DNA from: Candidatus Aquidulcis sp. | GTDB lineage: Bacteria > Chloroflexota > Anaerolineae > UBA4142 | DNA length: 64,000 nt | Direction of reading: 5' to 3' | Assembly: GCA_020723345.1 (NCBI GenBank) | Contig: DYJA01000027.1 | Location: forward strand, 794-64,793 | Shown here: positions 1-64,000 of the stretch, piece after piece | How the letters are laid out: each line of letters opens with the position of its first letter | Position numbering within the stretch: the first letter of the stretch is position 1 | Made by a program: the position numbers and the translations under genes | The notes under the pieces: generated by a model | Seen by the model: only the letters and a program-made list of their open reading frames with translations | What the model was told of the DNA's origin: nothing | Databases searched by the model: none

Positions 1-105
1 GTGCGCGGCGTCGCGCCCGACGTAAATCGTGCCGGTGATTTCGACCGTATCACCAGCATGAAGATTTTGTACACTTGCATCGGTTAGTGGAGTTGTTAGT
101 TTCAT
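1..105 (-). CDS. Fe-S hydro-lyase beta subunit (class I fumarate hydratase / tartrate dehydratase type). Only the N-terminal 35 codons are in the window.
   Basis: Reverse translation from the ATG at 105 gives [35 protein letters not shown], a typical N-terminus for FumB/TtdB-type beta subunits. A GGAGG RBS lies at 112-116, 6 nt upstream. Confidence 0.7.
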
Positions 106-120
106 GTTTGACCTCCAGGA

Positions 121-197
121 TTCAGTATCCAGTGTTCAGTATCCAGTATTCAGACCACAAGTTTCTACTGAACACTAAAAACTGAATACTGAATACT
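121..197. repeat. Imperfect hairpin built from tandem cagtattcag / cagtgttcag / cagtatccag words.
   Basis: Arms 121-153 and 168-197 are approximate reverse complements made of degenerate words. It lies in the spacer between co-oriented minus-strand genes. The same word family recurs at 4349-4419, 42392-42480, 44148-44205 and 52512-52600. Confidence 0.8.
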
Positions 198-206
198 GTT
201 CACCAT

Positions 207-1286
207 TCACTGTTCACTGATTTTTTTGCAGATCGCGTCGCCCGCTTCAACCGTGTTCGCGCTGCCGTGCAGATCCGGCGTGAGATGCTTGCCGGCTTGC
301 GTGTACGCGATCAAGCCGTCCATTACCAACTGGCTTGCCTTCGCTTCGCCGAGCCAGTCGAGCATCATCGCGCCTGCCCACACGGTTGCGATCGGGTTGG
401 AAATCTTTTTACCGTAAATGTCCGGCGCGGAGCCGTGCACCGGCTCGAACATCGAAGGGTACTTGCGCTCCGGGTTCAGGTTCGCGCTTGGCGGCGTGCC
501 GAGCGATCCTTGAATCGCGCCGCCGAGATCGGTGAGGATGTCGGCGAAGAGATTCGACGCGACGACGATGTCGAGCGCTTCCGGTTTCGTGACGAACCGC
601 GCGCACATCGAATCGATGTGCCACTTGTCGGTCTGCACGTCGGGATATTGCTTCGTCAACTGCGCGAACACTTCGTCCCAGAACACCATCGAGTACTGAC
701 ACGCGTTCGATTTCGTCACGCTCGTCAGCTTCTTCTTTGGCGATTTGCGCGCCATTTCGAAAGCAAAGCGCATCACGCGCTCGACCGCGTGGCGCGTAAA
801 GACGCTCGTCTGAATCGCGACTTCGTGCTCGGTGTCGACGTGGACGCGCCCGCCCGCGCCGGCGTACTCGCCTTCCGAATTCTCGCGCACGCAGACAAAG
901 TTGATGTCGTCGGGTCCCTTGCCTTTCAGGGGTCCTTCGAGACCGGGCAAAAGTCGAATCGGGCGCAAGTTGATGTACTGCTGGAAACTTTTGCGAATCG
1001 GCAGGAGCAAGCCCCAGAGCGTGATGTTGTCCGCCGCGAGCGCGGGCATCCCGACCGCACCCAGGTAGATCGCGTCGAACTTTTCCAAAATTTTCAATCC
1101 GTCTTCCGGCATCATGCGCCCGGTTTTCAGATAAAATTCCGTGCCCCAGGGAAATTCTTCAAAGCGCAATGAAAAAGTCCCGACACGCGCTTGCGCGGCT
1201 TGCAGCGCTTTGATTCCCTCCGGCATCACTTCCATTCCGATTCCGTCGCCGGGAATGACGGCAATGTGGTAGTCTCTCATAGTCAC
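207..1286 (-). CDS. Tartrate dehydrogenase / D-malate dehydrogenase (decarboxylating) family enzyme, part of the isocitrate/isopropylmalate dehydrogenase superfamily.
   Basis: 359-aa ORF. The N-terminus [18 protein letters not shown]...RMMPEDGL...[10 protein letters not shown] and the motifs [13 protein letters not shown] and GSAPDI are hallmarks of the family. Confidence 0.8.
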
Positions 1287-1338
1287 CTAGTCGTTTAGTC
1301 GAATAGTCGAATAGTCACTTGACTATCTGACTATTCGA

Positions 1339-2190
1339 CTATAAGACTGCTTCTTTATACCGCGCGCTGTGGCACTGCACGTTCACGCCGACCGGCATAC
1401 TCGCGATGTGGCACGGCGTCGTCAGGACGTGGACGGCGAGCGATGTCGTGCGACCGCCCAGACCCATCGGACCGATTCCCAGGTTGTTGATTTTTTCGAG
1501 CAGTTCTTTTTCGAGCGCGGCATTTTCGGAATCGGGATTTGGCGAGCCGAGCGGGCGCAGCAGCGATTTCTTCGCGAGCCACATCGCTTGATCGGAACTG
1601 CCGCCGACGCCGACGCCGACAATCGTGGGCGGACAAGGATTCGATCCGGCTTTGTCGATCGTGTTGACGATGAAATCGATCACGCCTTTGCGTCCGGCGG
1701 ACGGCGTCAACATCGCGAGCGCGCTCATGTTCTCGCAGCCGCCGCCTTTCGGCATGATCGTGATTTTGAGTTTGTCGCCGGGGACGACGTCGGTGTGAAT
1801 CATCGCGGGCGTGTTGTCTTTCGTGTTCTTGCGATCGGAAAAGGGCTGCGCGACCATCGACTTGCGAAGATAGCCGTCGGTGTAGCCCTTTTTCACTCCG
1901 GCGTGAATCGCGTCGTTCAAATTTCCGCCGACGATGTGGACTTCTTGTCCCAGTTCGACGACGATGACCGCGACGCCGGTGTCCTGGCACAGCGGAAACG
2001 TGCCTTGCTTGGCGATCTCGACGTTCTTGAGCAGTTGATCGAGCACATCGCGCGCGGCGGGCGATTCCTCAGTCGCGCGCGCTTGTTGCAGCGCGGCGAC
2101 CACGTCATCGCCGAGAAAGTGATTGGCTTCGATGGCAAGGCGCGCGACCGTTTCGGAAATTTGGTTCGCTTGAATCTCTCGCATGTTCAC
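1339..2190 (-). CDS. Fe-S hydro-lyase alpha subunit (class I fumarate hydratase / tartrate dehydratase alpha).
   Basis: 283-aa ORF with PLCQDTG, KGGGCEN and GVGVGGS motifs typical of FumA N-terminal-domain / TtdA proteins. Confidence 0.85.
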   Translation of the reverse strand: MNMREIQANQISETVARLAIEANHFLGDDVVAALQQARATEESPAARDVLDQLLKNVEIAKQGTFPLCQDTGVAVIVVELGQEVHIVGGNLNDAIHAGVKKGYTDGYLRKSMVAQPFSDRKNTKDNTPAMIHTDVVPGDKLKITIMPKGGGCENMSALAMLTPSAGRKGVIDFIVNTIDKAGSNPCPPTIVGVGVGGSSDQAMWLAKKSLLRPLGSPNPDSENAALEKELLEKINNLGIGPMGLGGRTTSLAVHVLTTPCHIASMPVGVNVQCHSARYKEAVL

Positions 2191-2360
2191 CTCTCTTCAT
2201 AGTTTCGTTTGCTTTTGATTCTTTGCTAGCCAACCAACACTTTGACTTGACGTTCGATTTGGACACTGATTCACACTGATTCGCACTGATTTTTGAATTA
2301 TCTGTGTTCATCTGTGTTTATCCGTGTTCAATTTCTGAAACTGTCGGTTAGCCAGATTTT

Positions 2361-2822
2361 TTACTTGACTTGGAGCGAAATCGTGCAACTTTCGCCGGGC
2401 GTCAACCGGGCGGAGACGGAAAATTCTTTTTCCAAGATCGTTTGCAGCGCGCCAATCAAGATGCCGCCCCAGGGACACGCGGTTCCGTCGAATTGATATT
2501 TGCCGACGCGCTTGGGACAGATGCCGCACTGCGAAATTTGGACGCTCACTTCGTTCGCGCTCTCGTCGATTGCCACGACGCCAGCCAGATTGTAGGTTTG
2601 CAGAAATTCCGCCAACGCGGGCAGCGTCTCCACGCGGATGCCTTGACTCTTGGCGTACGCCATCATTTCCCTGCCGACGTACTCGCCCGCCATATTGGCA
2701 ATCGCCTGCGCGCCGCCTTTGCCCATCACGCTGTAGGTGCCCACCATGTAACCGATGAAAACCGCGTTGAGCAAACTGGCGGGACCTTTTTCGCGCGCGG
2801 CGGGAATAATCGGAGTTGCCAT
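2361..2822 (-). CDS. Small Cys-containing protein, possibly V4R-like (4-vinyl reductase type ligand-binding domain). Function unknown.
   Basis: 153-aa ORF directly downstream of hdrCB on the same strand. The CGICPKRVG...GTACPWGG pattern resembles V4R domains. The family assignment is from memory only. Confidence 0.5.
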   Translation of the reverse strand: MATPIIPAAREKGPASLLNAVFIGYMVGTYSVMGKGGAQAIANMAGEYVGREMMAYAKSQGIRVETLPALAEFLQTYNLAGVVAIDESANEVSVQISQCGICPKRVGKYQFDGTACPWGGILIGALQTILEKEFSVSARLTPGESCTISLQVK

Positions 2823-2941
2823 TTCTATTCATGCATCTTTCTGCCAAATTCTCACTTCCATTATAACCCGAATGAGCCAATGAACCAAATAATCCGTCAA
2901 GAATTTTGGCTCATTGGCTCATCGACTCACTGACTATGCGC

Positions 2942-4330
2942 TTACGCGGCGGCGAGTTGCTGCACGAGCGGACGCGTGTCCACCATGTTCTTTTCCAGCG
3001 CGAGCGCGTGCGGCGCCAGTCCGAATGCAAGCCCCATCAATTGGGTGATGAACAAAATCGGCATCGGCTTGGCGAGTTTCAACGCGGCTTGGCGCGCGTC
3101 GAGATTGACGTGGCACAGCGGGCACGATGTGACGACGACGTCCGCGCCCACGGCGCGCGCGTTGTCGAGAATCCGGCGCGTGAGACCCAGCACGATGTCG
3201 GTGCGCGTGAGCGACAGCGCGCCGCCGCAGCAATCGGTCTTGAACGACCAATCGAGCGCGGTCGCGCCCAGTTTTTCGACGACGCGATCCATTTGCACTG
3301 GATTCTCTGGATGATCGGCATGCGTCACTTTGGGCGGGCGCGTCAGCAGGCAGCCGTAGTACGACACGACTTTGAGATCGCGCAGCGGCTTTTTGACGCG
3401 CTTGGCAATCGCGTCCAGTCCGACGCGCTCATCCAGCACGTCGAGCAGCGACTTGACCTCGACGCGATCCTGATACGTGTAGCCGATTTTCGCGTCGACG
3501 GCTTTCTTCAACGCGGGATCTTTGGCGATGTCGTGCTGCGCGGCTTTGAAACGCGCGTAGCACGCCGCGCACGGCGCGACGACCTGTTTATAGCCGCTCT
3601 GCTCGACGAGCGCGAGATTTTGGACCGGCATCGTCGTCGCGAGCAGATGATCGGTGCTGTGCGCGGGCGAACTGCCGCAGCACGTCCAGCCCTCCGGCTC
3701 GTGCAATTCAACGCCGAATTCTTTGAGCACCGCTTTCGTCGAGTGATCGAGTTCGGACGAGAGCGAATGGAGCGAACAGCCGGGATAGTACGCGATGCTG
3801 TTTTCTTTTTGCGGCGTGGGCTTGGCGCGTTTGGGCGGGCGAATGAAACCGGGCAAGAGTTTGATCTTGCGCTTGAGCACCATCTGCAAGCCCATGTCCA
3901 TATCTTTGAAGGGCTGGCGCGTTCGCAAATTCATTTCGGCGATCAAGCCCGGCTCGTACGCGCGTCCGAGCCAGCGCGCGTAGCGCAAAAAGACTTCGCG
4001 AAAGATCGCGATCTCCGGCACCTTGGACTTGATGCCGCGCTTTTTCGCGGTCATCGCCAACTGATCGTTGATGCGCGGCAGATCGATCGCGTGCGGACAG
4101 CGCGTCACGCACGTCTGGCAACTCGCGCACAGCCAGATCGTTTTGCTGTTGAGCACGCGGTCGTCTTCGCCGAGTTGCAGCGCGCGCATCACCTGGTTCG
4201 GCGCGAGATCGAATTCGTTCGCGAGCGGGCAGCCGCTGGTGCACTTGACGCATTGATAGCACAGATAAACGTTCTCGCCGGTTTCCGTCGCGATTTCTTG
4301 GGCAAGCGTATTTTTTGTTTCTATCGGCAT
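2942..4330 (-). CDS. hdrCB: Heterodisulfide reductase subunits C and B fused (HdrCB).
   Basis: 462 aa. The N-terminus has two ferredoxin-type motifs, CYQCVKCTSGCP and CASCQTCVTRCP (HdrC). The C-terminal part has two CCG motifs, WTCCGSSP and DCCGGAL (HdrB). An AAGGAG RBS precedes the ATG. Confidence 0.9.
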   Translation of the reverse strand: MPIETKNTLAQEIATETGENVYLCYQCVKCTSGCPLANEFDLAPNQVMRALQLGEDDRVLNSKTIWLCASCQTCVTRCPHAIDLPRINDQLAMTAKKRGIKSKVPEIAIFREVFLRYARWLGRAYEPGLIAEMNLRTRQPFKDMDMGLQMVLKRKIKLLPGFIRPPKRAKPTPQKENSIAYYPGCSLHSLSSELDHSTKAVLKEFGVELHEPEGWTCCGSSPAHSTDHLLATTMPVQNLALVEQSGYKQVVAPCAACYARFKAAQHDIAKDPALKKAVDAKIGYTYQDRVEVKSLLDVLDERVGLDAIAKRVKKPLRDLKVVSYYGCLLTRPPKVTHADHPENPVQMDRVVEKLGATALDWSFKTDCCGGALSLTRTDIVLGLTRRILDNARAVGADVVVTSCPLCHVNLDARQAALKLAKPMPILFITQLMGLAFGLAPHALALEKNMVDTRPLVQQLAAA

Positions 4331-4421
4331 AGCACTCCTTGGGCAAGAGTATTCAGTGTTCAGTGTTCAGTCAACAACTCCAACAGGTTCTGAATACTGA
4401 ACACTGCATACTGAATACTAT

Positions 4422-5399
4422 TCACTCCACCACCGGTCGCGGCAGCAATCCCGCGCGTTCGAGAATCGGCTTGACGGCTTCTTCCCATTCAATCGCCATG
4501 ATGTGGACGCCCGCGACGCCGGGAGTTTCGCGCATTTGCTGGATCAGTTCGACGCAAATCTTGATGCCTTCTTCGCGCGCGGCAGCCGCCTTTTCTTTTT
4601 TATCTTCGATCCCTTTGCCCGCGCCTTCCATGCGCTGGACGTACTCGTCGAGGACTTCCATCCCCGGCACTTGGTCGCGCATGTACTTTGCCGCACCCGC
4701 TGTCTTGATCGGACCGACTCCGGCGAGGATGTACACTTTTTCGTGCAAACCCAGGTCGACGACGCGCTTCATAAATTCGCGGAATTTGGGCACGTTGTAA
4801 ATCAGTTGCGTCTGAATAAAATCGACTCCGGCTTGGACTTTTTTCGCGAGGCGATACGGGCGAAACTCGAATGGATCGGCAAACGGATTTTCCGCGCCGC
4901 CGATGAAAAAGCGCGGATTCGTTCCTTTGATCTCTTCGCCGCCCTGGAACTTGTTGCCGTCGCGCAAATCTTTGACCATCCGGATCAGCGTCATCGAATC
5001 CATATCGTACACGTTCTTCGCCATCGGATGATTGCCGAATTGCTGATGATCGCCGGAGAGGCAAAGCAGATTGCGAATGCCAAGCGCGTACGCGCCGAGC
5101 ATGTCGGCTTGCATCGCCAGACGATTGCGGTCGCGGCACGTCATCTGCATGATCGGCTCGACGCCGTTTTGCACCGACAAGGTTGCCGCGGCGATGGACG
5201 ACATGCGGACAATCGCGGTCTGGTTATCGGTGATGTTGACGCCGTCGGCGATGCCTTTGAGTTGCGCGGCTTTTTTGCGAATCACTTCCGCGTCCGCGTT
5301 CTTCGGCGGACCCAGTTCCGCGGTCGCCGCGAATTTTCCCGCGCGCAGAATTTTTTCCAGTGTGCTGCCTGATTTGTAGCCATTGGTTGCTTCAGCCAT
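4422..5399 (-). CDS. metF: Methylenetetrahydrofolate reductase, acetogen MetF type.
   Basis: 325-aa ORF with a MetF-like TIM-barrel sequence (ELGPPK, ITDNQ, CRDRN, LCLSGD). It sits next to metV and the hdr genes, as in MetFV-HdrABC-MvhD clusters. Confidence 0.9.
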   Translation of the reverse strand: MAEATNGYKSGSTLEKILRAGKFAATAELGPPKNADAEVIRKKAAQLKGIADGVNITDNQTAIVRMSSIAAATLSVQNGVEPIMQMTCRDRNRLAMQADMLGAYALGIRNLLCLSGDHQQFGNHPMAKNVYDMDSMTLIRMVKDLRDGNKFQGGEEIKGTNPRFFIGGAENPFADPFEFRPYRLAKKVQAGVDFIQTQLIYNVPKFREFMKRVVDLGLHEKVYILAGVGPIKTAGAAKYMRDQVPGMEVLDEYVQRMEGAGKGIEDKKEKAAAAREEGIKICVELIQQMRETPGVAGVHIMAIEWEEAVKPILERAGLLPRPVVE

Positions 5400-5438
5400 G
5401 TTTATCCTCCGTCTGTACGGGCGTAATTAATTACGCCC

Positions 5439-6125
5439 CTACTCTTTCGCCAGCATCAAATCTTCGCGCGAGATGCGACGCGGTCCACCGTCGCGGCTCG
5501 TCTGCCAATTCTTCGCCGGTTGAATCTCCAGCAATTTATCGAGTTCGCCGCGCGCCATCAATTTCTTGACGATCAGATCCCACGCGCAATCGACCGTGCG
5601 ATCCTTGCCGCTGATCTCGCACTTGCCTTCGTCCGAGCCGCCGCACGGTCCGTTCAGCAAACTCTTGGAGCAGCGCGCGATCGGGCAGATGCCGCCGGTG
5701 AGATCGAGGATGCAGTTGCCGCACGCCGCGCAGCGTTCCGCCCAGACGCCTTGTTCGAGCGGCAGACCCAGGAACGCGGTGTTGAGTCCGGGCGCGACGC
5801 GCGCGTCGGGAAAGTGTTCGGCAATCGCCTGCACGCCGATGCCGCAGCCGAGCGACAAGACCAAATCGTACTCGCCGATTTTGTCCTTGATCGTGTCGAG
5901 GTATTCCCATTCGCATTGACGCTGCACCGTCACCTCGTCAATCTGCTTTTCTTTGCCGTCCACTTTCGACGCCATGCGCAGCGACGACGCGAGAATGCCG
6001 ACTTCTTTTTCGCCGCCCGCGAAACAAACGGTGACGCACGTGCCGCAGCCGACGACGAGCACCTTGTTCGCGTTCGCGATTTTGGTTTTGATTTCTTCAA
6101 ACGGTTTTTGTTCTGCTACGATCAT
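5439..6125 (-). CDS. metV: Methylene-THF reductase small Fe-S/Zn subunit MetV.
   Basis: VVGCGTCVTVCFAGGE and CAACGNC motifs. The likely start is the ATG at 6125, preceded by a GGAGGA RBS. The ORF-track start at 6179 lies inside a word hairpin. Confidence 0.85.
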   Translation of the reverse strand: MIVAEQKPFEEIKTKIANANKVLVVGCGTCVTVCFAGGEKEVGILASSLRMASKVDGKEKQIDEVTVQRQCEWEYLDTIKDKIGEYDLVLSLGCGIGVQAIAEHFPDARVAPGLNTAFLGLPLEQGVWAERCAACGNCILDLTGGICPIARCSKSLLNGPCGGSDEGKCEISGKDRTVDCAWDLIVKKLMARGELDKLLEIQPAKNWQTSRDGGPRRISREDLMLAKE

Positions 6126-6213
6126 GTTATCCTCCAGGGATAGTCGATCAGGCGACTGGGCAATCAGGCGATCAGTCAATCAGGGACTAGTCAGCTGGTT
6201 ACCGATTGCCTGA

Positions 6214-6651
6214 TTACTGATTGACTGGTTGACTTTTCTTTACAGGGTTGGGACCCAATTCCTTCACACGCTCCGTCATCTCTGTCACGGCTTGTGCGAA
6301 CGCGCCGCCCATTGCGGACGACATGTGGAACATTTCGATGCGCTGTCCGCCGACGCCGATTTGGTCGAGCAATTCTTGAATATATTTCACTCTGCGTTTT
6401 GCGTTTGTGTTACCCTCCAGGTAATGACACGTCCCTTCCAGTCAGCCCGCGACCATGATGCCATCCGCGCCGCTCTCGAACGCTTTCAGCGCGTACAGCA
6501 CGTCGAGTTTGCCGGTGCACGGCAGCAGCACGACTTTGACGTTGGGCGGGTACTGAATGCGCGACGCGCCCGCCAAATCTGCCGCCGCGTACGCGCAAAA
6601 GTTGCAGCAGAACGCGATGAGTTGTGGTTCAAAGCCGTTGGGTGCGGTCAT
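6214..6651 (-). CDS. mvhD: MvhD-like 2Fe-2S electron-transfer protein with a predicted selenocysteine (TGA at 6442-6444).
   Basis: The track ORF ends ...ADGIMVAG at the TGA. The same frame continues LEGTCHYLEGNTNAKRRVKYIQELLDQIGVGGQRIEMF...ELGPNPVKKSQPVNQ to the TAA at 6214-6216. The Cys paralog at 23926-24354 has C at the TGA position. Confidence 0.8.
6410..6424 (-). promoter_or_regulatory. SECIS-like hairpin downstream of the mvhD-1 UGA.
   Basis: On the minus strand, UUACC-UGGAG-GGUAA forms a 5-bp stem with a GG-containing loop. It starts about 17 nt after the UGA. The equivalent hairpin is conserved in mvhD-2. Confidence 0.5.
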
Positions 6652-6671
6652 GGTTTGGATTCTCCAATCGT

Positions 6672-6700
6672 TTGCTTTTCAATACCGCCGATGCTATAAT
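6672..6700 (+). promoter_or_regulatory. Sigma70-like promoter for the DUF433/DUF5615 cassette.
   Basis: TTGCTT (6672-6677), a 17-nt spacer, then the extended -10 TGcTATAAT (6692-6700). It lies 43 nt upstream of the ATG at 6743. Confidence 0.55.
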
Positions 6701-6742
6701 ATCCGCACAAAACGATCCCAGAATGTTCGAGGGAGGATTCCA

Positions 6743-7069
6743 ATGACTGTTCCTGTAATTACTGAATATCGCTACATCACGCGCAATCCAGAAATCTGCG
6801 GCGGCAGACCGATTATCAAAGGCACGCGCACGCCGGTCAAAACGATTGTTGGTTACTACCGGCTTGGGCAAAGCGTCGAAGAAATTCTTGAAGGACTGCC
6901 GCATCTATCGCCTGCCCAAGTGTACGAAGCGCTCGCCTACTATCACGACAACATTTCTGAAATCGAACAAGACATCGAAGACAGCCGGGGCGAAAATTTG
7001 ATTGAGCGATACGGCTTGAAAGTTATGCCCGATGGTCGCCTTGTCGTTGAGGAACGCGGTGCCTGCTGA
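6743..7069 (+). CDS. DUF433-family antitoxin-like protein.
   Basis: The ATG at 6743 has a GGGAGG RBS at 6731-6736. The sequence ITRNPEICGGRPIIKGTRTPVKTIVGYY is the DUF433 signature. Confidence 0.8.
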   Translation: MTVPVITEYRYITRNPEICGGRPIIKGTRTPVKTIVGYYRLGQSVEEILEGLPHLSPAQVYEALAYYHDNISEIEQDIEDSRGENLIERYGLKVMPDGRLVVEERGAC

Positions 7070-7427
7070 ACCCGCGCTCTTCATTCGACTTTATCTGGAC
7101 GAAGATGTCCATCGGCGCGTTGCCGCCGCGCTTCGCTTGCGCCAATTCGACGTGGTCAGTGCTCACGAAGTTGGACGCTGGGGCTTGAGTGACGAAGAGC
7201 AACTGACGCTTGCCGCCGCCGAAGGACGCGCGCTTTTCACATTCAATCCTCCCGATTACTTGCGCCTTCATTGGAATTGGCTCCGACTTGGCAAAGAACA
7301 TTCTGGGATTATTGTCTCCGATCAACTCCCCATTGGTGAAACAGTCCGCCGACTACTCAATCTCCTCAACCGTGTGACCGCAGATGAAATGCGGAATCAG
7401 ATTTACTGGCTCCAATCCTTCAAGTAG
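7059..7427 (+). CDS. DUF5615-family PIN-like toxin candidate.
   Basis: It overlaps the upstream gene, a layout typical of TA pairs. The likely start is GTG 7059, after GAGG at 7049-7052; the ORF track offers 7032 instead. The protein begins ...FIRLYLDEDV and ends ...GIIVSDQLPIGE, as in DUF5615 proteins. Confidence 0.7.
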   Translation: MPAEPALFIRLYLDEDVHRRVAAALRLRQFDVVSAHEVGRWGLSDEEQLTLAAAEGRALFTFNPPDYLRLHWNWLRLGKEHSGIIVSDQLPIGETVRRLLNLLNRVTADEMRNQIYWLQSFK

Positions 7428-7464
7428 ACCTCACGATAACCTGCTTTAGCGGGTTTGACACCCG

Positions 7465-7554
7465 TTAAGCGTTGGTTTCAACCAATGCCGCCGCGTACGC
7501 ACAATAGTTGCAGCAGAAGGCGATGAGTTGGGGGTCGAATCCGTTGGGTGCCAT
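7465..7554 (-). pseudogene. Remnant of the mvhD 5' end (29 codons).
   Basis: Reverse translation gives MAPNGFDPQLIAFCCNYCAYAAA, then unrelated LVETNA and a stop. The first 23 residues align with the N-termini of mvhD-1 and mvhD-2 but differ at synonymous sites. Confidence 0.75.
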
Positions 7555-7595
7555 ACCTCATAGCTCCATTTGCACACCGGCACAAAGTCCAGGAC

Positions 7596-8660
7596 TCAGC
7601 CAGTGGTCGCATTCAATAATCCGAGAGTTTTCAAGATGTCTTTCAAACCTTGCAGGTGATCCAATGCACGCTGAAGATCTCGTACTTCAAAGTATCCGAT
7701 GGAATTGCGGAAGCTCTCGTCTAAAGATGTAATCTCGCGTTTGAATTCATCCAACTCATCCCTTGATGAAACAATAACAACTTTCTGAATGGTGGGATCG
7801 CGTCTAACTCTTTGAAGATTCAGAATAGCGGAGTCCCGACTTCCTTTCCTGTGTACTTCGAACGCATAAGAAATGATCCCCAAGTTCGCCACGCGGCTTC
7901 TCCAAATTGCATCAATTCGGCATCCTGGCATCACATTGAATTCTCTTTGCACCTCAAAACCGAGACCGTCACCAAGTTCGATGATCTGGTCTACAACAGT
8001 ATCATGGTCGAAATCTTCTGCGCGCACAGGTGCCGTCACAGGCGCTTCTGGGCGTATGCCTTGTAGAGAAACAAAATAGAGCAGGAAATCCAATTTGAAT
8101 AGATCATCAAATTCGGGATACTCTTTTGCCGCCTGACTACGAACATCTTGAGCCAATTTGCAGTACGAGGCGTACTGCGCGCCGCTAATCTGAGCGGACT
8201 TGGGCAGCTGAAGTTCACTAATACCAAGAACGATGAAACCCTCTCTGCTTCTGCTGTTCCAAATAGGATACTCCTTGTGGTTATGATGCGCCAGAATCTC
8301 TGAGATACAAGCAGCGCCCATCATGCGCACATTCTTCTTGACATAGTCAAATCGCTTGGCAATCGGATCTGCGCCGTACAGAAATTGCTTGAATGCGCTT
8401 CTAATTGTTGGCAGACCAGAGCGAAGCATCTCTTCAAGAAGCCAGTCCTTGTTTGTCCAGCCGTTGTACGCCCAGAGAATGTAAATCAACTCGCGTAGAG
8501 TGCCTTCTTCGAGATTCTCAAGTTGCTCTTTCGAGAAATACCGGGCAAAGAATTCGTCCTTATCTCTACGCTCTTTTTGCAACTGCTGCCCTTCTGTCTC
8601 AAGAAAGTGGCGGAATGGAGACATCAAGGCTTTCAGTGTCTGCATGTTGATTTCGTTCAT
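7596..8660 (-). CDS. Orphan two-domain protein with a C-terminal PD-(D/E)xK-like nuclease motif. It is a candidate defense or restriction-type gene.
   Basis: 354-aa ORF, visibly more AT-rich than its surroundings. The C-terminal segment RIDAIW...GIISYAFEVHRKGS resembles NucS/RecB-fold nuclease cores. The helical N-terminal domain carries LWAYNGWTNKDW. Confidence 0.6.
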   Translation of the reverse strand: MNEINMQTLKALMSPFRHFLETEGQQLQKERRDKDEFFARYFSKEQLENLEEGTLRELIYILWAYNGWTNKDWLLEEMLRSGLPTIRSAFKQFLYGADPIAKRFDYVKKNVRMMGAACISEILAHHNHKEYPIWNSRSREGFIVLGISELQLPKSAQISGAQYASYCKLAQDVRSQAAKEYPEFDDLFKLDFLLYFVSLQGIRPEAPVTAPVRAEDFDHDTVVDQIIELGDGLGFEVQREFNVMPGCRIDAIWRSRVANLGIISYAFEVHRKGSRDSAILNLQRVRRDPTIQKVVIVSSRDELDEFKREITSLDESFRNSIGYFEVRDLQRALDHLQGLKDILKTLGLLNATTG

Positions 8661-8711
8661 GGCAACCTCCGATCAGAAGACACGGCAGTTAGAAACTGCA
8701 CCTACAACTTC

Positions 8712-8950
8712 ACAAAGCCGACCTCCGTCGGCTAACCTGCGAAGGCAGGTTTCGCGCTTTCGTTAGCGCGATTTCAATCGCCCCAGTTACGCATCCACCT
8801 TCGCCCGCACCTGCCGCCGAATCAATTCGGCGTCTGACGCAGGTGAAAATCGGCTGCAAGCCGATTGCGTTTCACGCGCAGCCCGATTCTATCGGGCTTG
8901 CACCTCGTTAGCCGTGCGATTGATCGCGCGGCTTGATCGCGCGGCTTGTC
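8712..8950. repeat. Array of short stem-loops (REP-like units) plus a tandem 13-mer.
   Basis: Hairpins lie at 8717-8732, 8736-8749, 8754-8769, 8851-8863 and 8881-8897. The 13-mer tgatcgcgcggct occurs twice, at 8921-8946. The unit at 8732-8782 is homologous to 7437-7483. Confidence 0.65.
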
Positions 8951-8974
8951 GTGCGCCCCAGTTCATGCTATAAT
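8946..8974 (+). promoter_or_regulatory. Sigma70-like promoter for the DUF4258/DUF2283 cassette.
   Basis: TTGTCG (8946-8951), a 17-nt spacer, then TATAAT (8969-8974). It lies 30 nt upstream of the ATG at 9005. Confidence 0.5.
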
Positions 8975-9004
8975 CTGCGTGCGTTCGATCCTCAGGTTGG
9001 AAAC

Positions 9005-9265
9005 ATGAAATCAATCATCTACACCAAACATGCGCGAACGCAGATGCAACTACGCCAAGTCTCGGAATCCGAAACTACCGAGACAATCCGCAATCCAGAG
9101 CGAACGCAATTGGGCAAACACGGCGCAGTAAAAGCGTTTCGCACATTTCCGTTCAATGCCCAACACAACAACGTCTACTACTTATCCAAGCAAGTCGAAG
9201 TTCGTTATTTGTTAAAGCGCGCTGCGATCATCGTTCTGACCGTCATCAGCCGGTTCTTCAATTGA
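9005..9265 (+). CDS. DUF4258-family toxin-like protein.
   Basis: The ATG at 9005 gives MKSIIYTKHARTQMQLRQVSESE..., a typical DUF4258 N-terminus. A DUF2283 partner follows. Confidence 0.7.
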   Translation: MKSIIYTKHARTQMQLRQVSESETTETIRNPERTQLGKHGAVKAFRTFPFNAQHNNVYYLSKQVEVRYLLKRAAIIVLTVISRFFN

Positions 9266-9278
9266 ATGGAGTACCCAA

Positions 9279-9506
9279 ATGAAAATTTCTTATGACCCCG
9301 AAGCCGACGCAATCTATATTCATTTCCGCTCGAACGGCGCAACTGTCGCCGAGACCCGCGAAGTGACTGAAGAAATTCTCGTGGACGTTGACGAAAAGGA
9401 AAACATCGTCGGTCTTGAAATTTTATTTGCGTCCAAACAAATCCCCGTCGCGGATCTCTCCTCTGTCACGATCGAAGGTTTGGTGCAACTCGCCAAAGCC
9501 GCGTGA
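9279..9506 (+). CDS. DUF2283-family antitoxin-like protein.
   Basis: The 75-aa sequence MKISYDPEADAIYIHF...IVGLEIL is the DUF2283 signature. Confidence 0.8.
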   Translation: MKISYDPEADAIYIHFRSNGATVAETREVTEEILVDVDEKENIVGLEILFASKQIPVADLSSVTIEGLVQLAKAA

Positions 9507-9613
9507 CAGTCAATCAGGCAATCGGTAATCAGGCGATCAGTAATCGGGCAGTCAGGACTGGTTGACTGATTGCCTAGTTGACTGGTTGCCCAATTGCCTG
9601 ATTGACCAGTTGC
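9507..9613. repeat. Word hairpin of the caatcagg / gattgac family. It spans the spacer and the last codons of hdrA-1.
   Basis: The left arm is intergenic (9507-9555). The right arm (9560-9613) encodes the C-terminal tail ...ERQLVNQAIGQPVN of hdrA-1 on the minus strand. Confidence 0.75.
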
Positions 9614-12600
9614 CTTTCCTCAAACAACGCTTCCACCTTCGCGATCACCTGCCCATCCTTATAGTGCATCAACTGAATCGCCTTGCCCGGACATTCCGCC
9701 GCGCAGATACCGCAACCCTGGCACGCCGCCGCTTCGATGTGCGCCGCGCCGTAAATACCGCCAATCGCTAGTTTTGCCGTGTCAATGCGCGGGACGCGGT
9801 ACGGGCAGATGCGAACGCACGTCAGACAGCCGGTGCATTTTTCCGCGTCGACTTGCGCGACGATGCCGCCCGCGTGCAACTTGTCTTTGGACAAAATCGT
9901 CGCGGCGCGCGCGGCGGCGGCTTGCGCTTGCGCGATCGCTTCGTTCGGAAATTTCGGATAATGCGCCGCGCCCGCAACGAACACGCCTTCCGTCGCGAAA
10001 TCGACCGGGCGCAGTTTCACATGCGCTTCCAGGAACCAACCGTCCGTGTCGACCGGCACTTTCAAAATGTTTGCCAACTCGCGCGCGTCCTCGTGCGGTG
10101 TCAGCGGCGACGCGACGACGACGAGATCGGCGTTCAGCGTGATTTCCTCGCGCAGCATTGGCTCCCAAACGCGGACGCTGACCGCCGACCGCCGACCGCC
10201 GACCGCCGTCTGCCGTCGGTCGTCTGCGGTCTCAATTTTCGGCAAATGCGCGTCGTCGTAGTGAATGATGACCACGCCGCGCTTGCGCGCTTCTTGATAA
10301 ATCCGCTCGCGAAAGCCGTATGTGCGAATGTCTTTTGTAAGGATCGTCACGCGCGCGTTCGGGTTCAACTCCTTCAAGCGCAGCGCGTTTTCCAGCGACT
10401 CGGTGCAGCACAAGCGTCCGCAATATTTTTCCGCGGGACCGACGCATTGGATGAAAACAACGGTCAATCGGGGATCGGTCAATCGGGCAATCGGTTGCCT
10501 AGTCGCCTGGTTGACTGATTGACTAATTGACTGATTGACTAGTTGACTAAACTCCGACTGCGTGATAACCCGCGCGTCCTTCCCCAAGCCATACGCGTCG
10601 CCGCGCCATTCTTGCGCGCCCGTCGCGACGATGACGACGCCGTGCTTGACCGTTTGCTCCGCGCCGTCCGCGCGTCTCAGGCGACTAACGAAATTGCCGA
10701 CGAAACCGGTTGTCTCAACCACCTGGGTTTCTCGATGAACGAAGATGCGCGGATGCGCGCCCACATGCGCGATCAACTCCCGCGTGTACGTGCCCCAATC
10801 GGTTCCGACTGTTGACTGTTCACTGTTGACACTCAACTGTCCCCCGAGATGCGCGCTCTTCTCGACCAAATGCACCGGGAAACCCTGCTCCGCGAGATTC
10901 AGCGCGGCGTTCATTCCCGCGATCCCGCCGCCGATCACGAGCGCGCTTTTGTCGAGCGCCACCGGCACTTTGAACAGCGGTTCGAGTTGCGACACACGCG
11001 CGACGGACGCGCGCACCAAATCCTTCGCCTTCTGCGTTGCTACGTTCCAGTCATGCGAATGGACCCACGAACACTGATTGCGAATGTTCGCCATCTCGAA
11101 CAGATACGCATTCAGCCCCGCCATCCGAATCGAATCCTGAAACAGCGGCTCGTGCGTGCGCGGGGTGCAGGCAGAGACCACCACGCGATTCAAGTTCTGT
11201 TCCTTCACGACCTGCGTGATGCGCGCAATCGAATCTTGCGAGCAGGTGTACAGATTCGTTTCAGCGTGAACGACATTGGGTAAAGTGCGCGCGTACTCCG
11301 CGACCGCTTTCACGTCCAGATAGCCCGCGATGTTCGACCCGCAGTGGCAGACGAACACGCCGACGCGCGGCGACTCTTGCGCGATCTCGCGCTCCGGCGG
11401 ATACTCTTTGCGCCGCGCCAACGCGCCGCGCACTTGCGCCAGCAACACCTCCGCGTTCGCCGCCGCGCCGCTCGCGTCCATCACCGTTTCCGGAATATCT
11501 TTCGGTTCGATGAACGGACCCGCCGCGAAAATTCCCGCGCGCGACGTTTCGAGCGGGCGAAACGGAATCGTCTGGCAGAATCCGTAATCGTCGAGCGCGA
11601 CGCCCAGTTTCATTCCCAGGTCGCGTACCCTTTGCGAAATCTCCATCCCGACGGAGAGGACGACGAGATCAAACTCCTCTTCAATGATAGGCAATCGGTC
11701 AATCAGGGATCGGTCAACTGGTTGCCCAATCGCCTGATCGCCTGATTGACTAATTGACTCGGCATAGCGTACGACGAGATTTCCATTCGCCGGATTTTCC
11801 TTCACCGCCGAGACGCGGCACCGCGAATACTTGACCCCGTACCGCTCCCGCGCGCGTTGATAATATTCCGCGTACCCTTTGCTGAACGCGCGCGCGTCCA
11901 TCATAAAAATGTGAATGTCCGCGTCGCGGTCGTGCTCCTTCGCGATCATCGCCTCTTTCGCGGCGTACATACAGCAGACCGCGCTGCAATAATCGTGGGT
12001 CTGATCGCGCGAGCCGATGCACTGCAAGAACGCAATCTTGCGCGCGGGCTTGCCATCGCTTGGTCGCGTCACATGCCCGCTCGTCGGACCCGACGCGGAG
12101 AGCAAGCGTTCGAATTGCAGACTCGTGACGACGTTCGGGAATCGTCCGAAACCGAATTCCTCCGACAATTCCGCGCGGTACACCTCGTACCCCGGCGCGA
12201 GAATCACCGCGCCGACCTGGATTTGATCTTCGCGCTCGACCATCTCGTGGACGATGGCGTTGACGCCGCACGCCTTGACGCACTGATAACACTCGGCGCA
12301 CAAGCCGCACGCGAGACAGCGCTCCGCTTCCGCGACCGCCTGCTCCTCGGTCAGCACTTGCTCCACTTCCCGAAAATCGCCGACGCGCGCCGCGACCGGT
12401 TCCGTCGCGATCCGGGGTCGTGCGCCGCGCGTGATTTCGCCGCGCGCGCGTTTCGCTTCGATTTCCGCGTCGGTCCATTTGCCAACCGGCAACGGCTGCT
12501 CTTCACGCGCGCTGATCATCGGCAAGCCGCGCAGATGGCGATGAATCGAAAGCGCGCCGCGCCGCCCCGCCGCAATCGCGTCGATCAGCATTCCCGGACC

Positions 12601-14211
12601 TTGCGCCGCATCGCCTCCGGCAAAAATGCCTGGGACGTTCGTTGCGAGTGTGATGGAATCCACGTGGAACCAGCCCTCGCGCGCAACCTTCAAACCGTGA
12701 TCCGGCGTGAGGAGCGAAATCTCCGGCGCTTGCGCGACCGCCGCGATCAGCGCGTCCGCTTCGATGACGAATTCCGAACCTGGGATCGGCACCGGGCGGC
12801 GTCGCCCGCTCGCGTCCGGCTCGCCGAGTTGCATCCGCACGCAGCGCACGCCGCGCACGCGTCCGTCGTCGCGCAGCACCTCGACCGGCGCGGTGAGCAA
12901 CTCGACGCGCATCCCTTCCGCTTCACCGGCGGCGACCTCGTGCGGCAGCGCGGGCATCTCCGCGCGCGTGCGGCGGTAAAGCAGCGTCACCTCTTGCGCG
13001 CCGACGCGCCGCGCGGTGCGCGCCGCGTCGATCGCGGTGTTGCCGCCGCCGACGACGATGACGCGCTTGCCCAGTTCGACCTTTTCGCCCAGACTCACGC
13101 GCCGCAAGAACGCGACGCCGTAATGCACGCCGCTTGTCCCGCGTTCGCCGGGAATTCCCAGTTCCTGCGGTTGATGCGCGCCGACCGCGAGAAAAATCGC
13201 TTTGAATCCTTGGCGAAAAAGATCGCGCAAGTCATGCACCGGGCGATTCAGCCGAATCTCAACGCCTTCTGCGCGAATGTCGTCAATCTCGCGCTCGAGC
13301 ACCGCGCGCGGCAGACGATACGCGGGAATCCCGACGCGCATCATGCCGCCCGCGACCGACAGCGCCTCGAACACCGTCGCTTTGTAGCCGAATCGCGCGA
13401 GGTGGTGCGCGCACGAAAGCCCGGCGGGACCTGAGCCAACAATCGCGATTTCTTCGGCGTACTGGCGCTCCGGCGCGATCACCGGCGCGCCCGCTTGCTG
13501 ATCGGCGACGAACCGCTTGAGCGCGCAGATCGCGATTGGCTCGTCCACCTGTCCGCGCGAACATTCGCTCTCGCACGGATGCGAGCAGACCCGTCCGACC
13601 GTCGCGGGAAACGGATTGTACTGCTTGATCACTTCGAGCGCGTCCGCGTAGCGCCGCGCCTTGATCAGCGCGACGTACCCCTGCGCGCTCGTGTTCGCCG
13701 GGCAAGTCGCTTTGCACGGCGCGATACCGCGCTTTTCGATCGCGTACGCCGCGGGAATCGCTTGCGGATAAAGCCGGTACGCCGCGTGGCGCTTCGACAG
13801 ATGCTCGTTGTACGGATCGGGCAAAACGATCGGACAGACTTTTTCGCAATCGCCGCAGCCGATGCACTGGGTCACGTCCACGTAGCGCGGCTTGCGTTTC
13901 AGCGTCGCGGTGAAATTGCCCGCCGCGCCGTTCACGTCGAGCACTTGCGTATCGGTCAATATTTCGATGTTAAGGTGCCGCCCTGCTTCGACGAGGCGCG
14001 GCGCGAGCGTACACATCGCGCAATCGTTCGTCGGGAACGTCTTGTCGAGTTGCGCCATGTGTCCGCCGATGGCGGATTTGGATTCGACGAGATAGACTTT
14101 GAATCCGCTTTCGGCGAGATCGAGCGCGGCTTGAATTCCGCCGACGCCACCGCCGACGACCATCACCGCGCCGATCGGGGTGTTCGATTGAGCATGACCT
14201 TCATCAGCCAT
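9574..14211 (-). CDS. hdrA: Giant HdrA-like flavoprotein: HdrA N-terminal module + GltD/NfnB-like NAD(P)H module + rest of HdrA + a second HdrA-like module.
   Basis: 1545 aa. VVGGGVGGIQAALDLA...TNDCAMC is the HdrA FAD/Cys motif. CSHPCESECSRG...IVGSGPAGLSCA is GltD-like. A second GGGIAGMNAALNLA module follows, then the C-terminal CTGCLTCVRICP...CQGCGICAAECP ferredoxin domain. Confidence 0.9.
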   Translation of the reverse strand: MADEGHAQSNTPIGAVMVVGGGVGGIQAALDLAESGFKVYLVESKSAIGGHMAQLDKTFPTNDCAMCTLAPRLVEAGRHLNIEILTDTQVLDVNGAAGNFTATLKRKPRYVDVTQCIGCGDCEKVCPIVLPDPYNEHLSKRHAAYRLYPQAIPAAYAIEKRGIAPCKATCPANTSAQGYVALIKARRYADALEVIKQYNPFPATVGRVCSHPCESECSRGQVDEPIAICALKRFVADQQAGAPVIAPERQYAEEIAIVGSGPAGLSCAHHLARFGYKATVFEALSVAGGMMRVGIPAYRLPRAVLEREIDDIRAEGVEIRLNRPVHDLRDLFRQGFKAIFLAVGAHQPQELGIPGERGTSGVHYGVAFLRRVSLGEKVELGKRVIVVGGGNTAIDAARTARRVGAQEVTLLYRRTRAEMPALPHEVAAGEAEGMRVELLTAPVEVLRDDGRVRGVRCVRMQLGEPDASGRRRPVPIPGSEFVIEADALIAAVAQAPEISLLTPDHGLKVAREGWFHVDSITLATNVPGIFAGGDAAQGPGMLIDAIAAGRRGALSIHRHLRGLPMISAREEQPLPVGKWTDAEIEAKRARGEITRGARPRIATEPVAARVGDFREVEQVLTEEQAVAEAERCLACGLCAECYQCVKACGVNAIVHEMVEREDQIQVGAVILAPGYEVYRAELSEEFGFGRFPNVVTSLQFERLLSASGPTSGHVTRPSDGKPARKIAFLQCIGSRDQTHDYCSAVCCMYAAKEAMIAKEHDRDADIHIFMMDARAFSKGYAEYYQRARERYGVKYSRCRVSAVKENPANGNLVVRYAESISQSGDQAIGQPVDRSLIDRLPIIEEEFDLVVLSVGMEISQRVRDLGMKLGVALDDYGFCQTIPFRPLETSRAGIFAAGPFIEPKDIPETVMDASGAAANAEVLLAQVRGALARRKEYPPEREIAQESPRVGVFVCHCGSNIAGYLDVKAVAEYARTLPNVVHAETNLYTCSQDSIARITQVVKEQNLNRVVVSACTPRTHEPLFQDSIRMAGLNAYLFEMANIRNQCSWVHSHDWNVATQKAKDLVRASVARVSQLEPLFKVPVALDKSALVIGGGIAGMNAALNLAEQGFPVHLVEKSAHLGGQLSVNSEQSTVGTDWGTYTRELIAHVGAHPRIFVHRETQVVETTGFVGNFVSRLRRADGAEQTVKHGVVIVATGAQEWRGDAYGLGKDARVITQSEFSQLVNQSISQSVNQATRQPIARLTDPRLTVVFIQCVGPAEKYCGRLCCTESLENALRLKELNPNARVTILTKDIRTYGFRERIYQEARKRGVVIIHYDDAHLPKIETADDRRQTAVGGRRSAVSVRVWEPMLREEITLNADLVVVASPLTPHEDARELANILKVPVDTDGWFLEAHVKLRPVDFATEGVFVAGAAHYPKFPNEAIAQAQAAAARAATILSKDKLHAGGIVAQVDAEKCTGCLTCVRICPYRVPRIDTAKLAIGGIYGAAHIEAAACQGCGICAAECPGKAIQLMHYKDGQVIAKVEALFEERQLVNQAIGQPVN

Positions 14212-14287
14212 TGCCTCACCTACTTTCCACGCGTGCTCAACGCGCGTTCACACCGCGACAACCCGATTCATTCGGGTCGAATCCGGA

Positions 14288-14647
14288 TCAACCACTCAGC
14301 GCTTTTATCCGCCGTAACAACTCCGCCGGTCGTACCGGCTTTTCGATATACTCCACCGGTTTGACGCCGACCGTCGGCATCGCGCTCAAACTGCCGGAGA
14401 GACTCGTCAGCAAAATCACCGGCACATCCGCCAGCCCTGGCTCCGCTTGCAATTTCTCATAGATATCAAACCCGCTCTCGCCCGGCATGATCACGTCGAG
14501 AATGATCAGGTCGGGGCGCGCCGCGCGCGCCTGCGCCAATCCCGCCGCGCCGCTGTACGCGATGTCCACTTGGTACGGCGCGCTCTCCAACACCGTGCGC
14601 GTGGCTTCCACAAAATCGCGGTCGTCGTCAATCACCAGAATTCGCAT
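14288..14647 (-). CDS. Single-domain response regulator (receiver).
   Basis: MRILVIDDD...LIILDVIMPGESG...EKP matches the CheY-like receiver pattern. Confidence 0.85.
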   Translation of the reverse strand: MRILVIDDDRDFVEATRTVLESAPYQVDIAYSGAAGLAQARAARPDLIILDVIMPGESGFDIYEKLQAEPGLADVPVILLTSLSGSLSAMPTVGVKPVEYIEKPVRPAELLRRIKALSG

Positions 14648-14658
14648 ATTTCATTCGT

Positions 14659-15849
14659 TCATTCGTTTATTCGTTCTCGATTCGTCGACACCCACTGTCT
14701 CCGTCGCATCTCCGGAGTTTGCAAATTGCGCGGAATCACCACCGTAAATCGCGTCCCCGTTTTGCCTTCGCCATACGGGCTTGAGACGCGAATCGCGCCG
14801 CCGTGCGCGTCCATAATTTTCTTGGCGAGCGCCAAACCCAGCCCGGTACCGGGCGCGTCGCCCACATTATCCGCGCGATAAAAATCTTCAAAGATGTGCG
14901 GCAGATCTTCCGGCGGAATGCCAACTCCTTCGTCTTCAACTTCGAAGTACAGCGTGTCCGGCTCGTACCACGCGCGAAAGACCACGGCGCTGCCTTCGGG
15001 CGAGAACTTGACGGCGTTGCTGAGCAGATTGGTCAGGACCTGCCGCAGCCGGCGGCGCGCGCCGACGATCTTCTCGAAATGCGGCGGCGGCACGATTTTG
15101 ATTTTGATGTTGCGCTCCGCCGCCGCCAGCCGCACATCCTCGAACGCTTCGGTGCCAACCTCGCCGGGATCGAACCATTCGAAATCGGCTTGGATTTGCT
15201 CCGGGCGCATCCGCGCCAGGTCCACCAGATCGCCGATCAGGGCGCGCAAATCTCGGACGCGCAGCAAACTGCGCTGCAACATGCGCTGCTGCTTTTCGGT
15301 CAGGTCGCCCGTAAAGCGATCCAGCATCACCTGGAGATAATTCTCGATCGCGGACAGCGGCGCGCGCAATTCGTGCGACGCGATCGATAGAAAGAACGTC
15401 AGCGTGTCCATCGCGTTCTTGTAGCGCGTGCCGATCAGCGACGCGAGCGCCGTCAAAACTTTGAGCCCGGCGGCGGGATGCCGCTCCAGGTACTCGCGCA
15501 GCGCCGCGCCGTCAATGGCGATCACGCGCGTCGGCTCCAGGCACAGCCCGGTCGAGGTGTAAACGTAGGGTTGCACGAGCGCGGACCACCCCGCCACGCT
15601 GCCCGGTTCGACATAGCCGACGGTTGCCGCGCGCGCTTTGGCGCGTTTGCTCAACTGAATCTTTTTCTCCAGCGCCAGTTTTCCGGACTCGACCAGAAAC
15701 AACCGCTCGGCGCGCGCGTCTTCGGTCAGCAATACGGCGTTTTCCGGATGCGCCTCTTCGCGGCAGAACCGGGCGATGTCCGTCAATTCCGCGTCGGTCA
15801 GTTCGCCAAAAATATCTGACTGTTTCAAGCGTTCACTCAGATTTCCCAT
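14659..15849 (-). CDS. Histidine kinase with an N-terminal cyclic-nucleotide-binding-like domain.
   Basis: The N-terminus is cNMP-binding-like (IFGELTDAEL...LFLVESGKL). The H-box is SIASHELRAPLSAI, and an HATPase domain is present (NAVKF, DEGVGI, GTGLGLA). Confidence 0.85.
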   Translation of the reverse strand: MGNLSERLKQSDIFGELTDAELTDIARFCREEAHPENAVLLTEDARAERLFLVESGKLALEKKIQLSKRAKARAATVGYVEPGSVAGWSALVQPYVYTSTGLCLEPTRVIAIDGAALREYLERHPAAGLKVLTALASLIGTRYKNAMDTLTFFLSIASHELRAPLSAIENYLQVMLDRFTGDLTEKQQRMLQRSLLRVRDLRALIGDLVDLARMRPEQIQADFEWFDPGEVGTEAFEDVRLAAAERNIKIKIVPPPHFEKIVGARRRLRQVLTNLLSNAVKFSPEGSAVVFRAWYEPDTLYFEVEDEGVGIPPEDLPHIFEDFYRADNVGDAPGTGLGLALAKKIMDAHGGAIRVSSPYGEGKTGTRFTVVIPRNLQTPEMRRRQWVSTNRERINE

Positions 15850-17230
15850 CCGCCATTACCTTGGGCAGAAGACACGAAAACTTGCTGCCGCTGTGGTCCA
15901 CGCAGTACGGACTCTCCACCCAGATCTTTCCGCCGTGCGCTTCGATAATGCGGCGCGCCGTGCTGAGTCCCAATCCCGCGCCGGGGATGAATTCGCCCTC
16001 GCGCACGCGAAAATAATCTTCGAAGATGTGCGGCAAACGACTCGCCGGAATACCTACGCCGGTATCTGTCACCTCGATGCGGACGTGCTCGCGCTCTTCC
16101 GCCAAAGTCAGAACGACCTGACCGCCCGGCGGGGTGAACTTGATCCCGTTGTCCAGCAAGTTAACCAGGAGACGGCGCAGGCGCTTGGGCGAACCGCGCA
16201 GGGTGAACCGCGCGGACGGCGCAATGCTCTCGATGTTCACGCCTTTCTCTTTCGCCCGCACGTCCACATCCTCCAACGCTTGCCGCGCCACGACCGCCAA
16301 GTTGGTTTGCTCCATCTCCTGCGCGATGCGCCGCGCGTCCAGCAGAGATACGTCGAGAAAATCGTTGATGAGTTGGAGCAGTTCTTCCAAACGCGCCAGG
16401 GTTCGTTCCAACCAGTGACGCTGTTTGGGCGCAACTTCTCCGGCGTAACCGTCGAGAATCGTCTGCACGTAGTTGACCGCGACCGCCAGCGGCGTTTTCA
16501 GATCGTGCGAAGCGAGGCCGAGAAAGAAGGTTCGCATCCGGTCGAGTTCCGCCAATTGATCCCGCGCCCGTTCCAGTTCGCGCATCTGGGCTTGCCGCCG
16601 CCGCCGCAATTCGCTGGCGATGCTGATCGCAACCCCGGAGACAACACTCAGCGTGGCGGTGAAAGCCGCCAGCACCGCCGCGACGTACGCGCTTTCGCGG
16701 TACATCTCTTCCCGGAAAAACCCGCCGAGGTGGATATGGGGCAGCCAGCCCCAATATTCTCCGGCAACCAAACCGGCGAAGAGACCGAGCGCGAGCGCCG
16801 TCACCCAGATCATATCGCGCGCGGGAAGCAAGAGATTGCCCAAGCCGACGTGAATCAAGTAGAATAGAAAAAATGGATTCTCGATGCCGCCGGTCAGGTG
16901 AATCAGTCCGGTCAAACCAACAAGGTCGGTGATGATTTGGGCGTGCGCGAAAATTCGTCCACGCCGCACGCGCGTCTCGGCAGACGCCTCGGCGCGCTGC
17001 TCCCAGTTTGCCCACAAGAAAAAGATCGAATTTAAAAGTGCGATGGCAAACGCCATTTGAAACAGCGGCGCGGCTGGAAACTGTACGTCGAAAACTTGCT
17101 GCGCCAGCACGACACCGCCGATGATCGCCGCAACCGCGACCCAGCGCAGGACGATGTATTGCCGCAGTCGCCGCGGCAGTTCGATCTCTTCTGCGAGTCC
17201 CTCGTTCAGCGGGACGTTTGCCGTTTCCAT
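15833..17230 (-). CDS. Membrane sensor histidine kinase.
   Basis: Multiple TM helices are followed by the H-box GLASHDLKTPLAV and an HATPase domain. The ATG at 17230 is preferred because the track start at 17320 lies inside a tcgattttcgat word hairpin. The start remains uncertain. Confidence 0.8.
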   Translation of the reverse strand: METANVPLNEGLAEEIELPRRLRQYIVLRWVAVAAIIGGVVLAQQVFDVQFPAAPLFQMAFAIALLNSIFFLWANWEQRAEASAETRVRRGRIFAHAQIITDLVGLTGLIHLTGGIENPFFLFYLIHVGLGNLLLPARDMIWVTALALGLFAGLVAGEYWGWLPHIHLGGFFREEMYRESAYVAAVLAAFTATLSVVSGVAISIASELRRRRQAQMRELERARDQLAELDRMRTFFLGLASHDLKTPLAVAVNYVQTILDGYAGEVAPKQRHWLERTLARLEELLQLINDFLDVSLLDARRIAQEMEQTNLAVVARQALEDVDVRAKEKGVNIESIAPSARFTLRGSPKRLRRLLVNLLDNGIKFTPPGGQVVLTLAEEREHVRIEVTDTGVGIPASRLPHIFEDYFRVREGEFIPGAGLGLSTARRIIEAHGGKIWVESPYCVDHSGSKFSCLLPKVMADGKSE

Positions 17231-17326
17231 CGTCGGTCCCAGAATTTTCGATTTCTGATTTTCGATTTTCGATTTGACTCTTGAACGACCGCCAGCAATC
17301 GAAAATCGGCAATCGCCCATCGAAAA

Positions 17327-17713
17327 TCATTTGAGCAGCGCTTTGACGCGCCGCAATAACTCCGCGGGTGCCACGGGTTTTTGCGCATAGTCTTGCACAT
17401 CCATCGCCAGACCTGTCTCCAACTCATAACGCCGGCGGCTCGCGTCTTCGACAACGGTGGTGAGAACCATAATCGGCACGTCCGCGAACTGGGGATCGCG
17501 GCGCATCTCCCGGATGACGCCCCAGCCGTCCAGGCGCGGCATCAACAAATCCAGGATCAACAGATCCGGCGCTCTTTGCGCGATCATCTCCAGACATTTC
17601 TTGCCGTCGCGCGCCGTTGCCAGGTGATAGGGCTGAGTCTCCAGAACGGCGGTGATGCCATCGAGAATGTCCGGGTCGTCATCCACAATCAAGATGTACG
17701 GTTTGTCTCCCAT
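17327..17713 (-). CDS. Single-domain response regulator (receiver).
   Basis: MGDKPYILIVDDDPDILD...LLILDLLMPRLDG. The ATG at 17713 follows a GAGGGAGG RBS. The longer track ORF would run into the mvhD-2 tail. Confidence 0.85.
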   Translation of the reverse strand: MGDKPYILIVDDDPDILDGITAVLETQPYHLATARDGKKCLEMIAQRAPDLLILDLLMPRLDGWGVIREMRRDPQFADVPIMVLTTVVEDASRRRYELETGLAMDVQDYAQKPVAPAELLRRVKALLK

Positions 17714-17812
17714 CGCCCCCTCCCTCGGAGTGACGGGTGACATGTGAGATTGCAGGTGACACGGCATCTCGCGCGCTTGCCACATGTCACTTGCTACTCT
17801 TCTTGTCACTTG

Positions 17813-18247
17813 TCACACGCCACTTGCCACTTTCTTCACCGGATTCGGTCCCATACGCTTGATCTCGGCGGTCAACTCAGCCACAGAGAAGGCGAATTGC
17901 CCGCCCATCGCCGACGACAAGTTGATCATCTGGACCCGGCGTCCTTCGAGACCGATCTGCTCCAACAACTGGCTGACGTATTCCACACGCTTGCGTGCCC
18001 GCAGATTACCTTCCAGGTAATGACAATCGCCTTCCAGTCAGCCCGCCACTAGCACACCATCGGCGCCATCCTCGAACGCGCGCAGCACGTACAACACGTC
18101 AAGTTTCCCGGTGCAAGGCAACTCGATGACCTTGATACAAGTCGGATACTCGAGGCGCATACTGCCTGCCAGGTCGGCGGCGGCGTACGCGCAATAGTGA
18201 CAACAAAAAGCGATGATTTGTGGTTCGAAGCCGTTGGATCCAGTCAC
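17813..18247 (-). CDS. mvhD: MvhD-like protein with a predicted selenocysteine (TGA at 18038-18040).
   Basis: The track ORF ends ...DGVLVAG at the TGA. The same frame continues LEGDCHYLEGNLRARKRVEYVSQLLEQIGLEGRRVQMINL...MGPNPVKKVASGV to the TGA at 17813-17815. The likely start is GTG 18247, after GGAG. Confidence 0.8.
18005..18021 (-). promoter_or_regulatory. SECIS-like hairpin downstream of the mvhD-2 UGA.
   Basis: AUUACC-UGGAA-GGUAAU forms a 6-bp stem with a 5-nt loop. It starts 16 nt after the UGA. Confidence 0.55.
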
Positions 18248-18302
18248 GTGTTTCTCCAAGTCAAGCAATCAGTGATTGGTCAATCAGAAATCGGGCGATC
18301 GG

Positions 18303-21300
18303 TCAACTGACTACTGATTGCCCAATTGACTGATTAACTGGTTGACCAAACAACGCATCCACCTTCGTCAAGTTCTGCCTGTCCGTACTGTGCATCAACT
18401 GAATCGCCTTCGCCGGACACTCCGCCGCGCAAATCCCGCAGCCGTGACAGACGGCAGTCTCGACGAATGCCGCGCCAAGGATGTTGCCCACACCAACTTC
18501 AGTTGGCATGATCTTCGGCACGTGGTACGGACAGGAGCGCACACACGTCAAGCAGCCGACACACTGCTCGGGGTTGACGATCGCGACGCGCGCGCTCGTC
18601 AGCATTTTTTCTTGCGCGAGAATGTTCGCCGCGCGCGCCGCGGCGGCTTGCGCCTGCACGATCGTCTCGTCCAGGAACTTTGGATAGTGCGCCACGCCCG
18701 CCATGAATATGCCGTCTGACGCGAAATCGACCGGGCGCAACTTGACGTGCGCCTCCAGGAAAAACCCGTCCATGTCCACCGGCACTTTGAGCGCGGTGCC
18801 CAATTCGCGCGCGCCCTTGGGCGCAACCACGGGCGTCGAAAGCACGAGCAGATCGGCGTTCAGCGTCAGTTCCTCGCCCAGCATCGGCTCCCAGACGCGG
18901 ACAGCCAGGCGACCGTTGACCGCTGACCGCTGACCGCTGCTGTCTGCCGTCTGCGGTCGGTCGTCTGCGATCAGCACATCCGGCTTGCGATCAAAATCGT
19001 AGCGGATAAACACCACGCCCGCGCGGCGCGCTTCGGTGTAAAGCCGTTCCTTGAACCCGTAGGTGCGAATGTCACGATAAATTATAGTCACGCGCGCCTG
19101 CGGATTCAACTCCTTGAGTTTGAGCGCGTTCTTGAGCGCGGTCGTGCAGCACAGGCGGCTGCAGAACTTTTCGCCCGGACCGACGCATTGGATCATCACC
19201 ACGTTTGTCAATTGGCGCTCAGTCAATTGGTCAACCAGTTGACTAGTTGCCTGATCGCCTGATCGCCTGACTGCCTGATCGCCCGATTGACTCAGAATCT
19301 GCTCAAACTCCAACTGCGTGACGATGCGCGGATCCTTGCCGTACCCGTACTCCTTGCCTTTGTACTCGACGCCGCCGGTGGCAACGATGGTCGCGCCATG
19401 CGACACGTGGAACGTCTGCCCATTGCGGAGCGTCGAAACAAAGTTGCCCTTGAATCCGCCGGTCTCGATCAACTGGGTGTTGAGGTGCACGGTAATCAAC
19501 CGATTTGTCTCGACGCGCGCGATCAAATCGCGCAGATACGCTTGCGCGTCTTCGAATTTCGACTCGCCATCCTGCGGCGGTTCCCAGGTCGGGAGGAAAC
19601 GCAAATGGCGCAAGTTGCCGCCGAGTTGATCCGTCCGCTCAACCAGATGCACGGGGAATCCTTGATCCGCGAGACTGAGCGCCGCGTTCATCCCCGCCGC
19701 CCCGCCGCCGATGATCAGCGCGGCATGGTTCACGCTGACTTGCGACGTGCTCAACGGTTCGAGTTGCGTCGCGCGCGCGACCGCCATCCGCGCCAACGTT
19801 TTGGCTTTTTCAGATGCGCCCGTGCGGTCGCTTCCATGCACCCACGAACATTGATTGCGGATGTTCGCCATTTCGAACAGGTACGGATTCAGCCCGGCTT
19901 GGCGGATCGCATCCTGGAACAATGGCTCGTGCGTCAACGGCGTACACGACGCGACGACAACGCGATTGAGATTCAATTCCTTGGTCTGCTCGATAATGTG
20001 CGCGATCGTGTCTTGCGAGCAGGTGTACAAATTATCTTCCGCGTGGACGACGCCGGGCAGCGTGCGCGCGTATGCCGCGACTCCCGGCACGTCGAGATAG
20101 CCGCCGATGTTCGAACCGCAGTGGCACACGAACACACCCACGCGCGGCAATTCGGTGGTCACCGCGCGCTCCGCCGGATATTCGCGTTGGCGCACCAGCG
20201 TGTGCCGCGCGGGCGCGAGCAAACGCGCCGCCGCGGTCGCCGCGCCGCTCGCTTCCATTACGGTTTCGGGAATGTCTTTCGGTTCGCGGAAAGGTCCCGC
20301 GACATAAATGCCCGCGCGACTGGATTGCAGCGGATCGAACAACGTCGTGTGACAAAAGCCGTACGGGTCGAGTTCGATGCCGAGTTTGTGCCCGAGTTGC
20401 TTGACGCCATCCGCGATCTCCATCCCCACGGAGAGCACGACGAGGTCGAATTCTTCTTCGATAACGGACGATCGGTAATCAGTCCATCGGTCAACTGGTT
20501 GCCCAACTGCCTGATCGCCTGATTGCCTGATCGCCTGATTGCCCGATTGACTAGTTGACTCCGTTACATAGCGCGCCACCAAGTTCCCATTCGCCGGATT
20601 TTCCTTCACCGACGAAATGCGACAGCGCGTATACTTGACCCCGTACTTTTTCTCCGCGCGGCGATAGTATTCCTCATAGCCCTTGCTGAACGCGCGCGTG
20701 TCCATGAAAAACACTTGACACTCGACCTGTCCGTCGTGCCCTTCGACCTTGGCGTGTTCGAGCGCCATGATCGCTTCTTTCGCCGCGTACATACAGCAGA
20801 CCGACGAGCAATAATCGTGACTCTGGTCGCGGCTGCCCACGCACTGCAAGAACGCGATGCGTTTGGGACTCGCGCCGTCCGACGGTCGCTTGACGTGTCC
20901 CTGCGTGGGTCCCGACGCGGAGAGCAAGCGTTCGAATTGCAGCGAGGTGACGACATTCGAGTACCGTCCCAGCCCGTACTCCTCGGACAACTCCGCGCGA
21001 TAAATCTGATACCCCGGCGCGAGAATCACCGCGCCCACTTGAATCCGCTCGGTGCGCTCGACCATGTCGTGGAGCACCGCGCCGCGCTGGCACGCGTAGT
21101 AGCAACTCAAACATTCCGAGCAAATGCCGCAGGCGAGACAGCGCGCCGCTTCGGTTTTCGCTTCCTCTTCGGTGTAGCCGCGCGCCACTTCGTCAAACGA
21201 TCTGACGCGCGCCGCGACATCGAGCGCGGACATTTTGACGCGCGGCTGCACGCGCACTTCGCCTTTTTCGATCCGCTGATCGATTTCCGCGCGCGTGAGT

Positions 21301-23060
21301 TTCACGACCGGCAGATCGAGCGCGCGCGGCGGTCGTTCGAGCGGCTTGCCTTGCAAGAAGAGTTGGATCGATTCCGCCGCGCGATGTCCGGCGGCGACTG
21401 CCTCGATCACGAACGCGGTGCCGGTCGCGACATCGCCCGCCGCGAAAACGCCGGGGCGCGTCGCCGCGAGCGTGTTCGGATTCACCGCGACGGTGCCGCG
21501 TCGCGTCGTGCCGACGCCGGTATCGGGAGGAATAAACGCGAGACCGGCGGCTTGCCCAATCGAAAAGACAACCGTGTCGCACGAAATCACGTGCTCGCTG
21601 CCTTCATGCGTCGTGATGTCGGGACGACCCTCGCTGTCAAAGCCCCTAAATTCGATGTTGCGGCACTCGACGCCTGCAACATGACCGGTGCCATCGTCCA
21701 ATATTTTTGTAAAAGAGCGCGCGGGAAAAATCTCGATGCCTTCTTCCTCGGCTTCTTGAATTTCCCACGGATGCGCCGGCATTTTCTCGCGCGATTCGAG
21801 ACACGCCATCTTGACTTTTCTCGCGCCGAGACGCACCGCCGTGCGCGCGACATCAATCGCGACGTTGCCGCCGCCGAGCACTAACACATCGCGCCCGAGC
21901 ACTGCCGGAGCGTTGCCGAGCCGCGTGTCGCGCAGAAAGATCGTGTTGATCATCACCCCGGTGAGATCCGCGCCGGGGATTCGCAATTTCTTGCCTTCGT
22001 GCGCGCCGACCGAGATCAGCACCGCGTTGAAACCTTCGTCGAACAACGCGTCCAGATTCGTCACCGGCGAATTCAACCGCAACTCGACGCCGAGATCGAC
22101 GATGTCTTGCACTTCGCGATCGACCATCGCGGACGGCAGCCGATATTCCGGCACGCCGACGCGCAACATGCCGCCCGCGACCGGCAGCGATTCGAACACG
22201 GTGACGCCGTAACCTTGCTTGACCAAATCCATCGCGGCGGTGAGTCCGCACGGACCGGAGCCGATGATCGCGATGCGTTCATCGCGCGTCCGCGCAACCG
22301 GTTCGATCTTGGGACGCGGCTTGGCGTACACCTGATCGACGAGAAAACGCTTGAGGTCTTTGATCGCGATCGGTTCATCCAACTGACCGCGATTGCACTC
22401 GGTCTCGCAGCGATGATTGCAGATGCGTCCGCAAATTCCCGGGAACGGATTTTCTTCTTTGATGACGCGCAGCGCGTCTTCGTACCGGCCCTCGCGCACG
22501 AGCGCGATGTACCCCTGCGCGCGCGTGTTAACCGGGCACGCGTCGCGGCACGGCGAAACGCCGCGCTTGTCAATCGCGTACGCGGCGGGAACTGCCTGCG
22601 GATAGAGCCGATAAACGGCGTGCCGCTGCGCCAGGTTCGCGTTGTACGGGTCAGGCAAGTTGATCGGACAAACTTTTTCGCAATCGCCGCAGCCGACGCA
22701 CTTCACCAGATCAATATAGCGCGGCTTGCGGCGCAGCGTCGCGGTGAAATTGCCCGCGCGTCCCTGCACATCCACAACTTCGGTGTCCACCAGAATCTGG
22801 ATGTTGAGGTTGTTGCCCGCTTCGTTGAGTTTCGGCGAGATCGTGCACATCGCGCAGTCGTTCGTCGGGAACGTCTTGTCGAGTTGCGCCATGTGCCCGC
22901 CAATCGCGGACTTGCTTTCGACCATGTACACTTTAAAGCCGGCTTCAGCCAGGTCGAGTGATGCTTGAATTCCCGCGATCCCGCCGCCGACGACCATCAC
23001 GGCGCCGACAGGTGGCGGATTTGCATTCGGTTGTTGGGCGTGACCGTCATCAGTCATCAT
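18303..23060 (-). CDS. hdrA: Giant HdrA-like flavoprotein, paralog 2, with the same HdrA + GltD/NfnB-like + second-HdrA architecture.
   Basis: 1585 aa and collinear with 9574-14211. Shared motifs include VVGGGIAGIQASLDLA...TNDCAMC, CNHRCETECNRG...IIGSGPCGLTAA, GGGAAGMNAALSLA and the C-terminal CVGCLTCVRSCP...CHGCGICAAECP. Confidence 0.9.
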   Translation of the reverse strand: MMTDDGHAQQPNANPPPVGAVMVVGGGIAGIQASLDLAEAGFKVYMVESKSAIGGHMAQLDKTFPTNDCAMCTISPKLNEAGNNLNIQILVDTEVVDVQGRAGNFTATLRRKPRYIDLVKCVGCGDCEKVCPINLPDPYNANLAQRHAVYRLYPQAVPAAYAIDKRGVSPCRDACPVNTRAQGYIALVREGRYEDALRVIKEENPFPGICGRICNHRCETECNRGQLDEPIAIKDLKRFLVDQVYAKPRPKIEPVARTRDERIAIIGSGPCGLTAAMDLVKQGYGVTVFESLPVAGGMLRVGVPEYRLPSAMVDREVQDIVDLGVELRLNSPVTNLDALFDEGFNAVLISVGAHEGKKLRIPGADLTGVMINTIFLRDTRLGNAPAVLGRDVLVLGGGNVAIDVARTAVRLGARKVKMACLESREKMPAHPWEIQEAEEEGIEIFPARSFTKILDDGTGHVAGVECRNIEFRGFDSEGRPDITTHEGSEHVISCDTVVFSIGQAAGLAFIPPDTGVGTTRRGTVAVNPNTLAATRPGVFAAGDVATGTAFVIEAVAAGHRAAESIQLFLQGKPLERPPRALDLPVVKLTRAEIDQRIEKGEVRVQPRVKMSALDVAARVRSFDEVARGYTEEEAKTEAARCLACGICSECLSCYYACQRGAVLHDMVERTERIQVGAVILAPGYQIYRAELSEEYGLGRYSNVVTSLQFERLLSASGPTQGHVKRPSDGASPKRIAFLQCVGSRDQSHDYCSSVCCMYAAKEAIMALEHAKVEGHDGQVECQVFFMDTRAFSKGYEEYYRRAEKKYGVKYTRCRISSVKENPANGNLVARYVTESTSQSGNQAIRQSGDQAVGQPVDRWTDYRSSVIEEEFDLVVLSVGMEIADGVKQLGHKLGIELDPYGFCHTTLFDPLQSSRAGIYVAGPFREPKDIPETVMEASGAATAAARLLAPARHTLVRQREYPAERAVTTELPRVGVFVCHCGSNIGGYLDVPGVAAYARTLPGVVHAEDNLYTCSQDTIAHIIEQTKELNLNRVVVASCTPLTHEPLFQDAIRQAGLNPYLFEMANIRNQCSWVHGSDRTGASEKAKTLARMAVARATQLEPLSTSQVSVNHAALIIGGGAAGMNAALSLADQGFPVHLVERTDQLGGNLRHLRFLPTWEPPQDGESKFEDAQAYLRDLIARVETNRLITVHLNTQLIETGGFKGNFVSTLRNGQTFHVSHGATIVATGGVEYKGKEYGYGKDPRIVTQLEFEQILSQSGDQAVRRSGDQATSQLVDQLTERQLTNVVMIQCVGPGEKFCSRLCCTTALKNALKLKELNPQARVTIIYRDIRTYGFKERLYTEARRAGVVFIRYDFDRKPDVLIADDRPQTADSSGQRSAVNGRLAVRVWEPMLGEELTLNADLLVLSTPVVAPKGARELGTALKVPVDMDGFFLEAHVKLRPVDFASDGIFMAGVAHYPKFLDETIVQAQAAAARAANILAQEKMLTSARVAIVNPEQCVGCLTCVRSCPYHVPKIMPTEVGVGNILGAAFVETAVCHGCGICAAECPAKAIQLMHSTDRQNLTKVDALFGQPVNQSIGQSVVS

Positions 23061-23096
23061 TGTTCCCTCGTCATCAAAGCCGGACCAGATTAGTGG

Positions 23097-23125
23097 TTGC
23101 TAAACCGCGACGCGCGTGCTATAAT
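23097..23125 (+). promoter_or_regulatory. Sigma70-like promoter for the second DUF2283-type cassette.
   Basis: TTGCTA (23097-23102), a 17-nt spacer, then the extended -10 TGcTATAAT (23117-23125). Confidence 0.5.
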
Positions 23126-23142
23126 AAGCCAAGAAAATCACA

Positions 23143-23529
23143 GTGGGGTCAGCAGTGGTCGAGCGACAAATCCTTTGGACGGTAACAGACCCACGCGGGA
23201 CAAGCGTATCTCTCACCGAAGACGTTTGGCAAGAACACACTGCTTATCGTCCAGAAATCGCCGCGTATCTCGATGCGATTCGCTTGACCATTGAGAACCC
23301 TGACGCCATCTACTTTGATCCCAAGACAACTGCGCGCAGAACGACCGGAGCGAGAATTTACCTGTATTACCGCAGCAATCTGACTCACGGAAAATACGCC
23401 GGGAACTATGTTGTCGTCGTGGTTAAGCTTGTGCTTGAATCCGATCACATCCAGCGCGGCTATGTCGAATCGGCGATGTTGCCTGGGCGTATAATGAAAA
23501 GGGCGGTACTCGAATGGCAAAGACCATGA
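23143..23529 (+). CDS. Toxin-like small protein (DUF4258 / PBECR-like; uncertain).
   Basis: 128-aa ORF with a GTG start. It overlaps the following DUF2283-like gene by 16 nt. The pattern ...ENPDAIYFD...YLYYR...VVVVV... resembles small RNase-type toxins. Confidence 0.5.
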   Translation: MGSAVVERQILWTVTDPRGTSVSLTEDVWQEHTAYRPEIAAYLDAIRLTIENPDAIYFDPKTTARRTTGARIYLYYRSNLTHGKYAGNYVVVVVKLVLESDHIQRGYVESAMLPGRIMKRAVLEWQRP

Positions 23530-23804
23530 AAATAACCGATTATCACTACTATCCAGACAGTGACGAACTTGACCTCGTCATCAACGTAGACAAACCCCAG
23601 CCCGCGATCTCGGTCTACGTGGACGACGATTTCTACCTGCGTGTGAACCCTGATACGCAGCAAGTCGTCGGCGCAACGATTCTCAACGCGAGCGAAGTTT
23701 TCGCAAACCTCGCGCGGGCTTTTGCGCTAAAGGAATTGGACGATTCCAACGTGCGCTTTTTCTTCGAGCGCAAGGTTGAATCGTTCGCCCTCGAACCTGC
23801 GTAA
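23514..23804 (+). CDS. DUF2283-like antitoxin candidate.
   Basis: 96 aa: MKITDYHYYPDSDELDLVI...VVGATIL, a DUF2283-like pattern. Confidence 0.6.
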   Translation: MAKTMKITDYHYYPDSDELDLVINVDKPQPAISVYVDDDFYLRVNPDTQQVVGATILNASEVFANLARAFALKELDDSNVRFFFERKVESFALEPA

Positions 23805-23925
23805 GCGGCGGACTTGCATCCACGCGTACTTTTCCCCTCTGCTCTCAATCTCGCACAAGTGACAGGTGACAGGATGAGTCGCACGTCACCTGTCACTTCC
23901 CTTGTCACTTGTTCCTCGCTGCCTG

Positions 23926-24354
23926 TCACTTTTTCTTCACCGGATTCGGTCCCAACTTTTTTACGCGTTCGACCATCGTCTCGGCAGCAGTCGCGAACGT
24001 CTTGCCTTGTCCGCCACTCATAAAAAACATGTCGAGCCGCTCGCCGCCGACGCCGATTTCGTCCAGGATTCTCTTTGCGCGCTCGACGCGCTTTTTGCCG
24101 CGCTCGTTCCCTTTGACGTGATGGCAGTTGCCCAGCGGACACGCGACGACGTACACGCCGTCCGCGCCTTGCTCGAACGCGGCGAGAATATAGCGCACGT
24201 CAATCTTGCCGGTGCATGGCAATTTCACGTACTTGACGTTCGACGGATATTCCCAACCGAGCGTGCCTGCCGTGTCCGCCGCCATGTATCCGCAAAAGAT
24301 GCAGCCGAACGCGGTGATGTCTGGTTCAAAGCCGTTTTTTCCGTTGTTACTCAT
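23926..24354 (-). CDS. mvhD: MvhD-like protein, the Cys-containing paralog.
   Basis: 142-aa uninterrupted ORF. GFEPDITAFGC..C...LPCTGKIDV...GADGVYVVACPLGNCHHVKGN aligns with the two TGA-containing paralogs. Confidence 0.9.
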   Translation of the reverse strand: MSNNGKNGFEPDITAFGCIFCGYMAADTAGTLGWEYPSNVKYVKLPCTGKIDVRYILAAFEQGADGVYVVACPLGNCHHVKGNERGKKRVERAKRILDEIGVGGERLDMFFMSGGQGKTFATAAETMVERVKKLGPNPVKKK

Positions 24355-24431
24355 TCTTATTCTCGACTCTCGTGATGCGTGAAACGTGATACGTGATCAC
24401 GATTCACGCATCACGCATCACGTTTCATATC

Positions 24432-27400
24432 CTACGCCGTCACCCAACTTCCCAGCCCTGCCGTCTCGCGCAGCATGATTTGTTCGTCGCGATAATTCAC
24501 GAGTTGAATCGCGGTCGCCGGACATTCGCCGGTGCAAGTGCCGCAACCCTGACATTTCGCCGGATCGATCCACGCCGCGCCCATGATGTTGCCGTTTCCC
24601 ACAACCTTGGGATCGATCTGCGGAATGAGGAACGGGCACGTGCGCGTACACGTCAAACAGCCAACGCATTTCGATTGATCCACCTGCGCGACTACGCCGC
24701 CGACGTACAGCGGTTCCTGCGACAAAATCGTGACGACCCGCGCCGCCGCGGCGAGCGCGTGCGCGATCGATTCTTCGATGAATTTTGGATAGTGCGCCAT
24801 CCCCGCGATGAAGATGCCTTCTTCCATGAAATCCATCGGACGCATCTTCAAGTGCGCTTCCATGAAGAATCCTTCCGACGAAAGCGGCACGCGCAAAATC
24901 TGCGCGAGTTTTTCCGCGCCATCCGACGGCGTGACCTGCGTGCTGACCACGAGCAAATCGGGACGCAAAGTCAATTCCTCTTTCAAAACGGGTTCCTGCA
25001 CTCGCACTTGCAGCGACGTGAAAGCGAGATCGCCCCGGGGCAGCGCGCCCCATTCCTTCATCTCTCCTCTTTCATCCTTCATCTCTACGACCGGCTTCGT
25101 TTCGTCGGTGTAGCGAATGAACAACACCCCGCGCCGCCGCGCTTCGGTATAGTACTGTTCGCGGAAACCGTAAGTGATAATGTCCTTGTAGAGAACGACG
25201 ACTTCGCACTGCGGGTTCAGCATCTTGATGCGCGTCGCATTCTTCATCGTGTTGGTGCAGCAAACGCGCGAGCAGTATTCGGGATGACCCGGTTCGCGCA
25301 CGCATTGAATAATGACGACGCGCTTCAACTCGGCGACCCGCTCCGGCGAATGGACGATCATCTCTTCCAATTGATGCTGCGAAACGACGCGCGGATCTTG
25401 TCCCAGCAAATATTCTTTGCCGCGATGTTCCTGTCCGCCGGTCGCGACAATCGTCGTGCCGTGTTCGATGATCGACTGCACCGGCTGCGGCGCGCCCTTG
25501 ACGTGCGTCGCAAGCACGGTGCGAAACGCGCCGACGTGCCCACGATGTTCGATCACCTGACTGCGCGTAAAGACGCGAATGCGATCGTGTCCGACGACGC
25601 GGTTGATCAAATCGCGCAGCAACCTCTGGGGATTACTGCCTTCGACGGTAAAATGAATGTTGTGCAAATTCCCGCCGAGGTTTTCTTCGCGTTCGACCAA
25701 GACGACTTCGTACCCGGCGTCCGCGACCGCGAGCGCAGCCGTCATCCCGGTAACCCCGCCGCCGATGACGAGCGTGCGCGGAATCGGCTTGATGCCGGTC
25801 TTGTACACCGGCGCGAGTTGGGTCGCGCGTGCGGCGGCGACGCGCACCAGTTCCTGCGCTTTGCGCGTCGCGCCCGCCGGATCGTGCCGGTGCACCCACG
25901 CGCATCCTTCGCGAATATTCGCCATCTCCAACAAGTTCGCGTTGAGCCGCGCTTCGCGAATGACGCGCTGGAACAACGATTCGTGCGTGCGGTGCGAACA
26001 CGCGGCGACGACGACGCGGTTGATCCCGTGCGCCTCGATGGCGTGGCGAATGCGCGCCTGACCTTCCGGTAAGCAGAGGTACGCGACGTGTTCGGCAAGC
26101 GCGACGTTGGGCAGTTTTTCAGCGGACGCGGTTAGCGTGTCAGTGCTGACGACCTGGGAGATCGCGTCGCCGCATGAACAAACGAACACACCGAGACGCG
26201 CGGGTTCGTTCGCGACATTGCGCTCGGGCTGAAATTCACCGTCGTGCGCGATGAAGGGATGCTCGCGGCTGCGCGGCGCGCGGCTGATCTTCGTCGAAAG
26301 CAAACGCATCACTTCCGCCGCCGCGCCGCTCGCGTCGATGATGCTTTCGGCGATTTCTTTGGGCGATTGGAACGCGCCGCAAACGTACACGCCGGGTTTG
26401 TTCGTTTGCAGCGGCGCGAATTTGTCCGTCTCGCAAAAGCCGTAGGAATTCAGCGTGATACCGAGTTGTTTCGCGAGCGCGGTGGCTTGCGCGGGCGGCT
26501 CCATGCCGACCGCGAGAACGACCATGTCGAAATTTTCTTTCTGCCGCGCGCCATCCGCCGCGACATATTCCGCGACGAGATTGTGCGTCTCCGGATCCTC
26601 TTTCAAATTCGAAACGCGGCAGTGCGTGTAATCAATGTGATATTGCTCGCGCGCTTGTTTGAGGTACGCGCTGTACTCTTTGTTGAACGCGCGCTCGTCC
26701 ATCGAAAAAATGCGGCAGTCGACGCCGGGGACACGCTGCTTCGCCAGCATCGCCTCTTTCGTCGCGAACATGCAGCAGATCGACGAGCAGTACGGATGCG
26801 TCTGATCGCGCGAGCCGACGCACTGCAACCACGCGACCTTTTTCGGCGCGGCGCCGTCGGACGGACGCGTGATCATGCCTTCGGTCGGACCGGAACGGCT
26901 GGCGAGCCGTTCGTACTCCATGCTCGTGATGACGTTGGAGAAACGGCCATACCCAAATTCTTCGCTCAAGCGCGGATCGTACAATTGATGGCCGACCGCC
27001 AGAATGATCGCATCCACATGAACGTCCGCGTCGCGCGCGGTTTCTTTCAAATTGATCGCGCGGGTCGGGCAAATCTGTTCGCAGCGGCGACAGTCGTCGC
27101 AGTACGGACCGTAGTCAATGACGTACGCGTTCGGTGTGGCGCGCGGCGCGATTTTGTACGCGGCGCGACGCGTGGTCAGTCCGGCTTCGAACCCGCGCGG
27201 CTTTTCGACCGGGCAAACTTCGGCGCAGCGGCCGCAGTTGGTACAGCGTTCCGGTTCCACATAGCGCGGCTGTTTCCGCAGCGTGACGGTGTAATCCCCG
27301 GCTTCGCCGGACGCGTTAAGTACCTGGGTGCCGGTCCACACCTCGATGTTGGGATGCAAATTGTAATCCATGAACGCGGGCGAAATCGCCGGACGCGTAC

Positions 27401-27641
27401 AGCCGTAGCCGTGATCCGAAGTGCCGCGACAGAGCACGCAGTCGTGCGTCGGAAACATAAAGCCGAGTTGTGCGACGCGTCCGCCAAGTCCGTGCGACGA
27501 TTCGACCAGGATCGCGCGAATTCCGGCTTCAGCCAGATCAATCGCCGCGCGCATACCGGCGACGCCGCCGCCGAGAACCATGACGGTGGCGACATCCTGC
27601 GTACGATTGGGATGATGGAGAGAATCGAAATTGTTGATCAC
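24432..27641 (-). CDS. hdrA: Double-module HdrA-like flavoprotein, paralog 3, lacking the GltD/NfnB-like insertion.
   Basis: 1069 aa with VLGGGVAGMRAAIDLA...THDCVLC, a second GGGVTGMTAALAVA module, and the C-terminal CVGCLTCTRTCP...CQGCGTCTGECP. Confidence 0.9.
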   Translation of the reverse strand: MINNFDSLHHPNRTQDVATVMVLGGGVAGMRAAIDLAEAGIRAILVESSHGLGGRVAQLGFMFPTHDCVLCRGTSDHGYGCTRPAISPAFMDYNLHPNIEVWTGTQVLNASGEAGDYTVTLRKQPRYVEPERCTNCGRCAEVCPVEKPRGFEAGLTTRRAAYKIAPRATPNAYVIDYGPYCDDCRRCEQICPTRAINLKETARDADVHVDAIILAVGHQLYDPRLSEEFGYGRFSNVITSMEYERLASRSGPTEGMITRPSDGAAPKKVAWLQCVGSRDQTHPYCSSICCMFATKEAMLAKQRVPGVDCRIFSMDERAFNKEYSAYLKQAREQYHIDYTHCRVSNLKEDPETHNLVAEYVAADGARQKENFDMVVLAVGMEPPAQATALAKQLGITLNSYGFCETDKFAPLQTNKPGVYVCGAFQSPKEIAESIIDASGAAAEVMRLLSTKISRAPRSREHPFIAHDGEFQPERNVANEPARLGVFVCSCGDAISQVVSTDTLTASAEKLPNVALAEHVAYLCLPEGQARIRHAIEAHGINRVVVAACSHRTHESLFQRVIREARLNANLLEMANIREGCAWVHRHDPAGATRKAQELVRVAAARATQLAPVYKTGIKPIPRTLVIGGGVTGMTAALAVADAGYEVVLVEREENLGGNLHNIHFTVEGSNPQRLLRDLINRVVGHDRIRVFTRSQVIEHRGHVGAFRTVLATHVKGAPQPVQSIIEHGTTIVATGGQEHRGKEYLLGQDPRVVSQHQLEEMIVHSPERVAELKRVVIIQCVREPGHPEYCSRVCCTNTMKNATRIKMLNPQCEVVVLYKDIITYGFREQYYTEARRRGVLFIRYTDETKPVVEMKDERGEMKEWGALPRGDLAFTSLQVRVQEPVLKEELTLRPDLLVVSTQVTPSDGAEKLAQILRVPLSSEGFFMEAHLKMRPMDFMEEGIFIAGMAHYPKFIEESIAHALAAAARVVTILSQEPLYVGGVVAQVDQSKCVGCLTCTRTCPFLIPQIDPKVVGNGNIMGAAWIDPAKCQGCGTCTGECPATAIQLVNYRDEQIMLRETAGLGSWVTA

Positions 27642-27650
27642 AATATAACC

Positions 27651-28118
27651 TCAGCGAGTGTTCATGGGCTTGCTTTTGCGCGGGGCAACCGCGCCGGCGC
27701 GTCGCGTCAACATAGTTTCCGGAACTATTGCCAAATCGGATAACCGCGTCTGGGCAAGCGTTTGATTCAATTGGGCTTGGGCAGCGCCCCACACTTGACA
27801 AGCGGCGCAGGCAGCATATTGGCGACAATCGGATGGAGTGAGCGAACAGAGGTTGAGCGCGAAGGGACCGTCAACCGCTTGAATGATTTGCAGGAGGGAG
27901 ATTTCTTGCGGAGAAGCCGCGAGCGCGATGCCGCCAGCCGCGCCGAGCGAAGTTCGCACTAAACCGGCGCGCGCGAGCAGCGGCACAATCTTCGCCAAGA
28001 AAGATGGTGGAATGTCTTGCCGTTTGGCGATGTCAGAAACGATCGTGCGCTCGGTGGACGGCTGCACCGCGATGTCCATCATCGCGCGCACGCCGTAATC
28101 CGCGCGGCGGCTCAGCAT
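27651..28118 (-). CDS. Rrf2-family transcriptional regulator, probably Fe-S binding.
   Basis: MLSRRADYGVRAMMDIA... is an Rrf2 winged-helix N-terminus. A Cys cluster, CSLTPSDCRQYAACAAC, is present. Its stop is 9 nt upstream of the hdrA-3 start. Confidence 0.85.
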   Translation of the reverse strand: MLSRRADYGVRAMMDIAVQPSTERTIVSDIAKRQDIPPSFLAKIVPLLARAGLVRTSLGAAGGIALAASPQEISLLQIIQAVDGPFALNLCSLTPSDCRQYAACAACQVWGAAQAQLNQTLAQTRLSDLAIVPETMLTRRAGAVAPRKSKPMNTR

Positions 28119-28219
28119 TGTACTCGCTCCTCCTTGAAACAAAATAGGACTAGTTCAGTCTGATTATAGCGATAGGGAGTCTGATTTGAGTTGTGAGTGA
28201 GTCAAAAATGGGTCAAAAT

Positions 28220-28246
28220 GTAGGGGCGGGGTCACCCCGCCCCTAC
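28220..28246 (-). terminator. GC-rich palindrome, a likely terminator behind the displaced folD 3' fragment.
   Basis: gtaggggcggggtcaccccgcccctac is a perfect 11-bp stem. On the minus strand it is followed by a T-rich stretch (cattttgacccattttt). Confidence 0.55.
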
Positions 28247-28254
28247 ACCATCAT

Positions 28255-28512
28255 TTAATCAACCCCACCGCGCGCTTCGCCGAAGTGCAGGTATTCTGCA
28301 TCAGCATCGCAATCGTCATCGGGCCGACGCCGCCGGGGACCGGCGTGAGCGCGCCCGCCACTTCTTTCGCGTTCTCAAAATCCACATCGCCGACGAGACG
28401 CTGTCCGCTTTTCTTCGTCGCATCCGGAATCGCGTTGATGCCGACGTCGATCACCGTCGCGCCGGGCTTGATCCAATCGGCTTTGACGAATTGCGGCTTG
28501 CCGATTGCCGCG
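28255..28512 (-). pseudogene. Duplicated 3' end of folD (last ~85 codons) without a 5' part.
   Basis: By eye, 258 bp are identical to 33706-33963. The track ORF 28251-28454 translates to the exact FolD C-terminus. Confidence 0.85.
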
Positions 28513-28520
28513 TCTGTTGC

Positions 28521-29039
28521 TCACGGACCAAACGGACCTGGGCATCCGCCTGGACCGTAAATCATCATAAATGGTGACAAGGGATGGTCAGAAAATCTCA
28601 GGTCATCAATGAAACGCGCGGAAACACCAATTGCGCTGGGCGCGGGTTCGATGACCACCCATCGGAGTTCAATAGTTCTGGATTCTCCCGGCTTGAGCTC
28701 AAGGCGCGTCAGGTCAGGGGTAAGGGGCTTGGCGTCTGACCATTTGATAATCGTACTGCCTGTCTCTGTACGATAACCGATTGACAGATCAAGGATGGAT
28801 TGATCCTTGACTTCCACCAGGTGGGTACGTGAATCTTGATTCGTCACTGTGGCACGCACAATCAACATGTCACCCGGTTCTACGCACTTGGCGCTTGCCC
28901 AGAGTTCAATCGCAATCTTGCCCCTTCCATCTTTGATTGTGACGGGGGTTGCTAGGCACGCAGACAGCGCGAAACCCAGCACAAGAATAAAGTGCATGAC
29001 GCGTTGGCAAAACAGGTTTGCTCGGTTCATTCTAGACAC
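28521..29039 (-). CDS. Putative secreted lipoprotein of unknown function.
   Basis: 172-aa ORF with a signal peptide and a lipobox-like LSAC. GC is lower than in the flanks. It lies inside the repeat-flanked insert. Confidence 0.6.
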   Translation of the reverse strand: MSRMNRANLFCQRVMHFILVLGFALSACLATPVTIKDGRGKIAIELWASAKCVEPGDMLIVRATVTNQDSRTHLVEVKDQSILDLSIGYRTETGSTIIKWSDAKPLTPDLTRLELKPGESRTIELRWVVIEPAPSAIGVSARFIDDLRFSDHPLSPFMMIYGPGGCPGPFGP

Positions 29040-29068
29040 CTAATCGATCGTCGGTTGCTGCATGATTG

Positions 29069-32000
29069 TCAAGGCGTTCGAGTTGCCGTTGAAGGCAACG
29101 GTGTAGCTGTTCTCGTGCTGGTTGGGGTGGGAGTAGGAGCGATTATCTCCGCGCGATAATCCCATACCAAGTTTGTACCAGCCGTTTGCGGATTCACAAT
29201 TTGCATCCCTACCCACTGCAGTGCGCCGCTATCGAAGTTCTGGATTGTAATCGATCCTCTCCAGTTGTTGCCTTGGTTTGTCAATGGTACAGGCAGACCG
29301 GCGGGTGCCGCATTCGGAGCAGGTGGAAAGTTGTTCCCGATCGTCCAGACTCTGACCGCGGGAGTTACAGAAGGATTAATCACCCGAACGTTCACCGCGA
29401 TCCTCAGGGCGCGCCCCTTATCCTTTGAGTTGAATCCATTGTTGAACTCAACGTAACCCGCCGCGAGCGGCTCAATTACTCCACCACCAATATTTCCTGC
29501 GGGACCAGTCACGAAACTGGTCCGTTCATCAAGTATAGGCTTGTCAGATGCGGGTCTGAAATCCGGCGGGATTTGTGGAGCATTTGCTCTCAGATCTGCT
29601 CGAATGTCAGGTGGTGGTGGATATGCCAGGAAGTAATTCGCTTCCGCGTAGGCGGGGAAGATATTGCTCATCTTCCTGCCTTGTGGCAAAACAGAATCTA
29701 TCACGGGCTTGATCGGACCGCAGTTTCCATTTGATCCGTACTGCGCCCACGTATTGCGAATAATATCTTTGTCGACCTGTCCTGGATTCAATTTCTCAAT
29801 CAGGTAGAATGGGAACAGTGGCGAGTAAGGAATACCCGTACCGCCCCATATTGGACGAGTGTCCATGTGAATCCAAGAATTGTTGAGGTGATCAGGAATA
29901 ACGGCGGTATAGCTTACATCCGTCGGGATAGCTTCATGCTGTGCCCACTGTGCCGTTGCCTCCATCCACCAGCGCAAGTCCTCATTATCATACCAGGCTT
30001 GCGACAATGGCCCCGGTAATCTCCCATACGTATTCGCGACCGGACATGCCTGTTGATAATTCCATTGAATCGCGTGGAAGTATTCGTGTGCCGCTACTGC
30101 AGCAAGATCATCCCGCCAACTCGGCGAGATCACTGTATGGTTCGTGTACGTAATCGCCGGTGCCTTCCCGGAGAGTACGGGTACGACATAGACCTGGTAT
30201 GGTCTCGGTGGGAGTGGGTAACCCAATGCGCCATACCGGGTGTAGGCAGCTTCCAAGCCGGACACCAATGTCTGCAGGAATGTTGTGACATCCTTGCCTC
30301 GGATAGCGCAATCGCCCGTCGATGAGCCGTCATAGAAGACCACGAAATTGCCAGATGTCGTAACGAATTTGTATGGAAGACGGCAATCAGCCAAGTCCAC
30401 AGGAGCAATTGGAGTTGGCAGAGGCGTGGCAGTTCGTGTTCGTGTTGCAGTTGCCGTGGCGGTCGCGGTTGGCGTGCGCGTGGGTGTGGCGGTGTTGGTT
30501 GGTGTCGCGGTTGCCGTCGCCGTTGCCGTCGGCGTGGATGTGCTCGTCGCCGTCGCGGTTGGCGTGACGGTGGGCGTGGGGGTTTGCGACGGCGTATTAC
30601 CTCTATATAACCACGTCTGGTTATCTAAACCACCATACAGTACAGTCTCTTGTCTATTTGTGTCATAGGCAAATCCATAACAGCAGCGCGATGAAGGGCC
30701 TGGAACACTGATCTGTTGCCAGTTTGTCCCGTCCCATTCCCAAGTATCATTCCGTATCGCTCCGCTATCGCCGCCGAAGATTATTGCCCTCTGGACGGCC
30801 GAGTCGAAAACCATTCGTGCGCTCTGTCGTGCTGGAGGCTTTGTAGTTGGGTTCATCTGTGTCCAGCTTGCTCCGTTCCATACCCAGGTGTCATCATAGT
30901 ATGGTCCCCATGCGCCGCCCCCAAATAGCACTACCTGTCCACGCGCGGCATCATAAGCCATTGCGCCGCCAACGCGTGCTGACGGACCAGTCGTCGCGAC
31001 TTGGGTCCAATCCAAACCATTATATTCCCAGGTGTCGGGAGATAGACTTGACACATCCGTCGTCCCTCCGCCAAATAAAACGACGCGTTGGCGAACTGGA
31101 TCATAAGCCATAGAACCATGAACTCCGCGTGGTGATGGGCGATGAGCGGTTACCATCTCTGTCCAGTCTGTGCCGTTCCATTCCCACGTGTCATTCAAAC
31201 CGGATCCATTGGGTGTTATGCCTCCAAAAAGCACAATCACTTGACGCGCCGAGTCATAGACCATACCAGCAGTCCAGCGCGCAGAAGGAGAGTGGGCAGG
31301 ATAGAGCCGCGTCCAGTTGTTGCCATTCCATACCCAGGTCTGATCGGAGGAGGTACCACCGTCCCCATAAAATGTACTCCCACCAAAAAGAACGACTTGG
31401 GCGCGTGCGGCGTCGTAAGCCATTGCAGGCCAAGCTATGCTTGGTGGTGATGAAGAAGGAAAGACTTGTACCCACGTCTTCCCCGTCACTGGCGTAGCGG
31501 TGGAAGTGCGCGTGGGGGTTTGCGACGGCGTATTACCTCTATATAACCACGTCTGGTTATCTAAACCACCATACAGTACAGTCTCTTGTCTATTTGTGTC
31601 ATAGGCAAATCCATAACAGCAGCGCGATGAAGGGCCTGGAACACTGATCTGTTGCCAGTTTGTCCCGTCCCATTCCCAAGTATCATTCCGTATCGCTCCG
31701 CTATCGCCGCCGAAGATTATTGCCCTCTGGACGGCCGAGTCGAAAACCATTCGTGCGCTCTGTCGTGCTGGAGGCTTTGTAGTTGGGTTCATCTGTGTCC
31801 AGCTTGCTCCGTTCCATACCCAGGTGTCATCATAGTATGGTCCCCATGCGCCGCCCCCAAATAGCACTACCTGTCCACGCGCGGCATCATAAGCCATTGC
31901 GCCGCCAACGCGTGCTGACGGACCAGTCGTCGCGACTTGGGTCCAATCCAAACCATTATATTCCCAGGTGTCGGGAGATAGACTTGACACATCCGTCGTC

Positions 32001-33229
32001 CCTCCGCCAAATAAAACGACGCGTTGGCGAACTGGATCATAAGCCATAGAACCATGAACTCCGCGTGGTGATGGGCGATGAGCGGTTACCATCTCTGTCC
32101 AGTCTGTGCCGTTCCATTCCCACGTGTCATTCAAACCGGATCCATTGGGTGTTATGCCTCCAAAAAGCACAATCACTTGACGCGCCGAGTCATAGACCAT
32201 ACCAGCAGTCCAGCGCGCAGAAGGAGAGTGGGCAGGATAGAGCCGCGTCCAGTTGTTGCCATTCCATACCCAGGTCTGATCGGAGGAGGTACCACCGTCC
32301 CCATAAAATGTACTCCCACCAAAAAGAACGACTTGGGCGCGTGCGGCGTCGTACGCCATTGCAGGCCAAGCTATACTTGGGGGTGATGAAGAAGGAAAGA
32401 CTTGGACCCATTGTGCCGTGCTAGCGGCTCCTGCATTGCGGATGGGTATAGGGGCTGTGCTGGCACGTCGCGTCGCCGTAGCGGTTCGAGTAGGCAATGC
32501 CGCTAGCACCCCACTACTCTTCCCGACGACCGGGCTCGGCGTGCGCGTCGCCGAAACACCCTGGACGGACCGCGCCGCCGGCACAGCCGATTGAACGGTC
32601 GGCGTGAATTCCTTCGGCGTGATAAAATCGGCGATCGTTTGCTGGGTGGTGGGACTGAGTTGATTCCAGTCCTTCAGCGCGTACAACAGCGCGGCGGTGC
32701 CTTCATCGGAAATCAGGGTGCTGGATTGAAACCGCGCGGGCAATTGTGGGCTGGCAAAGAGCGCATACACGTTGTAGAGCGTCGCCTGATCAAGTGTGAT
32801 TTCGCCACGCGCGAATGCGGCGTCAATCAGTTGATACGAATCAGGCGGAAACGAGGGCGTGGGTGTTGAGGTTTGAGTCGGCGTATTGGTTGGCGTAGGC
32901 GTGACTGTGGGCGTGCGCGTGCTGGTCGCGGTCGGCGTGGCTGTTCTGGTCGGAGTCTTCGTTCCAGTCGCCGTGGCAGTGGAGGTTGCCGTTGGCGTCG
33001 TTGTCCGCGTTCGTGTCGCGGTGTTAGTTGATGTCAAAGTCGCAGTTCGCGTTTGGGTTGGCGCTGCCGGGGTTCCTGCGCCCACACGGAACCGCAATTT
33101 CAGTGAGTTCGGACGCGCCGCGTTTCCTTCGCGCACCAACAATTCGCCGTTGTACTCTTGCTGCTTGCTATTCGCGGGAATCGTCACAGTCAGACGGACA
33201 GTGTAGGAAATACCCGCCGTGATCGTCAC
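29069..33229 (-). CDS. Giant secreted protein body: Thr/Pro-rich linkers, 2 x six-bladed Kelch-type propellers and a C-terminal HEXXH metallopeptidase-like domain.
   Basis: 1386 aa. There are twelve (V/I)(V/I/L)(F/Y)GG...W.W.G..W blades, TPT/ATA linker runs and the AAHEYFHAIQW motif. This ORF has no signal peptide; the signal is on the upstream fragment at 33168-33494. Confidence 0.8.
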   Translation of the reverse strand: MTITAGISYTVRLTVTIPANSKQQEYNGELLVREGNAARPNSLKLRFRVGAGTPAAPTQTRTATLTSTNTATRTRTTTPTATSTATATGTKTPTRTATPTATSTRTPTVTPTPTNTPTQTSTPTPSFPPDSYQLIDAAFARGEITLDQATLYNVYALFASPQLPARFQSSTLISDEGTAALLYALKDWNQLSPTTQQTIADFITPKEFTPTVQSAVPAARSVQGVSATRTPSPVVGKSSGVLAALPTRTATATRRASTAPIPIRNAGAASTAQWVQVFPSSSPPSIAWPAMAYDAARAQVVLFGGSTFYGDGGTSSDQTWVWNGNNWTRLYPAHSPSARWTAGMVYDSARQVIVLFGGITPNGSGLNDTWEWNGTDWTEMVTAHRPSPRGVHGSMAYDPVRQRVVLFGGGTTDVSSLSPDTWEYNGLDWTQVATTGPSARVGGAMAYDAARGQVVLFGGGAWGPYYDDTWVWNGASWTQMNPTTKPPARQSARMVFDSAVQRAIIFGGDSGAIRNDTWEWDGTNWQQISVPGPSSRCCYGFAYDTNRQETVLYGGLDNQTWLYRGNTPSQTPTRTSTATPVTGKTWVQVFPSSSPPSIAWPAMAYDAARAQVVLFGGSTFYGDGGTSSDQTWVWNGNNWTRLYPAHSPSARWTAGMVYDSARQVIVLFGGITPNGSGLNDTWEWNGTDWTEMVTAHRPSPRGVHGSMAYDPVRQRVVLFGGGTTDVSSLSPDTWEYNGLDWTQVATTGPSARVGGAMAYDAARGQVVLFGGGAWGPYYDDTWVWNGASWTQMNPTTKPPARQSARMVFDSAVQRAIIFGGDSGAIRNDTWEWDGTNWQQISVPGPSSRCCYGFAYDTNRQETVLYGGLDNQTWLYRGNTPSQTPTPTVTPTATATSTSTPTATATATATPTNTATPTRTPTATATATATRTRTATPLPTPIAPVDLADCRLPYKFVTTSGNFVVFYDGSSTGDCAIRGKDVTTFLQTLVSGLEAAYTRYGALGYPLPPRPYQVYVVPVLSGKAPAITYTNHTVISPSWRDDLAAVAAHEYFHAIQWNYQQACPVANTYGRLPGPLSQAWYDNEDLRWWMEATAQWAQHEAIPTDVSYTAVIPDHLNNSWIHMDTRPIWGGTGIPYSPLFPFYLIEKLNPGQVDKDIIRNTWAQYGSNGNCGPIKPVIDSVLPQGRKMSNIFPAYAEANYFLAYPPPPDIRADLRANAPQIPPDFRPASDKPILDERTSFVTGPAGNIGGGVIEPLAAGYVEFNNGFNSKDKGRALRIAVNVRVINPSVTPAVRVWTIGNNFPPAPNAAPAGLPVPLTNQGNNWRGSITIQNFDSGALQWVGMQIVNPQTAGTNLVWDYRAEIIAPTPTPTSTRTATPLPSTATRTP
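30574..32405. repeat. Near-perfect tandem duplication with a 936-bp period inside the Kelch gene.
   Basis: Six-frame ORFs at 30716/31652, 30847/31783 and 30931/31867 have identical translations at an offset of 936. Each unit encodes one six-bladed propeller plus a linker. Confidence 0.9.
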
Positions 33230-33494
33230 AAACTGGGGGGGTAATTACAAGAACGTCTTGCAAAGACGGCGTGAGCGACAGCGTCGCGTTGGTAAACGAT
33301 TCGCTGCTGGCGAACGCGACGTTTGTCGTGTAAATAGTGCCGGGGGCAATCGTCTGATCAACCGTGCCGGGCGACCAGGTGATCTTCGCGTTCGCCGCGT
33401 TCGGAATAAACGCGGATAACGCGACCAAGGAGAGAAGCGCAAGAACGAACAGAAGGACAAGGGAGTACCGTCGTGCGAGAGCATTGTAACGCAT
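33168..33494 (-). CDS. N-terminal signal-peptide fragment of the Kelch/HEXXH protein, separated from the body by a frameshift.
   Basis: MRYNALARRYSLVLLFVLALLSLVALSAFIPNAANA is a signal peptide. The frame diverges from 29069-33229 at the G7 run (33235-33241). Removing one G joins ...VLVITPQFVTITAGISY... Confidence 0.7.
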   Translation of the reverse strand: MRYNALARRYSLVLLFVLALLSLVALSAFIPNAANAKITWSPGTVDQTIAPGTIYTTNVAFASSESFTNATLSLTPSLQDVLVITPPVCDDHGGYFLHCPSDCDDSRE

Positions 33495-33701
33495 CGTGCG
33501 CCTCCAGTATATATTTTGACGTGCCGTCTTGCGTCTGCATTATCACACAAACCCAGGTCGCTGTCAAGGATTTTGCGGTTAATTTTTCTAAACCTGACTT
33601 GAACCCTTGTCCCTCTGAAACATGCGACGTGATGCGTGACCCTTCGACTTCACTTCGTTCCACTCAGGGTGCCTCACGCATCACGCATCACGTTTCACAT
33701 C

Positions 33702-34589
33702 CTACTTAATCAACCCCACCGCGCGCTTCGCCGAAGTGCAGGTATTCTGCATCAGCATCGCAATCGTCATCGGGCCGACGCCGCCGGGGACCGGCGTGAG
33801 CGCGCCCGCCACTTCTTTCGCGTTCTCAAAATCCACATCGCCGACGAGACGCTGTCCGCTTTTCTTCGTCGCATCCGGAATCGCGTTGATGCCGACGTCG
33901 ATCACCGTCGCGCCGGGCTTGATCCAATCGGCTTTGACGAATTGCGGCTTGCCGATTGCCGCGACGAGGATGTCCGCTTGGCGCACGACCTCCGGCAAGT
34001 TCCGCGTGCGCGAGTGGCAAATCGTTATCGTCGCGTTGCGGTGAAGGAGCAAGAACGCGGCGGGCAAGCCGACGATGTTCGAACGACCGAGCACGACGGC
34101 GCGCGCGCCTTCGATCTTCGTTCCGGCGGAATCAATCAAGACGATGCAGCCCGACGGCGTACACGGCACGAACAGCGGCTCGCGATTTTTCATCGCGAGG
34201 CGTCCGACGTTGATCGGATGAAAGCCGTCCACATCTTTTTCGAGCGGAACCGCGCTGAGCACAGTTTCTTGATCGAGGTGCGCAGGCAGCGGCAATTGGA
34301 TGAGGATGCCGTGGACTTGTGGATCCGCGCCGTAGCCGCGAATTACTTTTAGCAATTCGTCCTGCGGGATGTCGGCGGGCAAGTGCGCGCCCACCGAATA
34401 CATTCCCAGTTCCTGCACCATCTTTTGCTTTGAGCCAACGTACGCTTTGGACGCCGGATTATCGCCGACCAAGATCGTCGCTAGACCGGGCACGACATTG
34501 TACTTGGCTTTCAACAGCGCGGCTTCTTCTTTGACTTTTTGTTGCACCGACGCGGCAACGGCTTTTCCATCAATGAGTTTGGCGGTCAT
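33702..34589 (-). CDS. folD: Bifunctional methylene-THF dehydrogenase / methenyl-THF cyclohydrolase.
   Basis: 295 aa with LATILVGDNPAS..YV..K, HGILIQLPLP, VLGRSNIVG and [14 protein letters not shown] motifs. Confidence 0.95.
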   Translation of the reverse strand: MTAKLIDGKAVAASVQQKVKEEAALLKAKYNVVPGLATILVGDNPASKAYVGSKQKMVQELGMYSVGAHLPADIPQDELLKVIRGYGADPQVHGILIQLPLPAHLDQETVLSAVPLEKDVDGFHPINVGRLAMKNREPLFVPCTPSGCIVLIDSAGTKIEGARAVVLGRSNIVGLPAAFLLLHRNATITICHSRTRNLPEVVRQADILVAAIGKPQFVKADWIKPGATVIDVGINAIPDATKKSGQRLVGDVDFENAKEVAGALTPVPGGVGPMTIAMLMQNTCTSAKRAVGLIK

Positions 34590-34600
34590 GTTCCTCCTTC

Positions 34601-34680
34601 AAAGGATGACGGCAGAAGGATGAAGGATGAATCTTTTGGATAACGAAGTTTTCATCCTTCATCCCTCATCCCTCATCCTT
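34601..34680. repeat. Word hairpin of the aaggatga / tcatcctt family.
   Basis: Arms aaggatgacggcagaaggatgaaggatgaa and ttcatccttcatccctcatccctcatcctt lie between folD and the next co-oriented gene. Confidence 0.75.
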
Positions 34681-35563
34681 ATTGATTCAACAGATACTCG
34701 TACGCGCTTAGCGCGGCTTTGGCGCCTTCGCCGACCGCGACGAGAACTTGTTCGATGAATACGTCGGTCACGTCACCCGCCGCGAAGAGACCGGGACGCG
34801 CGGTTGCGCTTCTGCAGTTGACGGCGATGCGTCCGTTCGCATCAACAACGCCGAGATCGGCGACGATCGTGGAACCGGGCGTGAGTCCGACTTCGATGAA
34901 CAAGCCGTCCACTTTGATCGTCTTGTCGCCGACGACGATGCTTTCGACGCCTTCCGCGCCGCGCACTTCTTTCAACGGCGCTTCGAAGATTTTAACTTTG
35001 GGATTCGCGCGCAGTTTCTTGCCGAACGCGGAATCGATTTCGCCCTTGTCGGGCAGAATGAGATACACTTGCTTGGCGATGTTCGCCATTTCGGCGGCGG
35101 CTTGGAGCGCGCGCAGATTACTGCCGACAATTGCCGGTTCGCGTTCGATGAAAAGCTGCGCGTGGCTGATCGCGGAGTACGACAAGCCCTTGCCGATCAG
35201 TTGCTTTTCGCCGGGCACGTCGAGTCGTTTCGGCGCCGCGCCGGTCGCGACGATCACCGCGCGCGCTTGAAATTTTTTGTTGCTCTGCGTGTGAACTGCG
35301 TATCCATTGCCTTCGGCGACGACTTTGGTCACGCGGTCGATCTCGCGCGCAAAATTCAGGTACTCGAGTTGGCGTTTGAATTTCTCGACGACCTCGCCGC
35401 CGCGAATGACCTCGTGCCCTTCGTACCCTTTGACTTCCAGAGTATAGCCCGTTTTGCCGCCGAGGTCTTCACTGATGAGCAAAACGTTCAAGCGTTTATT
35501 GAGCGCATAGACCGCCGCCGTCAAGCCCGCCGGTCCACCGCCGATGATAATCAAGTCGTTCAT
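34679..35563 (-). CDS. Thioredoxin-reductase-like FAD protein lacking the CxxC redox centre.
   Basis: IIIGGGPAGLTAA and GLFAAGDV are FAD motifs. The position of the CxxC motif reads YSAISHA, and the second dinucleotide motif is degenerate (IVGSNLRALQAA). Confidence 0.7.
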   Translation of the reverse strand: MNDLIIIGGGPAGLTAAVYALNKRLNVLLISEDLGGKTGYTLEVKGYEGHEVIRGGEVVEKFKRQLEYLNFAREIDRVTKVVAEGNGYAVHTQSNKKFQARAVIVATGAAPKRLDVPGEKQLIGKGLSYSAISHAQLFIEREPAIVGSNLRALQAAAEMANIAKQVYLILPDKGEIDSAFGKKLRANPKVKIFEAPLKEVRGAEGVESIVVGDKTIKVDGLFIEVGLTPGSTIVADLGVVDANGRIAVNCRSATARPGLFAAGDVTDVFIEQVLVAVGEGAKAALSAYEYLLNQ

Positions 35564-35609
35564 ACGATTCTCCTTTGGTTGACTGTTCGATAAATTGGGC
35601 GAGCCGATT

Positions 35610-37094
35610 TTAGCGCGCGCGCTTTTTGCCGGCGCGTTTGGCGCGCGGCGCGGCTTTTTTCGCTGGCTTGGCTTGCGGTTTCTTGGCGGTCACTTTGGCG
35701 ACTGCCGCCATGACCATCTTGGAAGGTTTCGGCGCGACGCTGCCTTCAGGTACCGCGATATAGCCCATCGCCATCGCGTCGTGCACCATGCCGCGCGCGC
35801 GCATGATCAACTTTTTGGCGTGCGCGTATTCTTGTTCGAACGTGACGTCGGTGATTTTGGCGATGCCTTGCTCGATGGCTTTCATCGCCACCGCCGCGGC
35901 TTCGCGCGGGAAAACGTCGACGTCGTCCATCGTCGGCATGATAAAGTCCGGCGCGAGTCCCTTTTCTTCCGCCATTGTCGCCATTTCGTTCGCTGCCGCG
36001 ATGCACATCTCGTCGGTGATCGTCTTGGCGCGCACGTCGAGCGTACCGCGAAAGATGCCGGGGAATCCGAGCGAGTTGTTGACTTGATTCGGAAAATCGG
36101 AGCGTCCGGTCGCGACGACGACGGCGCCGGCTTCTTTGGCTTCCCAGGGCCAGATCTCAGGGATCGGATTCGCGCAGGCAAAGACGATCGCGTCTTTCGC
36201 CATCGCGGTGATCCATTCTTTCTTGATCGTGTCCGGTCCGGGCTGGGAAAGCGCGATACACACATCGGCGTCCTTCATCGCCTCGGCAATGCCGCCGGTA
36301 CGGCCTTCCGCGTTGGAAATGTTACACAGTTTCCACTTGTCCACGAATTCCGCTTTGCGCTGCTCGATGTCGGTGCGCCCCTTGTGCAAAATGCCCTTGG
36401 TGTCCACAAAGCAGCACAGCGCGGGTGTCGCGCCTGCGGCGAACACCAAGCGGCTGATCGCCACGTTGGCTGCGCCACAGCCGATGAACGCGATTTTGAC
36501 TTCGTTCATCTTTTTGCCGACGACTTTGAGCGCGTTGATCAATCCGGCGAGGGTCACGGTCGCCGTGCCTTGTTGATCGTCGTGCCAGATCGGAATTTCG
36601 CACGTTGCGCGCAATGTGTCGAGGATGCGGAAGCACTTGGGTTGGGAGAGGTCTTCGAGGTTGACGCCGCCGAGACCGGGCTGCAAGAGTTTCACCGTCT
36701 CGATGATCTTGTCCGGGTCTTTGGTGTCGATCATGATCGCGACGCCGTCCACACCGCCGAGGTACTTGTACAGCAGCGCCTTGCCTTCCATCACCGGCAA
36801 ACCGGCTTTGGGTCCGATGTCGCCGAGACCCAGGACGCGCGTGCCGTCGCTGATCACGGCGACGACGTTGCCTTTGTTGGTGTGCTGATACACCAACTCC
36901 GGATCGGCTTGGATCGCCTTGCACGGCGCGGCGACGCCGGGGGTGTACCAAATCGCGAAATCGTTAAAGTCGCGCACGCAGCACTTCAGCATCGTCTCGA
37001 CTTTACCGCGATAAAAGGGATGCAACTCCATCGCATCCGCGGCGGGCTTCTTCGCCTTGGCAAGCAGTTCTTCTTTGGTCAGTTGTGCTGCCAT
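35610..37094 (-). CDS. NAD(P)-dependent malic enzyme with a Lys/Ala/Pro-rich basic C-terminal tail.
   Basis: YTPGVA, ISDGTRVLGLGDIG, VNLEDI-like and GCGAANVA motifs are present. The ATG at 37094 follows an AAGGAG RBS; the track start at 37175 lies inside a word hairpin. Confidence 0.85.
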   Translation of the reverse strand: MAAQLTKEELLAKAKKPAADAMELHPFYRGKVETMLKCCVRDFNDFAIWYTPGVAAPCKAIQADPELVYQHTNKGNVVAVISDGTRVLGLGDIGPKAGLPVMEGKALLYKYLGGVDGVAIMIDTKDPDKIIETVKLLQPGLGGVNLEDLSQPKCFRILDTLRATCEIPIWHDDQQGTATVTLAGLINALKVVGKKMNEVKIAFIGCGAANVAISRLVFAAGATPALCCFVDTKGILHKGRTDIEQRKAEFVDKWKLCNISNAEGRTGGIAEAMKDADVCIALSQPGPDTIKKEWITAMAKDAIVFACANPIPEIWPWEAKEAGAVVVATGRSDFPNQVNNSLGFPGIFRGTLDVRAKTITDEMCIAAANEMATMAEEKGLAPDFIMPTMDDVDVFPREAAAVAMKAIEQGIAKITDVTFEQEYAHAKKLIMRARGMVHDAMAMGYIAVPEGSVAPKPSKMVMAAVAKVTAKKPQAKPAKKAAPRAKRAGKKRAR

Positions 37095-37206
37095 AAACAG
37101 TTCTCCTTTGAAGTGTTTAGAAGTTGGAGTTTGGAAATTGAAAGTCGGAGATTGGATGCTGGCGACCCAGTCCAACCTCCAATCTCCAATCTCAAACCTC
37201 TAACTC

Positions 37207-38133
37207 TTAGACGTTCAGATACGCGTCGGCGTAAATGACTTTGTTCAACAAGACCTGAATCGTTTTCCAGATCGCGACCTGTTCGGGATCTTTCAGGTCG
37301 ACGTCGTCAAGTGTCACTTCTTCGCCAGCGGCGGTGCGGTCGTGGAGGGTCAAGACGAGTTTGTTGACGGGAGTCGCTTCATCGCGCTCCTCGACGATGC
37401 GGATGAACTCTTTCTGCTTCTTGTCGAGCGGATCGGCGATCACATAATCCAAGCCGACTGCCATCAACATCACCATGTAGGTGCGATTGATGAGCGGGCG
37501 CATTTCGGGCGGCACCTGGTTCGAAACGTTCGACAAACCGGCGTTTGTCTTCAATGCCATGCCCGACTGTTTCAAGATCCGCACCGCTTCGACGCACTGC
37601 GGCACGTACTCCTGACAGCCCTTGACCGTCAGCACGAGTGGATCGATGATGAGGTTTTCGAGCGGCAAGCCAACTTCTTCGCAGCGCGGCGCGAGTTTTT
37701 CGAGTGCGAGCGAGACGCGCGCTTCTGCGCTGACTGGGATGCCTTCCTTCGCCATCGTCAAGCCGACGAGTTTTGCGCCGTACTCGACCGCGATGGGCGG
37801 TACGATTTCCAACCGTTCGGCTTCCGCCGAAGTCGAGTTGATGAACGCTTTGCCGCGCGGAATCTTCTTCAGTCCGGCTTTGATCGCTTCCAGGTTCGTC
37901 GTGTCGAGCGAGATCGGCACGTCCATACCGACGGCTTCGTGGATCACGTCCACCAGCCAGTTCATCACTTCGGGTCCCGCTTTCTTTTGGGGACCCACGT
38001 TCAGGTCGAGCGCCTGCGCGCCGGACTGCATTTGCTTGCGCGCGAGGTCGACGAAGAACGCGCCGTCCCGATTCGCGAGCGCTTCTTTCACTTTGGGCGC
38101 AATGATGTGAATGTTCTCACCGATAATGTACAT
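37207..38133 (-). CDS. acsE: Methyl-THF:corrinoid/iron-sulfur protein methyltransferase.
   Basis: 308-aa pterin-binding (DHPS-like) fold: MYIIGENIH...LDLNVG...INSTS...GLSNVS. It sits within the acs cluster. Confidence 0.85.
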   Translation of the reverse strand: MYIIGENIHIIAPKVKEALANRDGAFFVDLARKQMQSGAQALDLNVGPQKKAGPEVMNWLVDVIHEAVGMDVPISLDTTNLEAIKAGLKKIPRGKAFINSTSAEAERLEIVPPIAVEYGAKLVGLTMAKEGIPVSAEARVSLALEKLAPRCEEVGLPLENLIIDPLVLTVKGCQEYVPQCVEAVRILKQSGMALKTNAGLSNVSNQVPPEMRPLINRTYMVMLMAVGLDYVIADPLDKKQKEFIRIVEERDEATPVNKLVLTLHDRTAAGEEVTLDDVDLKDPEQVAIWKTIQVLLNKVIYADAYLNV

Positions 38134-38244
38134 GTGGCTCCTCCTTGAGTAAATTCTTTATCAGACAAGGCGACAGGGAGACAAGACGACAAGGAGAAAA
38201 TTTCCTTCTCCGTGTCTCCTTGTCACCATGTCTCCCCATCAAGA

Positions 38245-38706
38245 TTACGCGCCTTTTGGCAATCCGCCAAACCATTTGGCGAACGTATAGTGCAGTTTGT
38301 GCCCAAATCCTTGCGGTTGCAGATACATGAATGGACACACGCCGTAGACGACGGCGATCTTTTTCTCTTTGCAAAACTGAATCGCGGCTTCCGAGACCGC
38401 GCCCGCGCCGCCGCTGCGATGCATCCACACGCGCGGGATACCCAGTTCCGCGACCTCGCGCACGACTTGTTCCGTCACGTTCGGCGGAACGACGAGCAGA
38501 ACGCCGTCCGGCTTTTGCGGCAGTTCGCGCAGCGCGCCGTAGCACTGGATGCCTTCAATCGCGCGCGCCGGATTGATCGCGTACGTGTCATAGCCGCGCT
38601 TTTTGAATTCGTCGTACAGCGTGCGGCCCCAACCTTGCTTATCGCGTGTCACGCCGACAATAGCGATCCGTTTTTGAGCGAGGAAATCTTGCGCTAGATT
38701 TTGCAT
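38245..38706 (-). CDS. CoA-binding domain protein (YccU/YneT-like).
   Basis: KRIAIVGVTRD...GYDTYAINP...VPP... pattern. The ATG at 38706 is preferred over the track start, which lies inside the cacgcatcacg word hairpin. Confidence 0.7.
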   Translation of the reverse strand: MQNLAQDFLAQKRIAIVGVTRDKQGWGRTLYDEFKKRGYDTYAINPARAIEGIQCYGALRELPQKPDGVLLVVPPNVTEQVVREVAELGIPRVWMHRSGGAGAVSEAAIQFCKEKKIAVVYGVCPFMYLQPQGFGHKLHYTFAKWFGGLPKGA

Positions 38707-38761
38707 GGTTGACCTCAATCGTATGGCGTGAAACGTGATACGTGACCTCACGCAACACGCA

Positions 38762-39484
38762 TCACGCATCACGTTTTACTTGCGTCCAAAGGTTCTGGAA
38801 AACTTCTTCCAACGCCGGACCCAGTTTCGCCGGATCATCGGTCTGCTCCGGTTCGTTCTGGAACACGGCGAAGGGAACGCGGTGTTCTCTTATTTGAATT
38901 ATACCCTGACTCGCACCGCCCGACAATTTTGCCCAGTCGTTCGTTTTGTAGTATTTCTCCATTTTGTCGTCCGGCAGCGAGTGATGGAGAATCGAATGTT
39001 CTAGCCCGGATTTGGCGCGCCGCTGATTGCGCCGGAACGATTCTTCGTACGACACGCTGACGTAGACGATTGCCGCGCGCTTTAGAATTTCGTCCGACAA
39101 GTACTTGAATGCTTCGGCGAAACCATTTTCACCGCCGCGCGAAAATTCGACGAGGATGGTGTGCGCGTTTAACAGTTCTTTGTCCTGCTCCAGCCGTTTA
39201 TCAAACGCGAGATTGATCTTGCCGATCAGAAAGTTCCAGGTGAACGGATCTTTGAAATACAAGCGCGTGTCGGTCAGCAGGCGTTCGCGCCCCAAGCGTT
39301 CCCACACCCGGTCGTCCTCAAAGATTTGCCAGACCCAGACAAAATCGTCAATCTCGATGAATGGCGCGATGCGCAAGCGCGCGCAGCGTTCGTCATCCGA
39401 CATTTTCTTGAGATAGTCGATGATTTCGCTTTTGCCCGCCGCCGGGCGACCGATGAGGATGATAACGGGAAAGGTATCTGGCAT
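38762..39484 (-). CDS. P-loop NTPase/kinase-like protein of unknown function.
   Basis: A Walker A motif, GRPAAGKS, lies near the N-terminus. No other family signature was recognised. The start could be 39484 or 39511. Confidence 0.6.
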   Translation of the reverse strand: MPDTFPVIILIGRPAAGKSEIIDYLKKMSDDERCARLRIAPFIEIDDFVWVWQIFEDDRVWERLGRERLLTDTRLYFKDPFTWNFLIGKINLAFDKRLEQDKELLNAHTILVEFSRGGENGFAEAFKYLSDEILKRAAIVYVSVSYEESFRRNQRRAKSGLEHSILHHSLPDDKMEKYYKTNDWAKLSGGASQGIIQIREHRVPFAVFQNEPEQTDDPAKLGPALEEVFQNLWTQVKRDA

Positions 39485-39561
39485 GTGTTGGTCAACCCGT
39501 CTGTTGGTCAATCAGGGATCCGCAACCGGTTTCCTGATTCCCGATCGCTTGGACGTGAGCA

Positions 39562-39590
39562 TTGTCGGGCGTTAGGTTCTATGGTATAAT
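39562..39590 (+). promoter_or_regulatory. Sigma70-like promoter for the second DUF433/DUF5615 cassette.
   Basis: TTGTCG (39562-39567), a 17-nt spacer, then the extended -10 TGgTATAAT (39582-39590). Confidence 0.5.
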
Positions 39591-39609
39591 TTCTGCCGAG
39601 GTGAGCGCT

Positions 39610-39957
39610 ATGCAACTCGAAGATTATTTTGATTTCCAACGCCCGGATGACATTCGCATCAAAGGGCATCGCATCGGCATCGAGTCGGTGTTGTACGAAT
39701 ACATTCATCGCAAACAGACGCCGGAGGAAATTGCCCTACGCTTTGACACGTTGACGCTCGAAGAAATCTACGCGACGATTCTGTATTACCTGCACAACAA
39801 AGAGCAGGTGGACAAGTATATCGCGGACTGGCTGGAATACGGTCGCCGCGCGCGAGAAGAGCAAGCACGCCATCCGACGCCGGCAATCCTCAGACTCCGC
39901 CAACTCAAAGCAGAACGCCTAGCCGCTGAACACCAAACCGAGTACAAAACCGAATGA
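39610..39957 (+). CDS. DUF433-family antitoxin-like protein (second copy).
   Basis: The ATG at 39610 gives MQLEDYFDFQRPDDIRIKGHRIGIESVLYEY... It is paired by a 4-nt overlap with a DUF5615-like gene. Confidence 0.7.
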   Translation: MQLEDYFDFQRPDDIRIKGHRIGIESVLYEYIHRKQTPEEIALRFDTLTLEEIYATILYYLHNKEQVDKYIADWLEYGRRAREEQARHPTPAILRLRQLKAERLAAEHQTEYKTE

Positions 39958-40322
39958 GCCAATTTCAGTTTCTGCTGGACGAGCATGTTGGCGCAAGTCT
40001 GCAAAGGGCATTGCTACGCCGACAGCGCGATATCATTGTCTGGCGCATCGGCGACGCCGGCGCACCTCCGCGCGGCACACTTGATCCACAGATACTGCTT
40101 TGGTGTGAGCGAAATGGTTTCTCACTGGTGACAAACAACCGTGCTTCGATGCCGGCGCATTTGAGTGAACACCTTGCCGCAGACCACCATGTTCCCGGCA
40201 TTTTCACGTTGAACGACGACATGAGTATTGGTGAAACCGTAGACGAATTATTGCTCCTCTGGACGGCGGCAGACCCGCAAGAGTACGCCGACCAGCTGAA
40301 TTATCTGCCGGTGAGTGGGTGA
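39954..40322 (+). CDS. DUF5615-family PIN-like toxin candidate (second copy).
   Basis: MSQFQFLLDEHV...SLVTNN...PGIFTL is a DUF5615-like pattern. Its ATGA start overlaps the stop of the upstream gene. Confidence 0.7.
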   Translation: MSQFQFLLDEHVGASLQRALLRRQRDIIVWRIGDAGAPPRGTLDPQILLWCERNGFSLVTNNRASMPAHLSEHLAADHHVPGIFTLNDDMSIGETVDELLLLWTAADPQEYADQLNYLPVSG

Positions 40323-40341
40323 AAGACTCGTCGAAATTTGG

Positions 40342-40370
40342 CTGACACGGATACGATCCAATCGTATAAT
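40342..40370 (+). promoter_or_regulatory. Orphan strong promoter-like element.
   Basis: CTGACA (40342-40347), a 17-nt spacer, then TATAAT (40365-40370). No plus-strand CDS follows, only a long hairpin and a T-tract. Confidence 0.4.
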
Positions 40371-40405
40371 ATAATCACAATAAACCAGTTCGTCCGGCTT
40401 ACGCG

Positions 40406-40474
40406 CCCCCGACGACAAGGTCGCCAAGAGAGGTGGTCTTCCTCTTGCGAGGATTGTCGGGGGTGTTTTATTTT
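40406..40474 (+). terminator. Rho-independent terminator-like long hairpin with a T-tract.
   Basis: cccccgac (40406-40413) pairs with gtcggggg (40456-40463), with an inner stem caagagagg/cctcttg. The tract tgttttatttt (40464-40474) follows and overlaps the acsV stop codon on the opposite strand. Confidence 0.65.
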
Positions 40475-42381
40475 GCTTCCTGACCCTCCAACACCTTCCT
40501 CACACTCTCAAACTGCGTCAGATCCGTATGCGGCAAAAACAGCGCCGCCATGAATTGCTCCGTGAACGCGTTATCCGCCGCGAGTTCCAGATACGTCATC
40601 TTCTTCGCGATCGCGGCGATGTCATCGCGCGCGTCGCGACGGAGGAGCGCCATGTACGCGCCGCGCGCCGCGGTGTTCCCCAAGAAATGAAAACGCTCCC
40701 AGGGCAAATCCGGCAACAAGCCAATCTCGATTGCCTTTTCGATGTTAAGGTACTGTCCGAACGAACCGCCGATCAACATTTGCTCGACATCTTTCAGCGT
40801 CATCCCGACGCTGTGCGCGAGCATCACGTACCCCGCGTAGATCGCGGCTTTGGCGCGCAGCAAATTGTCAACGTCCGGTTTCGTGATCACAATGTCCGCG
40901 CCGGTATCGCTTTCCGCCGCCCACGCGATCACGTACTCCGGACCGTGCTCGCCTTGCCGCACGCGCGGCGTCGGTAAAGTCAGATTGATGTTCCCGGCTT
41001 TATCGGTGACGCCGGTGATAAACATTTCCGCGATCAAACTGATCAAGCCGGAGCCGCACAAGCCGCGCGGTTTTCCGCCGCCGATCACGCGGTACGTCGG
41101 CTCGTACGTTTTCGTGTTGATGTACACTTCTTCGATTGCGCCGGTCGTCGCGCGCATGCCGTGAAACACACCCGCGCCTTCGAACGCCGGACCCGCGCTG
41201 CACGCGCAACTCACCAGCCACTCGCGCGTCCCCAGCACCATTTCGCCGTTCGTGCCGATGTCGAGAAACAGCGTCACCTTGTCCGTATCGTGCGTGCCGG
41301 ACGAAAGCACGCCCGCCGTGATGTCCGCGCCCATGTAACTCGCGACGCCGGGCAAGCAATCGACCGGCGCTTCGGGATGAATGTTCAAGTTCAATTCCGT
41401 CGCCAGCACGGTCGGCGGATGATTGATCGTCGTGATGTACGGCGTGAGCCGAATTTGTTCCGGCGGCAGACCGAGCAAGATGTGCATCATCGTGCTGTTG
41501 CCGACGAGCGTCATCTTGTAAATCTCGCGCGGTTTACACTTGCGCCGCAACGTCGCGCGCTCGACGAGTTTGTTGATCGTCTGCGCGACGAGCGACTGCA
41601 ACTCGACCAAGCCGTTGCCTTTCGACGCGAAAACGATGCGCGAGATCACATCTTCGCCGCGCTTGATCTGCCCGTTGTAATCCGCCGCCGTTTCGACGAC
41701 TTGTCCGGTGAACAGATCGACGAGGTACACCGTGACCGTCGTCGTGCCAATGTCGACCGCCGCGCCGTACAACGACAGTGTTTGATCGCCGGGCAAAACG
41801 TCGACGATGCGCGGGTGCTCGTTGCCGCGATCGACCACGACGGTCACGCGCCATTCCGCGTCGCGCAACGTGCGCGCGAGCGTGCGCAAAACCGCGAGCG
41901 GCGCGGTGATGCCGCGAATGTCGCAGCACTTTGACAATTCGCGTTCGAGCCGCGCGAGATCGTCGGTGTTATCCGCGAGCGACGGCGGTTCGATTTCGAG
42001 AAAATATTTCGCGACGGTTTGATGAACGCGCCAATCGTACTCGAACGGGACGCTGACTTTGGCGGCGGTCTTTTCGGTGGTGAGGTGCCGCGTGATCTCT
42101 TCTTGCGGCGGCACGAAAATTTCGAGATCGCCCTCGACGACAGTTTGACACGCGAGCGCGTAACCGGTTTTCAAATCGTCCGCGCTCAGGCGCATCGTCG
42201 AACGGCGTCGCGCGTTGCCGCTTTCGACGACGACCGCGCAACGTCCGCAGCGACCTTGCCCGCCGCACGGAACGTTGATATCGATCCCGGCGATTTGCGC
42301 CGCTTCGGAGATCAGCGCGCCGTGCGGAATTTCGACAGTGACATCGGCTGGCTTGAAGTGAACTTTCTGGGTAGCGATGAT
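40468..42381 (-). CDS. acsV: Corrinoid activation/regeneration protein (RACo: 2Fe-2S + ASKHA ATPase).
   Basis: The track ORF starts at ATG 42195, but the same frame stays open to 42387 and encodes the 2Fe-2S ferredoxin domain ...NVPCGGQGRCGRCAV... No ATG, GTG or TTG lies upstream. ATC 42381 is proposed as the start. Confidence 0.75.
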   Translation of the reverse strand: MIATQKVHFKPADVTVEIPHGALISEAAQIAGIDINVPCGGQGRCGRCAVVVESGNARRRSTMRLSADDLKTGYALACQTVVEGDLEIFVPPQEEITRHLTTEKTAAKVSVPFEYDWRVHQTVAKYFLEIEPPSLADNTDDLARLERELSKCCDIRGITAPLAVLRTLARTLRDAEWRVTVVVDRGNEHPRIVDVLPGDQTLSLYGAAVDIGTTTVTVYLVDLFTGQVVETAADYNGQIKRGEDVISRIVFASKGNGLVELQSLVAQTINKLVERATLRRKCKPREIYKMTLVGNSTMMHILLGLPPEQIRLTPYITTINHPPTVLATELNLNIHPEAPVDCLPGVASYMGADITAGVLSSGTHDTDKVTLFLDIGTNGEMVLGTREWLVSCACSAGPAFEGAGVFHGMRATTGAIEEVYINTKTYEPTYRVIGGGKPRGLCGSGLISLIAEMFITGVTDKAGNINLTLPTPRVRQGEHGPEYVIAWAAESDTGADIVITKPDVDNLLRAKAAIYAGYVMLAHSVGMTLKDVEQMLIGGSFGQYLNIEKAIEIGLLPDLPWERFHFLGNTAARGAYMALLRRDARDDIAAIAKKMTYLELAADNAFTEQFMAALFLPHTDLTQFESVRKVLEGQEAK

Positions 42382-42483
42382 GGTACCTCAAAAGCAGTAA
42401 TCAGTGTTCAGTATCCAGTATTCAGAAAACTTTATGCGCGACTGATTACTGAAAACTGAACACTGAATACTGGATACTGATCG

Positions 42484-42714
42484 CTAGGATTCGTACGCTT
42501 CCGCGATCGCGCGCTGCGCGCTGCGCGTCGCTTCGTCCTCGCGCTGCGCCCACGCGACGCGGCGCGCGCCGGTGCGATCCACGATCAGTCGCATCGCCGC
42601 GCGCACGTCGACGTGTTCGGGACACGTACTGACGCAACGTGGATCGGCGCAATCGAGGCAGCGCGTCGCGCCGACCAGGACGCGTTGCAATTCGCCAAGG
42701 TTCGTGGCGTTCAT
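42484..42714 (-). CDS. Small Cys-rich protein with a Fer4_20-like half-ferredoxin motif.
   Basis: 76 aa with RCLDCADPRCVSTCPEHVDV, resembling the N-terminal Fe-S helical motif of GltD/PreT-type proteins. It lies between acsC and acsV. Confidence 0.5.
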   Translation of the reverse strand: MNATNLGELQRVLVGATRCLDCADPRCVSTCPEHVDVRAAMRLIVDRTGARRVAWAQREDEATRSAQRAIAEAYES

Positions 42715-42795
42715 GCCGGAACAACTTTCTAGTGATCTTCACGCATCACGCATCACGTTTCATTTCTGCCGTGATGCGTGATACGTGACAAACGA

Positions 42796-44133
42796 CTACG
42801 GCTTGATCTTCATATACGCCGGCAGATCTACCGCTTCGCGCGGACCCACATCAATCTGCCAACCTGGGAGCGCTTCTTCGACTTCGCCGAGCAAAACCGA
42901 AACCGCACCCGGCAACACGACGCGCTTGCGGCTGACTTTGGTTTCGACGTTCGTCGTCTTGACCGCCTTCGCGATCCGGTCGGCGTCGAATTTGCCGGCT
43001 GCCCACGCGGTCAACACGCTCATCCCTTCCGCGTCGGCAACGAGGAGCCACGCCGGCAAGCCCGCGCCTTCGACTTCGTTCGACACGGAGAAGTACGTAA
43101 TCGAGAAATTGGTCGTGACCAGAATCGGCGATTCGGGTTTGGGCGTGTTGATTTCGTACAGCCCCGGTTGAACCTGGATCGGTTTCTGCGGATCGGTGAA
43201 AATGTTTTGGCGCAAAACGAGGAGCGCGTACGCGGACGCGGGCGTAAAGTGATCGAGCACGACGAAACCGGCGTACTTGCCGATTTGCTGCGCGGCGAGC
43301 ACCGGCTCTTCCTCCGCCGACGAGACGCCCTCGCCGGGGAACGTGATGACGGGATAGCCGAGCGCGCGGAAATTCTTTTTGACCGCGAGGCGGCGAATCT
43401 GGGTCGCGAGCGTCAGCGTGCCGAGAAAATCGCGCGCGCCCGGATCGATGACGATGTCCTCCACGCCCGCGGCTTTGGCTTGCTCGGCGAGATTCGCGGT
43501 TGCTTCGAGTCCGTCGCCTTTGACCGCGAGCGGCGCTTTGAATTTCTTGGCGACGTCTGCCAACGCTGCCAGGTTCGACGCGTCGGCGGCGTAAAACATG
43601 GGCGCCGCGCCTTTCGCTTTCGCCATCGCGGCTTCAAACGCGGCGGGATCCTTCGCGATCAGAATCAGCGGAAAGTCACTCGCGCCGCGCACCGCTTCGA
43701 CGGCTGCCGCGAATTTGTTCGCGTCGCCGGACGCGTTTTCAATCGCAACGCCGCTGAGTTGCAACTTGATGCCGACGTAATCCACGTGGAACGCGTTCAT
43801 CTCTTTCGCTTTCGCGGCGAGATCGGCGTCCGTGTCTTTGACGCGCACGAACAGCGGCGCGGGGTTGTAGAACGTTTTCTCGTGGCGGAACAAAACGATT
43901 TCGTTGCCCGCCACCGCTTTGCGTCCGTCCGTCGAAAGCGTGATCAGGCGAATTGGCGGCTGCGACGCGGCTTCGAGTTGCTGCTTGGATGCTTCGCTGA
44001 CGTACGGGCACGCTTTCAGTTCCGCTTGCTTCGCGGCGAGTTTCATCGCGAACGCGAGACAAGTTGGAAAACCACATTCCTTGCAATTCGTTTGCGGGAG
44101 CAATTTATAAATCTGTAATCCGGTGAGTGCCAT
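42796..44133 (-). CDS. acsC: Corrinoid iron-sulfur protein large subunit.
   Basis: 445 aa. The N-terminal NCKECGFPTCLAFAMKLA...CPY motif binds the 4Fe-4S cluster and is followed by TIM-barrel and corrinoid-binding parts. Confidence 0.9.
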   Translation of the reverse strand: MALTGLQIYKLLPQTNCKECGFPTCLAFAMKLAAKQAELKACPYVSEASKQQLEAASQPPIRLITLSTDGRKAVAGNEIVLFRHEKTFYNPAPLFVRVKDTDADLAAKAKEMNAFHVDYVGIKLQLSGVAIENASGDANKFAAAVEAVRGASDFPLILIAKDPAAFEAAMAKAKGAAPMFYAADASNLAALADVAKKFKAPLAVKGDGLEATANLAEQAKAAGVEDIVIDPGARDFLGTLTLATQIRRLAVKKNFRALGYPVITFPGEGVSSAEEEPVLAAQQIGKYAGFVVLDHFTPASAYALLVLRQNIFTDPQKPIQVQPGLYEINTPKPESPILVTTNFSITYFSVSNEVEGAGLPAWLLVADAEGMSVLTAWAAGKFDADRIAKAVKTTNVETKVSRKRVVLPGAVSVLLGEVEEALPGWQIDVGPREAVDLPAYMKIKP

Positions 44134-44205
44134 TTGTTTCCTCCTTGAATCAGTGTTCGGTATTCAGTATTCAGACGACTGAACACTGAATACTGAATAC
44201 TGCTG

Positions 44206-44442
44206 TTACACTGCTTTTACTTCTTTCACTTTCGGAAAGAGATCGCGCACGGTGCTTTCGACGACGCGGTGCAGCGTCCAAGGCATCAAGGGGCAGCCCT
44301 CGCACGCACCGCCAAGATGCACGATGACGGTCTCGCCGTCGAACGAGACGAGTTCCACTTTGCCGTTGTGATAGATTTCGGCATAGTGGCTGATCGTCTG
44401 AATCGTTTCTGCCATGCGTTCATATTCGTTCGGTGTTGCCAT
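44206..44442 (-). CDS. NifU C-terminal-domain-like Fe-S scaffold/carrier protein.
   Basis: 78 aa starting at ATG 44442: ...VELVSFDGETVIVHLGGACEGCPLMPWTL... carries the NifU-like CxxC motif. The rest of the 309-aa track ORF is Arg-rich noise. Confidence 0.7.
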   Translation of the reverse strand: MATPNEYERMAETIQTISHYAEIYHNGKVELVSFDGETVIVHLGGACEGCPLMPWTLHRVVESTVRDLFPKVKEVKAV

Positions 44443-44453
44443 GTCAATTCTTT

Positions 44454-45170
44454 CTAGTTGGACAAACTGAAAATTTGTCCTACGCGATCCCGCGCGAATT
44501 GCAGCGCGAGCAATCCCGTGACGACGACGATTGCCGCGTAGAAAATCTTGATCGTCGGAGAATCGGAGCCGACAATCGGATCGACGGGATGCAGGATGTT
44601 GATCGCGCCGCGCAGAACGATGACGAGGATCGCCGCATTCGCGATTGCCGCGAGCGACAGCCACGTTGGATCGCCGAGCCAGCGCGCGACGATGTACACG
44701 AGCGCGGTGGCGATCAGCACGACGAGCGCGCTCGCGACGCGCGGCTCGCTCAGCGTGAACGCGCCCCACGCGAGAACTTGCGCCGGCGCGCTGATGACGA
44801 ACTGCGCGAGCCAAAACACAATCGCGGTTTCGGCGACCGCGTGCGTCCAGCGCGCGAGTGTCATTGCGAGGAGCGATCCTGAGCGAGCGGAGCGAGTCGA
44901 AGGATGCGACGAAGCAATCTCCGCATTCCGAGTTGGGGATTGCTTCGCAAAAAACGCTCGCAATGACAGACATGCGAGACCCAACCCGCCCGCGATCAAG
45001 TACGCGTACACCGCGACGCGTTCTGCCGCGCCGTGCGCGTACACGATTTTCACGACGTTGCCCAAACGCGCTTCGGCTGGCGAAAACACCAGCAGCGCGG
45101 CGAGAGCAAGAAACAACATCGCGTAAATCAGCCAACTATTTCGTTGCAGCGTGCGGGGGAGTGTCATCAT
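44454..45170 (-). CDS. Integral membrane protein, weakly CcmC/CcsA-like, carrying an in-frame palindromic element.
   Basis: 238 aa, hydrophobic on both sides of a hydrophilic ~36-aa segment encoded by the element at 44859-44967. KIVYAHGAA and LAWGAFTLSEPRV faintly recall CcmC motifs. Confidence 0.55.
   Translation of the reverse strand: MMTLPRTLQRNSWLIYAMLFLALAALLVFSPAEARLGNVVKIVYAHGAAERVAVYAYLIAGGLGLACLSLRAFFAKQSPTRNAEIASSHPSTRSARSGSLLAMTLARWTHAVAETAIVFWLAQFVISAPAQVLAWGAFTLSEPRVASALVVLIATALVYIVARWLGDPTWLSLAAIANAAILVIVLRGAINILHPVDPIVGSDSPTIKIFYAAIVVVTGLLALQFARDRVGQIFSLSN
44859..44967. mobile_element. MITE-like nested palindromic element of the gtcattgcgag...ctcgcaatgac family.
   Basis: The outer inverted repeat is gtcattgcgag (44859-44869) with ctcgcaatgac (44957-44967). 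The inner repeat is gaagcaatc (44911-44919) with gattgcttc (44938-44946). A related copy lies at 52983-53060. Confidence 0.7.
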
Positions 45171-45243
45171 AGAATTACAAATGACAAATGAGCAAATGAC
45201 AAATTGCTTTTGTCATTTGTCATTTGTTCATTTGTCATTTTCC

Positions 45244-46212
45244 TCATTTCGCCATTAGTTTGACGATCATTTCCTTGACGCGCTTGACCGCTTCGGGATG
45301 GCGCAGGACGAGAATGTTCGCGCCGGTTTCGACGAGCGCGGCGGCGGTGAGCGTCTCCCAATGAATCGCGCGTTCTTTCCAATCGCCCCACATCGCCGGC
45401 ACATCCGTACCGACTTTTGATTCTTTTACGCGCCACGCTTCTTCGCCCGGCGTGACGAGCATCGGCTGCTGCGTCATGCCGTCGCCTTGCAGCGCGGCGA
45501 GACGCAGACGTTCCATCACCGAGTAGCCGTACTCGATGCCGTAGCCCAAAGCGCCGGTCGTCGGATCCATCAGGACGCGTTCGAGCGGCAAGCCCATGTC
45601 GTGAATCAAAATCACGAGCTGCTTCGCCAGGTTCACGTCCATCGGCGTACGCGAGTTGACGACGTGATCGTTCGCCATCGCCGCGGCGACAATCGTGCGA
45701 TAATTTTTGTCTTCGGCGACGCCGAGCACGATTTTTTCGCCTTTCGCTTCTTCGGCGACCGGGACGAGCAGTTCGTTGTCGAGTTCGGCTTGACCGGGTC
45801 CAAAAACGATCAGCGGCAAACCGGTTGCATTCAAAACGTCGCGCGTCACCTTTTTCGCGTTCGCGGCGGTGTTGGGCGATCCATCAGCGAGCGTGGCGTT
45901 CAATTTGAGCAAGATCACATCCGCGCCCGCGGCTTCGGCGGCTTGCGCCCATTTCGCCGGATCGTCCGCGACGTCGTTCCACACGTCCATCAGCACCGGC
46001 GACCAATCGCCCGGCTTGCGGTCTTGCACTTCGATGGCAATCGCGGGCGGATGCGGAATCGCGCCTTCAAAGTGCATGAACGGCAGCGCGGCGTCGCCGC
46101 CGACGGTGATCGTCTTGGCGCGTGTGCCGCCTTGATCCTTGGTTGCGCCGATGGTAATTTCGCGTACTGTGCCGCCGTACTTTTCCTTTGGAATTTCAAC
46201 TGTCACTGGCAT
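45244..46212 (-). CDS. acsD: Corrinoid iron-sulfur protein small subunit.
   Basis: The sequence is AcsD-like (GGDAALPFMHFEG..., VILLKLN..., MERLRLAALQGD). The ATG at 46212 follows a GGAGGGAG RBS; the track start at 46224 lies within that RBS. Confidence 0.9.
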   Translation of the reverse strand: MPVTVEIPKEKYGGTVREITIGATKDQGGTRAKTITVGGDAALPFMHFEGAIPHPPAIAIEVQDRKPGDWSPVLMDVWNDVADDPAKWAQAAEAAGADVILLKLNATLADGSPNTAANAKKVTRDVLNATGLPLIVFGPGQAELDNELLVPVAEEAKGEKIVLGVAEDKNYRTIVAAAMANDHVVNSRTPMDVNLAKQLVILIHDMGLPLERVLMDPTTGALGYGIEYGYSVMERLRLAALQGDGMTQQPMLVTPGEEAWRVKESKVGTDVPAMWGDWKERAIHWETLTAAALVETGANILVLRHPEAVKRVKEMIVKLMAK

Positions 46213-46309
46213 TACTCCCTCCATTGTTTTGTCAAATAGTCACCTAGTCAGATAGTCGTGTCGTCAAGCGGTCTGGACTATGTGACTACGAGACTGTCTG
46301 ACTATTGGA

Positions 46310-46489
46310 CTAGTTGGGTTGATCGAACGCGACGAGCAAAAACAAAAACACGCCCACGCCCATCAGCGCGAGCACGCCTTCTTGTGGCGCGGACGTGAGA
46401 TAGCGAATCAAGAGCGCGGCGACGAGAATGATCATCGACGCGCCAAGCAAAATGTTGGTTGTGCGTTGGCTAAAGTGCTTTTCCGACAC
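46310..46489 (-). CDS. Possible small two-TM membrane protein (59 aa), below the ORF-track cutoff.
   Basis: GTG 46489 follows AGAGGAG. Translation is VSEKHFSQRTTNILLGASMIILVAALLIRYLTSAPQEGVLALMGVGVFLFLLVAFDQPN. Confidence 0.35.
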   Translation of the reverse strand: MSEKHFSQRTTNILLGASMIILVAALLIRYLTSAPQEGVLALMGVGVFLFLLVAFDQPN

Positions 46490-46540
46490 AATTGCTCCTC
46501 TGCCCCCTTGCTCCTCCGCCGGGGAGCAAGAGAGAGAATT

Positions 46541-46975
46541 CTATTTCTTGCGCGCGACTGCCTTCTTCGCCGGCATCGCCGGGCGCTCCGGCGCCAAGCC
46601 CGCCATCTCGCGCACGATCGCGCGCATCGTGATCGACGCGCTCGGGCGCGATGGCCCCGGATGTTCGTGCATGATAAAAATCTGGTGGACTTTTTCGTCC
46701 ATCATCATGTGCGCGGCGGCAATCGCGGCGGTGTCCGGCGTGATACTCACGACGCGCTCGGACATTACTTCTTTTGCCGTGAGCAATTCCCAGTTGCGCG
46801 GAAACGCTTTGACCAGATCGGTTTGCGAGACGACGCCGCACGCGCCGTACTCGTCCATCACAATCACCGCGTCCGCGCCATCGCGCGCCATAATCTCCGC
46901 GACTTGCTTCAAGCGCGTGTCCGTTTCGCACGTTGGCACGCCGATCTTCATGAGGTCACGTACGAGTATTGGCAT
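46541..46975 (-). CDS. CBS-domain pair protein.
   Basis: 144 aa. The VRDLM...VIVMDE..GVVSQTDLV and ...AKEVMS..VVSITPD...MMMDEKVHQIFIM patterns are typical of tandem CBS domains. Confidence 0.75.
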   Translation of the reverse strand: MPILVRDLMKIGVPTCETDTRLKQVAEIMARDGADAVIVMDEYGACGVVSQTDLVKAFPRNWELLTAKEVMSERVVSITPDTAAIAAAHMMMDEKVHQIFIMHEHPGPSRPSASITMRAIVREMAGLAPERPAMPAKKAVARKK

Positions 46976-47042
46976 GGTGCAACTCCATGATGCGTGAAAC
47001 GTGATGCGTGAGTTTCACGTATCACGCATCACGTATCACGAA

Positions 47043-49331
47043 TTACATGAGCGGATCCATCGTCAACGCCGGATGCCCCTTCGATTCCAGGAACGCGACG
47101 AGATCGGGTACTTCCGTGCAGATCGTTTCGTCCGCGACCTTGGCGAGCAGGTCGGGATCACCGGCTAACTCTGCCGCTTTTTTCAATTCCTCCGGCATCG
47201 TTTGTTTCAAGACGGACGACATCCAAACGATGCGCTTGAACCCGCCGTCCGAGAAGAGGAATTTCTTCGACGTGAGATAGTATTTGCCGACGCCCATAAT
47301 GCCCGGCGTTTGCAGACCTCCGCCTGCCATACCCGCGAGCGTGCTGAACGTCATACCGGCAGGCGACATCGAAGTATCTTCGCGCGACAAAACCATCACG
47401 CCGTTCGCTTCCGGAATCACCATGACGATACATTCGAAGCAACCGCATGCGGTCATCGGATTTTCCATGATCGAGTACATCGAAACATTTTCGACTTGCT
47501 GGTGCGAGTTTTGGTAAACGAAATCCACGGGACCTTTCCAATATCCCTTGACCGGATCGATCTGTTGTCCCTTCGGAATCGGTTGATTGGGACCGGTTGG
47601 ATTGATCTGGAAACTCGCCTTGCAGTCGAGCCAGGAGTACGCGCCGCACAAACCGACGCGCTCGGGCGAAACGACGCAGACGTGATTCGGCGCGAACGAT
47701 TGGCACAACGTGCAGGAATAAAATTCGTCGACTTGCTCGTCCACCATATTCGCGAGCCGGACGTTGCGTTTGTTGTACGCTTCGCGCGCGACTTGGAGCA
47801 TCGTGTTCACGTCGGCTTGGTTGGTGTAAATCGTGACCTGAATTTTGTCGACGATCGCGCCAAAGTCGGCGTGATAGCGCGCGTGCAAAATTTTGCCGAG
47901 ATCGCCGAGTCGGAATCCTTTGTCGTACGCGGCTTTGCTGATGCGAATCCAGGTAATATCGCGCTGACCGACGTGTTGAATGCCGGACGCGCCGTTGACA
48001 AAGTGGTGAATTTGGCGTTCGAGTACCGGCTCGAAATCTTCCTGCATCTTGCGCCCGGCAACTTCGGCGACGATGCCGATGTCCATGTGCCCGCCTTCTT
48101 CGACCTGATCCAAGTCGGGACCGAGCACCGTCACTTTGCCGTCTTCGATTTTTTCCATCGGCAGCGAATACAAATATTCAAACGCGCGCGAGTGCTTGCC
48201 GCCGGACTCGAAGCGCAAATCGGCTTTGCGGACGACCTCGCCTTCAAACGCCGAGCCGTATGGAACCGGAATCGGCACTTCGGTCATCTTGATCTTGACG
48301 CCGCGCACTTCGATGCAGCGCTGCACGAGTTTTTCGGCGCGCTCCAGATCGTCTTTGCCGGGAATTTCGTTGAACGGCATCGAGATGACGTGTTCGTACT
48401 GCGTGACGCCGGTCGGATGAATTTCGGGAATGACCGTGTCGGCAATCGCGGGAAAACCGTACGAAATCGCGCCCGCCGCCGTCGCGTATTTCAGATCGTC
48501 CACTTCGCCGAGCGCGAGGACGAACGCAAAGACGCGGTACTTGTTGTACAGCAAAATCTCGCGCGCCTGCCCGCCCTTCATGCCGCCGAAGGTCAGCGCG
48601 GAACGCGTCGCAAAACCGAGCGCGTAAATCGCGGAGCGCGTGTCCGTGCCAAAGGGGACGATGTACGTGTCGTACCCCATCTCGATCCCTTCCTCTTGCA
48701 ATTGATGGATGATCGAGCGACCGTTGACGTTGCCCGCGAGGAAGATCAGGATGTTGCGGCGTTGGAGTTCGCGAATAATTTTGACCGCGACCTCGTTCGA
48801 TTTCGCGCAGCCGACGACTGCGGCGAAGCCGGGCATACGACCGTCCACAAGTTGAATGCCCCACGAGCGCAGTTGAATGTCGTCAATCGGTCCGTTCAAA
48901 TTGCCCGCGCCGTCGCCGTCCTTTTGAAATTCCGGCGACGTGAACGACGCGGCGGCTTGCGCGAGATGAAAGCCCGGCATTTTTTCCGGCTGATCGCCGT
49001 ACAAAAAGCCCAAGCCCATCAATACTTCTTCGGCGAGCAGCGTGGCGACGCCGCCATCCAATGTTTCGCCGAGGTACGGCGTCCAGCGCGCTTGCGCGGG
49101 AACCGGGTGGAGATACGTTTTGATCTGTTCCATCACCGGCACCAGATCGCCGACAGTTTCCACTTTGCGTCCGGTCAAACCCAGGATCGTCGGCAAAAAG
49201 TACGCGGTATTTGGAAAGCCCACTTTGGCGTCTGCGCCCTTGTCTTGTAATGCCTTTTGCAGCAGTGCGTCCGCTTCGCGCGCGATGTTCATTGCGCCGC
49301 GAATTGCAGAGGTAGCGATGTAACGTGACAT
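47043..49331 (-). CDS. acsB: Acetyl-CoA synthase (CO-methylating), A-cluster subunit.
   Basis: 762 aa. SCTLCQSFAPNHVC holds the 4Fe-4S ligands, and TACGCFEC is the Cys-Gly-Cys Ni-Ni site motif. Confidence 0.95.
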   Translation of the reverse strand: MSRYIATSAIRGAMNIAREADALLQKALQDKGADAKVGFPNTAYFLPTILGLTGRKVETVGDLVPVMEQIKTYLHPVPAQARWTPYLGETLDGGVATLLAEEVLMGLGFLYGDQPEKMPGFHLAQAAASFTSPEFQKDGDGAGNLNGPIDDIQLRSWGIQLVDGRMPGFAAVVGCAKSNEVAVKIIRELQRRNILIFLAGNVNGRSIIHQLQEEGIEMGYDTYIVPFGTDTRSAIYALGFATRSALTFGGMKGGQAREILLYNKYRVFAFVLALGEVDDLKYATAAGAISYGFPAIADTVIPEIHPTGVTQYEHVISMPFNEIPGKDDLERAEKLVQRCIEVRGVKIKMTEVPIPVPYGSAFEGEVVRKADLRFESGGKHSRAFEYLYSLPMEKIEDGKVTVLGPDLDQVEEGGHMDIGIVAEVAGRKMQEDFEPVLERQIHHFVNGASGIQHVGQRDITWIRISKAAYDKGFRLGDLGKILHARYHADFGAIVDKIQVTIYTNQADVNTMLQVAREAYNKRNVRLANMVDEQVDEFYSCTLCQSFAPNHVCVVSPERVGLCGAYSWLDCKASFQINPTGPNQPIPKGQQIDPVKGYWKGPVDFVYQNSHQQVENVSMYSIMENPMTACGCFECIVMVIPEANGVMVLSREDTSMSPAGMTFSTLAGMAGGGLQTPGIMGVGKYYLTSKKFLFSDGGFKRIVWMSSVLKQTMPEELKKAAELAGDPDLLAKVADETICTEVPDLVAFLESKGHPALTMDPLM

Positions 49332-49425
49332 TTAGTCCCTCCCTCAGTAATTTCAGATTTCAGATTTTAGATTGCGAATTGCCAGAGCCCAAATCTGAAA
49401 TCAGCAATCTAAAATCTGAAATTCT

Positions 49426-49989
49426 TTAGAATTCTTCGTGCTTGCGCCCTAACGCGAGAATCAGCACGACGACATCGTGCGTTTCGCCATCGGGCATCAT
49501 AAAATAATCGGGATAGGTCGCGCGCTGCTCGAATCCCAATGCCTTGAACGCGCTGATCACTTTGACTTGATCGGCGACCACTTCGGCGACGAGTTGTTGA
49601 ATGCCGCACTTGCGCGCAACATCGAGCAGCGCGCGCAGCACCGCCGTGCCCAAACCGCGCCGCCGGAACTCTTTCGACAAAAAGATGCGCACGTCTGCGA
49701 CGTGGCGACCGGGTCCACTGCGAAAGTGCAGCGTCGCGTCGCCGACAATGCGATCATTGACGACGGCGACGAGCGGCAGGACGTGTTTGTAATCGACGTT
49801 CTCCGCCCACGCGCCGACCAATTCCCGATTCCGCACGTCGTTCCGCATCAATTTGTAATCGTCGGGACCGATCGGTTCGAACAGCGCGATCAGCGCGGCT
49901 TTGTCTTCCTTGACCAGCGGGCGGAAGAGGACGCGTGTGCCATCCGCCAGCGTCACAATCTGCCGATACTTGGCGATTTGCTCTAGCAT
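49426..49989 (-). CDS. GNAT-family N-acetyltransferase.
   Basis: 187 aa with the acetyl-CoA-binding motif RRRGLGTAVLRALLDVAR. Confidence 0.75.
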   Translation of the reverse strand: MLEQIAKYRQIVTLADGTRVLFRPLVKEDKAALIALFEPIGPDDYKLMRNDVRNRELVGAWAENVDYKHVLPLVAVVNDRIVGDATLHFRSGPGRHVADVRIFLSKEFRRRGLGTAVLRALLDVARKCGIQQLVAEVVADQVKVISAFKALGFEQRATYPDYFMMPDGETHDVVVLILALGRKHEEF

Positions 49990-50100
49990 GATTCGCTCCG
50001 CTGAATTTAGGATTTCAGATTTATGATTTCAGATTGAAGCGGCGCGCGCGGTCAGCGTGGTCTCCCAAATCATAAATCTTTAATCTGAAATCTTAAATCG

Positions 50101-50406
50101 CTATGATTTGCCCACCGATCCGTACTTGGCTTGGAAATCCGCCGCGCTCAGCGCGAACCAATCGCGATTCTTTTGCGCGAACGGTTTCCACTCCTCTTTC
50201 AGATCCGCTTCCGGGAAAATCGCGGCGACGGGGCACTCCGGCACGCACGCGCCGCAATCGATACATTCGTCCGGGCTGATGTACAGTTGCTGCACCGGTT
50301 CGAACAACGCTTCATCTTTCTTTGGATGAATGCAGTCCACCGGGCAGACATTCACGCACGCCGTGTCTTTGGTGTTGATGCACGGTTCCGCAATTACGTA
50401 CGCCAT
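50101..50406 (-). CDS. Ferredoxin (dicluster type).
   Basis: The ATG at 50406 gives MAYVIAEPCINTKDTACVNVCPVDCIH...CIDCGACVPECP. Confidence 0.85.
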   Translation of the reverse strand: MAYVIAEPCINTKDTACVNVCPVDCIHPKKDEALFEPVQQLYISPDECIDCGACVPECPVAAIFPEADLKEEWKPFAQKNRDWFALSAADFQAKYGSVGKS

Positions 50407-50424
50407 GGTGATTTCTCCTGACCT

Positions 50425-50497
50425 CACCCCCATCCCCGTTCCCCTTCCCCCGTTGCCGAAGTTCGTCGGCAACGGGGGAAGGGGCAGGGGTAGGGGG
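50425..50497. repeat. Long G/C-word hairpin between cooS and the ferredoxin gene.
   Basis: The arms cacccccatccccgttccccttcccccgttgccga and tcggcaacgggggaaggggcaggggtaggggg are near-complementary. No T-tract follows. Confidence 0.75.
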
Positions 50498-52507
50498 TTA
50501 CTCCGCTGCCACCGGCATTCCGTACAGCGCGTTCACGCGTTCTTGGAGCGGCTGCTTCAACAACTCGCGCATCCGCCAATCGCCGGACTTGCCGAACTTG
50601 CCCGGATCGTACGCCGGCAATTTCAGCGCGGCGCGTTTCGCGTCGATGTGCGCGAGCGAACGCCGGACGATTTCCGCCGGGTCGGGCACGAATTCCATTT
50701 TGCCGCCGACGATCTTTTCCCAGCCCTCGCTCATGATCTTGGTCACGTCGTCGCTGTTCTCGACCGGCGAGTTGACGCCGAACAAAACGTAGACGCCCGA
50801 CGCCGCAAAGTACGCGCCAATCGCCAACGCTTTCTCGCTCATCCACTCCGGCGCGATGCCGACGCCGGGAATGTCGCTGATGTCGTCGCCGAGTCCGCCC
50901 TCGCTTGCCATTTCCGACAGCACGGTGAGGATGCGCGTATTGTCGACGCACGAACCCAGGTGCAAGACCGGCGGAATGCCGATCGCTTCGCACACTTCGC
51001 GCAAGCCGGGACCGGCGTACTCCATCGCCGCTTCGCCGAGAAGCAAACCGTACTTGGCATTCGCGAGCGCGCCGCAGCCGGTCTGTGCGACCAGGATGTC
51101 GTTTTTCAGAAATTCTTTGACGATGTCGTTGTGGGCTTGATCGTGCGTCACGCGCGGGTTGTTGCAGCCGACGACGCCCGCGATGCCACGCAAACGACCT
51201 TGCATGATCGCGTCGTTCAGCGGACGGAATGAGCCGCGCAGCACGCCGCCCATCATGTAGCGGATGTACTCGTGCGAAAAACCGGGCACGAGATCGGAGA
51301 GATGCGTCGGAATTTCGGTTTGCTTGCGATTGGGATAATTGTCAATCGCGGTGCGGACGATTTGCCGCGCGATGTCGAGCGCGTGATGCTCGTCGAATTC
51401 GATGTGCGTCGCGCCGGTGATTTTCACTTTCGGCGAAGTGGTGATGATTTTGGTGTGGAATTTCGACGACAGATCGGTGATGGCTTGCATAATGCACTGC
51501 ACGTCCACGACCATCGCTTCGACCGCGCCGGTGATGATCGCAAGTTCCTGATTGAGATCGTTGCCCGCGCTCGGAATGCCCTGGCGCATCAACGTTTCAT
51601 TCGCCGTGCAACAAACGCCGCAGAGGGCGATGCCTTTCGCGCCTTTCGATTTGGCATAGTCGATCAATTCCGGTTCGGAGACGACGCGCACGATCATTTC
51701 CGAAAGCGTCGGCTCGTGTCCGTGAATGACGATGTTCACTTCGTCGTTCTTCAAGACGCCGAGATTCACTTTCGTCACGAGCGGCGACGGCGTGCCGAAC
51801 AAAATGTCGGAGATGTCAGTCGCCATCATCGAGCCGCCCCAGCCGTCCGCGAGCGAAGTGCGGAGCGAGCCGAGCATCAAGTGATCGGCGTCCTGATCGT
51901 CGCCCATGTGCGTGCGGTGGAGCGTATCCACGACTTCGCGGTCCACGCCGCGCGGCGCGATGCCGAGTTGCTGCCAAATCTCCTGACGCTTCTTCGGCGC
52001 GCGCTTGGTGTAGATCAGCGTGCCCTTTTGCCGCGCCATATCGCCAATCGCGAGCGCGGCAATTTCTCCGGCGATCTGCTCCGGCTTTTTGCCGTCGGTC
52101 TTGACGCCGAAATATCCGGCGACGACGTTGAGTTTCGAAAGATCGCGCAGTTCGTACCCTTGCGCCGCGCCTTCCGCGACGGCTTGCAGCGTAAAGATCA
52201 GATCGCGGCCGTGATCGCTGTGGGCGGCGGTTCCGGCGGCGATGTGGCGCGCCATGTTGCGCGCGGCAACCGTTGCGCGCGTCGCGCCGCACACGCCCAC
52301 CGGATCCGGATTCGATTTGGTCGGGACGAGGCGGCAGGGTCCCATGTCGCAGATGCTGCAGCACGCGCCGGACTCGCCAATCGGGCACGCCGCCATTTTT
52401 GCCGCGCGGCTGAATGCCGTCGAATATCCTTTCGCCTCCGCGATTTTGAGCATTTCAATCGCGGCGGGGTCTATCGTTTGAACTTTGGGTGCGGGTTCTT
52501 TAGCCAT
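50498..52507 (-). CDS. cooS: Anaerobic carbon monoxide dehydrogenase catalytic subunit.
   Basis: 669 aa with the N-terminal CPIGESGACCSICDMGPCRL cluster motif and a CODH-like body. It sits in the acs cluster. Confidence 0.95.
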   Translation of the reverse strand: MAKEPAPKVQTIDPAAIEMLKIAEAKGYSTAFSRAAKMAACPIGESGACCSICDMGPCRLVPTKSNPDPVGVCGATRATVAARNMARHIAAGTAAHSDHGRDLIFTLQAVAEGAAQGYELRDLSKLNVVAGYFGVKTDGKKPEQIAGEIAALAIGDMARQKGTLIYTKRAPKKRQEIWQQLGIAPRGVDREVVDTLHRTHMGDDQDADHLMLGSLRTSLADGWGGSMMATDISDILFGTPSPLVTKVNLGVLKNDEVNIVIHGHEPTLSEMIVRVVSEPELIDYAKSKGAKGIALCGVCCTANETLMRQGIPSAGNDLNQELAIITGAVEAMVVDVQCIMQAITDLSSKFHTKIITTSPKVKITGATHIEFDEHHALDIARQIVRTAIDNYPNRKQTEIPTHLSDLVPGFSHEYIRYMMGGVLRGSFRPLNDAIMQGRLRGIAGVVGCNNPRVTHDQAHNDIVKEFLKNDILVAQTGCGALANAKYGLLLGEAAMEYAGPGLREVCEAIGIPPVLHLGSCVDNTRILTVLSEMASEGGLGDDISDIPGVGIAPEWMSEKALAIGAYFAASGVYVLFGVNSPVENSDDVTKIMSEGWEKIVGGKMEFVPDPAEIVRRSLAHIDAKRAALKLPAYDPGKFGKSGDWRMRELLKQPLQERVNALYGMPVAAE

Positions 52508-52596
52508 TGTGTTCCTCCTTATGAAATCAGTATTCAGTGTTCAGTTTTCAGTATTCAGTGAAAACGGTCTGAATACTGAATTCTGAATACTGAACA

Positions 52597-52926
52597 CTAG
52601 TATTTTCTGAATTCGCCGGACAGTTGCAAATCGATCGGGTTCGTCGTCGTGACGCGCTGACCCAGTTTCTCCCACGCGGGATCGGGCGTTGCGAACGGCG
52701 ATTCGGCGACGACGGCTTCTGTGCCGGGCGCGTAGCCCGCGTCACTCAGCGCTTTGACGAGTGCGGCTTGCGATGTTTTGCTCGCGTCAAATTCGACCAT
52801 CACTTGCTTGAACGCACTGCTCGCGAAAACATTCTCCACGCCGGAGATCGGCGATAGCAAGCGTTTGACGCTGGTGACGTGATGATCCGCCCACAACGCC
52901 GGAATGGTGAGTGTGATTTGCTCCAT
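52597..52926 (-). CDS. HMA (heavy-metal-associated)-fold-like protein in which WADHH replaces the CxxC motif.
   Basis: The ATG at 52926 follows GGGAGGA. ITLTIPALWADHHVTSVKRLL...GVENVFAS...QVMVEFD... fits the beta-alpha-beta-beta-alpha-beta spacing of HMA domains but has no Cys pair. Confidence 0.55.
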   Translation of the reverse strand: MEQITLTIPALWADHHVTSVKRLLSPISGVENVFASSAFKQVMVEFDASKTSQAALVKALSDAGYAPGTEAVVAESPFATPDPAWEKLGQRVTTTNPIDLQLSGEFRKY

Positions 52927-52982
52927 GTGATCCTCCCTCAAATGATTTCAGATTTCAGATTTAGGATTTCAGATTTCGGCTT

Positions 52983-53060
52983 GTCATTTCGAAGAGCGTT
53001 TTTCGCGACGAGAAATCTCATTATGGCGGGAACGAGATTTCTCGCTCCGCTCGAAACGAC
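52983..53060. repeat. Second copy of the nested-palindrome element family (gtcatttcgaag...ctcgaaacgac).
   Basis: The outer arms are gtcatttcgaagagcg and cgctcgaaacgac. The inner arms are gagaaatctc and gagatttctc. The copy is intergenic. Confidence 0.65.
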
Positions 53061-53238
53061 ATTGGGAAGATCTGAGATCTCAAATCTGAAATTATTTAAC
53101 TCCACGGAATGAAACGGAATAAGACAATCGCCGCGAGAATTAGCGCGACGGTCATCAGCCCGGTTAAAGCGATGATCACGTACTTCATCGCCGCCCAATA
53201 CGCTTCCGAATGATCCGGTCGTGGCATCGCGCGTCTCG

Positions 53239-53940
53239 CTATTCCGCAGCCGGTGCGGCGGCGGGCTGAACGACCGATACTGTCGTTTGCAGGAATCCGA
53301 CGTACATCAAGAACACGCCGATAAACTCGCCGATGTACAGCCCGGGCAGTCCAAAGCGATTCAACACGCCGCCGAACGCAGGCGCCATCGCGCCGGTCGC
53401 GATCAGAATGTTGCCGATCATGCGATTGGGCAGGACGCGCTTGCGCCAGAACAACCACGCCGAGTACAACGCGCCGCCGGTCAACGTGACCGTGCCGTAA
53501 ATGTTGAAGAACGGCGTGAGCGTCCGCACCCAGGTCGTCGTGAATGCTTTGCCGGTCAATTCCGCGCCGACCGCGTAGTTGGGATCCACTCCGGCGCTGA
53601 TCACCGCGAACGTCGCAAAGACCGATGCGGCGACCAGAATAATCGTCGTGGCGCGCACCCACTTGTCGCGCGCGAGTAGAAATACGGTGCCCTGTCCCAG
53701 CCACGCGGCGACCAGAATCGCGCCGAACAAGTACCAGATTTTTAAGACGATCGGATCGAACCCGAACGCGCCGGTAAACGCTTCGCACGCGCCGCCGATG
53801 CCGTAAAACACCAAACCGATGCCCCACACGAGCAACTGCTTGCGCGTGGATCGGTTGACGTACCGTTTGAAAACCGCCGCCGCAAAAACAAAACTCAAAA
53901 TGCTCGAGGCAAGCGGAAGTACAGTGCTGATTGCGCTCAT
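53239..53940 (-). CDS. Integral membrane protein of unknown function.
   Basis: 233-aa ORF with about 7 hydrophobic helices. No family was recognised. Confidence 0.65.
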   Translation of the reverse strand: MSAISTVLPLASSILSFVFAAAVFKRYVNRSTRKQLLVWGIGLVFYGIGGACEAFTGAFGFDPIVLKIWYLFGAILVAAWLGQGTVFLLARDKWVRATTIILVAASVFATFAVISAGVDPNYAVGAELTGKAFTTTWVRTLTPFFNIYGTVTLTGGALYSAWLFWRKRVLPNRMIGNILIATGAMAPAFGGVLNRFGLPGLYIGEFIGVFLMYVGFLQTTVSVVQPAAAPAAE

Positions 53941-54009
53941 CGCAAATCTCCTTCGTCAGAATATTTTTGGGGCAGTCGTCACCCCGTAGGACAAGTTTGC
54001 AAACTTGTC

Positions 54010-54771
54010 CTACTTTTCCACAAACCCTTCCGGTTTAAAGTACTGTACCTCTCGGTACGATCTAATCGCTTCTGCCATCGCGTCGCGCGCGAGATTGCCG
54101 CTGACGTGCAAAAGCGTGTCGCTGTAATCGTTGTCCACGCCCATCGACGCGAGGCAGGGGTAATGATGGTGCAGCATCCCGGCTTCGTACTCCGCGTCGT
54201 CCACCTTGCGCCCGACGATGTTGTCCGCGATGTAGCGCATCACGCCGCACGGCGTATCGCGTTCGACCGTCACGCTCGCAATCGTTTTCGATTCCGGATC
54301 GACCGTCGCGGTGAGGCGCGGCTTGCCGAAATGGTGCGCGAATTCGGAAATCAGCGGATCGCTGTACGCGACGCGCTGTCCACGCAAACTGTAACTGGTT
54401 TCGGTCAGGGAGCAAAACGGTTTGGGAAAGACGCTGACGACGCCGACTTGTTTGAGCCAGCCGCGCAATTGATTCATCAACCCTTTGGGGAGCCACTCAA
54501 CGCGGTCAACCGGCGCGATCAACGCCGATGCGCCGGTCATTTTGCAGATGTCGGGTAAGAGTTCCGCGATGCCCGGATGTTCGCCGAGCGCCAAGATCAA
54601 GTCGGCGAGTGGCAACTGGCTGGGCAAGAAATCAATCGGGTCGTCAATGACGATCGGGAAAAACGCGGGCGCGGTCCATTCGTGCACTTGCCAATCTTCA
54701 GGACCGCGTTCGCGGATGATCCGGGCTTTCCGTCGCCCGTATTCGCCATTGACGACAGCGAGTATCTTCAT
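54010..54771 (-). CDS. Conserved hypothetical protein, possibly DUF166-like.
   Basis: The ATG at 54771 gives MKILAVVNGEYGRR... A HHHYPCLASMGVD motif is present. Coding is likely, but the family assignment is from memory only. Confidence 0.5.
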   Translation of the reverse strand: MKILAVVNGEYGRRKARIIRERGPEDWQVHEWTAPAFFPIVIDDPIDFLPSQLPLADLILALGEHPGIAELLPDICKMTGASALIAPVDRVEWLPKGLMNQLRGWLKQVGVVSVFPKPFCSLTETSYSLRGQRVAYSDPLISEFAHHFGKPRLTATVDPESKTIASVTVERDTPCGVMRYIADNIVGRKVDDAEYEAGMLHHHYPCLASMGVDNDYSDTLLHVSGNLARDAMAEAIRSYREVQYFKPEGFVEK

Positions 54772-54857
54772 GGTCAAGTAGACAAGTAGACAGGGAAACA
54801 AGGAAACAAGTAGATGCCTTGTCTACCTGTCTACTTGTTTCCTTGTCTACTCTGTCG

Positions 54858-56732
54858 CTAGAACAGCCCCACAATCTTGCCCGTCTTTAAATCCACGTCG
54901 TAATCGTAGAACACCGGTCGCGTGGGCAAACCCGGCATCGTACGCATCGCGCCGCAGAGCGGATAGAGGAATCCCGCGCCGACAGACGCGCGAATGTCGC
55001 GAATCGGCAAACGCCAGCCGGTCGGACGCCCCTTGAGCGTGGGATCGTGCGTCAGCGACAGGTGCGTCTTCGCCATGCAGAGCGGCAATTTGTCAAAGCC
55101 GAATTTGGTGAAGAGTTCGATTTTCTTTTCGGCTTCGGGCGTATAGTCCACGCCGTCCGCGCCGTAAATCTTGGTCGCGATGGTTTCGATCTTTTTCTTG
55201 ATGGGCCAATCCAGCGGGTAGAGAAATTCGAATTGGCTCTTTTGCTTGCAGGCGTCCATCACCGCTTCGGCGAGTTCGATTGCGCCCTTGCCGCCGTGCA
55301 TCCAGTGCGTGCAGGGTACCGCGACCGATCCGGCTTCTTCGGTCAGACGCTTGACGAGTTTGACTTCCTCTTTCGTATCGTACTTGAACGAGTTGATCGC
55401 GACGACGACCGGCACGCCAAAGCGTTTCGCGTTCTCGACGTGCTTGAGCAGATTCGCGACGCCCTTGTCAAGGAGCGGCAAATTTTCCTCGGTGTACGCT
55501 TTGTCGAGCGGACGACCGGCGACGACTCTGGGTCCGCCACCGTGCATCTTGAGCGCGCGAATCGTCGCGACGATGACGACGCAGTTGGGCGTCAAGCCCG
55601 AATAGCGGCACTTGATGTCCATAAATTTTTCCATGCCGATGTCCGCGCCAAAGCCGGATTCGGTGACGACGTAATCGCCAAGTTTCAACGCGATTTGATC
55701 GGCGACAATCGAATTGTTGCCTTGCGCGATGTTCGCGAATGGACCGGCGTGCACAAACGCGGGCGTCCCTTCGAGCGTCTGCATCAAATTGGGCATGACC
55801 GCTTCTTTCATCAAGACGGTCATCCCACCGGCGACGCCGAGGTCTTCGGCGGTAATCGGTTCCCCGCTCTTGCTCGTGCCGATGACGATGCGGCCCAAAC
55901 GTTCGCGCAAATCTTCGAGTCCGGTCGTGAGCGCGAGAATCGCCATCACTTCGGAGGCAACGGAAATATCATAGCCGGTGAGGCGTTCCAGTCCCTTGCC
56001 TTTTTCTTCGTCGCCGAGATTGATTTGGATGCGCCGGATGTGGCGGTCGTTGATGTCCACGACGCGCTGCCACTGAATCGCCGCCGGATCGATGTCGAGC
56101 CGGAAGATGCGGCGCTTTTCTTCGAGCGTCAGTTCTTCAAATTTCTTCTTGGGATCGATTCCCACTTTCGCCATGCGCCTGCGAATCGTCGGCGCGATGT
56201 ACCCGTCGGGGCAAAACGCGTGCGCGAGTTTTGCGTCGTCCGGGTTTTCGTTTTCGTGCAGGATGCGCGAGTCAAGCGCCGCGGCGAGGAGGTTGTTCGC
56301 CATGCTGACCGCGTGAGTGTCGCCGGTCAAATGGAGGTTGAAATCCTCCATCGGCACAACCTGGGAATAGCCGCCGCCCGCCGCGCCACCCTTGATGCCA
56401 AAGGTCGGTCCGAGCGAGGGTTGGCGGATGCAGGTGACGACGTTCTGCTTCAGGTGCGCGCCGAGGGCTTGCGAGAGACCGCACGTCGTCGTGGTCTTGC
56501 CTTCGCCGAGCGGGGTGGGGGTAATCGCGGTGACGTCGATGTACTTGCCGTTCTTGCGTTTTTTGAGGCGGTCACGCACGTCGAGGTGAACCTTCGCCTT
56601 GTACGGTCCGAAGAGTTCCAGGTCTTTCTCTTTCAAACCGATTTCTTCCGCGACTTGGAGAATCGGTTTCATCTTGCATGCTTGGGCGATTTCAATGTCG
56701 CTGGGTACGGGGTGCTTGATCTTGATTGCCAT
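54858..56732 (-). CDS. fhs: Formate-tetrahydrofolate ligase, long form.
   Basis: The ATG at 56732 follows a [25 protein letters not shown] is the P-loop, and [10 protein letters not shown] and GFGADIG motifs are present. Confidence 0.95.
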
Positions 56733-56985
56733 CTTTGGCTCCTCCTTCTGTGGTGCGTCCTTGCATTCTAGTTCGGAGAAAACAAAACCTCCACTAGCAA
56801 GATAACAAAGAGGGGTCAAAATCGAGTCAAAATCCAGTTGAACATTTGTCAAAGTACGACCGCCGACTGCCGGCGGCAGACCGCCCATGACATTCGGGGT
56901 TGCGCGTGGTCAGCAGTTGGTCGTATTTTGGTCTTGGCGGTGTTTGTGTTAGAATGATAGCCGACAAGTTCGGGGAGGAACCACT

Positions 56986-58062
56986 ATGACCGATTTCGTT
57001 CCGCGCGCGCGCGCCACCGGCATCGGCAGTATGCCGCACCCGGCGACGCTCGACGCGCTGCGCGTAATGTTCCAAAATTTTCCGACGATTCCGTACTGGC
57101 CCCAGTTGCCCAAGCGCGATTTTCGCGAAAATATGTACGCTCAATTCAGCGCAGATTTGGTCGGCGTACAGATCGACTTGCCGCACGAGTGGATGGGCTT
57201 GGTCAAAGACGACAACACGCTGGCGCAGGTCGAGCAATTCTACACGCGCTACCTCGAAGACGATCCCGCTTTGTTCGCGGTCGGGCCGGAATACGCGGCG
57301 GGGCTGTACGCGCTGCGCGATCATCGCGATGCGCTGAAAAACGCGAAATGGATCAAGGGACAAGTCACGGGACCGATCAGTTTCGGACTCAAAGTCGTCG
57401 ATCAAAACTTGAAGCCGATGCTGTACGACGATGCGCTGCGCGACGTGCTCGTGAAACACATCGCGCGCAAAGCGCAATGGCAGGAAAAGTTTCTATCCAA
57501 TATCGTAGGGGCGCAATTAATTGCGCCCTTACAACCCATTGCGCCCCCACAACCAATCATCTTCGTGGACGAACCGTCGCTCTCCCTGATCGGCGCGTCC
57601 GTCGTCGCGCTGAATCGCGACGAAGTGATTCGCGATCTGGAAGAGGTTTTTTCCGCGCTGCACTGCATTACCGGCACGCACTGCTGCGGCAACACCGATT
57701 GGTCGATGCTCCTCCAAACGTCGGTCAACATCATTTCATTCGACGCGTACAACTATGCGGAAAATCTCGCGCTCTTCGCCGACGATGTGAAACGCTTTTT
57801 GGATCGCGGCGGCGCGCTCGCGTGGGGCATTGTGCCGACCGTCGAAGAGCAAATCGCCAGCGAGACTGTTGACGCGCTCACCGCGCGGCTCGACGCGGCG
57901 GTGAACTTGCTCGTCAAAAAAGGCATCGACCGCGATCTGCTGTACGCGCGCGCGCTGATCACGCCCGCCTGCGGACTCGGTACCGTCTCGCCTGCCGCGG
58001 CGGAGCGCGCGTTTGAGTTGACGCGCGGCGTATCGGAGCGTGTCCGCGTGTGGGCGAAATGA
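56986..58062 (+). CDS. MetE-like / uroporphyrinogen-decarboxylase-fold methyltransferase family protein.
   Basis: 358 aa. ATGIGSMPH..., KGQVTGPISF, THCCGNTDW and ITPACGLG resemble the catalytic half of cobalamin-independent methionine synthase. Confidence 0.5.
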   Translation: MTDFVPRARATGIGSMPHPATLDALRVMFQNFPTIPYWPQLPKRDFRENMYAQFSADLVGVQIDLPHEWMGLVKDDNTLAQVEQFYTRYLEDDPALFAVGPEYAAGLYALRDHRDALKNAKWIKGQVTGPISFGLKVVDQNLKPMLYDDALRDVLVKHIARKAQWQEKFLSNIVGAQLIAPLQPIAPPQPIIFVDEPSLSLIGASVVALNRDEVIRDLEEVFSALHCITGTHCCGNTDWSMLLQTSVNIISFDAYNYAENLALFADDVKRFLDRGGALAWGIVPTVEEQIASETVDALTARLDAAVNLLVKKGIDRDLLYARALITPACGLGTVSPAAAERAFELTRGVSERVRVWAK

Positions 58063-58257
58063 AAGTGAGAGTCAACGGGTCAATTAGGCAATCGGTCAAT
58101 CAGGGATCAGGCAACTGGTTGACCGATTGCCCAGTTGCCTGATTGCCCAGTCGCCTAACCCATTTTTGACCGCACTCTGACTCGCTTCTGACTTGTCTGT
58201 GCTACTGTGAACAAGGCACAGAGGTGTGTGCGCGCTCGGCGCATATAGATTTCTAAC

Positions 58258-59193
58258 ATGAGGTTCGCGATGTTACTGCGAAAAATAATTTTTGGCGTGA
58301 CGATTGCGCTTGCGGTACTGACCTTCGGACTACCGCCGCGCGCGCTCGCGCAAACTCCAGATCGACTCGCCTCTCTCAAAATTTCCGTTTGGCCCGAATT
58401 CGACAAACCCACCGTGCTCGTCATTCTCGACGGCGCGCTTGCCGACGCGTCGAACTTGCCGCGCCCAATTTCGATTTTGATTCCCGCTACCGCGGAATTG
58501 ACTGTGGCGACGTGGATGAATACCGACGGCACATTCGCGCCGGAGCAACCCACGCAACAAACCAAGCAAGACGACGGCTACACGCGCGTCACGTTCACGA
58601 CCGCGCAACCAAAGTTCCGCGTCGAGTACTATCACGATTTGCTGCACGGCGCGCCGGACAAGACGCTCGATTTCGCGTTCAAGTCGCTCGGCGCAATTGA
58701 CGCGGCGACGCTCGAAATTCAACAGCCGCTCAAAGCGACGAATTTCGCGGTCACGCCCGCGACGCCAACGACGCGCACCGATTCCGACGGCTTCAAGTAT
58801 TTCAGTTACGCGTTCTCCAATCTCGCGGCAGGACAAACGATTACCGCGCAAGCCAAGTACACTAAAACCGATCCGAACCCATCGGCGCAGAGCGCGCCGC
58901 CGGCGGCGTCCGCGCCCGTCGCCGCGCCAACCCCAACGACATCGAACGATCTGTTCCTGTTGATCGCGCTCGTCGCGTTGGGCATCACGGCAATTCTGGG
59001 TTTCTTCCTGCTGCAACAACGCGCGCAAGATCGCGGTGTTGTTGCCAACGCCGGATCGAGCAAGCGTCGACGCGACAAACGGCGCGGCGGCGCGGCAACG
59101 GCAGCCGTTTTTTGTACGCAATGCGGACGCGCGTTGGGACCCGAAGATAATTTCTGTCCCAAGTGCGGCGCGCCGCGTCGAGCGCAAGGATGA
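58258..59193 (+). CDS. Secreted, membrane-anchored protein with a C-terminal zinc ribbon.
   Basis: It has a signal peptide (...PPRALAQT), a TM helix (LFLLIALVALGITAILGFFLL), and then FCTQCGRALGPEDNFCPKCG. Confidence 0.65.
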   Translation: MRFAMLLRKIIFGVTIALAVLTFGLPPRALAQTPDRLASLKISVWPEFDKPTVLVILDGALADASNLPRPISILIPATAELTVATWMNTDGTFAPEQPTQQTKQDDGYTRVTFTTAQPKFRVEYYHDLLHGAPDKTLDFAFKSLGAIDAATLEIQQPLKATNFAVTPATPTTRTDSDGFKYFSYAFSNLAAGQTITAQAKYTKTDPNPSAQSAPPAASAPVAAPTPTTSNDLFLLIALVALGITAILGFFLLQQRAQDRGVVANAGSSKRRRDKRRGGAATAAVFCTQCGRALGPEDNFCPKCGAPRRAQG

Positions 59194-60173
59194 GTAGCCG
59201 GTCAGCCGTGTCCAGCGCGCCAGCGAATCTGGCAGAATCGAATCGCACGCCGCCGCGCGAATCGGCGAGTGTGACCCAGCCCGCGCCCGCCGCGCGCGAG
59301 CGCCCGCGGCGGCAATTTTCGTCGTCGGTTTTCGCATTGTCGCAAATCATCCCGCTGGGCATTCTCGCGGTCGTGATGTTTTACGAAGTGACCGCGCACC
59401 TGCTGCTCGAAACGAAAACGCACCCGCTCGCGTTTGCGATGGAGACGATTGTCTTTGGCATCGTCGGTCCCGCGTTCACCTGGGCGACGCTAAACTGGGT
59501 CGCGCGCGAAATTCGCCAGCGCGAGCGCGCGGAAGGCGAAGCCGACGCGCTGAACGCGATCATGCAAGAGATGCACCATCGCATCAAAAATAATTTGCAG
59601 ACCGTCGCCGATCTGTTGTCGCTCGAAATGTCGCGCAACCCGCGCCCCGAAGTTCACGAAAGTTTGCGCGATTCGATCACGCGCATCAAAAGCATCGCCG
59701 CGTCGCACGAAATGTTATCCGTCGAATCCGTCGGCGTCACCGATATTTCGGAATTGTCCAAGCGCGTCGTCGAAACGACGCGGCGCAGCATGGTGCGCCC
59801 CGATCAACAAATCGCCGTGCGCGTCACCGGACCCGACGTGTATCTCGGTTCGAAGCAAGCGACCGCGTTCGCGCTCGTCTTGAACGAATTGGTGAGCAAC
59901 GCGATCGAGCATGGTTTTCGCGGACGCACCACCGGCAACATCGAAGTCGAATTGGATTGGGACGGCTCGGATGTGTGGATGCGCGTGCAGGACGACGGCG
60001 CGGGTTTGCCGGACGGATTCGATCTCAAAACGTCGCGCGGCTTGGGCTTGCAAATCGCGCGCACACTCGTCGAAAAAGATTTGCGCGGCAGATTGGCGTT
60101 GACTTCAAACGACGAAGGCACGACCGCGTGGGTGTTGTTCCAGCGCGGCGCGGCACTATCGAACAAGGAATAA
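59190..60173 (+). CDS. Sensor histidine kinase of HisKA_2 type (PdtaS-like).
   Basis: The H-box is EMHHRIKNNLQTVADLLSL, and an HATPase domain is present (NELVSNAIEHG, GLGLQIARTLV). The proposed ATG at 59190 overlaps the upstream stop as ATGA; the ORF opens at 59163. Confidence 0.75.
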   Translation: MSSRSAVSSAPANLAESNRTPPRESASVTQPAPAARERPRRQFSSSVFALSQIIPLGILAVVMFYEVTAHLLLETKTHPLAFAMETIVFGIVGPAFTWATLNWVAREIRQRERAEGEADALNAIMQEMHHRIKNNLQTVADLLSLEMSRNPRPEVHESLRDSITRIKSIAASHEMLSVESVGVTDISELSKRVVETTRRSMVRPDQQIAVRVTGPDVYLGSKQATAFALVLNELVSNAIEHGFRGRTTGNIEVELDWDGSDVWMRVQDDGAGLPDGFDLKTSRGLGLQIARTLVEKDLRGRLALTSNDEGTTAWVLFQRGAALSNKE

Positions 60174-60264
60174 AAGCCACAGAGAGCACAGAGGGCATAG
60201 AGATAGGGCGATTTGCTTTCTCTGTGTTCTGTGTCCCCTGTGGCAAAATGAGGAGACATCGAAA

Positions 60265-60843
60265 ATGGATGCACTGCGAATTTTGATCGCGGACGACGAG
60301 AGTTTGCGCGTGATGAGTCTCAAGGGACAGTTGGAGTCGCTCGGACACAAAGTGATCGCCGAAGCGTCGAACGGCAAAGAGGCGGTTCGGCTCGCGGAAG
60401 AACTGCGCCCGGACATGGCGATTCTCGACATCAAAATGCCGGAGATGGATGGGATCGAAGCGGCGCAAAAGATCACCGCCGCGCGCGCGATTCCGATCAT
60501 CCTGCTCACCGCGTACAGCGAGCGCGAACTCGCCGAGCGCGCCGCAATTGCGAATGTGTCGGCGTACTTGATGAAACCAATCTCGGAGCAGGATTTGCTA
60601 CCCGCGATTGCGCTGGCAATGTCGCGCTTTAAGGAATTTCAATCACTGCATCAAGAAGTAGACGATTTGCGCGACGCGCTCGAAACGCGCAAACTCGTCG
60701 AGCGCGCGAAAGGAATTTTGATGCGGCGGCTGAACCTGACGGAAGAAGAAGCGTTCCGCCGGATGCAGCGCCGGAGCCAGAACGAAAACAAACGGCTCGG
60801 CGAAATCGCGCAGGCGATCATTACGGCGGATGGGATGTTGTAG
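60265..60843 (+). CDS. Response regulator with an ANTAR RNA-binding output domain (PdtaR-like).
   Basis: The receiver is ILIADDE...AILDIKMPEMDG. The ANTAR domain is LETRKLVERAKGILMRRLNLTEEEAFRRMQRRSQ. Confidence 0.85.
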   Translation: MDALRILIADDESLRVMSLKGQLESLGHKVIAEASNGKEAVRLAEELRPDMAILDIKMPEMDGIEAAQKITAARAIPIILLTAYSERELAERAAIANVSAYLMKPISEQDLLPAIALAMSRFKEFQSLHQEVDDLRDALETRKLVERAKGILMRRLNLTEEEAFRRMQRRSQNENKRLGEIAQAIITADGML

Positions 60844-60957
60844 AAGGGATGAGAGGGCAGAAGAAGGCGTAGAAGGGACAGAAGGCAGAGAGGGCGCGCC
60901 TGATCTGCCTTCTCCGCCTTCTTTTGCCGTCTACGCCCTCTGATCCCTTCTCTCTCT

Positions 60958-60986
60958 TTGACACATCCGCCCCCCCGTGCTACAAT
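60958..60986 (+). promoter_or_regulatory. Near-consensus sigma70 promoter, implying a leaderless mRNA.
   Basis: TTGACA (60958-60963), a 17-nt spacer, then the extended -10 TGcTACAAT (60978-60986). The first plausible ATG (60995) is only 8 nt after the -10 element. Confidence 0.6.
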
Positions 60987-60994
60987 CGCCCCCG

Positions 60995-62713
60995 ATGGAT
61001 TCGCTCGCTTCGCTCTTCGATCCCACGCTGCGCTTTCAGCGCGCGTACGCCGAGTACGTTCGCACGCGCTTTCGCTATCTGCCGTTCCCCGGCGCGCGCG
61101 TCGCGCTCGATGCGGAATGGGTCGAGCCGCGCGGCTTGGTTGCCGCGCTCGCGCGTAACGCGCGCGTCGTCATCACCGGCGCGCCCGGCGCGGGCAAGAC
61201 GACGACGCTGGCGTACCTGGCAATCGCGTCGGCGCGCGCGTTGCTCGAAAATCCGCGCGCGACGGTGCCGCTCTTTTTCTGCGCGCAAGACGCGCATCCC
61301 TTACCTCGCATTTACGATCTGCCGCGCGGTTTGAATTTGAGCGATTCGCTCGCCGCTCAAACGCCGCGCATTTTCTTTCCCGGCGCGTTTGCGTCTGGAC
61401 GCGCGCTCGTTTTGATTGACGATGCCGACGCGCTCACCGCCGCTGCGCTGCACGCGGCGATCAAAGAATATCAACACGCGACGATTATCGCGAGCGCGCA
61501 TCCTGAGCGAAGCCGAAGGACCGCGCTGCCCGACTTTGCCGAATTTCCGCTGCCCGGTTTTCGCGACGGCGACATCGAAACCTTCGTGAAAAAATTGGAC
61601 GCGCAAAATGAGCCCGCGTTTTTGTCCGCGCTCAAAGCGAACAACGTGCCGCGCAACCTCACCGCGAACCCGCTGACGCTCAGTTTGCTCGCGCGCGTCT
61701 GGCGCGGCGACACGCCGCTGCCCACGCGCCGCACCGATCTGTTCGACGCGTACACCCAGCAAACGCTGGGCGATTCGGACGAAACGATCAAGCTGCTCGA
61801 AGGAGTTGCATTGGCGATGCAGCGCGGTCGCGCGGCATCGAACGAATCGCCTCGCGGCGTGGCGAAGGCGCGCGGATTTTTGCGCGCGGCGAAAAATCGC
61901 ACGGTCGAATTCGCGCATGAATTGTGGCAAGCGTACTTTGCCGCGCGCGCGTTGCGCGAAACAAACGATTTCGCGCCGCTGCGCCAGCACCTTGCCGATC
62001 CGGCGTGGCGCGAAGTGTGGGTGTTTTACGCCGGGCTGGGCGACGCGACTGAATTGGTCTTGAATCTGCAATCGCAAGGCGACACGTTGGAGGTGGGCTA
62101 CGTTGTCGCGCACGCGCGCGCAATCCGCGCCGACCTCCGCGCGCAGGTGATCGCAGATATGCTTGAGCACGCGTGGAGCGGCGACGCGCGCGCGGCGCAC
62201 GTCCTGAGCGAACTGCACGACAACGCGATGATCGACGGCTTGGCGGCAAAATTAAAAGACAAGGATCCGGCAGTCCGGTTGCGCGCGGCAGAAATCCTGG
62301 GACAACTGCAAACGGATCGCGGGATCGACTATTTGCTGCCCGCGTTGCGCGATGCGAACGGCGATGTGCGCGACAAGGTCGTGGAAGCGCTGGGGCACGC
62401 GCGCACCGACCGCGTGATCGAACCGCTGCTCGTCGCGCTGCGCGGCGATACGCGCGTCGGCGCGCCGGACGAACGCCTGCGCGTTGCGGCGGCAAAAGCG
62501 TTGGGCGAAATCGCGTCGGACAAAGCCGCGCCCGCGCTCGTCGTAGATTTGCAAGTCGGCGAGCCAGCCGTGCGCGCGGCGGCAGCGGACGCGCTCAAGC
62601 GCATTCACAGCCCGCTGCTGATCGAGCCGCTGCGCGGTCTCGCGCAATCGCCGGACGAAGAACTGCGTGGGTACGCGGAAGATATTTTGGACGTTGTGAA
62701 CGGAAGGAATTAA
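60995..62713 (+). CDS. STAND-type P-loop NTPase (NACHT-like) with C-terminal HEAT repeats.
   Basis: The Walker A motif is ITGAPGAGKTT and the Walker B is LVLIDDAD. The C-terminus has repeated D..VR..A...LG HEAT-like units. Confidence 0.7.
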   Translation: MDSLASLFDPTLRFQRAYAEYVRTRFRYLPFPGARVALDAEWVEPRGLVAALARNARVVITGAPGAGKTTTLAYLAIASARALLENPRATVPLFFCAQDAHPLPRIYDLPRGLNLSDSLAAQTPRIFFPGAFASGRALVLIDDADALTAAALHAAIKEYQHATIIASAHPERSRRTALPDFAEFPLPGFRDGDIETFVKKLDAQNEPAFLSALKANNVPRNLTANPLTLSLLARVWRGDTPLPTRRTDLFDAYTQQTLGDSDETIKLLEGVALAMQRGRAASNESPRGVAKARGFLRAAKNRTVEFAHELWQAYFAARALRETNDFAPLRQHLADPAWREVWVFYAGLGDATELVLNLQSQGDTLEVGYVVAHARAIRADLRAQVIADMLEHAWSGDARAAHVLSELHDNAMIDGLAAKLKDKDPAVRLRAAEILGQLQTDRGIDYLLPALRDANGDVRDKVVEALGHARTDRVIEPLLVALRGDTRVGAPDERLRVAAAKALGEIASDKAAPALVVDLQVGEPAVRAAAADALKRIHSPLLIEPLRGLAQSPDEELRGYAEDILDVVNGRN

Positions 62714-62814
62714 TTTTCGATTTTCAATTTGGGATTTTCGATTGATCAACCCGAAATCCTAAATCGAAAATCAGAAACGCTGTCCTGAGCGCAGCGAAGG
62801 ATCGGCAATCGAAA

Positions 62815-63111
62815 ATGGAAAACCCCCTCGCGCCTTGGCGCGATCTTTCAATCGTTTGGTTGGCGCTGCTGACGATGATTTTCGTCGCCGTGCCTGGCAT
62901 CGCGTTTTATTTCGCGCAACTGTATCTGCGCCGCTTTAATCGCTGGCTGCGCCTGCCGCTGCTGACCGCGCAAGTCTGGGCGCTGCGGATCGAACAAGGC
63001 ACGGCGCGCGCGTCGGAACGCATCGCCGGCGCGCCGATTGCGCTGCACAGCGCGAGCGCGCGATTCCGCGTGACCACGCGCGGCGTAATTGATTTTTTGC
63101 GAGGCAAGTGA
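62815..63111 (+). CDS. Small membrane protein of unknown function.
   Basis: 98-aa ORF with one or two TM helices (IVWLALLTMIFVAVPGIAFYF). Confidence 0.45.
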   Translation: MENPLAPWRDLSIVWLALLTMIFVAVPGIAFYFAQLYLRRFNRWLRLPLLTAQVWALRIEQGTARASERIAGAPIALHSASARFRVTTRGVIDFLRGK

Positions 63112-63118
63112 GGAGACC

Positions 63119-63418
63119 ATGGACGATCAATTTGACACCCAAGCCCTGCTCGTGCGCGCGCAAGTCGTCGCGCAACAAATCCGCCGGAGCGAAGCATTTC
63201 CCGCGCTGATCGGCGGCATCGCCGGGGGAATTGCCGGCGCGTTGATGGCAGTAATGATCGCCGGACGCGTCGCCGCGCGCCGGGATGACGCCGCCCCGCG
63301 CAAAAAAGAATCACCCAAGTTCGCGTGGTCGCCGCGTGAAGTGGTCCAACTCGCGACGGTGGTTGCATCGCTGGCAAAACAAATCCAAGCGTGGTCAAAA
63401 GAACGCAGCCATAGTTAG
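63119..63418 (+). CDS. Small membrane protein of unknown function.
   Basis: The ATG at 63119 follows GAGGAG. One Gly-rich TM segment is present (LIGGIAGGIAGALMAVMIAG). A canonical terminator follows. Confidence 0.5.
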   Translation: MDDQFDTQALLVRAQVVAQQIRRSEAFPALIGGIAGGIAGALMAVMIAGRVAARRDDAAPRKKESPKFAWSPREVVQLATVVASLAKQIQAWSKERSHS

Positions 63419-63426
63419 CGCGGCGC

Positions 63427-63458
63427 GTCCGCCAAAGTACTTGGCGGGACTGTTTTTT
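63427..63458 (+). terminator. Rho-independent terminator.
   Basis: The stem gtccgcc / ggcgggac has a 9-nt loop and is followed by tgtttttt. Confidence 0.7.
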
Positions 63459-63707
63459 ATCGCTCTGGAATCGTTGACTATTCCTGTCAATTGTGCTATA
63501 GTTGAGCCGTTCGCAATCCCCGCAAGTAATGATCGTGTTCCAAACTCCAACATTCAGGTGATCCATCCGACTCATTGTCACACGTTGCAAAGCAAGGCGA
63601 TGTGTTTGAAACACGATGATGTGTCGCGACAGAGGAGGTGGTACACAACGCCAATCTAACCATTTATCGTCTATTCTCAGACACCTAAATCTCAGGAGGA
63701 GATGAAG

Positions 63708-64000
63708 ATGAAAAAGTTTATCGTTTTGGCGGTGGTCGTCCTCGCATTGGCGATCATCGCGACGGCATGCGCGCAGCCCGAACCGACCAAACCCGCGGCT
63801 CCCGCCGGCGTCAAGGTTCTGCGCCTCGCGCGTGCGACGTACCCGGATGTGCTCGATCCGCAAAAGTCGTCCTACGGGATCGAGATCGAAATGCTCAAAC
63901 TGTGCTACGAAGGTTTGACCGCGATCGACAACAAGGGCAACATCGGACCCGGCGCGGCGGACAAGTACACCTTGGCGCCCGACGGCAAGAGCATGGTCTT
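63708..64000 (+). CDS. ABC transporter substrate-binding lipoprotein, family 5 (peptide/nickel type). Only the N-terminal part is in the window.
   Basis: An AGGAGGA RBS lies at 63694-63700. MKKFIVLAVVVLALAIIATAC is a lipoprotein signal, and ...LRLARATYPDVLDPQKSSY... matches the family 5 N-terminal pattern. Confidence 0.7.
   Translation, partial: MKKFIVLAVVVLALAIIATACAQPEPTKPAAPAGVKVLRLARATYPDVLDPQKSSYGIEIEMLKLCYEGLTAIDNKGNIGPGAADKYTLAPDGKSMV

Follow-up and report, generated by a model that had tools for sequence, protein, structure and literature searches.

A methylene-THF reductase locus in an uncultured Anaerolineae bacterium combines one MetVF–HdrCB core with three HdrA–MvhD modules

In an uncultured Anaerolineae bacterium, the Hdr-type methylene-THF reductase (MTHFR) cluster carries three flavoprotein input modules rather than one. 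The locus, found in a 64,000-nt stretch of DNA (the window), is best read, with somewhat better than even confidence, as a type IV MTHFR locus in which one MetV–MetF and HdrCB core is served by three separable HdrA–MvhD modules acting as alternative ports. The type IV cluster and both HdrA designs are already known; the variant described here consists of the three modules, an intragenic junction and two cofactor-motif types. How Hdr-type MTHFRs are powered and which second electron partner they use are open questions in acetogen bioenergetics, including the identity of the acceptor in Moorella (PMC9430772).

The gene order on the minus strand, where all features lie unless stated otherwise, is rrf2, hdrA, mvhD(Cys), hdrL2, mvhD(Sec), a receiver–kinase–kinase–receiver block, hdrL1, an islet, mvhD(Sec), metV, metF and hdrCB. 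The core comprises metV (5439..6179; PF12225, E = 9e-33), metF (4422..5399; PF02219, E = 5e-41) and a single-copy fused hdrCB (2942..4330), which encodes a 4Fe-4S dicluster and two CCG domains (PF02754 and Fer4 families) and matches the HdrB and HdrC NCBIfam models below their cut-offs. According to Pfam, metV, metF, hdrCB, hdrA and mvhD are all co-directional between 2942 and 27641, which is the gene set of a type IV MTHFR cluster. The sequence-only reading had proposed three hdrA–mvhD pairs serving a single metFV–hdrCB set, and Pfam confirmed each of these genes, their positions and their strand. Wood-Ljungdahl genes, namely acsB, those for the CFeSP subunits and RACo, a gene for an acsE-like pterin-binding protein and folD, are found upstream at 33.7-49.3 kb, and the locus thus sits inside a Wood-Ljungdahl supercluster.

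The module at the head of the array is built on hdrA3 (24432..27641), which encodes a 1069-aa HdrA with two TrxR-like units. Its product is colinear with the two large HdrL proteins (45 % identity) except that the GltD insert is missing, and Pfam detects no Fer4_20 domain in it, which bears out the earlier proposal that this paralogue lacks the NfnB-like insert. In both units the E/K flavin signature is retained (E244/K295 and E759/K800), and the protein has FAD Rossmann sites at residues ~18-64 and 622-660. Judged by its domains, HdrA3 corresponds to the Sporomusa-type HdrA design, with two TrxR-like domains, no GltD and a following mvhD. Its cognate mvhD (23926..24354; PF02662, E = 2e-41) belongs by alignment to the Cys type (VVACP.GNCHH class), a class that also adjoins hdrA3-type genes in relatives.

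The other two modules are based on Moorella-type HdrA proteins bearing a GltD/NfnB insert, HdrL2 (1585 aa; 18303..23060) and HdrL1 (1545 aa; 9574..14211). In both, Fer4_20 (PF14691) and Pyr_redox_2 domains occupy residues ~165-560 between HdrA segments, the NCBIfam model PRK12771 matches above its cut-off, Thermotoga maritima NfnB (4ylf_B) is matched with E = 2e-87, and PDB matches to HdrA and NfnB together tile the protein. The assignment of the central module as GltD/NfnB-like, previously made from the sequence, is therefore upheld by the profile searches. All of the top 120 hits, out of at least 6951 in the HdrL homologue search, were of Chloroflexota type. Selenocysteine in the HdrA proteins themselves was considered and rejected, since none of the three reading frames requires UGA read-through.

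HdrL1 and HdrL2 differ at residues associated with the flavin type and with the choice between NADH and NADPH, and these differences are conserved within each type. The YRR motif, which corresponds to Y310, R311 and R312 of NfnB, is a tested NADP(H) determinant that binds the 2'-phosphate in NfnB and DsrL (PMC7596348), and it is found in all solved NADPH-binding relatives. This motif is present in HdrL1 (LLYRRTR) and is common to other type-1 HdrL proteins, whereas in HdrL2 it is replaced by CLE (MACLESR), as in 104 of the 116 closest public homologues of that protein. The insert of HdrL2, having CLE in place of YRR, is therefore predicted to be probably of NADH type, and that of HdrL1 probably of NADPH type, by analogy with a three-residue motif that was tested in DsrL and NfnB rather than in HdrA. 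The E/K signature is kept in both TrxR units of HdrL2 (E710/K761 and E1253/K1310), while the C-terminal unit of HdrL1 has lost this 'bifurcating' flavin signature (S1222/E1274).

In the MvhD alignment, every type of HdrA goes with an MvhD class of its own. The mvhD cognate to hdrL2 (~17813..18268; PF02662, E = 8e-47 with UGA read through) and the mvhD adjoining metV (6214..6651, identified by Pfam) are of the Sec type, with in-frame UGA codons at 18038-18040 and 6442-6444, respectively. The UGA codon occupies the VAG-U-LEG position; Cys is aligned there in G042 and in the Cys paralogues, and orthologues of the metV-adjacent gene with the same UGA are found beside metV in many relatives. The genome also encodes the selenocysteine machinery (tRNA-Sec, 76 bits; SelA, 485 bits), consistent with both genes being selenoprotein genes. 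A conserved 6-bp hairpin begins ~20 nt past the UGA in both genes and overlaps conserved codons; in a search for SECIS elements, folding downstream of both UGA codons was no better than that of shuffled sequences (z = +0.44 and -0.53).

Two stretches interrupt the modules. Between hdrL1 and its mvhD lies a 2.9-kb islet (6652..9573, no strand assigned), in which Pfam identifies a DUF433/DUF5615 pair and a DUF4258-like/DUF2283 pair, toxin–antitoxin-like genes on the plus strand, together with a 354-aa orphan whose homologue (88 %) occupies the same place in G012. The islet also holds a 22-codon remnant of an mvhD 5' end (7486-7551, tblastn). Between mvhD(Cys) and hdrL2 there is a spacer of 865 nt, which contains an ORF on the plus strand.

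The regulatory genes named by the sequence-only reading, an Rrf2 regulator, two histidine kinases of which one binds cyclic nucleotides, and two receivers, were all recovered with Pfam and NCBIfam models. The Rrf2-family regulator that heads the array (27651..28142; PF02082, E = 4e-34; TIGR00738 above cut-off) has the Cys pattern C-x7-C-x5-C-x2-C, and an Rrf2 gene is also present upstream of hdrA in G021, G010, G015, G007 and G002. The block between hdrL2 and hdrL1 encodes RR2 (17327..17809), a stand-alone receiver (PF00072 only) that matches OmpR/PhoB models of NCBIfam over the receiver part alone; a histidine kinase with a 6TM PilS-like sensor (15833..17320; PF25323, HisKA, HATPase_c); a cytoplasmic histidine kinase with an N-terminal cNMP-binding domain (14659..15849; PF00027, HisKA, HATPase_c); and RR1 (14288..14647), a stand-alone receiver (PF00072) whose best NCBIfam match is a DivK-like single-domain family. 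Neither Pfam nor NCBIfam detects in RR1 or RR2 the DNA-binding output domain that would be expected of a transcription-regulating two-component system. The genes hdrL2, mvhD, those of the two-component block and hdrL1 overlap or are 3-76 nt apart. A scan of positions 8600-28500 returned promoters and terminators at chance level (8 vs 5.4±2.2 and 25 vs 26.9±6.0, respectively), and these counts are therefore uninformative on operon boundaries. The condition-specific swapping of input modules that had been suggested is unsupported at the level of transcription, because both receivers lack an output domain; the tight packing of the genes and the chance-level counts lend it no support either.

A homologous-recombination junction within hdrL appears to bound both the extra module and the block of kinases and receivers, a conclusion that the sequence comparisons demonstrate in part. 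In hdrL2 the junction was placed at residues 671-685 (21006..21050) by informative sites, trees and the AU test, and informative sites and trees place a matching junction in hdrL1 at about residues 662-676 (12184..12228). Upstream of the junction hdrL2 is native to the family and downstream it is G042-like, while hdrL1 is of 'type 1' (G051-like) upstream and family-native downstream; the two genes share 26 nt of exact identity at HdrL2 residues 676-684. Trees of the N- and C-parts of hdrL are discordant, with HdrL2 placed in the family clade by its N-part and nested with G042 and G055 by its C-part, and the AU test rejects a concordant topology (p = 0.00018). In five two-module relatives the lone HdrL is an exact hybrid of the HdrL2 N-part and the HdrL1 C-part, and all five hybrids share one junction directly after the GltD insert. 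Over the insert (about residues 136-581) they are 83-93 % identical to HdrL2 vs 34-69 % to HdrL1, the last 100-residue window before the junction still shows 70-79 % identity to HdrL2, and past residue ~685 all five turn HdrL1-like. Mosaic N/C combinations recur in G058 and G007.

The polarity of this exchange could be either: a native hdrL may have received an insertion, or sequence between two paralogues may have been deleted. Deletion between two coherent paralogues as the source of the two-module relatives is disfavoured, as HdrL2 is itself discordant in the AU test; the paralogue-deletion model nevertheless keeps some plausibility because genomes with three modules are spread over the core-gene tree. 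Several independent deletions were also considered as the origin of the shared junction, but saturation at the informative nucleotide sites is too high for the junctions of the five relatives to be told apart.

Among the Anaerolineae searched here, two modules (hdrA–mvhD and hdrL–mvhD) are the common state, and many members of the class carry two FlpD genes beside metV. That hdrA3 and hdrL so often share a cluster would be compatible with an obligate hetero-complex as well. The earlier statement that the known cluster has one hdrA and one mvhD holds for Moorella and Sporomusa but not for the usual state of the Anaerolineae searched here. The adjacency hdrL–mvhD–metV is retained throughout the class. 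Three modules together with the two-component block are found again in G012 and G007, and the three-module form is present in at least two other genera; it was found in 3 of 23 family genomes and is not monophyletic in the core-gene tree. Each of the two hdrL genes of G012 contains a frame break. In the third-module genes, differences at third codon positions (31-49 %) exceed those at positions 1 and 2 (3-32 %), the same pattern as in core genes, which indicates that purifying selection maintains the three-module arrangement in at least three genera. Single-module clusters also occur beside metVF–hdrCB, with hdrA3 alone in G060 and hdrL alone in G052, G045 and G051; that each module type can stand alone fits separable, alternative input modules.

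The closest characterized counterpart is the MetFV–HdrABC–MvhD complex of Moorella thermoacetica (Mock et al. 2014, as described in PMC9430772 and PMC5736913), which shares the gene set (metV, metF, hdrC/B, hdrA, mvhD), the Wood-Ljungdahl context and the HdrA design of HdrL1 and HdrL2. The Moorella HdrA (162.8 kDa, 1487 aa) bears a GltD module: its extra N-terminal TrxR-like domain is interrupted by the GltD FAD/NAD(P)H domain and is followed by MvhD-like, TrxR and C-terminal ferredoxin domains, the canonical HdrA part lacking the inserted ferredoxin domain (PMC9430772). Like HdrL2, and unlike HdrL1 with its altered C-terminal unit, it has the E/K signature in both TrxR units. This HdrA (Moth_1194) belongs to an enzyme for which NADH oxidation has been demonstrated. 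The locus described here differs from that of Moorella in its three HdrA–MvhD pairs instead of one, the fusion of hdrC and hdrB, two MvhD selenoproteins, the divergence of its two GltD-type HdrA proteins at the YRR site, with one of them lacking the C-unit E/K, and the kinase/receiver block and toxin–antitoxin islets embedded in the cluster. HdrA3 in turn shares its design, with its own mvhD next to it, with the HdrCBA–MvhD–MetVF cluster of Sporomusa ovata, whose HdrA (942 aa) has E/K in only one TrxR domain, compared with both in HdrA3 (PMC9430772); here this design coexists with two Moorella-type HdrA proteins.

A cluster from the same bacterial class, hdrABC–mvhD–metVF with fused hdrCB, is known from marine Anaerolineae (DscP3, An-B22 and others; Sewell et al. 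2017, PMC5736913), where a two-component system is likewise associated with the metVF genes; the text of that report describes neither multiple hdrA–mvhD modules, nor cofactor-motif types, nor an intragenic recombination junction. The resemblance of the ~1550-aa fusions to HdrL of sulfate reducers, previously noted, stands at the level of architecture: HdrL of Desulfobacterium autotrophicum HRM2, too, is a large fusion of HdrA and glutamate-synthase-like parts that includes an NAD(P)H site, an mvhD gene comes after every copy, and, as here, there are several selenoproteins among the MvhDs (PMC2702500). HdrL1 and HdrL2 match these proteins by architecture only; in HRM2 the HdrL loci are associated with dsr and other genes instead of metFV, and two of three HRM2 HdrL proteins contain Sec (PMC2702500) while none does here. 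The Moorella HdrA is the closer match, so the fusions are no departure from the known cluster. In ANME-1 archaea, HdrA9-11 carry an NfnB-like insertion of ~500 aa at the position of the HdrA ferredoxin insert, and a possible link to MetF-derived NADPH was proposed; these proteins are archaeal and are encoded in another gene context with no adjacent MetV/HdrCB core (PMC9012536).

Under the favoured reading, the three modules would connect methylene-THF/methyl-THF conversion to alternative electron pools. HdrA3 with Cys-MvhD, having no pyridine-nucleotide domain, would serve a non-nicotinamide partner, HdrL2 with Sec-MvhD would be the port to the NADH pool, and HdrL1 with Sec-MvhD the port to the NADPH pool. 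A more speculative and rather doubtful extension is a cofactor-switchable, possibly transhydrogenating MTHFR with NADH, NADPH and nicotinamide-free ports, in which the cNMP-sensing kinase/receiver relay would pick the port and the boundary of the GltD insert would be the 'module-swap' junction at which lineages exchange cofactor specificity.

The HdrA paralogues might instead be subunits of one large hetero-oligomer, made of HdrA3 and one or two HdrL proteins with their MvhDs, that always jointly serves MetFV–HdrCB. The tandem arrangement of hdrA3–mvhD(Cys) and hdrL–mvhD(Sec) in most clusters examined across the class would suit such an assembly, and asymmetric heterodimers of HdrA paralogues have been proposed for ANME archaea (PMC9012536). 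Yet this is unlikely given the clusters with hdrL only or hdrA3 only beside metVF–hdrCB, the fact that each HdrA by itself already pairs two TrxR units as an internal pseudo-dimer, and the single HdrA of each characterized Moorella and Sporomusa cluster (PMC9430772).

It is less probable still that the third module is a by-product of a recombination or lateral-exchange hot spot, functionally redundant with the second module and drifting in and out of genomes with no role of its own. Its patchy, non-monophyletic occurrence, the recurrent mosaics, the islets and toxin–antitoxin cassettes accumulated in the same intergenic gaps and the frame breaks in G012 point that way, but the codon-position pattern implies purifying selection equal to that on core genes, and HdrL1 and HdrL2 differ exactly at the residues for NAD(P)H choice and flavin type that each type conserves. 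A role of the upstream modules as an Nfn/Stn-like transhydrogenase, or in serving another acceptor while merely co-located with the folate genes, would account for NADH-type and NADPH-type GltD modules side by side, and in the Nfn and Stn transhydrogenases the NADPH site is indeed a GltD/NfnB module. It is nonetheless very improbable in view of the class-wide hdrL–mvhD–metV adjacency, the single hdrCB of the locus and the finding that in S. ovata HdrA and MvhD physically interact with MetF and MetV, if in a loose complex (PMC9430772).

With alternative ports as the preferred reading, the locus provides a built-in comparison set, in which HdrA proteins of predicted NADH type, NADPH type and nicotinamide-free type stand before one MetFV–HdrCB core. 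The junction directly after the GltD insert, with intact hybrid genes in five genomes, marks where the protein appears to tolerate module exchange, and it may be useful both for the design of chimeras and for the interpretation of similar proteins, of which many thousands are annotated as 'FAD-dependent oxidoreductase' in Chloroflexota metagenomes.

All genes of the three-module array lie on the minus strand, headed by rrf2 (window positions 27651-28142), which is followed by hdrA3, encoding a 1069-aa HdrA (24432-27641), and a Cys-type mvhD (23926-24354). Between this mvhD and hdrL2 (1585 aa, 18303-23060) lies a spacer of 865 nt. Next come an mvhD with an in-frame UGA (approximately 17813-18268, codon at 18038-18040) and a signalling block in which two receivers (17327-17809 and 14288-14647) flank, in this order, a histidine kinase of 6TM PilS-like type (15833-17320) and one with a cNMP-binding domain (14659-15849); hdrL1 (1545 aa, 9574-14211) follows. 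A 2.9-kb islet then precedes another mvhD with a UGA (6214-6651, UGA at 6442-6444) and the core genes metV (5439-6179), metF (4422-5399) and fused hdrCB (2942-4330). The genes and coordinates found thus confirm the sequence-only reading in that three hdrA-mvhD modules accompany one core. Since folD, an AcsE-like pterin-binding protein, RACo, both CFeSP subunits and acsB are encoded farther upstream in the window, the locus is part of a Wood-Ljungdahl supercluster. A 190-aa ORF between hdrCB and a fumarase gene (2308-2880, minus strand) matches neither Pfam nor NCBIfam families and lacks a counterpart at the loci of the relatives.

The assembly (6.3 Mb, 95.5% complete), whose named homologs accord with a placement in Anaerolineae, encodes tRNA-Sec and SelA, and for this reason the two mvhD UGA codons may reasonably be read as selenocysteine; in the alignment, Cys occupies the position in one class relative and in the Cys paralogs. 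Further HdrA-MvhD sets are found elsewhere in the genome (locus L034; G000:C40:17021-17392 and 27847-28215), among them a further Sec-type MvhD next to a distinct HdrA of 38% identity and an HdrCB-like gene. A FlpD search of the genome returned eight matches, one of them weak and partial.

HdrL1 and HdrL2 are colinear and share 59% identity. The N-terminal part of each is an HdrA-like TrxR unit in which a GltD/NfnB module of approximately 480 aa fills the ferredoxin-insert position, while the second part is a complete HdrA unit (MvhD-like domain, TrxR domain and C-terminal ferredoxin), which also has PDB matches. The central module is recognised by the Pfam families Fer4_20 and Pyr_redox_2, matches NCBIfam PRK12771 above cut-off and aligns with Thermotoga maritima NfnB at E = 2e-87, and its proposed GltD/NfnB-like nature therefore stands. 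Across both units HdrA3 is 45% identical to HdrL2, the GltD module being all that it lacks. Both HdrL proteins carry low-complexity Q/S/G/D/V-rich inserts (e.g. SQSGDQA.GQPVD) in variable loops (residues ~818-840, 1227-1245 and the C-terminus of HdrL1; ~836-870, 1258-1285 and the C-terminus of HdrL2), which are missing or different in every relative aligned; similar words occur at the end of the MvhD beside metV and at the start of MetV.

The fusions had been contrasted with the known cluster, but the HdrA of the Moorella thermoacetica MetFV-HdrABC-MvhD enzyme (162.8 kDa, 1487 aa) is already so built: its additional TrxR-like domain is split by a GltD FAD/NAD(P)H domain, and both TrxR domains bear the E/K flavin signature (Kremp et al., PMC9430772). 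In Sporomusa ovata, HdrA (942 aa) likewise contains two TrxR-like domains but no GltD (PMC9430772), so hdrL1 and hdrL2 follow the Moorella design and hdrA3 the Sporomusa design. HdrL of Desulfobacterium autotrophicum (PMC2702500) and the HdrA-NfnB proteins of ANME-1 (PMC9012536) are looser analogies.

The two GltD-type paralogs differ in their cofactor motifs. In NfnB, Y310-R311-R312 hold the NADPH 2'-phosphate, and kinetic tests of DsrL have linked the presence of YRR to NADP(H) and its absence to NAD(H) specificity (PMC7596348). All solved NADPH-binding relatives aligned carry YRR, and so do HdrL1 and its ortholog in G012, together with the 'type 1' HdrL from the relatives' genomes G051, G043, G035 and G044. 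CLE stands at this position in HdrL2, in the single HdrL of all five two-module family genomes (hereafter hybrids), in G052, G045, G042 and G055, and in 104 of the 116 public homologs closest to HdrL2; YRR occurs in none of the 116. These motifs would assign NADPH to HdrL1 and NADH to HdrL2; HdrA3 is devoid of any nicotinamide site. The E/K pair (E356/K409) used to distinguish bifurcating from non-bifurcating HdrA flavins (PMC9430772) is found in both units of HdrL2 (E710/K761, E1253/K1310) and of HdrA3 (E244/K295, E759/K800), and is replaced by S1222/E1274 in the C-unit of HdrL1. This C-unit loss is common to HdrL1 and the hybrids of G021, G010, G015 and G002, but not G017.

Module number was compared by locating metV and mvhD in 60 relatives and mapping 40 fetched loci with the window's proteins. 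Two modules in the order rrf2-hdrA3-mvhD(Cys)-hdrL-mvhD(Sec)-metV-metF-hdrCB occur in the family members G021, G010, G015 and G017, and in G002 across two contigs; the class-level genomes G035, G055, G058, G043 and G042 have the same order minus rrf2. The G044 contig carries mvhD(Cys)-hdrL-mvhD-metV-metF-hdrCB and ends there, leaving the hdrA3 position off the contig. Single modules adjoin metV in G052, G045 and G051 (hdrL alone) and in G060 (hdrA3 alone). Three modules are shared by G012 (79-95% identity) and G007, both with hdrL2, mvhD(Sec), receiver/kinase genes and hdrL1 on a single contig, G007 lacking the 6TM kinase and one receiver. Among 23 family genomes, the HdrL1-type GltD module is confined to the window and G012. 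Each HdrA type retains its own MvhD class, VAG(U/C)LEG.CHYLEGN with hdrL and VVACP.GNCHH with hdrA3. The original interpretation holds in part: separable modules do exist, but the 'fusion' is the known Moorella design and two modules are the norm of the lineage.

The origin of the third module is indicated by the hybrids. Their identity at residues ~136-581 (HdrL2 numbering) is 83-93% with HdrL2 versus 34-69% with HdrL1. In the final window ahead of the junction (582-678) they share 70-79% with HdrL2, and most windows from residue ~685 up to the C-terminus are HdrL1-like (58-96% versus 49-83%). All five switch between residues 671 and 685, at a 26-nt exact hdrL1/hdrL2 match (residues 676-684) that is one of the three longest. 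The HdrL2 N-part forms a family-specific clade, sister to G052, G045, G042 and G055; its C-part, with the G012 and G007 orthologs, falls inside that outgroup next to G042. Monophyly of the outgroup was rejected by an AU test (p = 0.00018), the group having been named after the tree was seen. HdrL1 shows the reverse pattern, its N-part grouping with G012, then G051, G043 and G035, and its C-part lying in the family clade with all hybrids. The MvhD beside hdrL2 is 74% identical to that of G042 versus 63-65% to the one beside metV.

The most economical reading of these alignments and trees is that approximately 8.8 kb, carrying the hdrL C-part, mvhD, the receiver/kinase genes and a further hdrL N-part, recombined into a native hdrL at the conserved stretch right after the GltD insert, in the manner of a single-crossover (Campbell-type) event. 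The reverse, a deletion between two paralogs, is a conceivable alternative: in the MetV+MetF+HdrCB tree the three-module genomes are scattered, the window being sister to the two-module G002, which calls for at least three gains, four losses or lateral exchange. Since other N/C recombinants exist as well, the junction behaves like a site of module swapping: in G058 a type-2-like N-part is joined to a C-part of the G035 clade (L006, G058:C51, 4530-9181), and the G007 hdrL1 has a different N-part that groups with G044 and bears FNR in place of YRR (L022, G007:C178, 5048-8386). Third-module genes differ by 31-49% at codon position 3 versus 3-32% at positions 1 and 2, the same pattern as the core genes, which indicates purifying selection. 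In G012, each of the two hdrL copies is split by a frame break into two open frames (L021, G012:C24, 1563-2001 and 8645-8736), which may mean either that the assembly is wrong or that the duplicated genes have begun to decay.

Plus-strand toxin-antitoxin-like cassettes (DUF433/DUF5615, a weak DUF4258 with DUF2283, and a weak PBECR2-like ORF) occupy intergenic gaps at 6557-7427, 8933-9506 and 23143-23529, interrupting the array in two places; hdrL-mvhD gaps of 0.9-1.5 kb are also present in G017, G035, G043 and G051. Inside the islet, a 22-codon remnant (7486-7551, minus strand), which shares 91% identity with the N-terminal end of the 6214-6651 mvhD, lies upstream of a 354-aa orphan gene without a Pfam family (7596-8660, minus strand), suggesting that islet insertion duplicated the mvhD 5' end. 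An orphan homolog with 88% identity occupies the same hdrL1-mvhD gap in G012 (L012:6136-7197), which implies that the islet either predates the species or targets this site.

Condition-specific swapping of modules, as initially proposed, is possible but unsupported, since both response regulators are receiver-only, and so have no DNA binding of their own, the genes are tightly packed, and promoter and terminator scans of the array were uninformative. The close packing from hdrL2 through its mvhD and the four signalling genes to hdrL1 (3-76 nt apart or overlapping) argues for co-transcription, and any switch is more likely a phosphorelay or protein-level one. Rrf2, which has a Cys cluster pattern, is kept at the array head within the family. 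Kinase/receiver homologs lie between metV and metF in G038, G051 and G053, and the link between signalling set and cluster is therefore recurrent.

Sewell et al. (PMC5736913) described the hdrABC-mvhD-metVF cluster of Anaerolineae, in which hdrCB is fused and a two-component system is associated; their text makes no mention of several hdrA-mvhD modules. The protein type itself is abundant, at least 6951 public proteins matching the GltD region at E <= 1e-30, the best 120 of them being ~1500-aa Chloroflexota proteins. Three points are new here: the two GltD-type paralogs are split by cofactor motif and flavin signature, the third module is created or removed at a precise junction within a gene, and the three-module arrangement recurs in three genera.

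Follow-up and report, generated by a model that had tools for sequence, protein, structure and literature searches.

The window, by which we mean the whole stretch of DNA analyzed (64,000 nucleotides), is a Wood-Ljungdahl gene island from an Anaerolineae-like Chloroflexota genome. Open reading frames, translations, and Pfam domains identified hdrA-1 (9574-14211, minus strand), which encodes an HdrL-type fusion of 1545 amino acids, and hdrA-2 (18303-23060, minus strand), which encodes a 1585-amino-acid paralog that is ~60% identical to it. In the Pfam layout of hdrA-1, an HdrA module is interrupted by a GltD/NfnB-like module and is followed by a second HdrA module. A third paralog, hdrA-3 (24432-27641, minus strand; 1069 amino acids), has no GltD-like module according to Pfam and alignment. 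The host proteins contain Pyr_redox_2, FAD_oxidored, and Fer4 domains; residues 640-1545 of hdrA-1 match HdrA of M. thermolithotrophicus (5ODC_A; E = 2e-152), and further structural matches of the host proteins were 8RVU, 7BKB, and 9SFI. The genes were assigned to hdrA on the strength of this homology to characterized HdrA, which includes the FAD- and Fe-S-binding modules. The neighboring flpD, metV, metF, and hdrCB-like genes are clustered with hdrA in the window and in relatives.

Both hdrA-1 and hdrA-2 contain two in-frame hairpins whose arms are tandem arrays of the 8-nt word G[GT]CAATCN or of its complement, and all four were found within a few bases of where the original prediction had placed hairpin segments. 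In hdrA-1, the inserts are at site A (11690-11758, minus strand; amino acids ~818-841, ...ESISQSGDQAIGQPVDRSLIDRLP...) and at site B (10463-10549, minus strand; amino acids ~1221-1251, ...SQLVNQSISQSVNQATRQPIARLTDPRLT...), the latter directly ahead of the IQCVG strand in the second HdrA module. The inserts of hdrA-2 belong to the same word family and are located at 20474-20559 (site A; minus strand, amino acids ~832-867) and 19207-19291 (site B; minus strand, amino acids ~1253-1286). Folded as single-stranded DNA, the four segments had z scores of -4.2 (site B of hdrA-1), -3.6 (site A of hdrA-1, for which the value was -5.7 as RNA), -2.4, and -2.6. The peptides quoted in the prediction, the conserved blocks that flank them, and the in-frame continuation of the conserved protein past all four internal copies were recovered in the translations and the alignment. 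The paralog alignment likewise recovered the short, ordinary sequence of hdrA-3 at both sites.

The inserts share their words with spacer elements, as had been claimed. Clusters of at least three family words formed eight genuine elements in the window, compared to ~0.9 expected, and the two-word pattern GKCRATCRGKCRATCRGK had 13 matches versus 0.00 expected from shuffles. The elements are hairpins of 69 to 106 nt in which one arm has three to five tandem words of the form G(G/T)CAATC(A/G), the center is a conserved palindrome (...CGGTCAACTGGTTGCCCAA...), and the other arm has four to eight complementary words. Family copies are 58 to 72% identical, and no peptide is common to them. Spacer copies (unstranded) are located at 6143-6233, upstream of metV (DUF5981), and at 58079-58155, directly after the gene at 56986-58062. 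The stretch at 9507-9613 had also been listed as a spacer element, and it is a member of the family, but it is not purely intergenic. This hairpin at the 3' end of hdrA-1 (9509-9614, unstranded; z = -5.3) provides the last ~13 codons of the gene (...RQLVNQAIGQPVN) and its stop codon, whereas the tail in relatives ends in ...EERELVAA and a stop codon instead. A same-family element at 18279-18348 (unstranded) straddles the 3' end of hdrA-2, where the tail reads ...GQPVNQSIGQSVVS before the stop codon. The three copies cited as spacer elements in the prediction folded as DNA with z scores of -5.3, -4.6, and -4.8.

Seven of the eight family members fall within a 15-kb hdr/met cluster. Specificity for the hdr/met regulon was rejected because copies of the same family are present on other metagenome contigs, after metG (locus L099) and beside pdxS. 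Most of the matches listed in a metagenome scan with a three-word pattern were unrelated microsatellite-like arrays, and among those listed only L099, L124, and L157 resembled the family. Among 83 loci compared, the family was found only in L001, which comes from an independent assembly (GCA_040753115.1) and has the same hdrA inserts with 88 to 91% nucleotide identity. Because an independent assembly has the same inserts, they are real and not an assembly artifact.

The window has at least 20 word hairpins representing ~10 word families with 7- to 8-nt units, nearly all of them at gene ends. This census was made with a sliding RNAfold scan; an ungapped inverted-repeat scan had missed most of the imperfect hairpins. 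TRF detected 51 merged arrays with a period of 6 to 9, 37 of which lie at the ends of confident coding sequences or beyond them. None of the word hairpins in the window has a T-tract, and terminator-like sites in the window are fewer than expected from shuffles, so a role of the hairpins as intrinsic terminators was rejected.

Genuine internal arrays are confined to the hdrA genes, both in the window as a whole and among its Wood-Ljungdahl genes. The prediction had named two colonized positions, and sites A and B are indeed such positions, but there are more, as word arrays are also present at sites C and D. The TRF array at site C of hdrA-1 (10176-10232, minus strand; ...TADDRRQTAVGGRRSAVS...) consists of 7-nt GCGGTC/GACGACC words, forms a weak hairpin (z = -2.5), and precedes the module 2 strand that is equivalent to site A. 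The TRF array at site C of hdrA-2 (18911-18969, minus strand; ...ADDRPQTADSSGQRSAVNGR...) has the same type of word, and hdrA-3 has a weak 7-mer array at this site (25054-25083, minus strand). Site D of hdrA-1 (10796-10840, minus strand; ...LSVNSEQSTVGTD...) has CAACAGT-type 7-mers, also detected with TRF.

It had been suggested that the segments could be removed or bypassed during expression, in which case an intron, an intein, translational bypass, or DNA excision would leave the mature enzyme without them. Apart from the general strangeness of hairpins within an open reading frame, nothing direct points to such a process, and the reading frame argues against it. The length of every hdrA insert is a multiple of 3, and each internal insert is open in the frame of its host gene (at site B of hdrA-1 the coding frame is the sole open frame), whereas 0 of 6 frames are open in the purely intergenic copies. 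TAG and TGA never stand in codon phase 0 of the inserts, where CAG and CGA are found. If the segments were removed, none of these features would be necessary. Inteins have at least ~130 amino acids and splice-junction motifs, and introns have a recognizable ribozyme structure. The insert peptides, which have 23 to 36 amino acids and no splicing motifs, are too short for inteins, and a search of the whole window against Rfam at the gathering threshold gave 0 matches, including to group I or II introns. Furthermore, inserts of widely varying length and sequence stay in frame across dozens of homologues. Since the host frame is open and TAG and TGA avoid phase 0, the inserts are, as judged from their sequences, almost certainly translated and not excised; removal or bypass is extremely improbable. 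The 8-nt unit runs through all three frames, giving Q/S/N/G/D/R-rich peptides with an 8-amino-acid periodicity.

The non-Chloroflexota HdrL proteins among the matches listed in a profile search of contigs with an HdrA alignment served as the outgroup panel, and alignment of the paralogs with this panel delimited the inserts. The length of site A is 26 amino acids in outgroup HdrL versus 45 in hdrA-1 and 54 in hdrA-2, net gains of 19 and 28 amino acids, respectively. Site B has 39 amino acids in outgroup HdrL (44 in some Acidobacteriota HdrL) versus 52 in hdrA-1 and 57 in hdrA-2, net gains over the 39-amino-acid baseline of 13 and 18 amino acids. At these sites the outgroups have short turns or linkers of fixed length, and expansion is absent from all non-Chloroflexota homologues among the matches listed and from one 13-member Chloroflexota clade. 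In an AlphaFold model, pLDDT was <50 at site A (residues 181-200, between strands 173-178 and 203-208), site D (residues 488-497), part of site B (minimum at residues 594-599), site C (residues 694-700), and the C-terminal tail of hdrA-1 (residues 893-906). Site A is a beta-hairpin turn equivalent to residues ~470-490 of HdrA 5ODC_A. The inserts are predicted from this model to occupy disordered loops between conserved secondary-structure elements. The family is dispersed and enriched at gene ends, and the proposal of an intergenic repeat class in permissive loops of the enzyme is supported by these results.

In the HdrL-type HdrA fusions, the word elements occupy at least four hypervariable loops (A to D) and the C-terminal tail. 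Across 13 genes from 8 Chloroflexota genomes there were 44 loop expansions, of which 37 were period-7/8 word arrays, compared to 0 of 300 controls; strong hairpins were present in 12 of the 44 versus 2% of controls, and the words of the expansions vary from lineage to lineage. Thus, the constant feature is the 7/8-nt word array, not the hairpin. The same loops in the hdrA-1 and hdrA-2 orthologues of other genomes are expanded by unrelated word arrays, and loci L002 and L003 have different words at the same hdrA sites. The positions of the inserts are shared between the two paralogs, as the original prediction held, but because unrelated arrays expand the same loops in the orthologues of both paralogs elsewhere, the best explanation is that the loops were inherited in a hypervariable state rather than that two insertions coincided. 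A simple model of abundant repeats and permissive loops predicts that loop expansion tracks the local load of word arrays. This was unsupported (Spearman -0.05, n = 53).

We consider it fairly likely, with a probability of about 0.7, that the segments in hdrA are copies of a dispersed, lineage-specific repeat that lie in frame and are translated. The loops may have become expandable before the duplication that gave rise to hdrA-1 and hdrA-2 and could later have been overwritten again and again, so that each genome shows its own words and orthologous inserts are mostly unrelated. Insertion or replacement might have proceeded by template switching, conversion between arrays, or slippage. The surviving copies are only those with a length that is a multiple of 3 and with word variants free of in-phase TAG and TGA, an outcome for which selection is the presumed cause. 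The words of the L002 and L003 orthologues are unrelated, so the CAATCAGG family must have reached at least six hdrA positions after those lineages split.

The arrays might instead have been born in place by slippage and local inverted duplication, with no contribution from outside repeats, so that their likeness to spacer elements would reflect a shared mutational bias. The words at sites C and D (GCGGTC, translated as 'GGQRSAV', and CAACAGT, translated as 'SVNSEQS') recur at matching sites across genomes and paralogs and resemble codons of an ancestral DG-turn, as might be expected from such an origin. The number of units differs between orthologues, for example between a 3' element of the window and L001; whole arrays switch words in concert, with TCAATTAG in the window versus CCAATTAG in L002; and L042 and L045 have loop expansions even though their flanks are without arrays. 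However, the CAATCAGG family has one three-part architecture and a palindromic center that are identical in kind at the unrelated loci 6143, 58079, and L099. Furthermore, the same-site inserts of hdrA-1 and hdrA-2 (identity 0.66 and 0.71) are no closer to each other than any two family members (0.58 to 0.72), and the unrelated words of the L002 and L003 orthologues also speak against an origin in place, which we regard as improbable. Gene conversion between the inserts of the two paralogs found no support, as their same-site identity was like that of any family pair and like that of the flanks.

Orthologous inserts usually appear to have been replaced wholesale: 94 of 108 comparisons (87%) were no better than shuffled, with fourfold-degenerate sites 51 to 83% identical. 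Where an insert has been retained, its nucleotide sequence is more conserved than neutral evolution would predict. In three independent orthologous pairs, the divergence of the retained insert was 0.108 versus a pS of 0.375 (p = 5e-17), 0.036 versus 0.227 (p = 4e-10), and 0.254 versus 0.458 (p = 7e-4), that is, 2- to 6-fold less than that of flanking synonymous sites, which disfavors a purely passive passenger. The peptide is barely constrained, since omega within inserts is ~0.66, and the constraint is therefore not on the peptide. The conserved property does not seem to be structure either, because one-armed arrays are conserved as strongly as hairpins and hairpins account for only the 12 expansions noted above.

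This pattern of constraint could mean that the arrays or hairpins are kept for a function at the level of the nucleic acid, with the peptide loops as a by-product that the enzyme tolerates. Candidate functions include mRNA stabilization or processing, pausing of the ribosome or polymerase between cofactor-binding modules, and a binding site for a protein or gyrase of the kind proposed for REP elements. In addition to the low divergence of insert DNA and the omega value, the strength of the hairpins, the recurrence of arrays at the same sites across many lineages, and the restriction of internal arrays to hdrA among the Wood-Ljungdahl genes would be in accord with such a function. However, the elements are dispensable for the enzyme and the mRNA, because the non-Chloroflexota homologues among the matches listed and the 13-member clade have no expansion. 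The minority of hairpins among the expansions, the equal conservation of one-armed arrays, the replacement of 87% of orthologous inserts, and the absence of T-tracts from the hairpins and of Rfam matches from the window also weigh against it. In simulations of hairpin stability, significance was reached in one direction only at each site (p = 0.001 and 0.22 at site A; p = 0.006 and 0.60 at site B), and no compensatory changes were evident in retained inserts. A nucleic-acid-level function as the main explanation thus appears unlikely, although less so than an origin in place. A related proposal, which we offer as a tentative one of low probability, is that hdrA contains dual-coding word arrays. 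Because their rate of evolution is several-fold below that of adjacent synonymous sites for as long as they escape wholesale replacement, selection or a sequence-specific maintenance system might keep them for a nucleic-acid-level role in the 4.6-kb mRNA or its DNA, with the loops as a by-product, and the same system might also account for the presence of such hairpins at almost all gene ends of these Chloroflexota.

In-frame repeats of a comparable kind are the Rickettsia palindromic elements (RPEs), dispersed palindromes found in spacers and in frame in unrelated housekeeping genes (Ogata et al. 2000, 2002, as cited in PMC10969869), which are described there as ~100- to 150-bp palindromes of unique sequence that encode a conserved peptide. 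Like RPEs, the hdrA elements form a dispersed family of palindromic hairpins (8 copies; z = -2.4 to -5.3) with spacer copies and in-frame copies retained and kept open within open reading frames (4 internal), and the peptide segment that they add sits where the fold can accommodate it. Unlike RPEs, they are hairpins of 69 to 106 nt with arms of tandem 8-nt words, their peptides are 8-amino-acid periodic rather than a conserved family peptide, and their host is a member of the Chloroflexota, not Rickettsia; they are set apart from RPE-1 to RPE-10 by description, and sequence relatedness to these would not be expected. In the hdrA genes, different families re-occupy the same loops in different lineages, and 87% of orthologous inserts are unrelated; to our knowledge, nothing of this sort has been reported for RPEs.

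Examples of long simple-sequence repeats (LSSRs) with units of 5 to 11 nt (Mrazek et al. 2007, as cited in PMC4679880) are the cyanobacterial STRR heptamers and the TAACTGA repeats known from cyanobacteria and Beggiatoaceae (PMC4679880). The arrays of the window share with STRR/LSSR elements tandem 7- to 8-nt words, within the 5- to 11-nt range, that are longer than expected by chance, lineage-specific, mostly intergenic, and often placed over stop codons. In both cases, one orientation has stops in all frames and the other is occasionally found in open reading frames, at the periphery of proteins. In contrast to STRR/LSSR elements, arrays in the window usually have an inverted partner array with which they form long hairpins, are located at the 3' ends of genes and not directly upstream of start codons, and, in many genomes, enter a conserved multidomain enzyme at orthologous internal loops. 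The word hairpins in hdrA resemble both RPEs and STRR/LSSR elements but differ from RPEs in the kind of repeat involved, which has a very fast turnover.

The short palindromic repeats at gene ends are also reminiscent of REP/BIME elements, which are RAYT-associated repetitive extragenic palindromes (PMC3733652). The hdrA elements differ in size and arms from REPs, which have 20 to 40 bp and GTAG/CGTC tags, are extragenic by definition, and have no arms of tandem words. REPs can be species-specific in sequence and yet occupy orthologous spacers, and they have been proposed to stabilize mRNA or bind gyrase. MITEs have terminal inverted repeats, flanking target-site duplications, and a related autonomous insertion sequence. 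Identity with MITEs was rejected, as inspection of the eight family copies with their flanks showed neither target-site duplications nor distinct termini and no transposase gene was seen in the window; no RAYT/IS200-like gene was seen among the ~38 window open reading frames scanned either, none of which had a Y1_Tnp match.

As a natural experiment on how protein loops evolve, the hdrA loops are unusually clear: in them, the same four to five segments appear to be repeatedly rewritten with lineage-specific words, which shows how much nonhomologous sequence an enzyme of the flavin-based electron-bifurcating type tolerates there. Evolution of the inserts in two states, either conserved more than neutrality predicts or replaced outright, goes beyond simple models of repeat decay and may point to an undescribed mechanism by which bacteria maintain or replace short-unit repeats. 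In metagenome-assembled genomes, the inserts enlarge the gaps in HdrA/HdrL alignments and can lead annotation, phylogeny, and structure prediction astray. A protein search with concatenated insert peptides returned two spurious open reading frames and missed hdrA itself, probably due to low-complexity filtering. Engineered tags might be placed in the hot loops, and hdrA-1 is predicted to yield tryptic peptides such as YAESISQSGDQAIGQPVDR.

Word hairpins, in which tandem 7- to 8-nt words are joined to an inverted partner array, were confirmed in all four segments of hdrA-1 and hdrA-2 where the original prediction had placed repeats, with boundaries only a few bases from those proposed (10463-10549 and 11690-11758 in hdrA-1; 19207-19291 and 20474-20559 in hdrA-2). 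The arms of these CAATCAGG-family elements, the 8-nt-word type found inside hdrA, are tandem 8-nt units, G(G/T)CAATC(A/G) on one side and the reverse complement on the other. Two further copies lie in spacers (6143-6233 and 58079-58155), and two straddle the stop codons of hdrA-1 (9509-9614) and hdrA-2 (18279-18348) and encode the C-terminal tails. All eight elements have 3 to 5 sense words, a palindromic centre (...CGGTCAACTGGTTGCCCAA...) and 4 to 8 antisense words, and no target-site duplications were visible at any of them. Their hairpin character, also predicted, held up when they were folded as single strands, with z scores of -2.4 to -4.2 for the in-ORF segments and -4.6 to -5.3 for the spacer copies cited with them. 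The family is real and beyond chance; a word-cluster census yielded 8 genuine elements in 64 kb versus approximately 0.9 clusters in shuffled sequence, and a two-word pattern had 13 matches in the window versus 0.00 expected. Seven of the eight elements fall in the 15-kb hdr/met cluster (6143-20559). Copies elsewhere, located after metG (metagenome contig L099) and adjoining pdxS (L157), argue against a regulon-specific role.

The large host genes, hdrA-1 (9574-14211, minus strand, 1545 aa) and hdrA-2 (18303-23060, minus strand, 1585 aa), encode two FAD/NAD(P) oxidoreductase modules, a GltD/NfnB-like module (Fer4_20 and Pyr_redox_2) and ferredoxin domains in Pfam searches, an architecture that is HdrL-like. 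hdrA-3 (24432-27641, 1069 aa) is without the GltD-like module. Residues 640-1545 of hdrA-1 matched the solved structure of Methanothermococcus thermolithotrophicus HdrA (5ODC_A; E = 2e-152), and this match, together with the Pfam domains, justifies the label "HdrA-type." The window is otherwise a Wood-Ljungdahl island with FTHFS, CODH, ACS, AcsC/D-like proteins, RACo, a pterin-binding methyltransferase, FolD, MetF, MetV and an HdrCB-like protein, and no internal word arrays were found in any of these genes.

Database searches returned thousands of homologues, the 120 closest being from metagenomic sources, with the named ones Chloroflexota MAGs (Chloroflexi, Anaerolineae, Thermoflexales); the outgroup baseline came from a panel of named-genome loci among the matches listed. 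In those outgroups (Desulfobacterota/Syntrophia, Acidobacteriota, Bacillota and others), site A, the first of four hypervariable loops (A to D), is invariably a 26-aa beta-turn of the "TEDGQ" type, and site B is 39 aa long, except in some Acidobacteriota, where it has 44 aa. The corresponding lengths of sites A and B are 45 and 52 aa in hdrA-1 and 54 and 57 aa in hdrA-2. The repeat DNA (69 to 87 nt) is longer than the net gain at these sites (39 to 57 nt), and therefore the repeats overwrote some of the original turn or linker. Site C carries arrays of GCGGTC-type 7-mers (10176-10232 in hdrA-1; 18911-18969 in hdrA-2) that encode peptides such as "DDRRQTA..GGRRSAV," with a weak array also in hdrA-3, and site D of hdrA-1 (10796-10840) carries CAACAGT-type 7-mers that encode "SVNSEQS."

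When mapped on 5ODC_A, site A is the hairpin "...NLVVRAEDT|LLGEILEKEYDLVVLSVG" at about residues 470-490, site C lies ahead of the site-A-equivalent strand in the second HdrA module, and site B lies ahead of the "IQCVG" strand of module 2. An AlphaFold2 model of hdrA-1 residues 640-1545 (mean pLDDT, 75; pTM, 0.72) had pLDDT values below 50 at model residues 181-200 (site A, between strands 173-178 and 203-208), 488-497 (site D), 594-599 (within site B), 694-700 (site C) and 893-906 (the tail), as well as at the N terminus of the fragment (1-21) and in short stretches at 67-70, 656-660 and 758-762. From these low-pLDDT segments, the word-derived peptides are predicted to be disordered loops between regular secondary-structure elements.

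The same loops hold highly variable, word-like peptides in the 120 closest homologues, for example "PTSNLQLPTSNLQ," "NPQSAIRNPQ," four copies of "DLPIHQST," nine of "GDQGSGIG" and "SLRAERSNPQS..EIASSQKPLLAMT." Near neighbours in the tree can differ in loop length by as many as 30 residues, and no site is expanded in one clade of 13 sequences. At the DNA level, among 44 expansions of at least 8 aa from 13 genes in 8 genomes, period-7/8 structure was present in 37 (versus 0/300 control coding segments) and strong hairpins (z ≤ -2.5) in 12 (versus 2% of controls). Thus, the constant feature is the word array rather than the hairpin. In half of the expansions (22/44), 12-mers recurred on the contig beyond the limits of the gene. 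The CAATCAGG family itself is specific to the lineage of the window; among 83 loci from other genomes it was found in one, GCA_040753115.1 (L001), an independent assembly, and the inserts are therefore not assembly artefacts. A non-tandem palindrome encoding "...VSLRAERSNPQS..EEIASSQKPLLAMT..." occupies site A in two related genomes (L003 and L209) and recurs in L003 in the spacer directly ahead of that gene (L003 coordinates, 12470-12580 and 9899-9945), and site A of L205 has a different long palindrome ("HSERSEESLRRS..."). Several repeat classes therefore use one loop. Array abundance alone does not lead to loop colonisation; two Desulfobacterota MAG loci (L017 and L019) have short-period arrays as dense as those of the window (0.75 to 0.82 per kb), and their HdrL loops are unexpanded.

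As had been predicted, none of the inserts disrupts the reading frame, which is likewise preserved in dozens of homologues whose inserts are very different. None of the six frames is open in the two purely intergenic family members. Every in-ORF copy is open in the frame of its host gene, with one extra open frame at site A of hdrA-2, and the remaining frames contain 1 to 4 stops each. TAG and TGA never occur in codon phase 0 on the coding strand of these copies, where CAG and CGA are found instead. This pattern of frame and stops is the footprint of selection for read-through, and the sequences suggest that the inserts are translated. It argues against excision or bypass of the inserts during expression, a more speculative proposal that was not supported.

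The best-supported account is that the inserts belong to a dispersed repeat family of word hairpins and would be translated in frame. The host loops would have become expandable before the paralogs duplicated and would have been overwritten repeatedly since, with survival of an insert depending on phasing that avoids stops and on a product that is hydrophilic and disordered. On this account, the enzyme does not need the inserts, because the outgroups and one Chloroflexota clade are without them. We infer both protein-level neutrality and the mechanism of insertion and replacement. The main idea of the original prediction, that an intergenic repeat class colonises permissive loops of a redox enzyme, was largely right in light of the dispersed family and the predicted disorder of the loops.

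Synteny is kept with the comparison loci L002 and L003, and each hdrA paralog groups with its own orthologues; the hdrA-1/hdrA-2 duplication is older than the split of the window genome from those two genomes. Unrelated words occupy the four sites in L002 and L003 (31 to 35% nucleotide identity to the window, which is random), and therefore the arrival of the CAATCAGG family at both 3' ends and at four or more internal sites came after the split. Same-site inserts of hdrA-1 and hdrA-2 are 66% and 71% identical, no more than any two family members (58 to 72%) or the flanking coding DNA, and gene conversion between them is thus not indicated. Two hybrid genes, in L001 (183-4889) and L208 (3001-7536), have an N-terminal part of about 700 aa that is hdrA-2-like or otherwise divergent (34 to 85% identity per 100-aa block) and an hdrA-1-like C-terminal half (about 87 to 100%), and reflect either real paralog recombination or a MAG assembly chimera.

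Of 108 orthologous pair-by-site comparisons, 94 did not exceed shuffled sequence, despite the 51 to 83% identity still present at flanking 4-fold sites. About a dozen inserts were retained at or above the neutral identity of the flanks, and intermediates were rare. Three retained cases were significantly more conserved than neighbouring synonymous sites: the window versus L001 (insert divergence, 0.108; flank pS, 0.375; flank dS, 0.52; binomial P = 5e-17), the one-armed arrays of L002 versus L208 (0.036 versus 0.227; P = 4e-10) and site B of L209 versus L204 (0.254 versus 0.458; P = 7e-4). Within the inserts shared with L001, dS was 0.16 and dN was 0.10 (omega, ∼0.66 versus 0.12 in flanks). 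The differences that do arise are clustered, as swaps of whole-word variants (GTCAAC to GGCGAT), as concerted change within an array (TCAATTAG for the window versus CCAATTAG for L002) and as altered unit numbers. This two-state behaviour, in which an insert is either conserved beyond the neutral expectation at every codon position or lost to wholesale replacement, is inconsistent with a passive insertion that decays neutrally, and either selection on the nucleotide sequence or a biased homogenising process could account for the conservation. The excess conservation keeps alive the main rival explanation, that the inserts function at the nucleic acid level, which seems unlikely overall. One-armed arrays are equally conserved or replaced, and hence hairpin structure alone is not the constrained property.

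Rickettsia palindromic elements are described, in PMC10969869 (citing Ogata 2000 and 2002), as in-frame palindromic repeats in housekeeping genes. By that description the hdrA inserts work the same way, but size, structure and host all differ, so that they are not members of that family. Descriptively, the word DNA belongs with long simple-sequence repeats of 5- to 11-nt units. Closest among these are the heptamer repeats of cyanobacteria and Beggiatoaceae; these are found mainly between genes and overlap stop codons, with occasional copies in ORFs where they encode peripheral parts of the protein (PMC4679880). Three features appear to be new: word hairpins that are read in frame, the repeated occupation of the same internal loops in a conserved enzyme by repeat families that differ between lineages, and the conserved-or-replaced dynamics. 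A literature search of incomplete coverage, which does not prove absence, returned no description of such inserts in Chloroflexota.

Paired arrays of tandem 7- or 8-mers fill the window, as shown by Tandem Repeats Finder together with a sliding fold scan; they come from about ten word families (CAGTATT, TCACGCA/CGTGATA, GATTTCA, TAGTCNNN, AATGACA, AAGGATG, AGACAAGG, CAAGTAGA and others) and almost always adjoin gene ends. Most merged arrays of period 6 to 9 (37/51) are located either beyond confident (high-GC3) coding sequences or at their ends, and genuine arrays deep within coding sequences are nearly confined to the three hdrA paralogs. No transposase or RAYT-like gene was found among the approximately 38 window ORFs scanned, and Rfam gave no match in the window. 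Beyond the CAATCAGG family, the window has at least 20 more word hairpins that belong to about ten other families; nearly all abut stop or start codons of Wood-Ljungdahl genes (114-220, 1288-1348, 4340-4429, 24371-24422, 34599-34685, 38163-38235, 38727-38773, 42395-42480, 42739-42788, 44150-44202, 45173-45240, 46231-46317, 46988-47040, 49346-49435, 50005-50099, 52523-52606, 52944-53092, 54775-54859, 60176-60244 and 60845-60939). No word hairpin in the window resembles an intrinsic terminator, because none has a T-tract. The window's strongest local fold (50407-50498; z = -5.9; -66.6 kcal/mol) is a hairpin of G/C runs (CCCCATCCCCGTTCCCCTTCCCCC...GGGGGAAGGGGCAGGGGTAGGGGG) that lies between the gene for a small ferredoxin (50101-50472) and that for CODH (50498-52507).

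The interval that separates hdrA-1 from hdrA-2 (14288-17809) encodes two response regulators plus two histidine kinases, one carrying a cNMP-binding domain; this arrangement is conserved in L002, L003, L204 and L206. An array of eight CTTGCCA units (17776-17832) overlaps the predicted N terminus of the response regulator at 17327-17809, and a GATTTTC-type array (17246-17275) falls within the first 25 codons of the histidine kinase at 15833-17320; both start codons may have been called too far upstream. An Rrf2-type regulator (27651-28142) is located ahead of hdrA-3. The gene at 29069-33229, which encodes a 1386-aa Kelch/beta-propeller repeat protein, has an atypically low GC3 (0.54 versus 0.70 to 0.79 in neighbouring genes) and may have been horizontally acquired.

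Follow-up and report, generated by a model that had tools for sequence, protein, structure and literature searches.

Accessory genes between two copies of the folD 3′ end in an uncultured Anaerolineae are best explained by the cell's own recombination

The 64-kb window analysed here (the whole stretch of DNA, 64,000 nucleotides) contains a 5,193-bp insert of accessory genes flanked by two perfect 258-nt copies of the folD 3′ end. The most likely source of this scar is the recombination machinery of the cell itself, acting at a hot spot of gene exchange, rather than an integrase. The history we favour, which we give somewhat better than an even chance of being right, is that a single homologous exchange in folD, together with one illegitimate joint at 28512/28513, brought together an occupied and an empty conspecific allele. 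The preliminary description of this DNA had read the locus as the pattern left by site-specific integration, with homologous capture and an assembly chimera as alternatives; among these, homologous capture fits best.

The repeat and the two folD ends

A repeat search and direct string comparison found 28255-28512 and 33706-33963 to be identical at 258 of 258 positions in direct orientation, and the repeat and cargo together form a unit of 5,451 bp. The identity stops abruptly at both ends. At the outer edge one of the next five bases agrees, with AAA TGA closing the left copy and AAG TAG the right, and at the inner edge divergence begins with the first base (28513 t against 33964 a). Two exact copies of the repeat are present in the 6.34-Mb assembly, where only the Kelch tandem duplication of this insert is longer and no other repeat exceeds 203 nt. 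The perfect repeat, its abrupt ends and the differing last lysine and stop codons had all been described by eye and are upheld here, the first also by double depth in the reads. The same is true of the roles given to the two copies, with the right-hand copy belonging to the intact folD, which is full length with both Pfam folD domains, and the left-hand copy being an orphan 3′ fragment of 86 codons with a terminator of its own, as the palindrome at its end scored terminator-like on the minus strand. Coordinates of all features are collected in Table 1.

Table 1. Features of the folD locus, in positions of the 64-kb window.
Feature	Position	Strand	Remarks
Promoter and leader of the Rrf2-HdrA operon, TTTTGACCCATTTTTGACT ... 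TATAAT	28143-28219	-	Left limit of the variable region in all relatives
REP-like palindrome GTAGGGGCGGGGTGACCCCGCCCCTAC and T-run	28220-28246	-	Putative native folD terminator; would now close the cargo operon
Orphan folD 3′ remnant, 86 codons and TGA	28251-28512	-	Repeat copy 1 = 28255-28512; contiguous with palindrome and promoter, like the relatives' empty site
Spacer, 8 nt, lipoprotein stop to folD remnant	28513-28520		Proposed single illegitimate (non-homologous) joint at 28512/28513
BsuPI-like lipoprotein, 172 aa	28521-29039	-	Lipobox LSAC; C-terminus intact; Pfam PF12690
Giant protein body, 1386 aa	29069-33229	-	Pfam Kelch families
Kelch propeller tandem duplication	30574-32353	-	30574-31417 = 31510-32353; 844 nt identical, period 936
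Signal-peptide ORF of the giant gene	33168-33494	-	RBS GGAGG; ATG at 33494
Cargo promoter TTGACA, 17 nt, TG-GATAAT	33539-33567	-	11/12 matches; extended -10
CGTGATGCGTGA-type hairpin, 3 nt past the folD stop	33616-33697	-	Inverted repeat I7; putative terminator of the rebuilt folD
Intact folD, 295 aa	33702-34589	-	Repeat copy 2 = 33706-33963; both Pfam folD domains

Judged by these sequences, the left copy appears to be the displaced original folD end, and the right copy the one that rebuilds the gene. The intact FolD is 96% identical in amino acids to that of G001, the closest relative and one of two sister species (G001 and G003) in our comparison. After its AAG TAG the right copy continues with 3 nt and GTGAAACGTGATGCGTGA, and in G001 folD ends with AAG TAA, 3 nt and the same 18-mer; G003 has a hairpin motif after folD in an arrangement similar to that of G001. 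This CGTGATGCGTGA-type motif occurs 47 times in the genome as an 18-mer and 313 times as a 12-mer, so we put weight on its offset and the AAG stop context rather than on its presence. With one short flank and a genome-common motif as the basis, the right copy probably continues into a genuine alternative folD end. Both sister species carry the hairpin-type end and lack the palindrome, which weighs against a firm call on the native allele of this lineage. Nucleotide identity with G001 is 87.9% for the upstream part of folD (A) and 89.1% for the repeat part (R), with no mosaic boundary seen within the gene, and since R has diverged from G001 to the same degree as the remainder of the gene, it is likely native.

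The two ends also bear on a different proposal, in which a staggered cut in the recipient's folD end, its two breaks separated by 258 nt, would have been repaired by fill-in around a linear insert, through some non-homologous route. Such insertion with long target duplication has been proposed for restriction-modification genes (PMC2853133), and would give perfect identity to both edges automatically in a locus where no mobility gene is present; 258 nt is inside the published range of repeat lengths, 46 to ~420 bp (PMC2853133). However, the insert would have to start by chance with G TAG, restoring lysine and stop (p ~0.02 for a random insert, our own estimate from 1/2 x 3/64), and would need by chance the hairpin motif at the 3-nt offset of G001 as well. 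Its cargo is also not a restriction-modification system, and we consider this origin unlikely.

Read depth and junctions

Short reads underlie the assembly, a scaffolded MAG with 1070 N, and the read data were k=31 Logan contigs from run X1, the one public run holding the locus. The flanks are covered at a depth of 9.6-10.3, the insert at 9.1 (0.94 of flank depth) and the repeat at 19.3. Unitigs cross x/R, c1/R (the junction of lipoprotein and folD fragment) and R/A and end 30 nt inside the repeat, as a repeat with two ways in and two ways out predicts. K-mers support a sharp joint at 28512/28513, and a Logan unitig over 28483-30603 matches with 0 mismatches at depth 9.1. The Kelch duplication has a Logan depth of 18 against ~9, and the Logan contig differs from the assembly at three positions, in both Kelch repeat copies.

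The suggestion of an assembly chimera falls on these data, as a mixture of two strains is ruled out by the full-depth k-mer path across c1/R, and the depths allow at most ~5% for an empty-site strain. Wrong resolution of the repeat is a separate matter, in which a chromosome with an empty site would coexist with a separate 5,451-bp circle, or the population would be mixed. A looped repeat of this kind fits both resolutions equally well at k=31, the only two long repeats of this scaffolded assembly sit here, and some homologous excision is expected between 258-nt repeats. Linkage across the repeat comes from the assembler and the equal depth only. Nevertheless, the assembler probably had linkage because ordinary paired reads span 258 nt, the depth of the insert is unlikely for a circle with no replication gene, and the sister species too have a hairpin-type end after folD, so that we find a separate circle or mixed population quite improbable.

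The gap downstream of folD in related genomes

The promoter of the Rrf2-HdrA operon limits the variable region on the left; G001 has its 19-nt motif unchanged, G003, G018, G019 and G022 have it in conserved form, and blastn alignments with G001 and G003 end at 28218/28219. In other genera the site is empty and reads folD stop, 4 nt, GTAGGGGCG..CGCCCCTAC and the TTTTGACC promoter. The preliminary description had proposed looking in relatives for folD directly before the palindrome, and this is what G018, G019, G010 and G021 have, each with the 4-nt offset from the folD stop that is seen here, while G008 and G022 have variant palindromes. The empty site in those four genomes bears out the view that the enclosed DNA is accessory cargo. 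The context of the left copy, from stop through 4 nt and palindrome to the promoter, is the uninterrupted arrangement of G018, G019, G022, G010 and G021, and the empty site of G019 ends in AAA TGA, identical to the ending of the left copy. G007 is empty too, with folD, ~220 nt and then Rrf2-HdrA. The palindrome as a folD-specific signal was ruled out, as it belongs to a genome-wide REP-like family with 24 strict copies of GTAGGGGCG(N3-12)CGCCCCTAC in this genome and 209 occurrences of the half-site.

Other cargo occupies the same site in G001, G003 and G012, where we found a type III-I CRISPR effector module (Cas7-11i/Cas10i/Cas6i) with no flanking repeat or integrase around it in any of the three. 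Cas7-11i is 84% identical between G001 and G012 and 76% between G001 and G003, whereas FolD is 77% and 89.5% identical, respectively. This disagreement suggests exchange of cargo between lineages. In this Anaerolineae family, the short space that separates folD from the operon after it (Rrf2-HdrA or MetVF) is an accessory-gene hot spot.

The folD end is single-copy in all relatives examined, and none of them has kept a remnant. This speaks against an old duplication predating the genus, the copies of which would have been homogenised by gene conversion while the sisters lost the remnant and swapped cargo. Such a history would account for hairpin-type and palindrome-type ends both looking vertically inherited, and the three Logan differences shared by both Kelch copies hint at concerted change. 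Conversion tracts, however, need homology on two sides and mismatches at the edges should persist, yet the identity is perfect, and a non-coding remnant would be expected to decay or be deleted. We regard an old, homogenised duplication as highly improbable.

Cargo genes, composition and recombinases

The insert had been described as coding only for a lipoprotein and a giant Kelch/HEXXH protein, and open reading frames and Pfam agree, adding the signal-peptide ORF of the giant and leaving no room for a recombinase. The lipoprotein matches PF12690 at 24 bits against a cut-off of 22.9. The giant consists of an N-terminal domain, PT-rich linkers, two six-bladed Kelch propellers and a C-terminal MXAN_6640-type HExxH domain, and NCBIfam NF045524 scores 51 bits on it, under its cut-off of 140. 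A run of seven C at 33235-33241 sets the signal-peptide ORF out of frame with the body of the giant.

Among 5.8 billion proteins, the best relative of the C-terminal part of the giant (residues 930-1386) is 51% identical and lies away from folD in an unrelated context; the best match within the family reaches at most 38%. At the locus of the 51%-identical homologue the giant is followed by three BsuPI-like genes, all ending in ...CPGPFGP like the lipoprotein here. A copy from elsewhere in the genome is ruled out as a source of the cargo, since no paralogue of the giant or the lipoprotein is found there, and so is a known plasmid or phage, where the only matches were to low-complexity PT linkers.

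Lower GC had also been claimed for the insert. The direction is right, and the size of the difference is only mild, with 54.9% GC against a genome mean of 57.7% (11th percentile); the tetranucleotide distance is at the 98th percentile. The reported lack of a recombinase is confirmed, with none among the open reading frames and Pfam matches of the insert and no tyrosine integrase (PF00589) on the 66-kb contig (C34), while PF00589 has 8 matches elsewhere in the genome. The 64-kb window contains no tRNA, and Rfam gave no match within 27500-35000.

ICEs and IMEs can insert into the 3′ ends of protein genes, and CIMEs are related elements of this setting, as with ICESt1/CIME at fda. They resemble the insert in that the 3′ end of the gene is rebuilt, direct repeats flank the element and an integrase may be absent. 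A CIME-like element without an integrase could have entered here through a recombinase acting in trans, with attL and attR in the folD 3′ end; the geometry is the classical one, with a rebuilt gene end and direct repeats at both ends, the composition of the insert is atypical, and the 8 PF00589 matches would offer candidate enzymes. The known elements differ, as their att cores are short, made by a tyrosine integrase and recurrent in many elements, while here there is no integrase in or adjoining the insert, no recurrent core and no related element in the genomes, proteins, plasmids and phages searched. Identity over 258 nt that ends exactly at the limits of homology is no att core, the type III-I cargo sits at the same site with neither repeat nor integrase, and the present cargo is found at no other known folD. 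Site-specific integration, the first reading of this locus, is in our view very unlikely.

A proposed joining of two alleles in folD

In the favoured history, the empty allele would have read folD, AAA TGA, REP palindrome and Rrf2 promoter, and the occupied allele folD, AAG TAG, CGTGATGCGTGA hairpin, the cargo's own promoter, the Kelch/HExxH giant and the BsuPI-like lipoprotein. A homologous exchange within the last 258 nt of folD and an illegitimate end-joint 8 nt past the lipoprotein stop (28512/28513) would have joined them. This could have gone one of two ways: (a) a 5,451-bp piece, starting in mid-folD and ending shortly after the lipoprotein gene, closed into a circle that entered by a single RecA-type crossover (Campbell type); or (b) linear DNA entered by homology-facilitated illegitimate recombination (HFIR), anchored by homology at one end and joined illegitimately at the other. 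Either would leave folD whole with a terminator, the cargo on its own promoter and ending at the old folD terminator, and an inert folD remnant of 86 codons as a by-product.

It counts against this model that two conspecific alleles would have to match perfectly as far as the last codon and then have nothing in common. Exact-pattern scans turned up no strain, donor or sister, that carries one of the pure alleles: the empty-site pattern (20 nt + N258 + 20 nt) and a repeat 38-mer each had 0 matches in metagenome_contigs and a junction 44-mer had 0 in genome_contigs, collections from which this genome's own records may be missing. The two-allele history is therefore inferred from the locus, as are a crossover by homology, an intermediate in circular or linear form and a recent date for the event.

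Comparison with known insertions

Campbell-type insertion duplication is familiar from suicide vectors, where a non-replicating circle carries a gene fragment. The product is the same as here, with the inserted DNA lying between direct repeats of the homologous segment, one of which continues into its native context and the other into sequence borne by the insert, and with no dedicated recombinase, and it is reversible by homologous pop-out. The difference is that ours would be a natural event in an uncultured Anaerolineae, for which the circle, its formation and its delivery are deduced. HFIR in transformation and conjugation was reportedly described by de Vries and Wackernagel in 2002. As defined in PMC3240628, it shares with the history proposed for our locus one homologous anchor, one illegitimate joint, foreign DNA beside the anchor and no need of a mobility gene. 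Classical HFIR differs in that it usually deletes recipient DNA and the anchor is not duplicated. Illegitimate joints in such insertions typically lie at microhomology with the donor.

Insertion with long target duplication has reportedly been known since 2000 (Nobusato et al.). Furuta, Abe and Kobayashi (2010, PMC2853133) described it as occurring without mobility genes, and looked for restriction and modification genes in inserts shorter than 20 kb that hold no other mobile element and whose flanking repeats, longer than 30 bp, match a single copy in an insert-less genome. The form of our insert matches, with 5,193 bp of inserted DNA, a 258-bp repeat and a single folD end in relatives. It differs in its cargo, which is protease-like (Kelch/HExxH) plus a BsuPI-like lipoprotein in place of restriction and modification genes, and in its start, which appears to be a homologous folD end; for the latter reason we favour homologous exchange over staggered-cut fill-in. 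We see the locus as a neat natural example and not a new kind of element, and it calls for no new mechanism.

Significance

This is a clean natural case of accessory genes entering a bacterial chromosome with neither integrase nor transposase, and reading the scar against relatives tells the original gene end from the insert-borne one. It matters for island calling in metagenome-assembled genomes, because integrase-based finders would miss such inserts. We also put forward, tentatively and as a rather unlikely extension, that the 5,451-bp unit is a working integrase-free cassette with its folD piece as a portable homology arm, which could loop out by RecA and re-enter a conspecific folD; the folD gap of the Wood-Ljungdahl cluster would then be a dedicated exchange site for defence (type III-I CRISPR) versus secreted-protease modules. 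For this subsurface Anaerolineae family, the finding marks the folD gap as a swap site whose cargos differ greatly, being a type III-I CRISPR effector module in three relatives and, in this genome, a secreted Kelch/HExxH protein accompanied by an inhibitor-like lipoprotein.

Repeat structure and read support

The two copies of the folD 3′-end repeat (28255-28512 on the left and 33706-33963 on the right) are identical at 258/258 positions by both a repeat search and direct string comparison, exactly as in the preliminary description, which reported a perfect direct repeat with abrupt ends. At the outer ends AAA TGA in the left copy stands against AAG TAG in the right copy, with one of the next five bases past the repeat in agreement, and at the inner ends divergence is immediate (28513 t, 33964 a). 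These are the only copies in the whole 6.34-Mb, 132-contig assembly (G000), where the window lies on contig C34. When the assembly was compared with itself, no repeat was longer than this one and the tandem Kelch duplication of the same insert, all others being ≤203 nt. Next in length is a family of about 12 dispersed repeats of 185-200 nt, 97-100% identical and MITE-like in appearance.

The only public run found with the locus (X1) comes from a subsurface metagenome and is stored solely as Logan contigs (k=31). Word depth in this run was 9.6-10.3 in both flanks and 9.1 in the insert; the Kelch duplication reached 18 and the repeat 19.3, and the repeat is present in two copies per genome. One unitig (26000-28284) enters the repeat from the Rrf2 side and stops after 30 nt, while others start 30 nt within it and continue into the lipoprotein gene (28483-30603) or folD (33934 onward), the signature of a two-entry, two-exit repeat. 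Since the unitigs reach 30 nt into the repeat, the lipoprotein/folD-fragment junction is present in the reads at full depth. This k-mer path and the doubled repeat depth exclude a mixture of empty and occupied strains, and with it the assembly chimera offered earlier as an alternative. The true walk through the graph might instead be an empty chromosome and a separate 5,451-bp circle, but we consider this improbable, as insert and flank depths are equal, the unit has no replication gene whatever, and 258 nt can be spanned by ordinary read pairs, favouring the integrated form as assembled.

Features of the folD locus (window coordinates; every gene of the locus is on the minus strand), type III-I modules of relatives and examples of dispersed repeats in G000
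Feature	Location	Strand
HdrA-like	24432-27641	-
Rrf2 regulator	27651-28142	-
Rrf2 promoter	28143-28219	-
Palindrome	28220-28246	-
folD remnant	28251-28512	-
8-nt spacer	28513-28520	
BsuPI-like lipoprotein	28521-29039	-
Giant Kelch/HExxH ORF	29069-33229	-
Signal-peptide ORF of giant gene, out of frame after C7 run	33168-33494	-
Strong promoter	33539-33567	-
Hairpin	33616-33697	-
Intact folD	33702-34589	-
TrxB-like	34679-35563	-
Type III-I CRISPR effector module, G001	L025 9354-14449	
Type III-I CRISPR effector module, G003	L026 1418-6486	
Type III-I CRISPR effector module, G012	L038 2417-7545	
MITE-like repeat, G000	C3:13393-13593	
MITE-like repeat, G000	C36:15869-16073	
MITE-like repeat, G000	C60:14897-15101	
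MITE-like repeat, G000	C87:41339-41536	

The folD end in related genomes

FolD was found in 38 of 41 related genomes and its neighbourhoods were read. In G018 (genus g6), G019 and G022 (g8), the folD stop is followed by 4 nt, a palindrome of the GTAGGGGCG...CGCCCCTAC type and then a TTTTGACCnnATTTTGACT promoter; G019 reads AAA TGA TGTC GTAGGGGCGAGGTGACC... against AAA TGA TGGT GTAGGGGCGGGGTGACC... in the window. The palindrome likewise lies at a 4-nt offset after folD in G010 and G021, and G007 (g5) has folD, about 220 nt, and then Rrf2-HdrA. From this shared order of the empty sites, the left copy, together with the stop, palindrome and promoter beyond it, appears to be the original, uninterrupted end of folD. 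The preliminary description had proposed looking in relatives for folD followed directly by the palindrome, which G018, G019, G010 and G021 have (G008 and G022 with variant palindromes), and the empty sites show that its topology, an orphan end on the left and a right copy rebuilding folD, was correct.

The right copy continues with AAG TAG, 3 nt and GTGAAACGTGATGCGTGA. The closest relative, G001 (FolD 96% identical), has AAG TAA, 3 nt and an identical 18-mer, G003 is similar, and the folD end of both is of this hairpin type only. Because the motif is common in G000 (47 copies of the 18-mer, 313 of the 12-mer), its mere presence was not counted and we relied on offset and stop context, by which the right copy appears to lead into a second genuine folD end. 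The chance of a random insert restoring Lys and stop is about 0.02. Short-tandem-unit hairpins are very abundant in G000 and its relatives, for example CGTGATGCGTGA (313 copies genome-wide). They lie directly after stop codons, as does the tabulated hairpin and one with GGATGAA-type arms between folD and trxB (34602-34680), and are probably a lineage-typical terminator or REP class.

A cargo hot spot downstream of folD

In G001 and G003 (same genus) and G012 (another genus), the folD-downstream gap holds about 5.2 kb of type III-I CRISPR genes, Cas7-11i (1071 aa), Cas10i and Cas6i, with scores to NCBIfam NF049957/8/9 far over cut-off. The modules share their two limits with the variable region of the window, just 3′ of folD and 28219 in window coordinates. 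No folD fragment or repeat flanks the three modules, and no type III-I genes occur anywhere in G000. By its Cas proteins G001 is nearer G012 than G003, while FolD gives the reverse, a discordance suggesting that cargo moved between lineages through conserved flanks. Judged by these gene neighbourhoods, the gap is a cargo hot spot. In G001, Rrf2 is reduced to its last 39 codons (L025 14504-14605) with metV-metF directly after, which points to deletion of the Rrf2-HdrA block beside the hot spot. In two relatives the contig ends soon 3′ of folD, after 257 nt (G002:C275, L027) and ~95 nt (G018:C139, L009), suggesting that their short-read assemblies are also interrupted by repeats or strain variation at the gap.

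Cargo of the insert

The lipoprotein carries a lipobox, and its match to BsuPI (proteinase inhibitor) is weak but exceeds the threshold. Its stop codon (28521-28523) is in frame with the folD remnant across the 8-nt spacer, and read-through would add ATD and the last 86 FolD residues; this shared frame is probably chance, 1 in 3. In the giant protein, PT-rich linkers accompany two six-bladed Kelch propellers; the C-terminal domain contains HEYFH, and its match to the MXAN_6640 HExxH family is below the family cut-off. For the giant's C-terminal part (residues 930-1386), the closest database relative shares 51% identity; that relative does not adjoin folD and is followed by three BsuPI-like genes, indicating that the protease-like and BsuPI-like pair is a conserved module. 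We found no paralogue of the cargo elsewhere in G000, and database searches gave no plasmid or phage carrier.

The propellers are a tandem duplicate, perfect over 844 nt with a period of 936 (30574-31417, 31510-32353) and at doubled depth in X1. Between its collapsed Logan unitig and the assembly the letters disagree at 31628, 31634 and 31817, where the assembled copies are alike at equivalent positions; the two copies could have changed in concert, or the assembler could have imposed a consensus. A C7 run on the coding strand (33235-33241) shifts the frame between the signal-peptide ORF (MRYNALARRYSLVLLFVLALLSLVALSAFIPNAANA...) and the 1386-aa body of the giant gene. The gene could be a pseudogene, the run could hold a homopolymer sequencing error, or it could act as a phase-variable switch. 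As to composition, the lower GC noted earlier held mildly (54.9% against 57.7% for the genome, 11th percentile), and by tetranucleotide distance the insert ranks at the 98th percentile. Together these are mild evidence of foreign origin, being partly driven by repeats.

Proposed route of insertion

The insert contains no recombinase, as first described, and the whole contig C34 no tyrosine integrase; the window has no tRNA and 27500-35000 no Rfam match. The integrase, short recurrent core and related elements of integrase-made elements and CIMEs are all missing, leaving the site-specific integration proposed earlier unsupported. The locus can be written A-R-y-cargo-c1|R-x-T, where A is the folD 5′ part, R the repeat, x-T the native stop and palindrome, y the alternative stop and hairpin, and c1 the 8 nt past the lipoprotein stop. 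This would require a single exchange inside the homology R and a single non-homologous joint, c1|R. In a Campbell-type event, one crossover between a circle R-y-cargo-c1 and A-R-x-T would give the observed structure directly. Alternatively, linear DNA could give the same structure by one-sided homologous plus illegitimate recombination (HFIR, homology-facilitated illegitimate recombination, as defined in PMC3240628), whether an empty strain received cargo DNA or an occupied strain received empty-allele DNA.

Perfect identity to both edges suggests that the exchange partners were most likely of the same species, as conversion of an initially diverged copy should leave edge mismatches. R and the remainder of folD differ from G001 to an equal degree, indicating that R is native. 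Had the folD repeat diverged as far as the Kelch duplicate, which shows 5 mismatches over 905 nt, its 258 nt should hold 1.4; none was observed, compatible with a folD repeat of similar or younger age than the Kelch duplication.

The insert has every formal trait of an 'insertion with long target duplication' (PMC2853133), namely an insert <20 kb, a repeat >30 bp, no mobility gene and a single copy in insert-less genomes, but lacks restriction-modification genes and, unlike a pure target duplication, starts with a homologous folD end. On balance, we lean somewhat towards insertion by homology, without an integrase, at a cargo hot spot as the best explanation for this locus.
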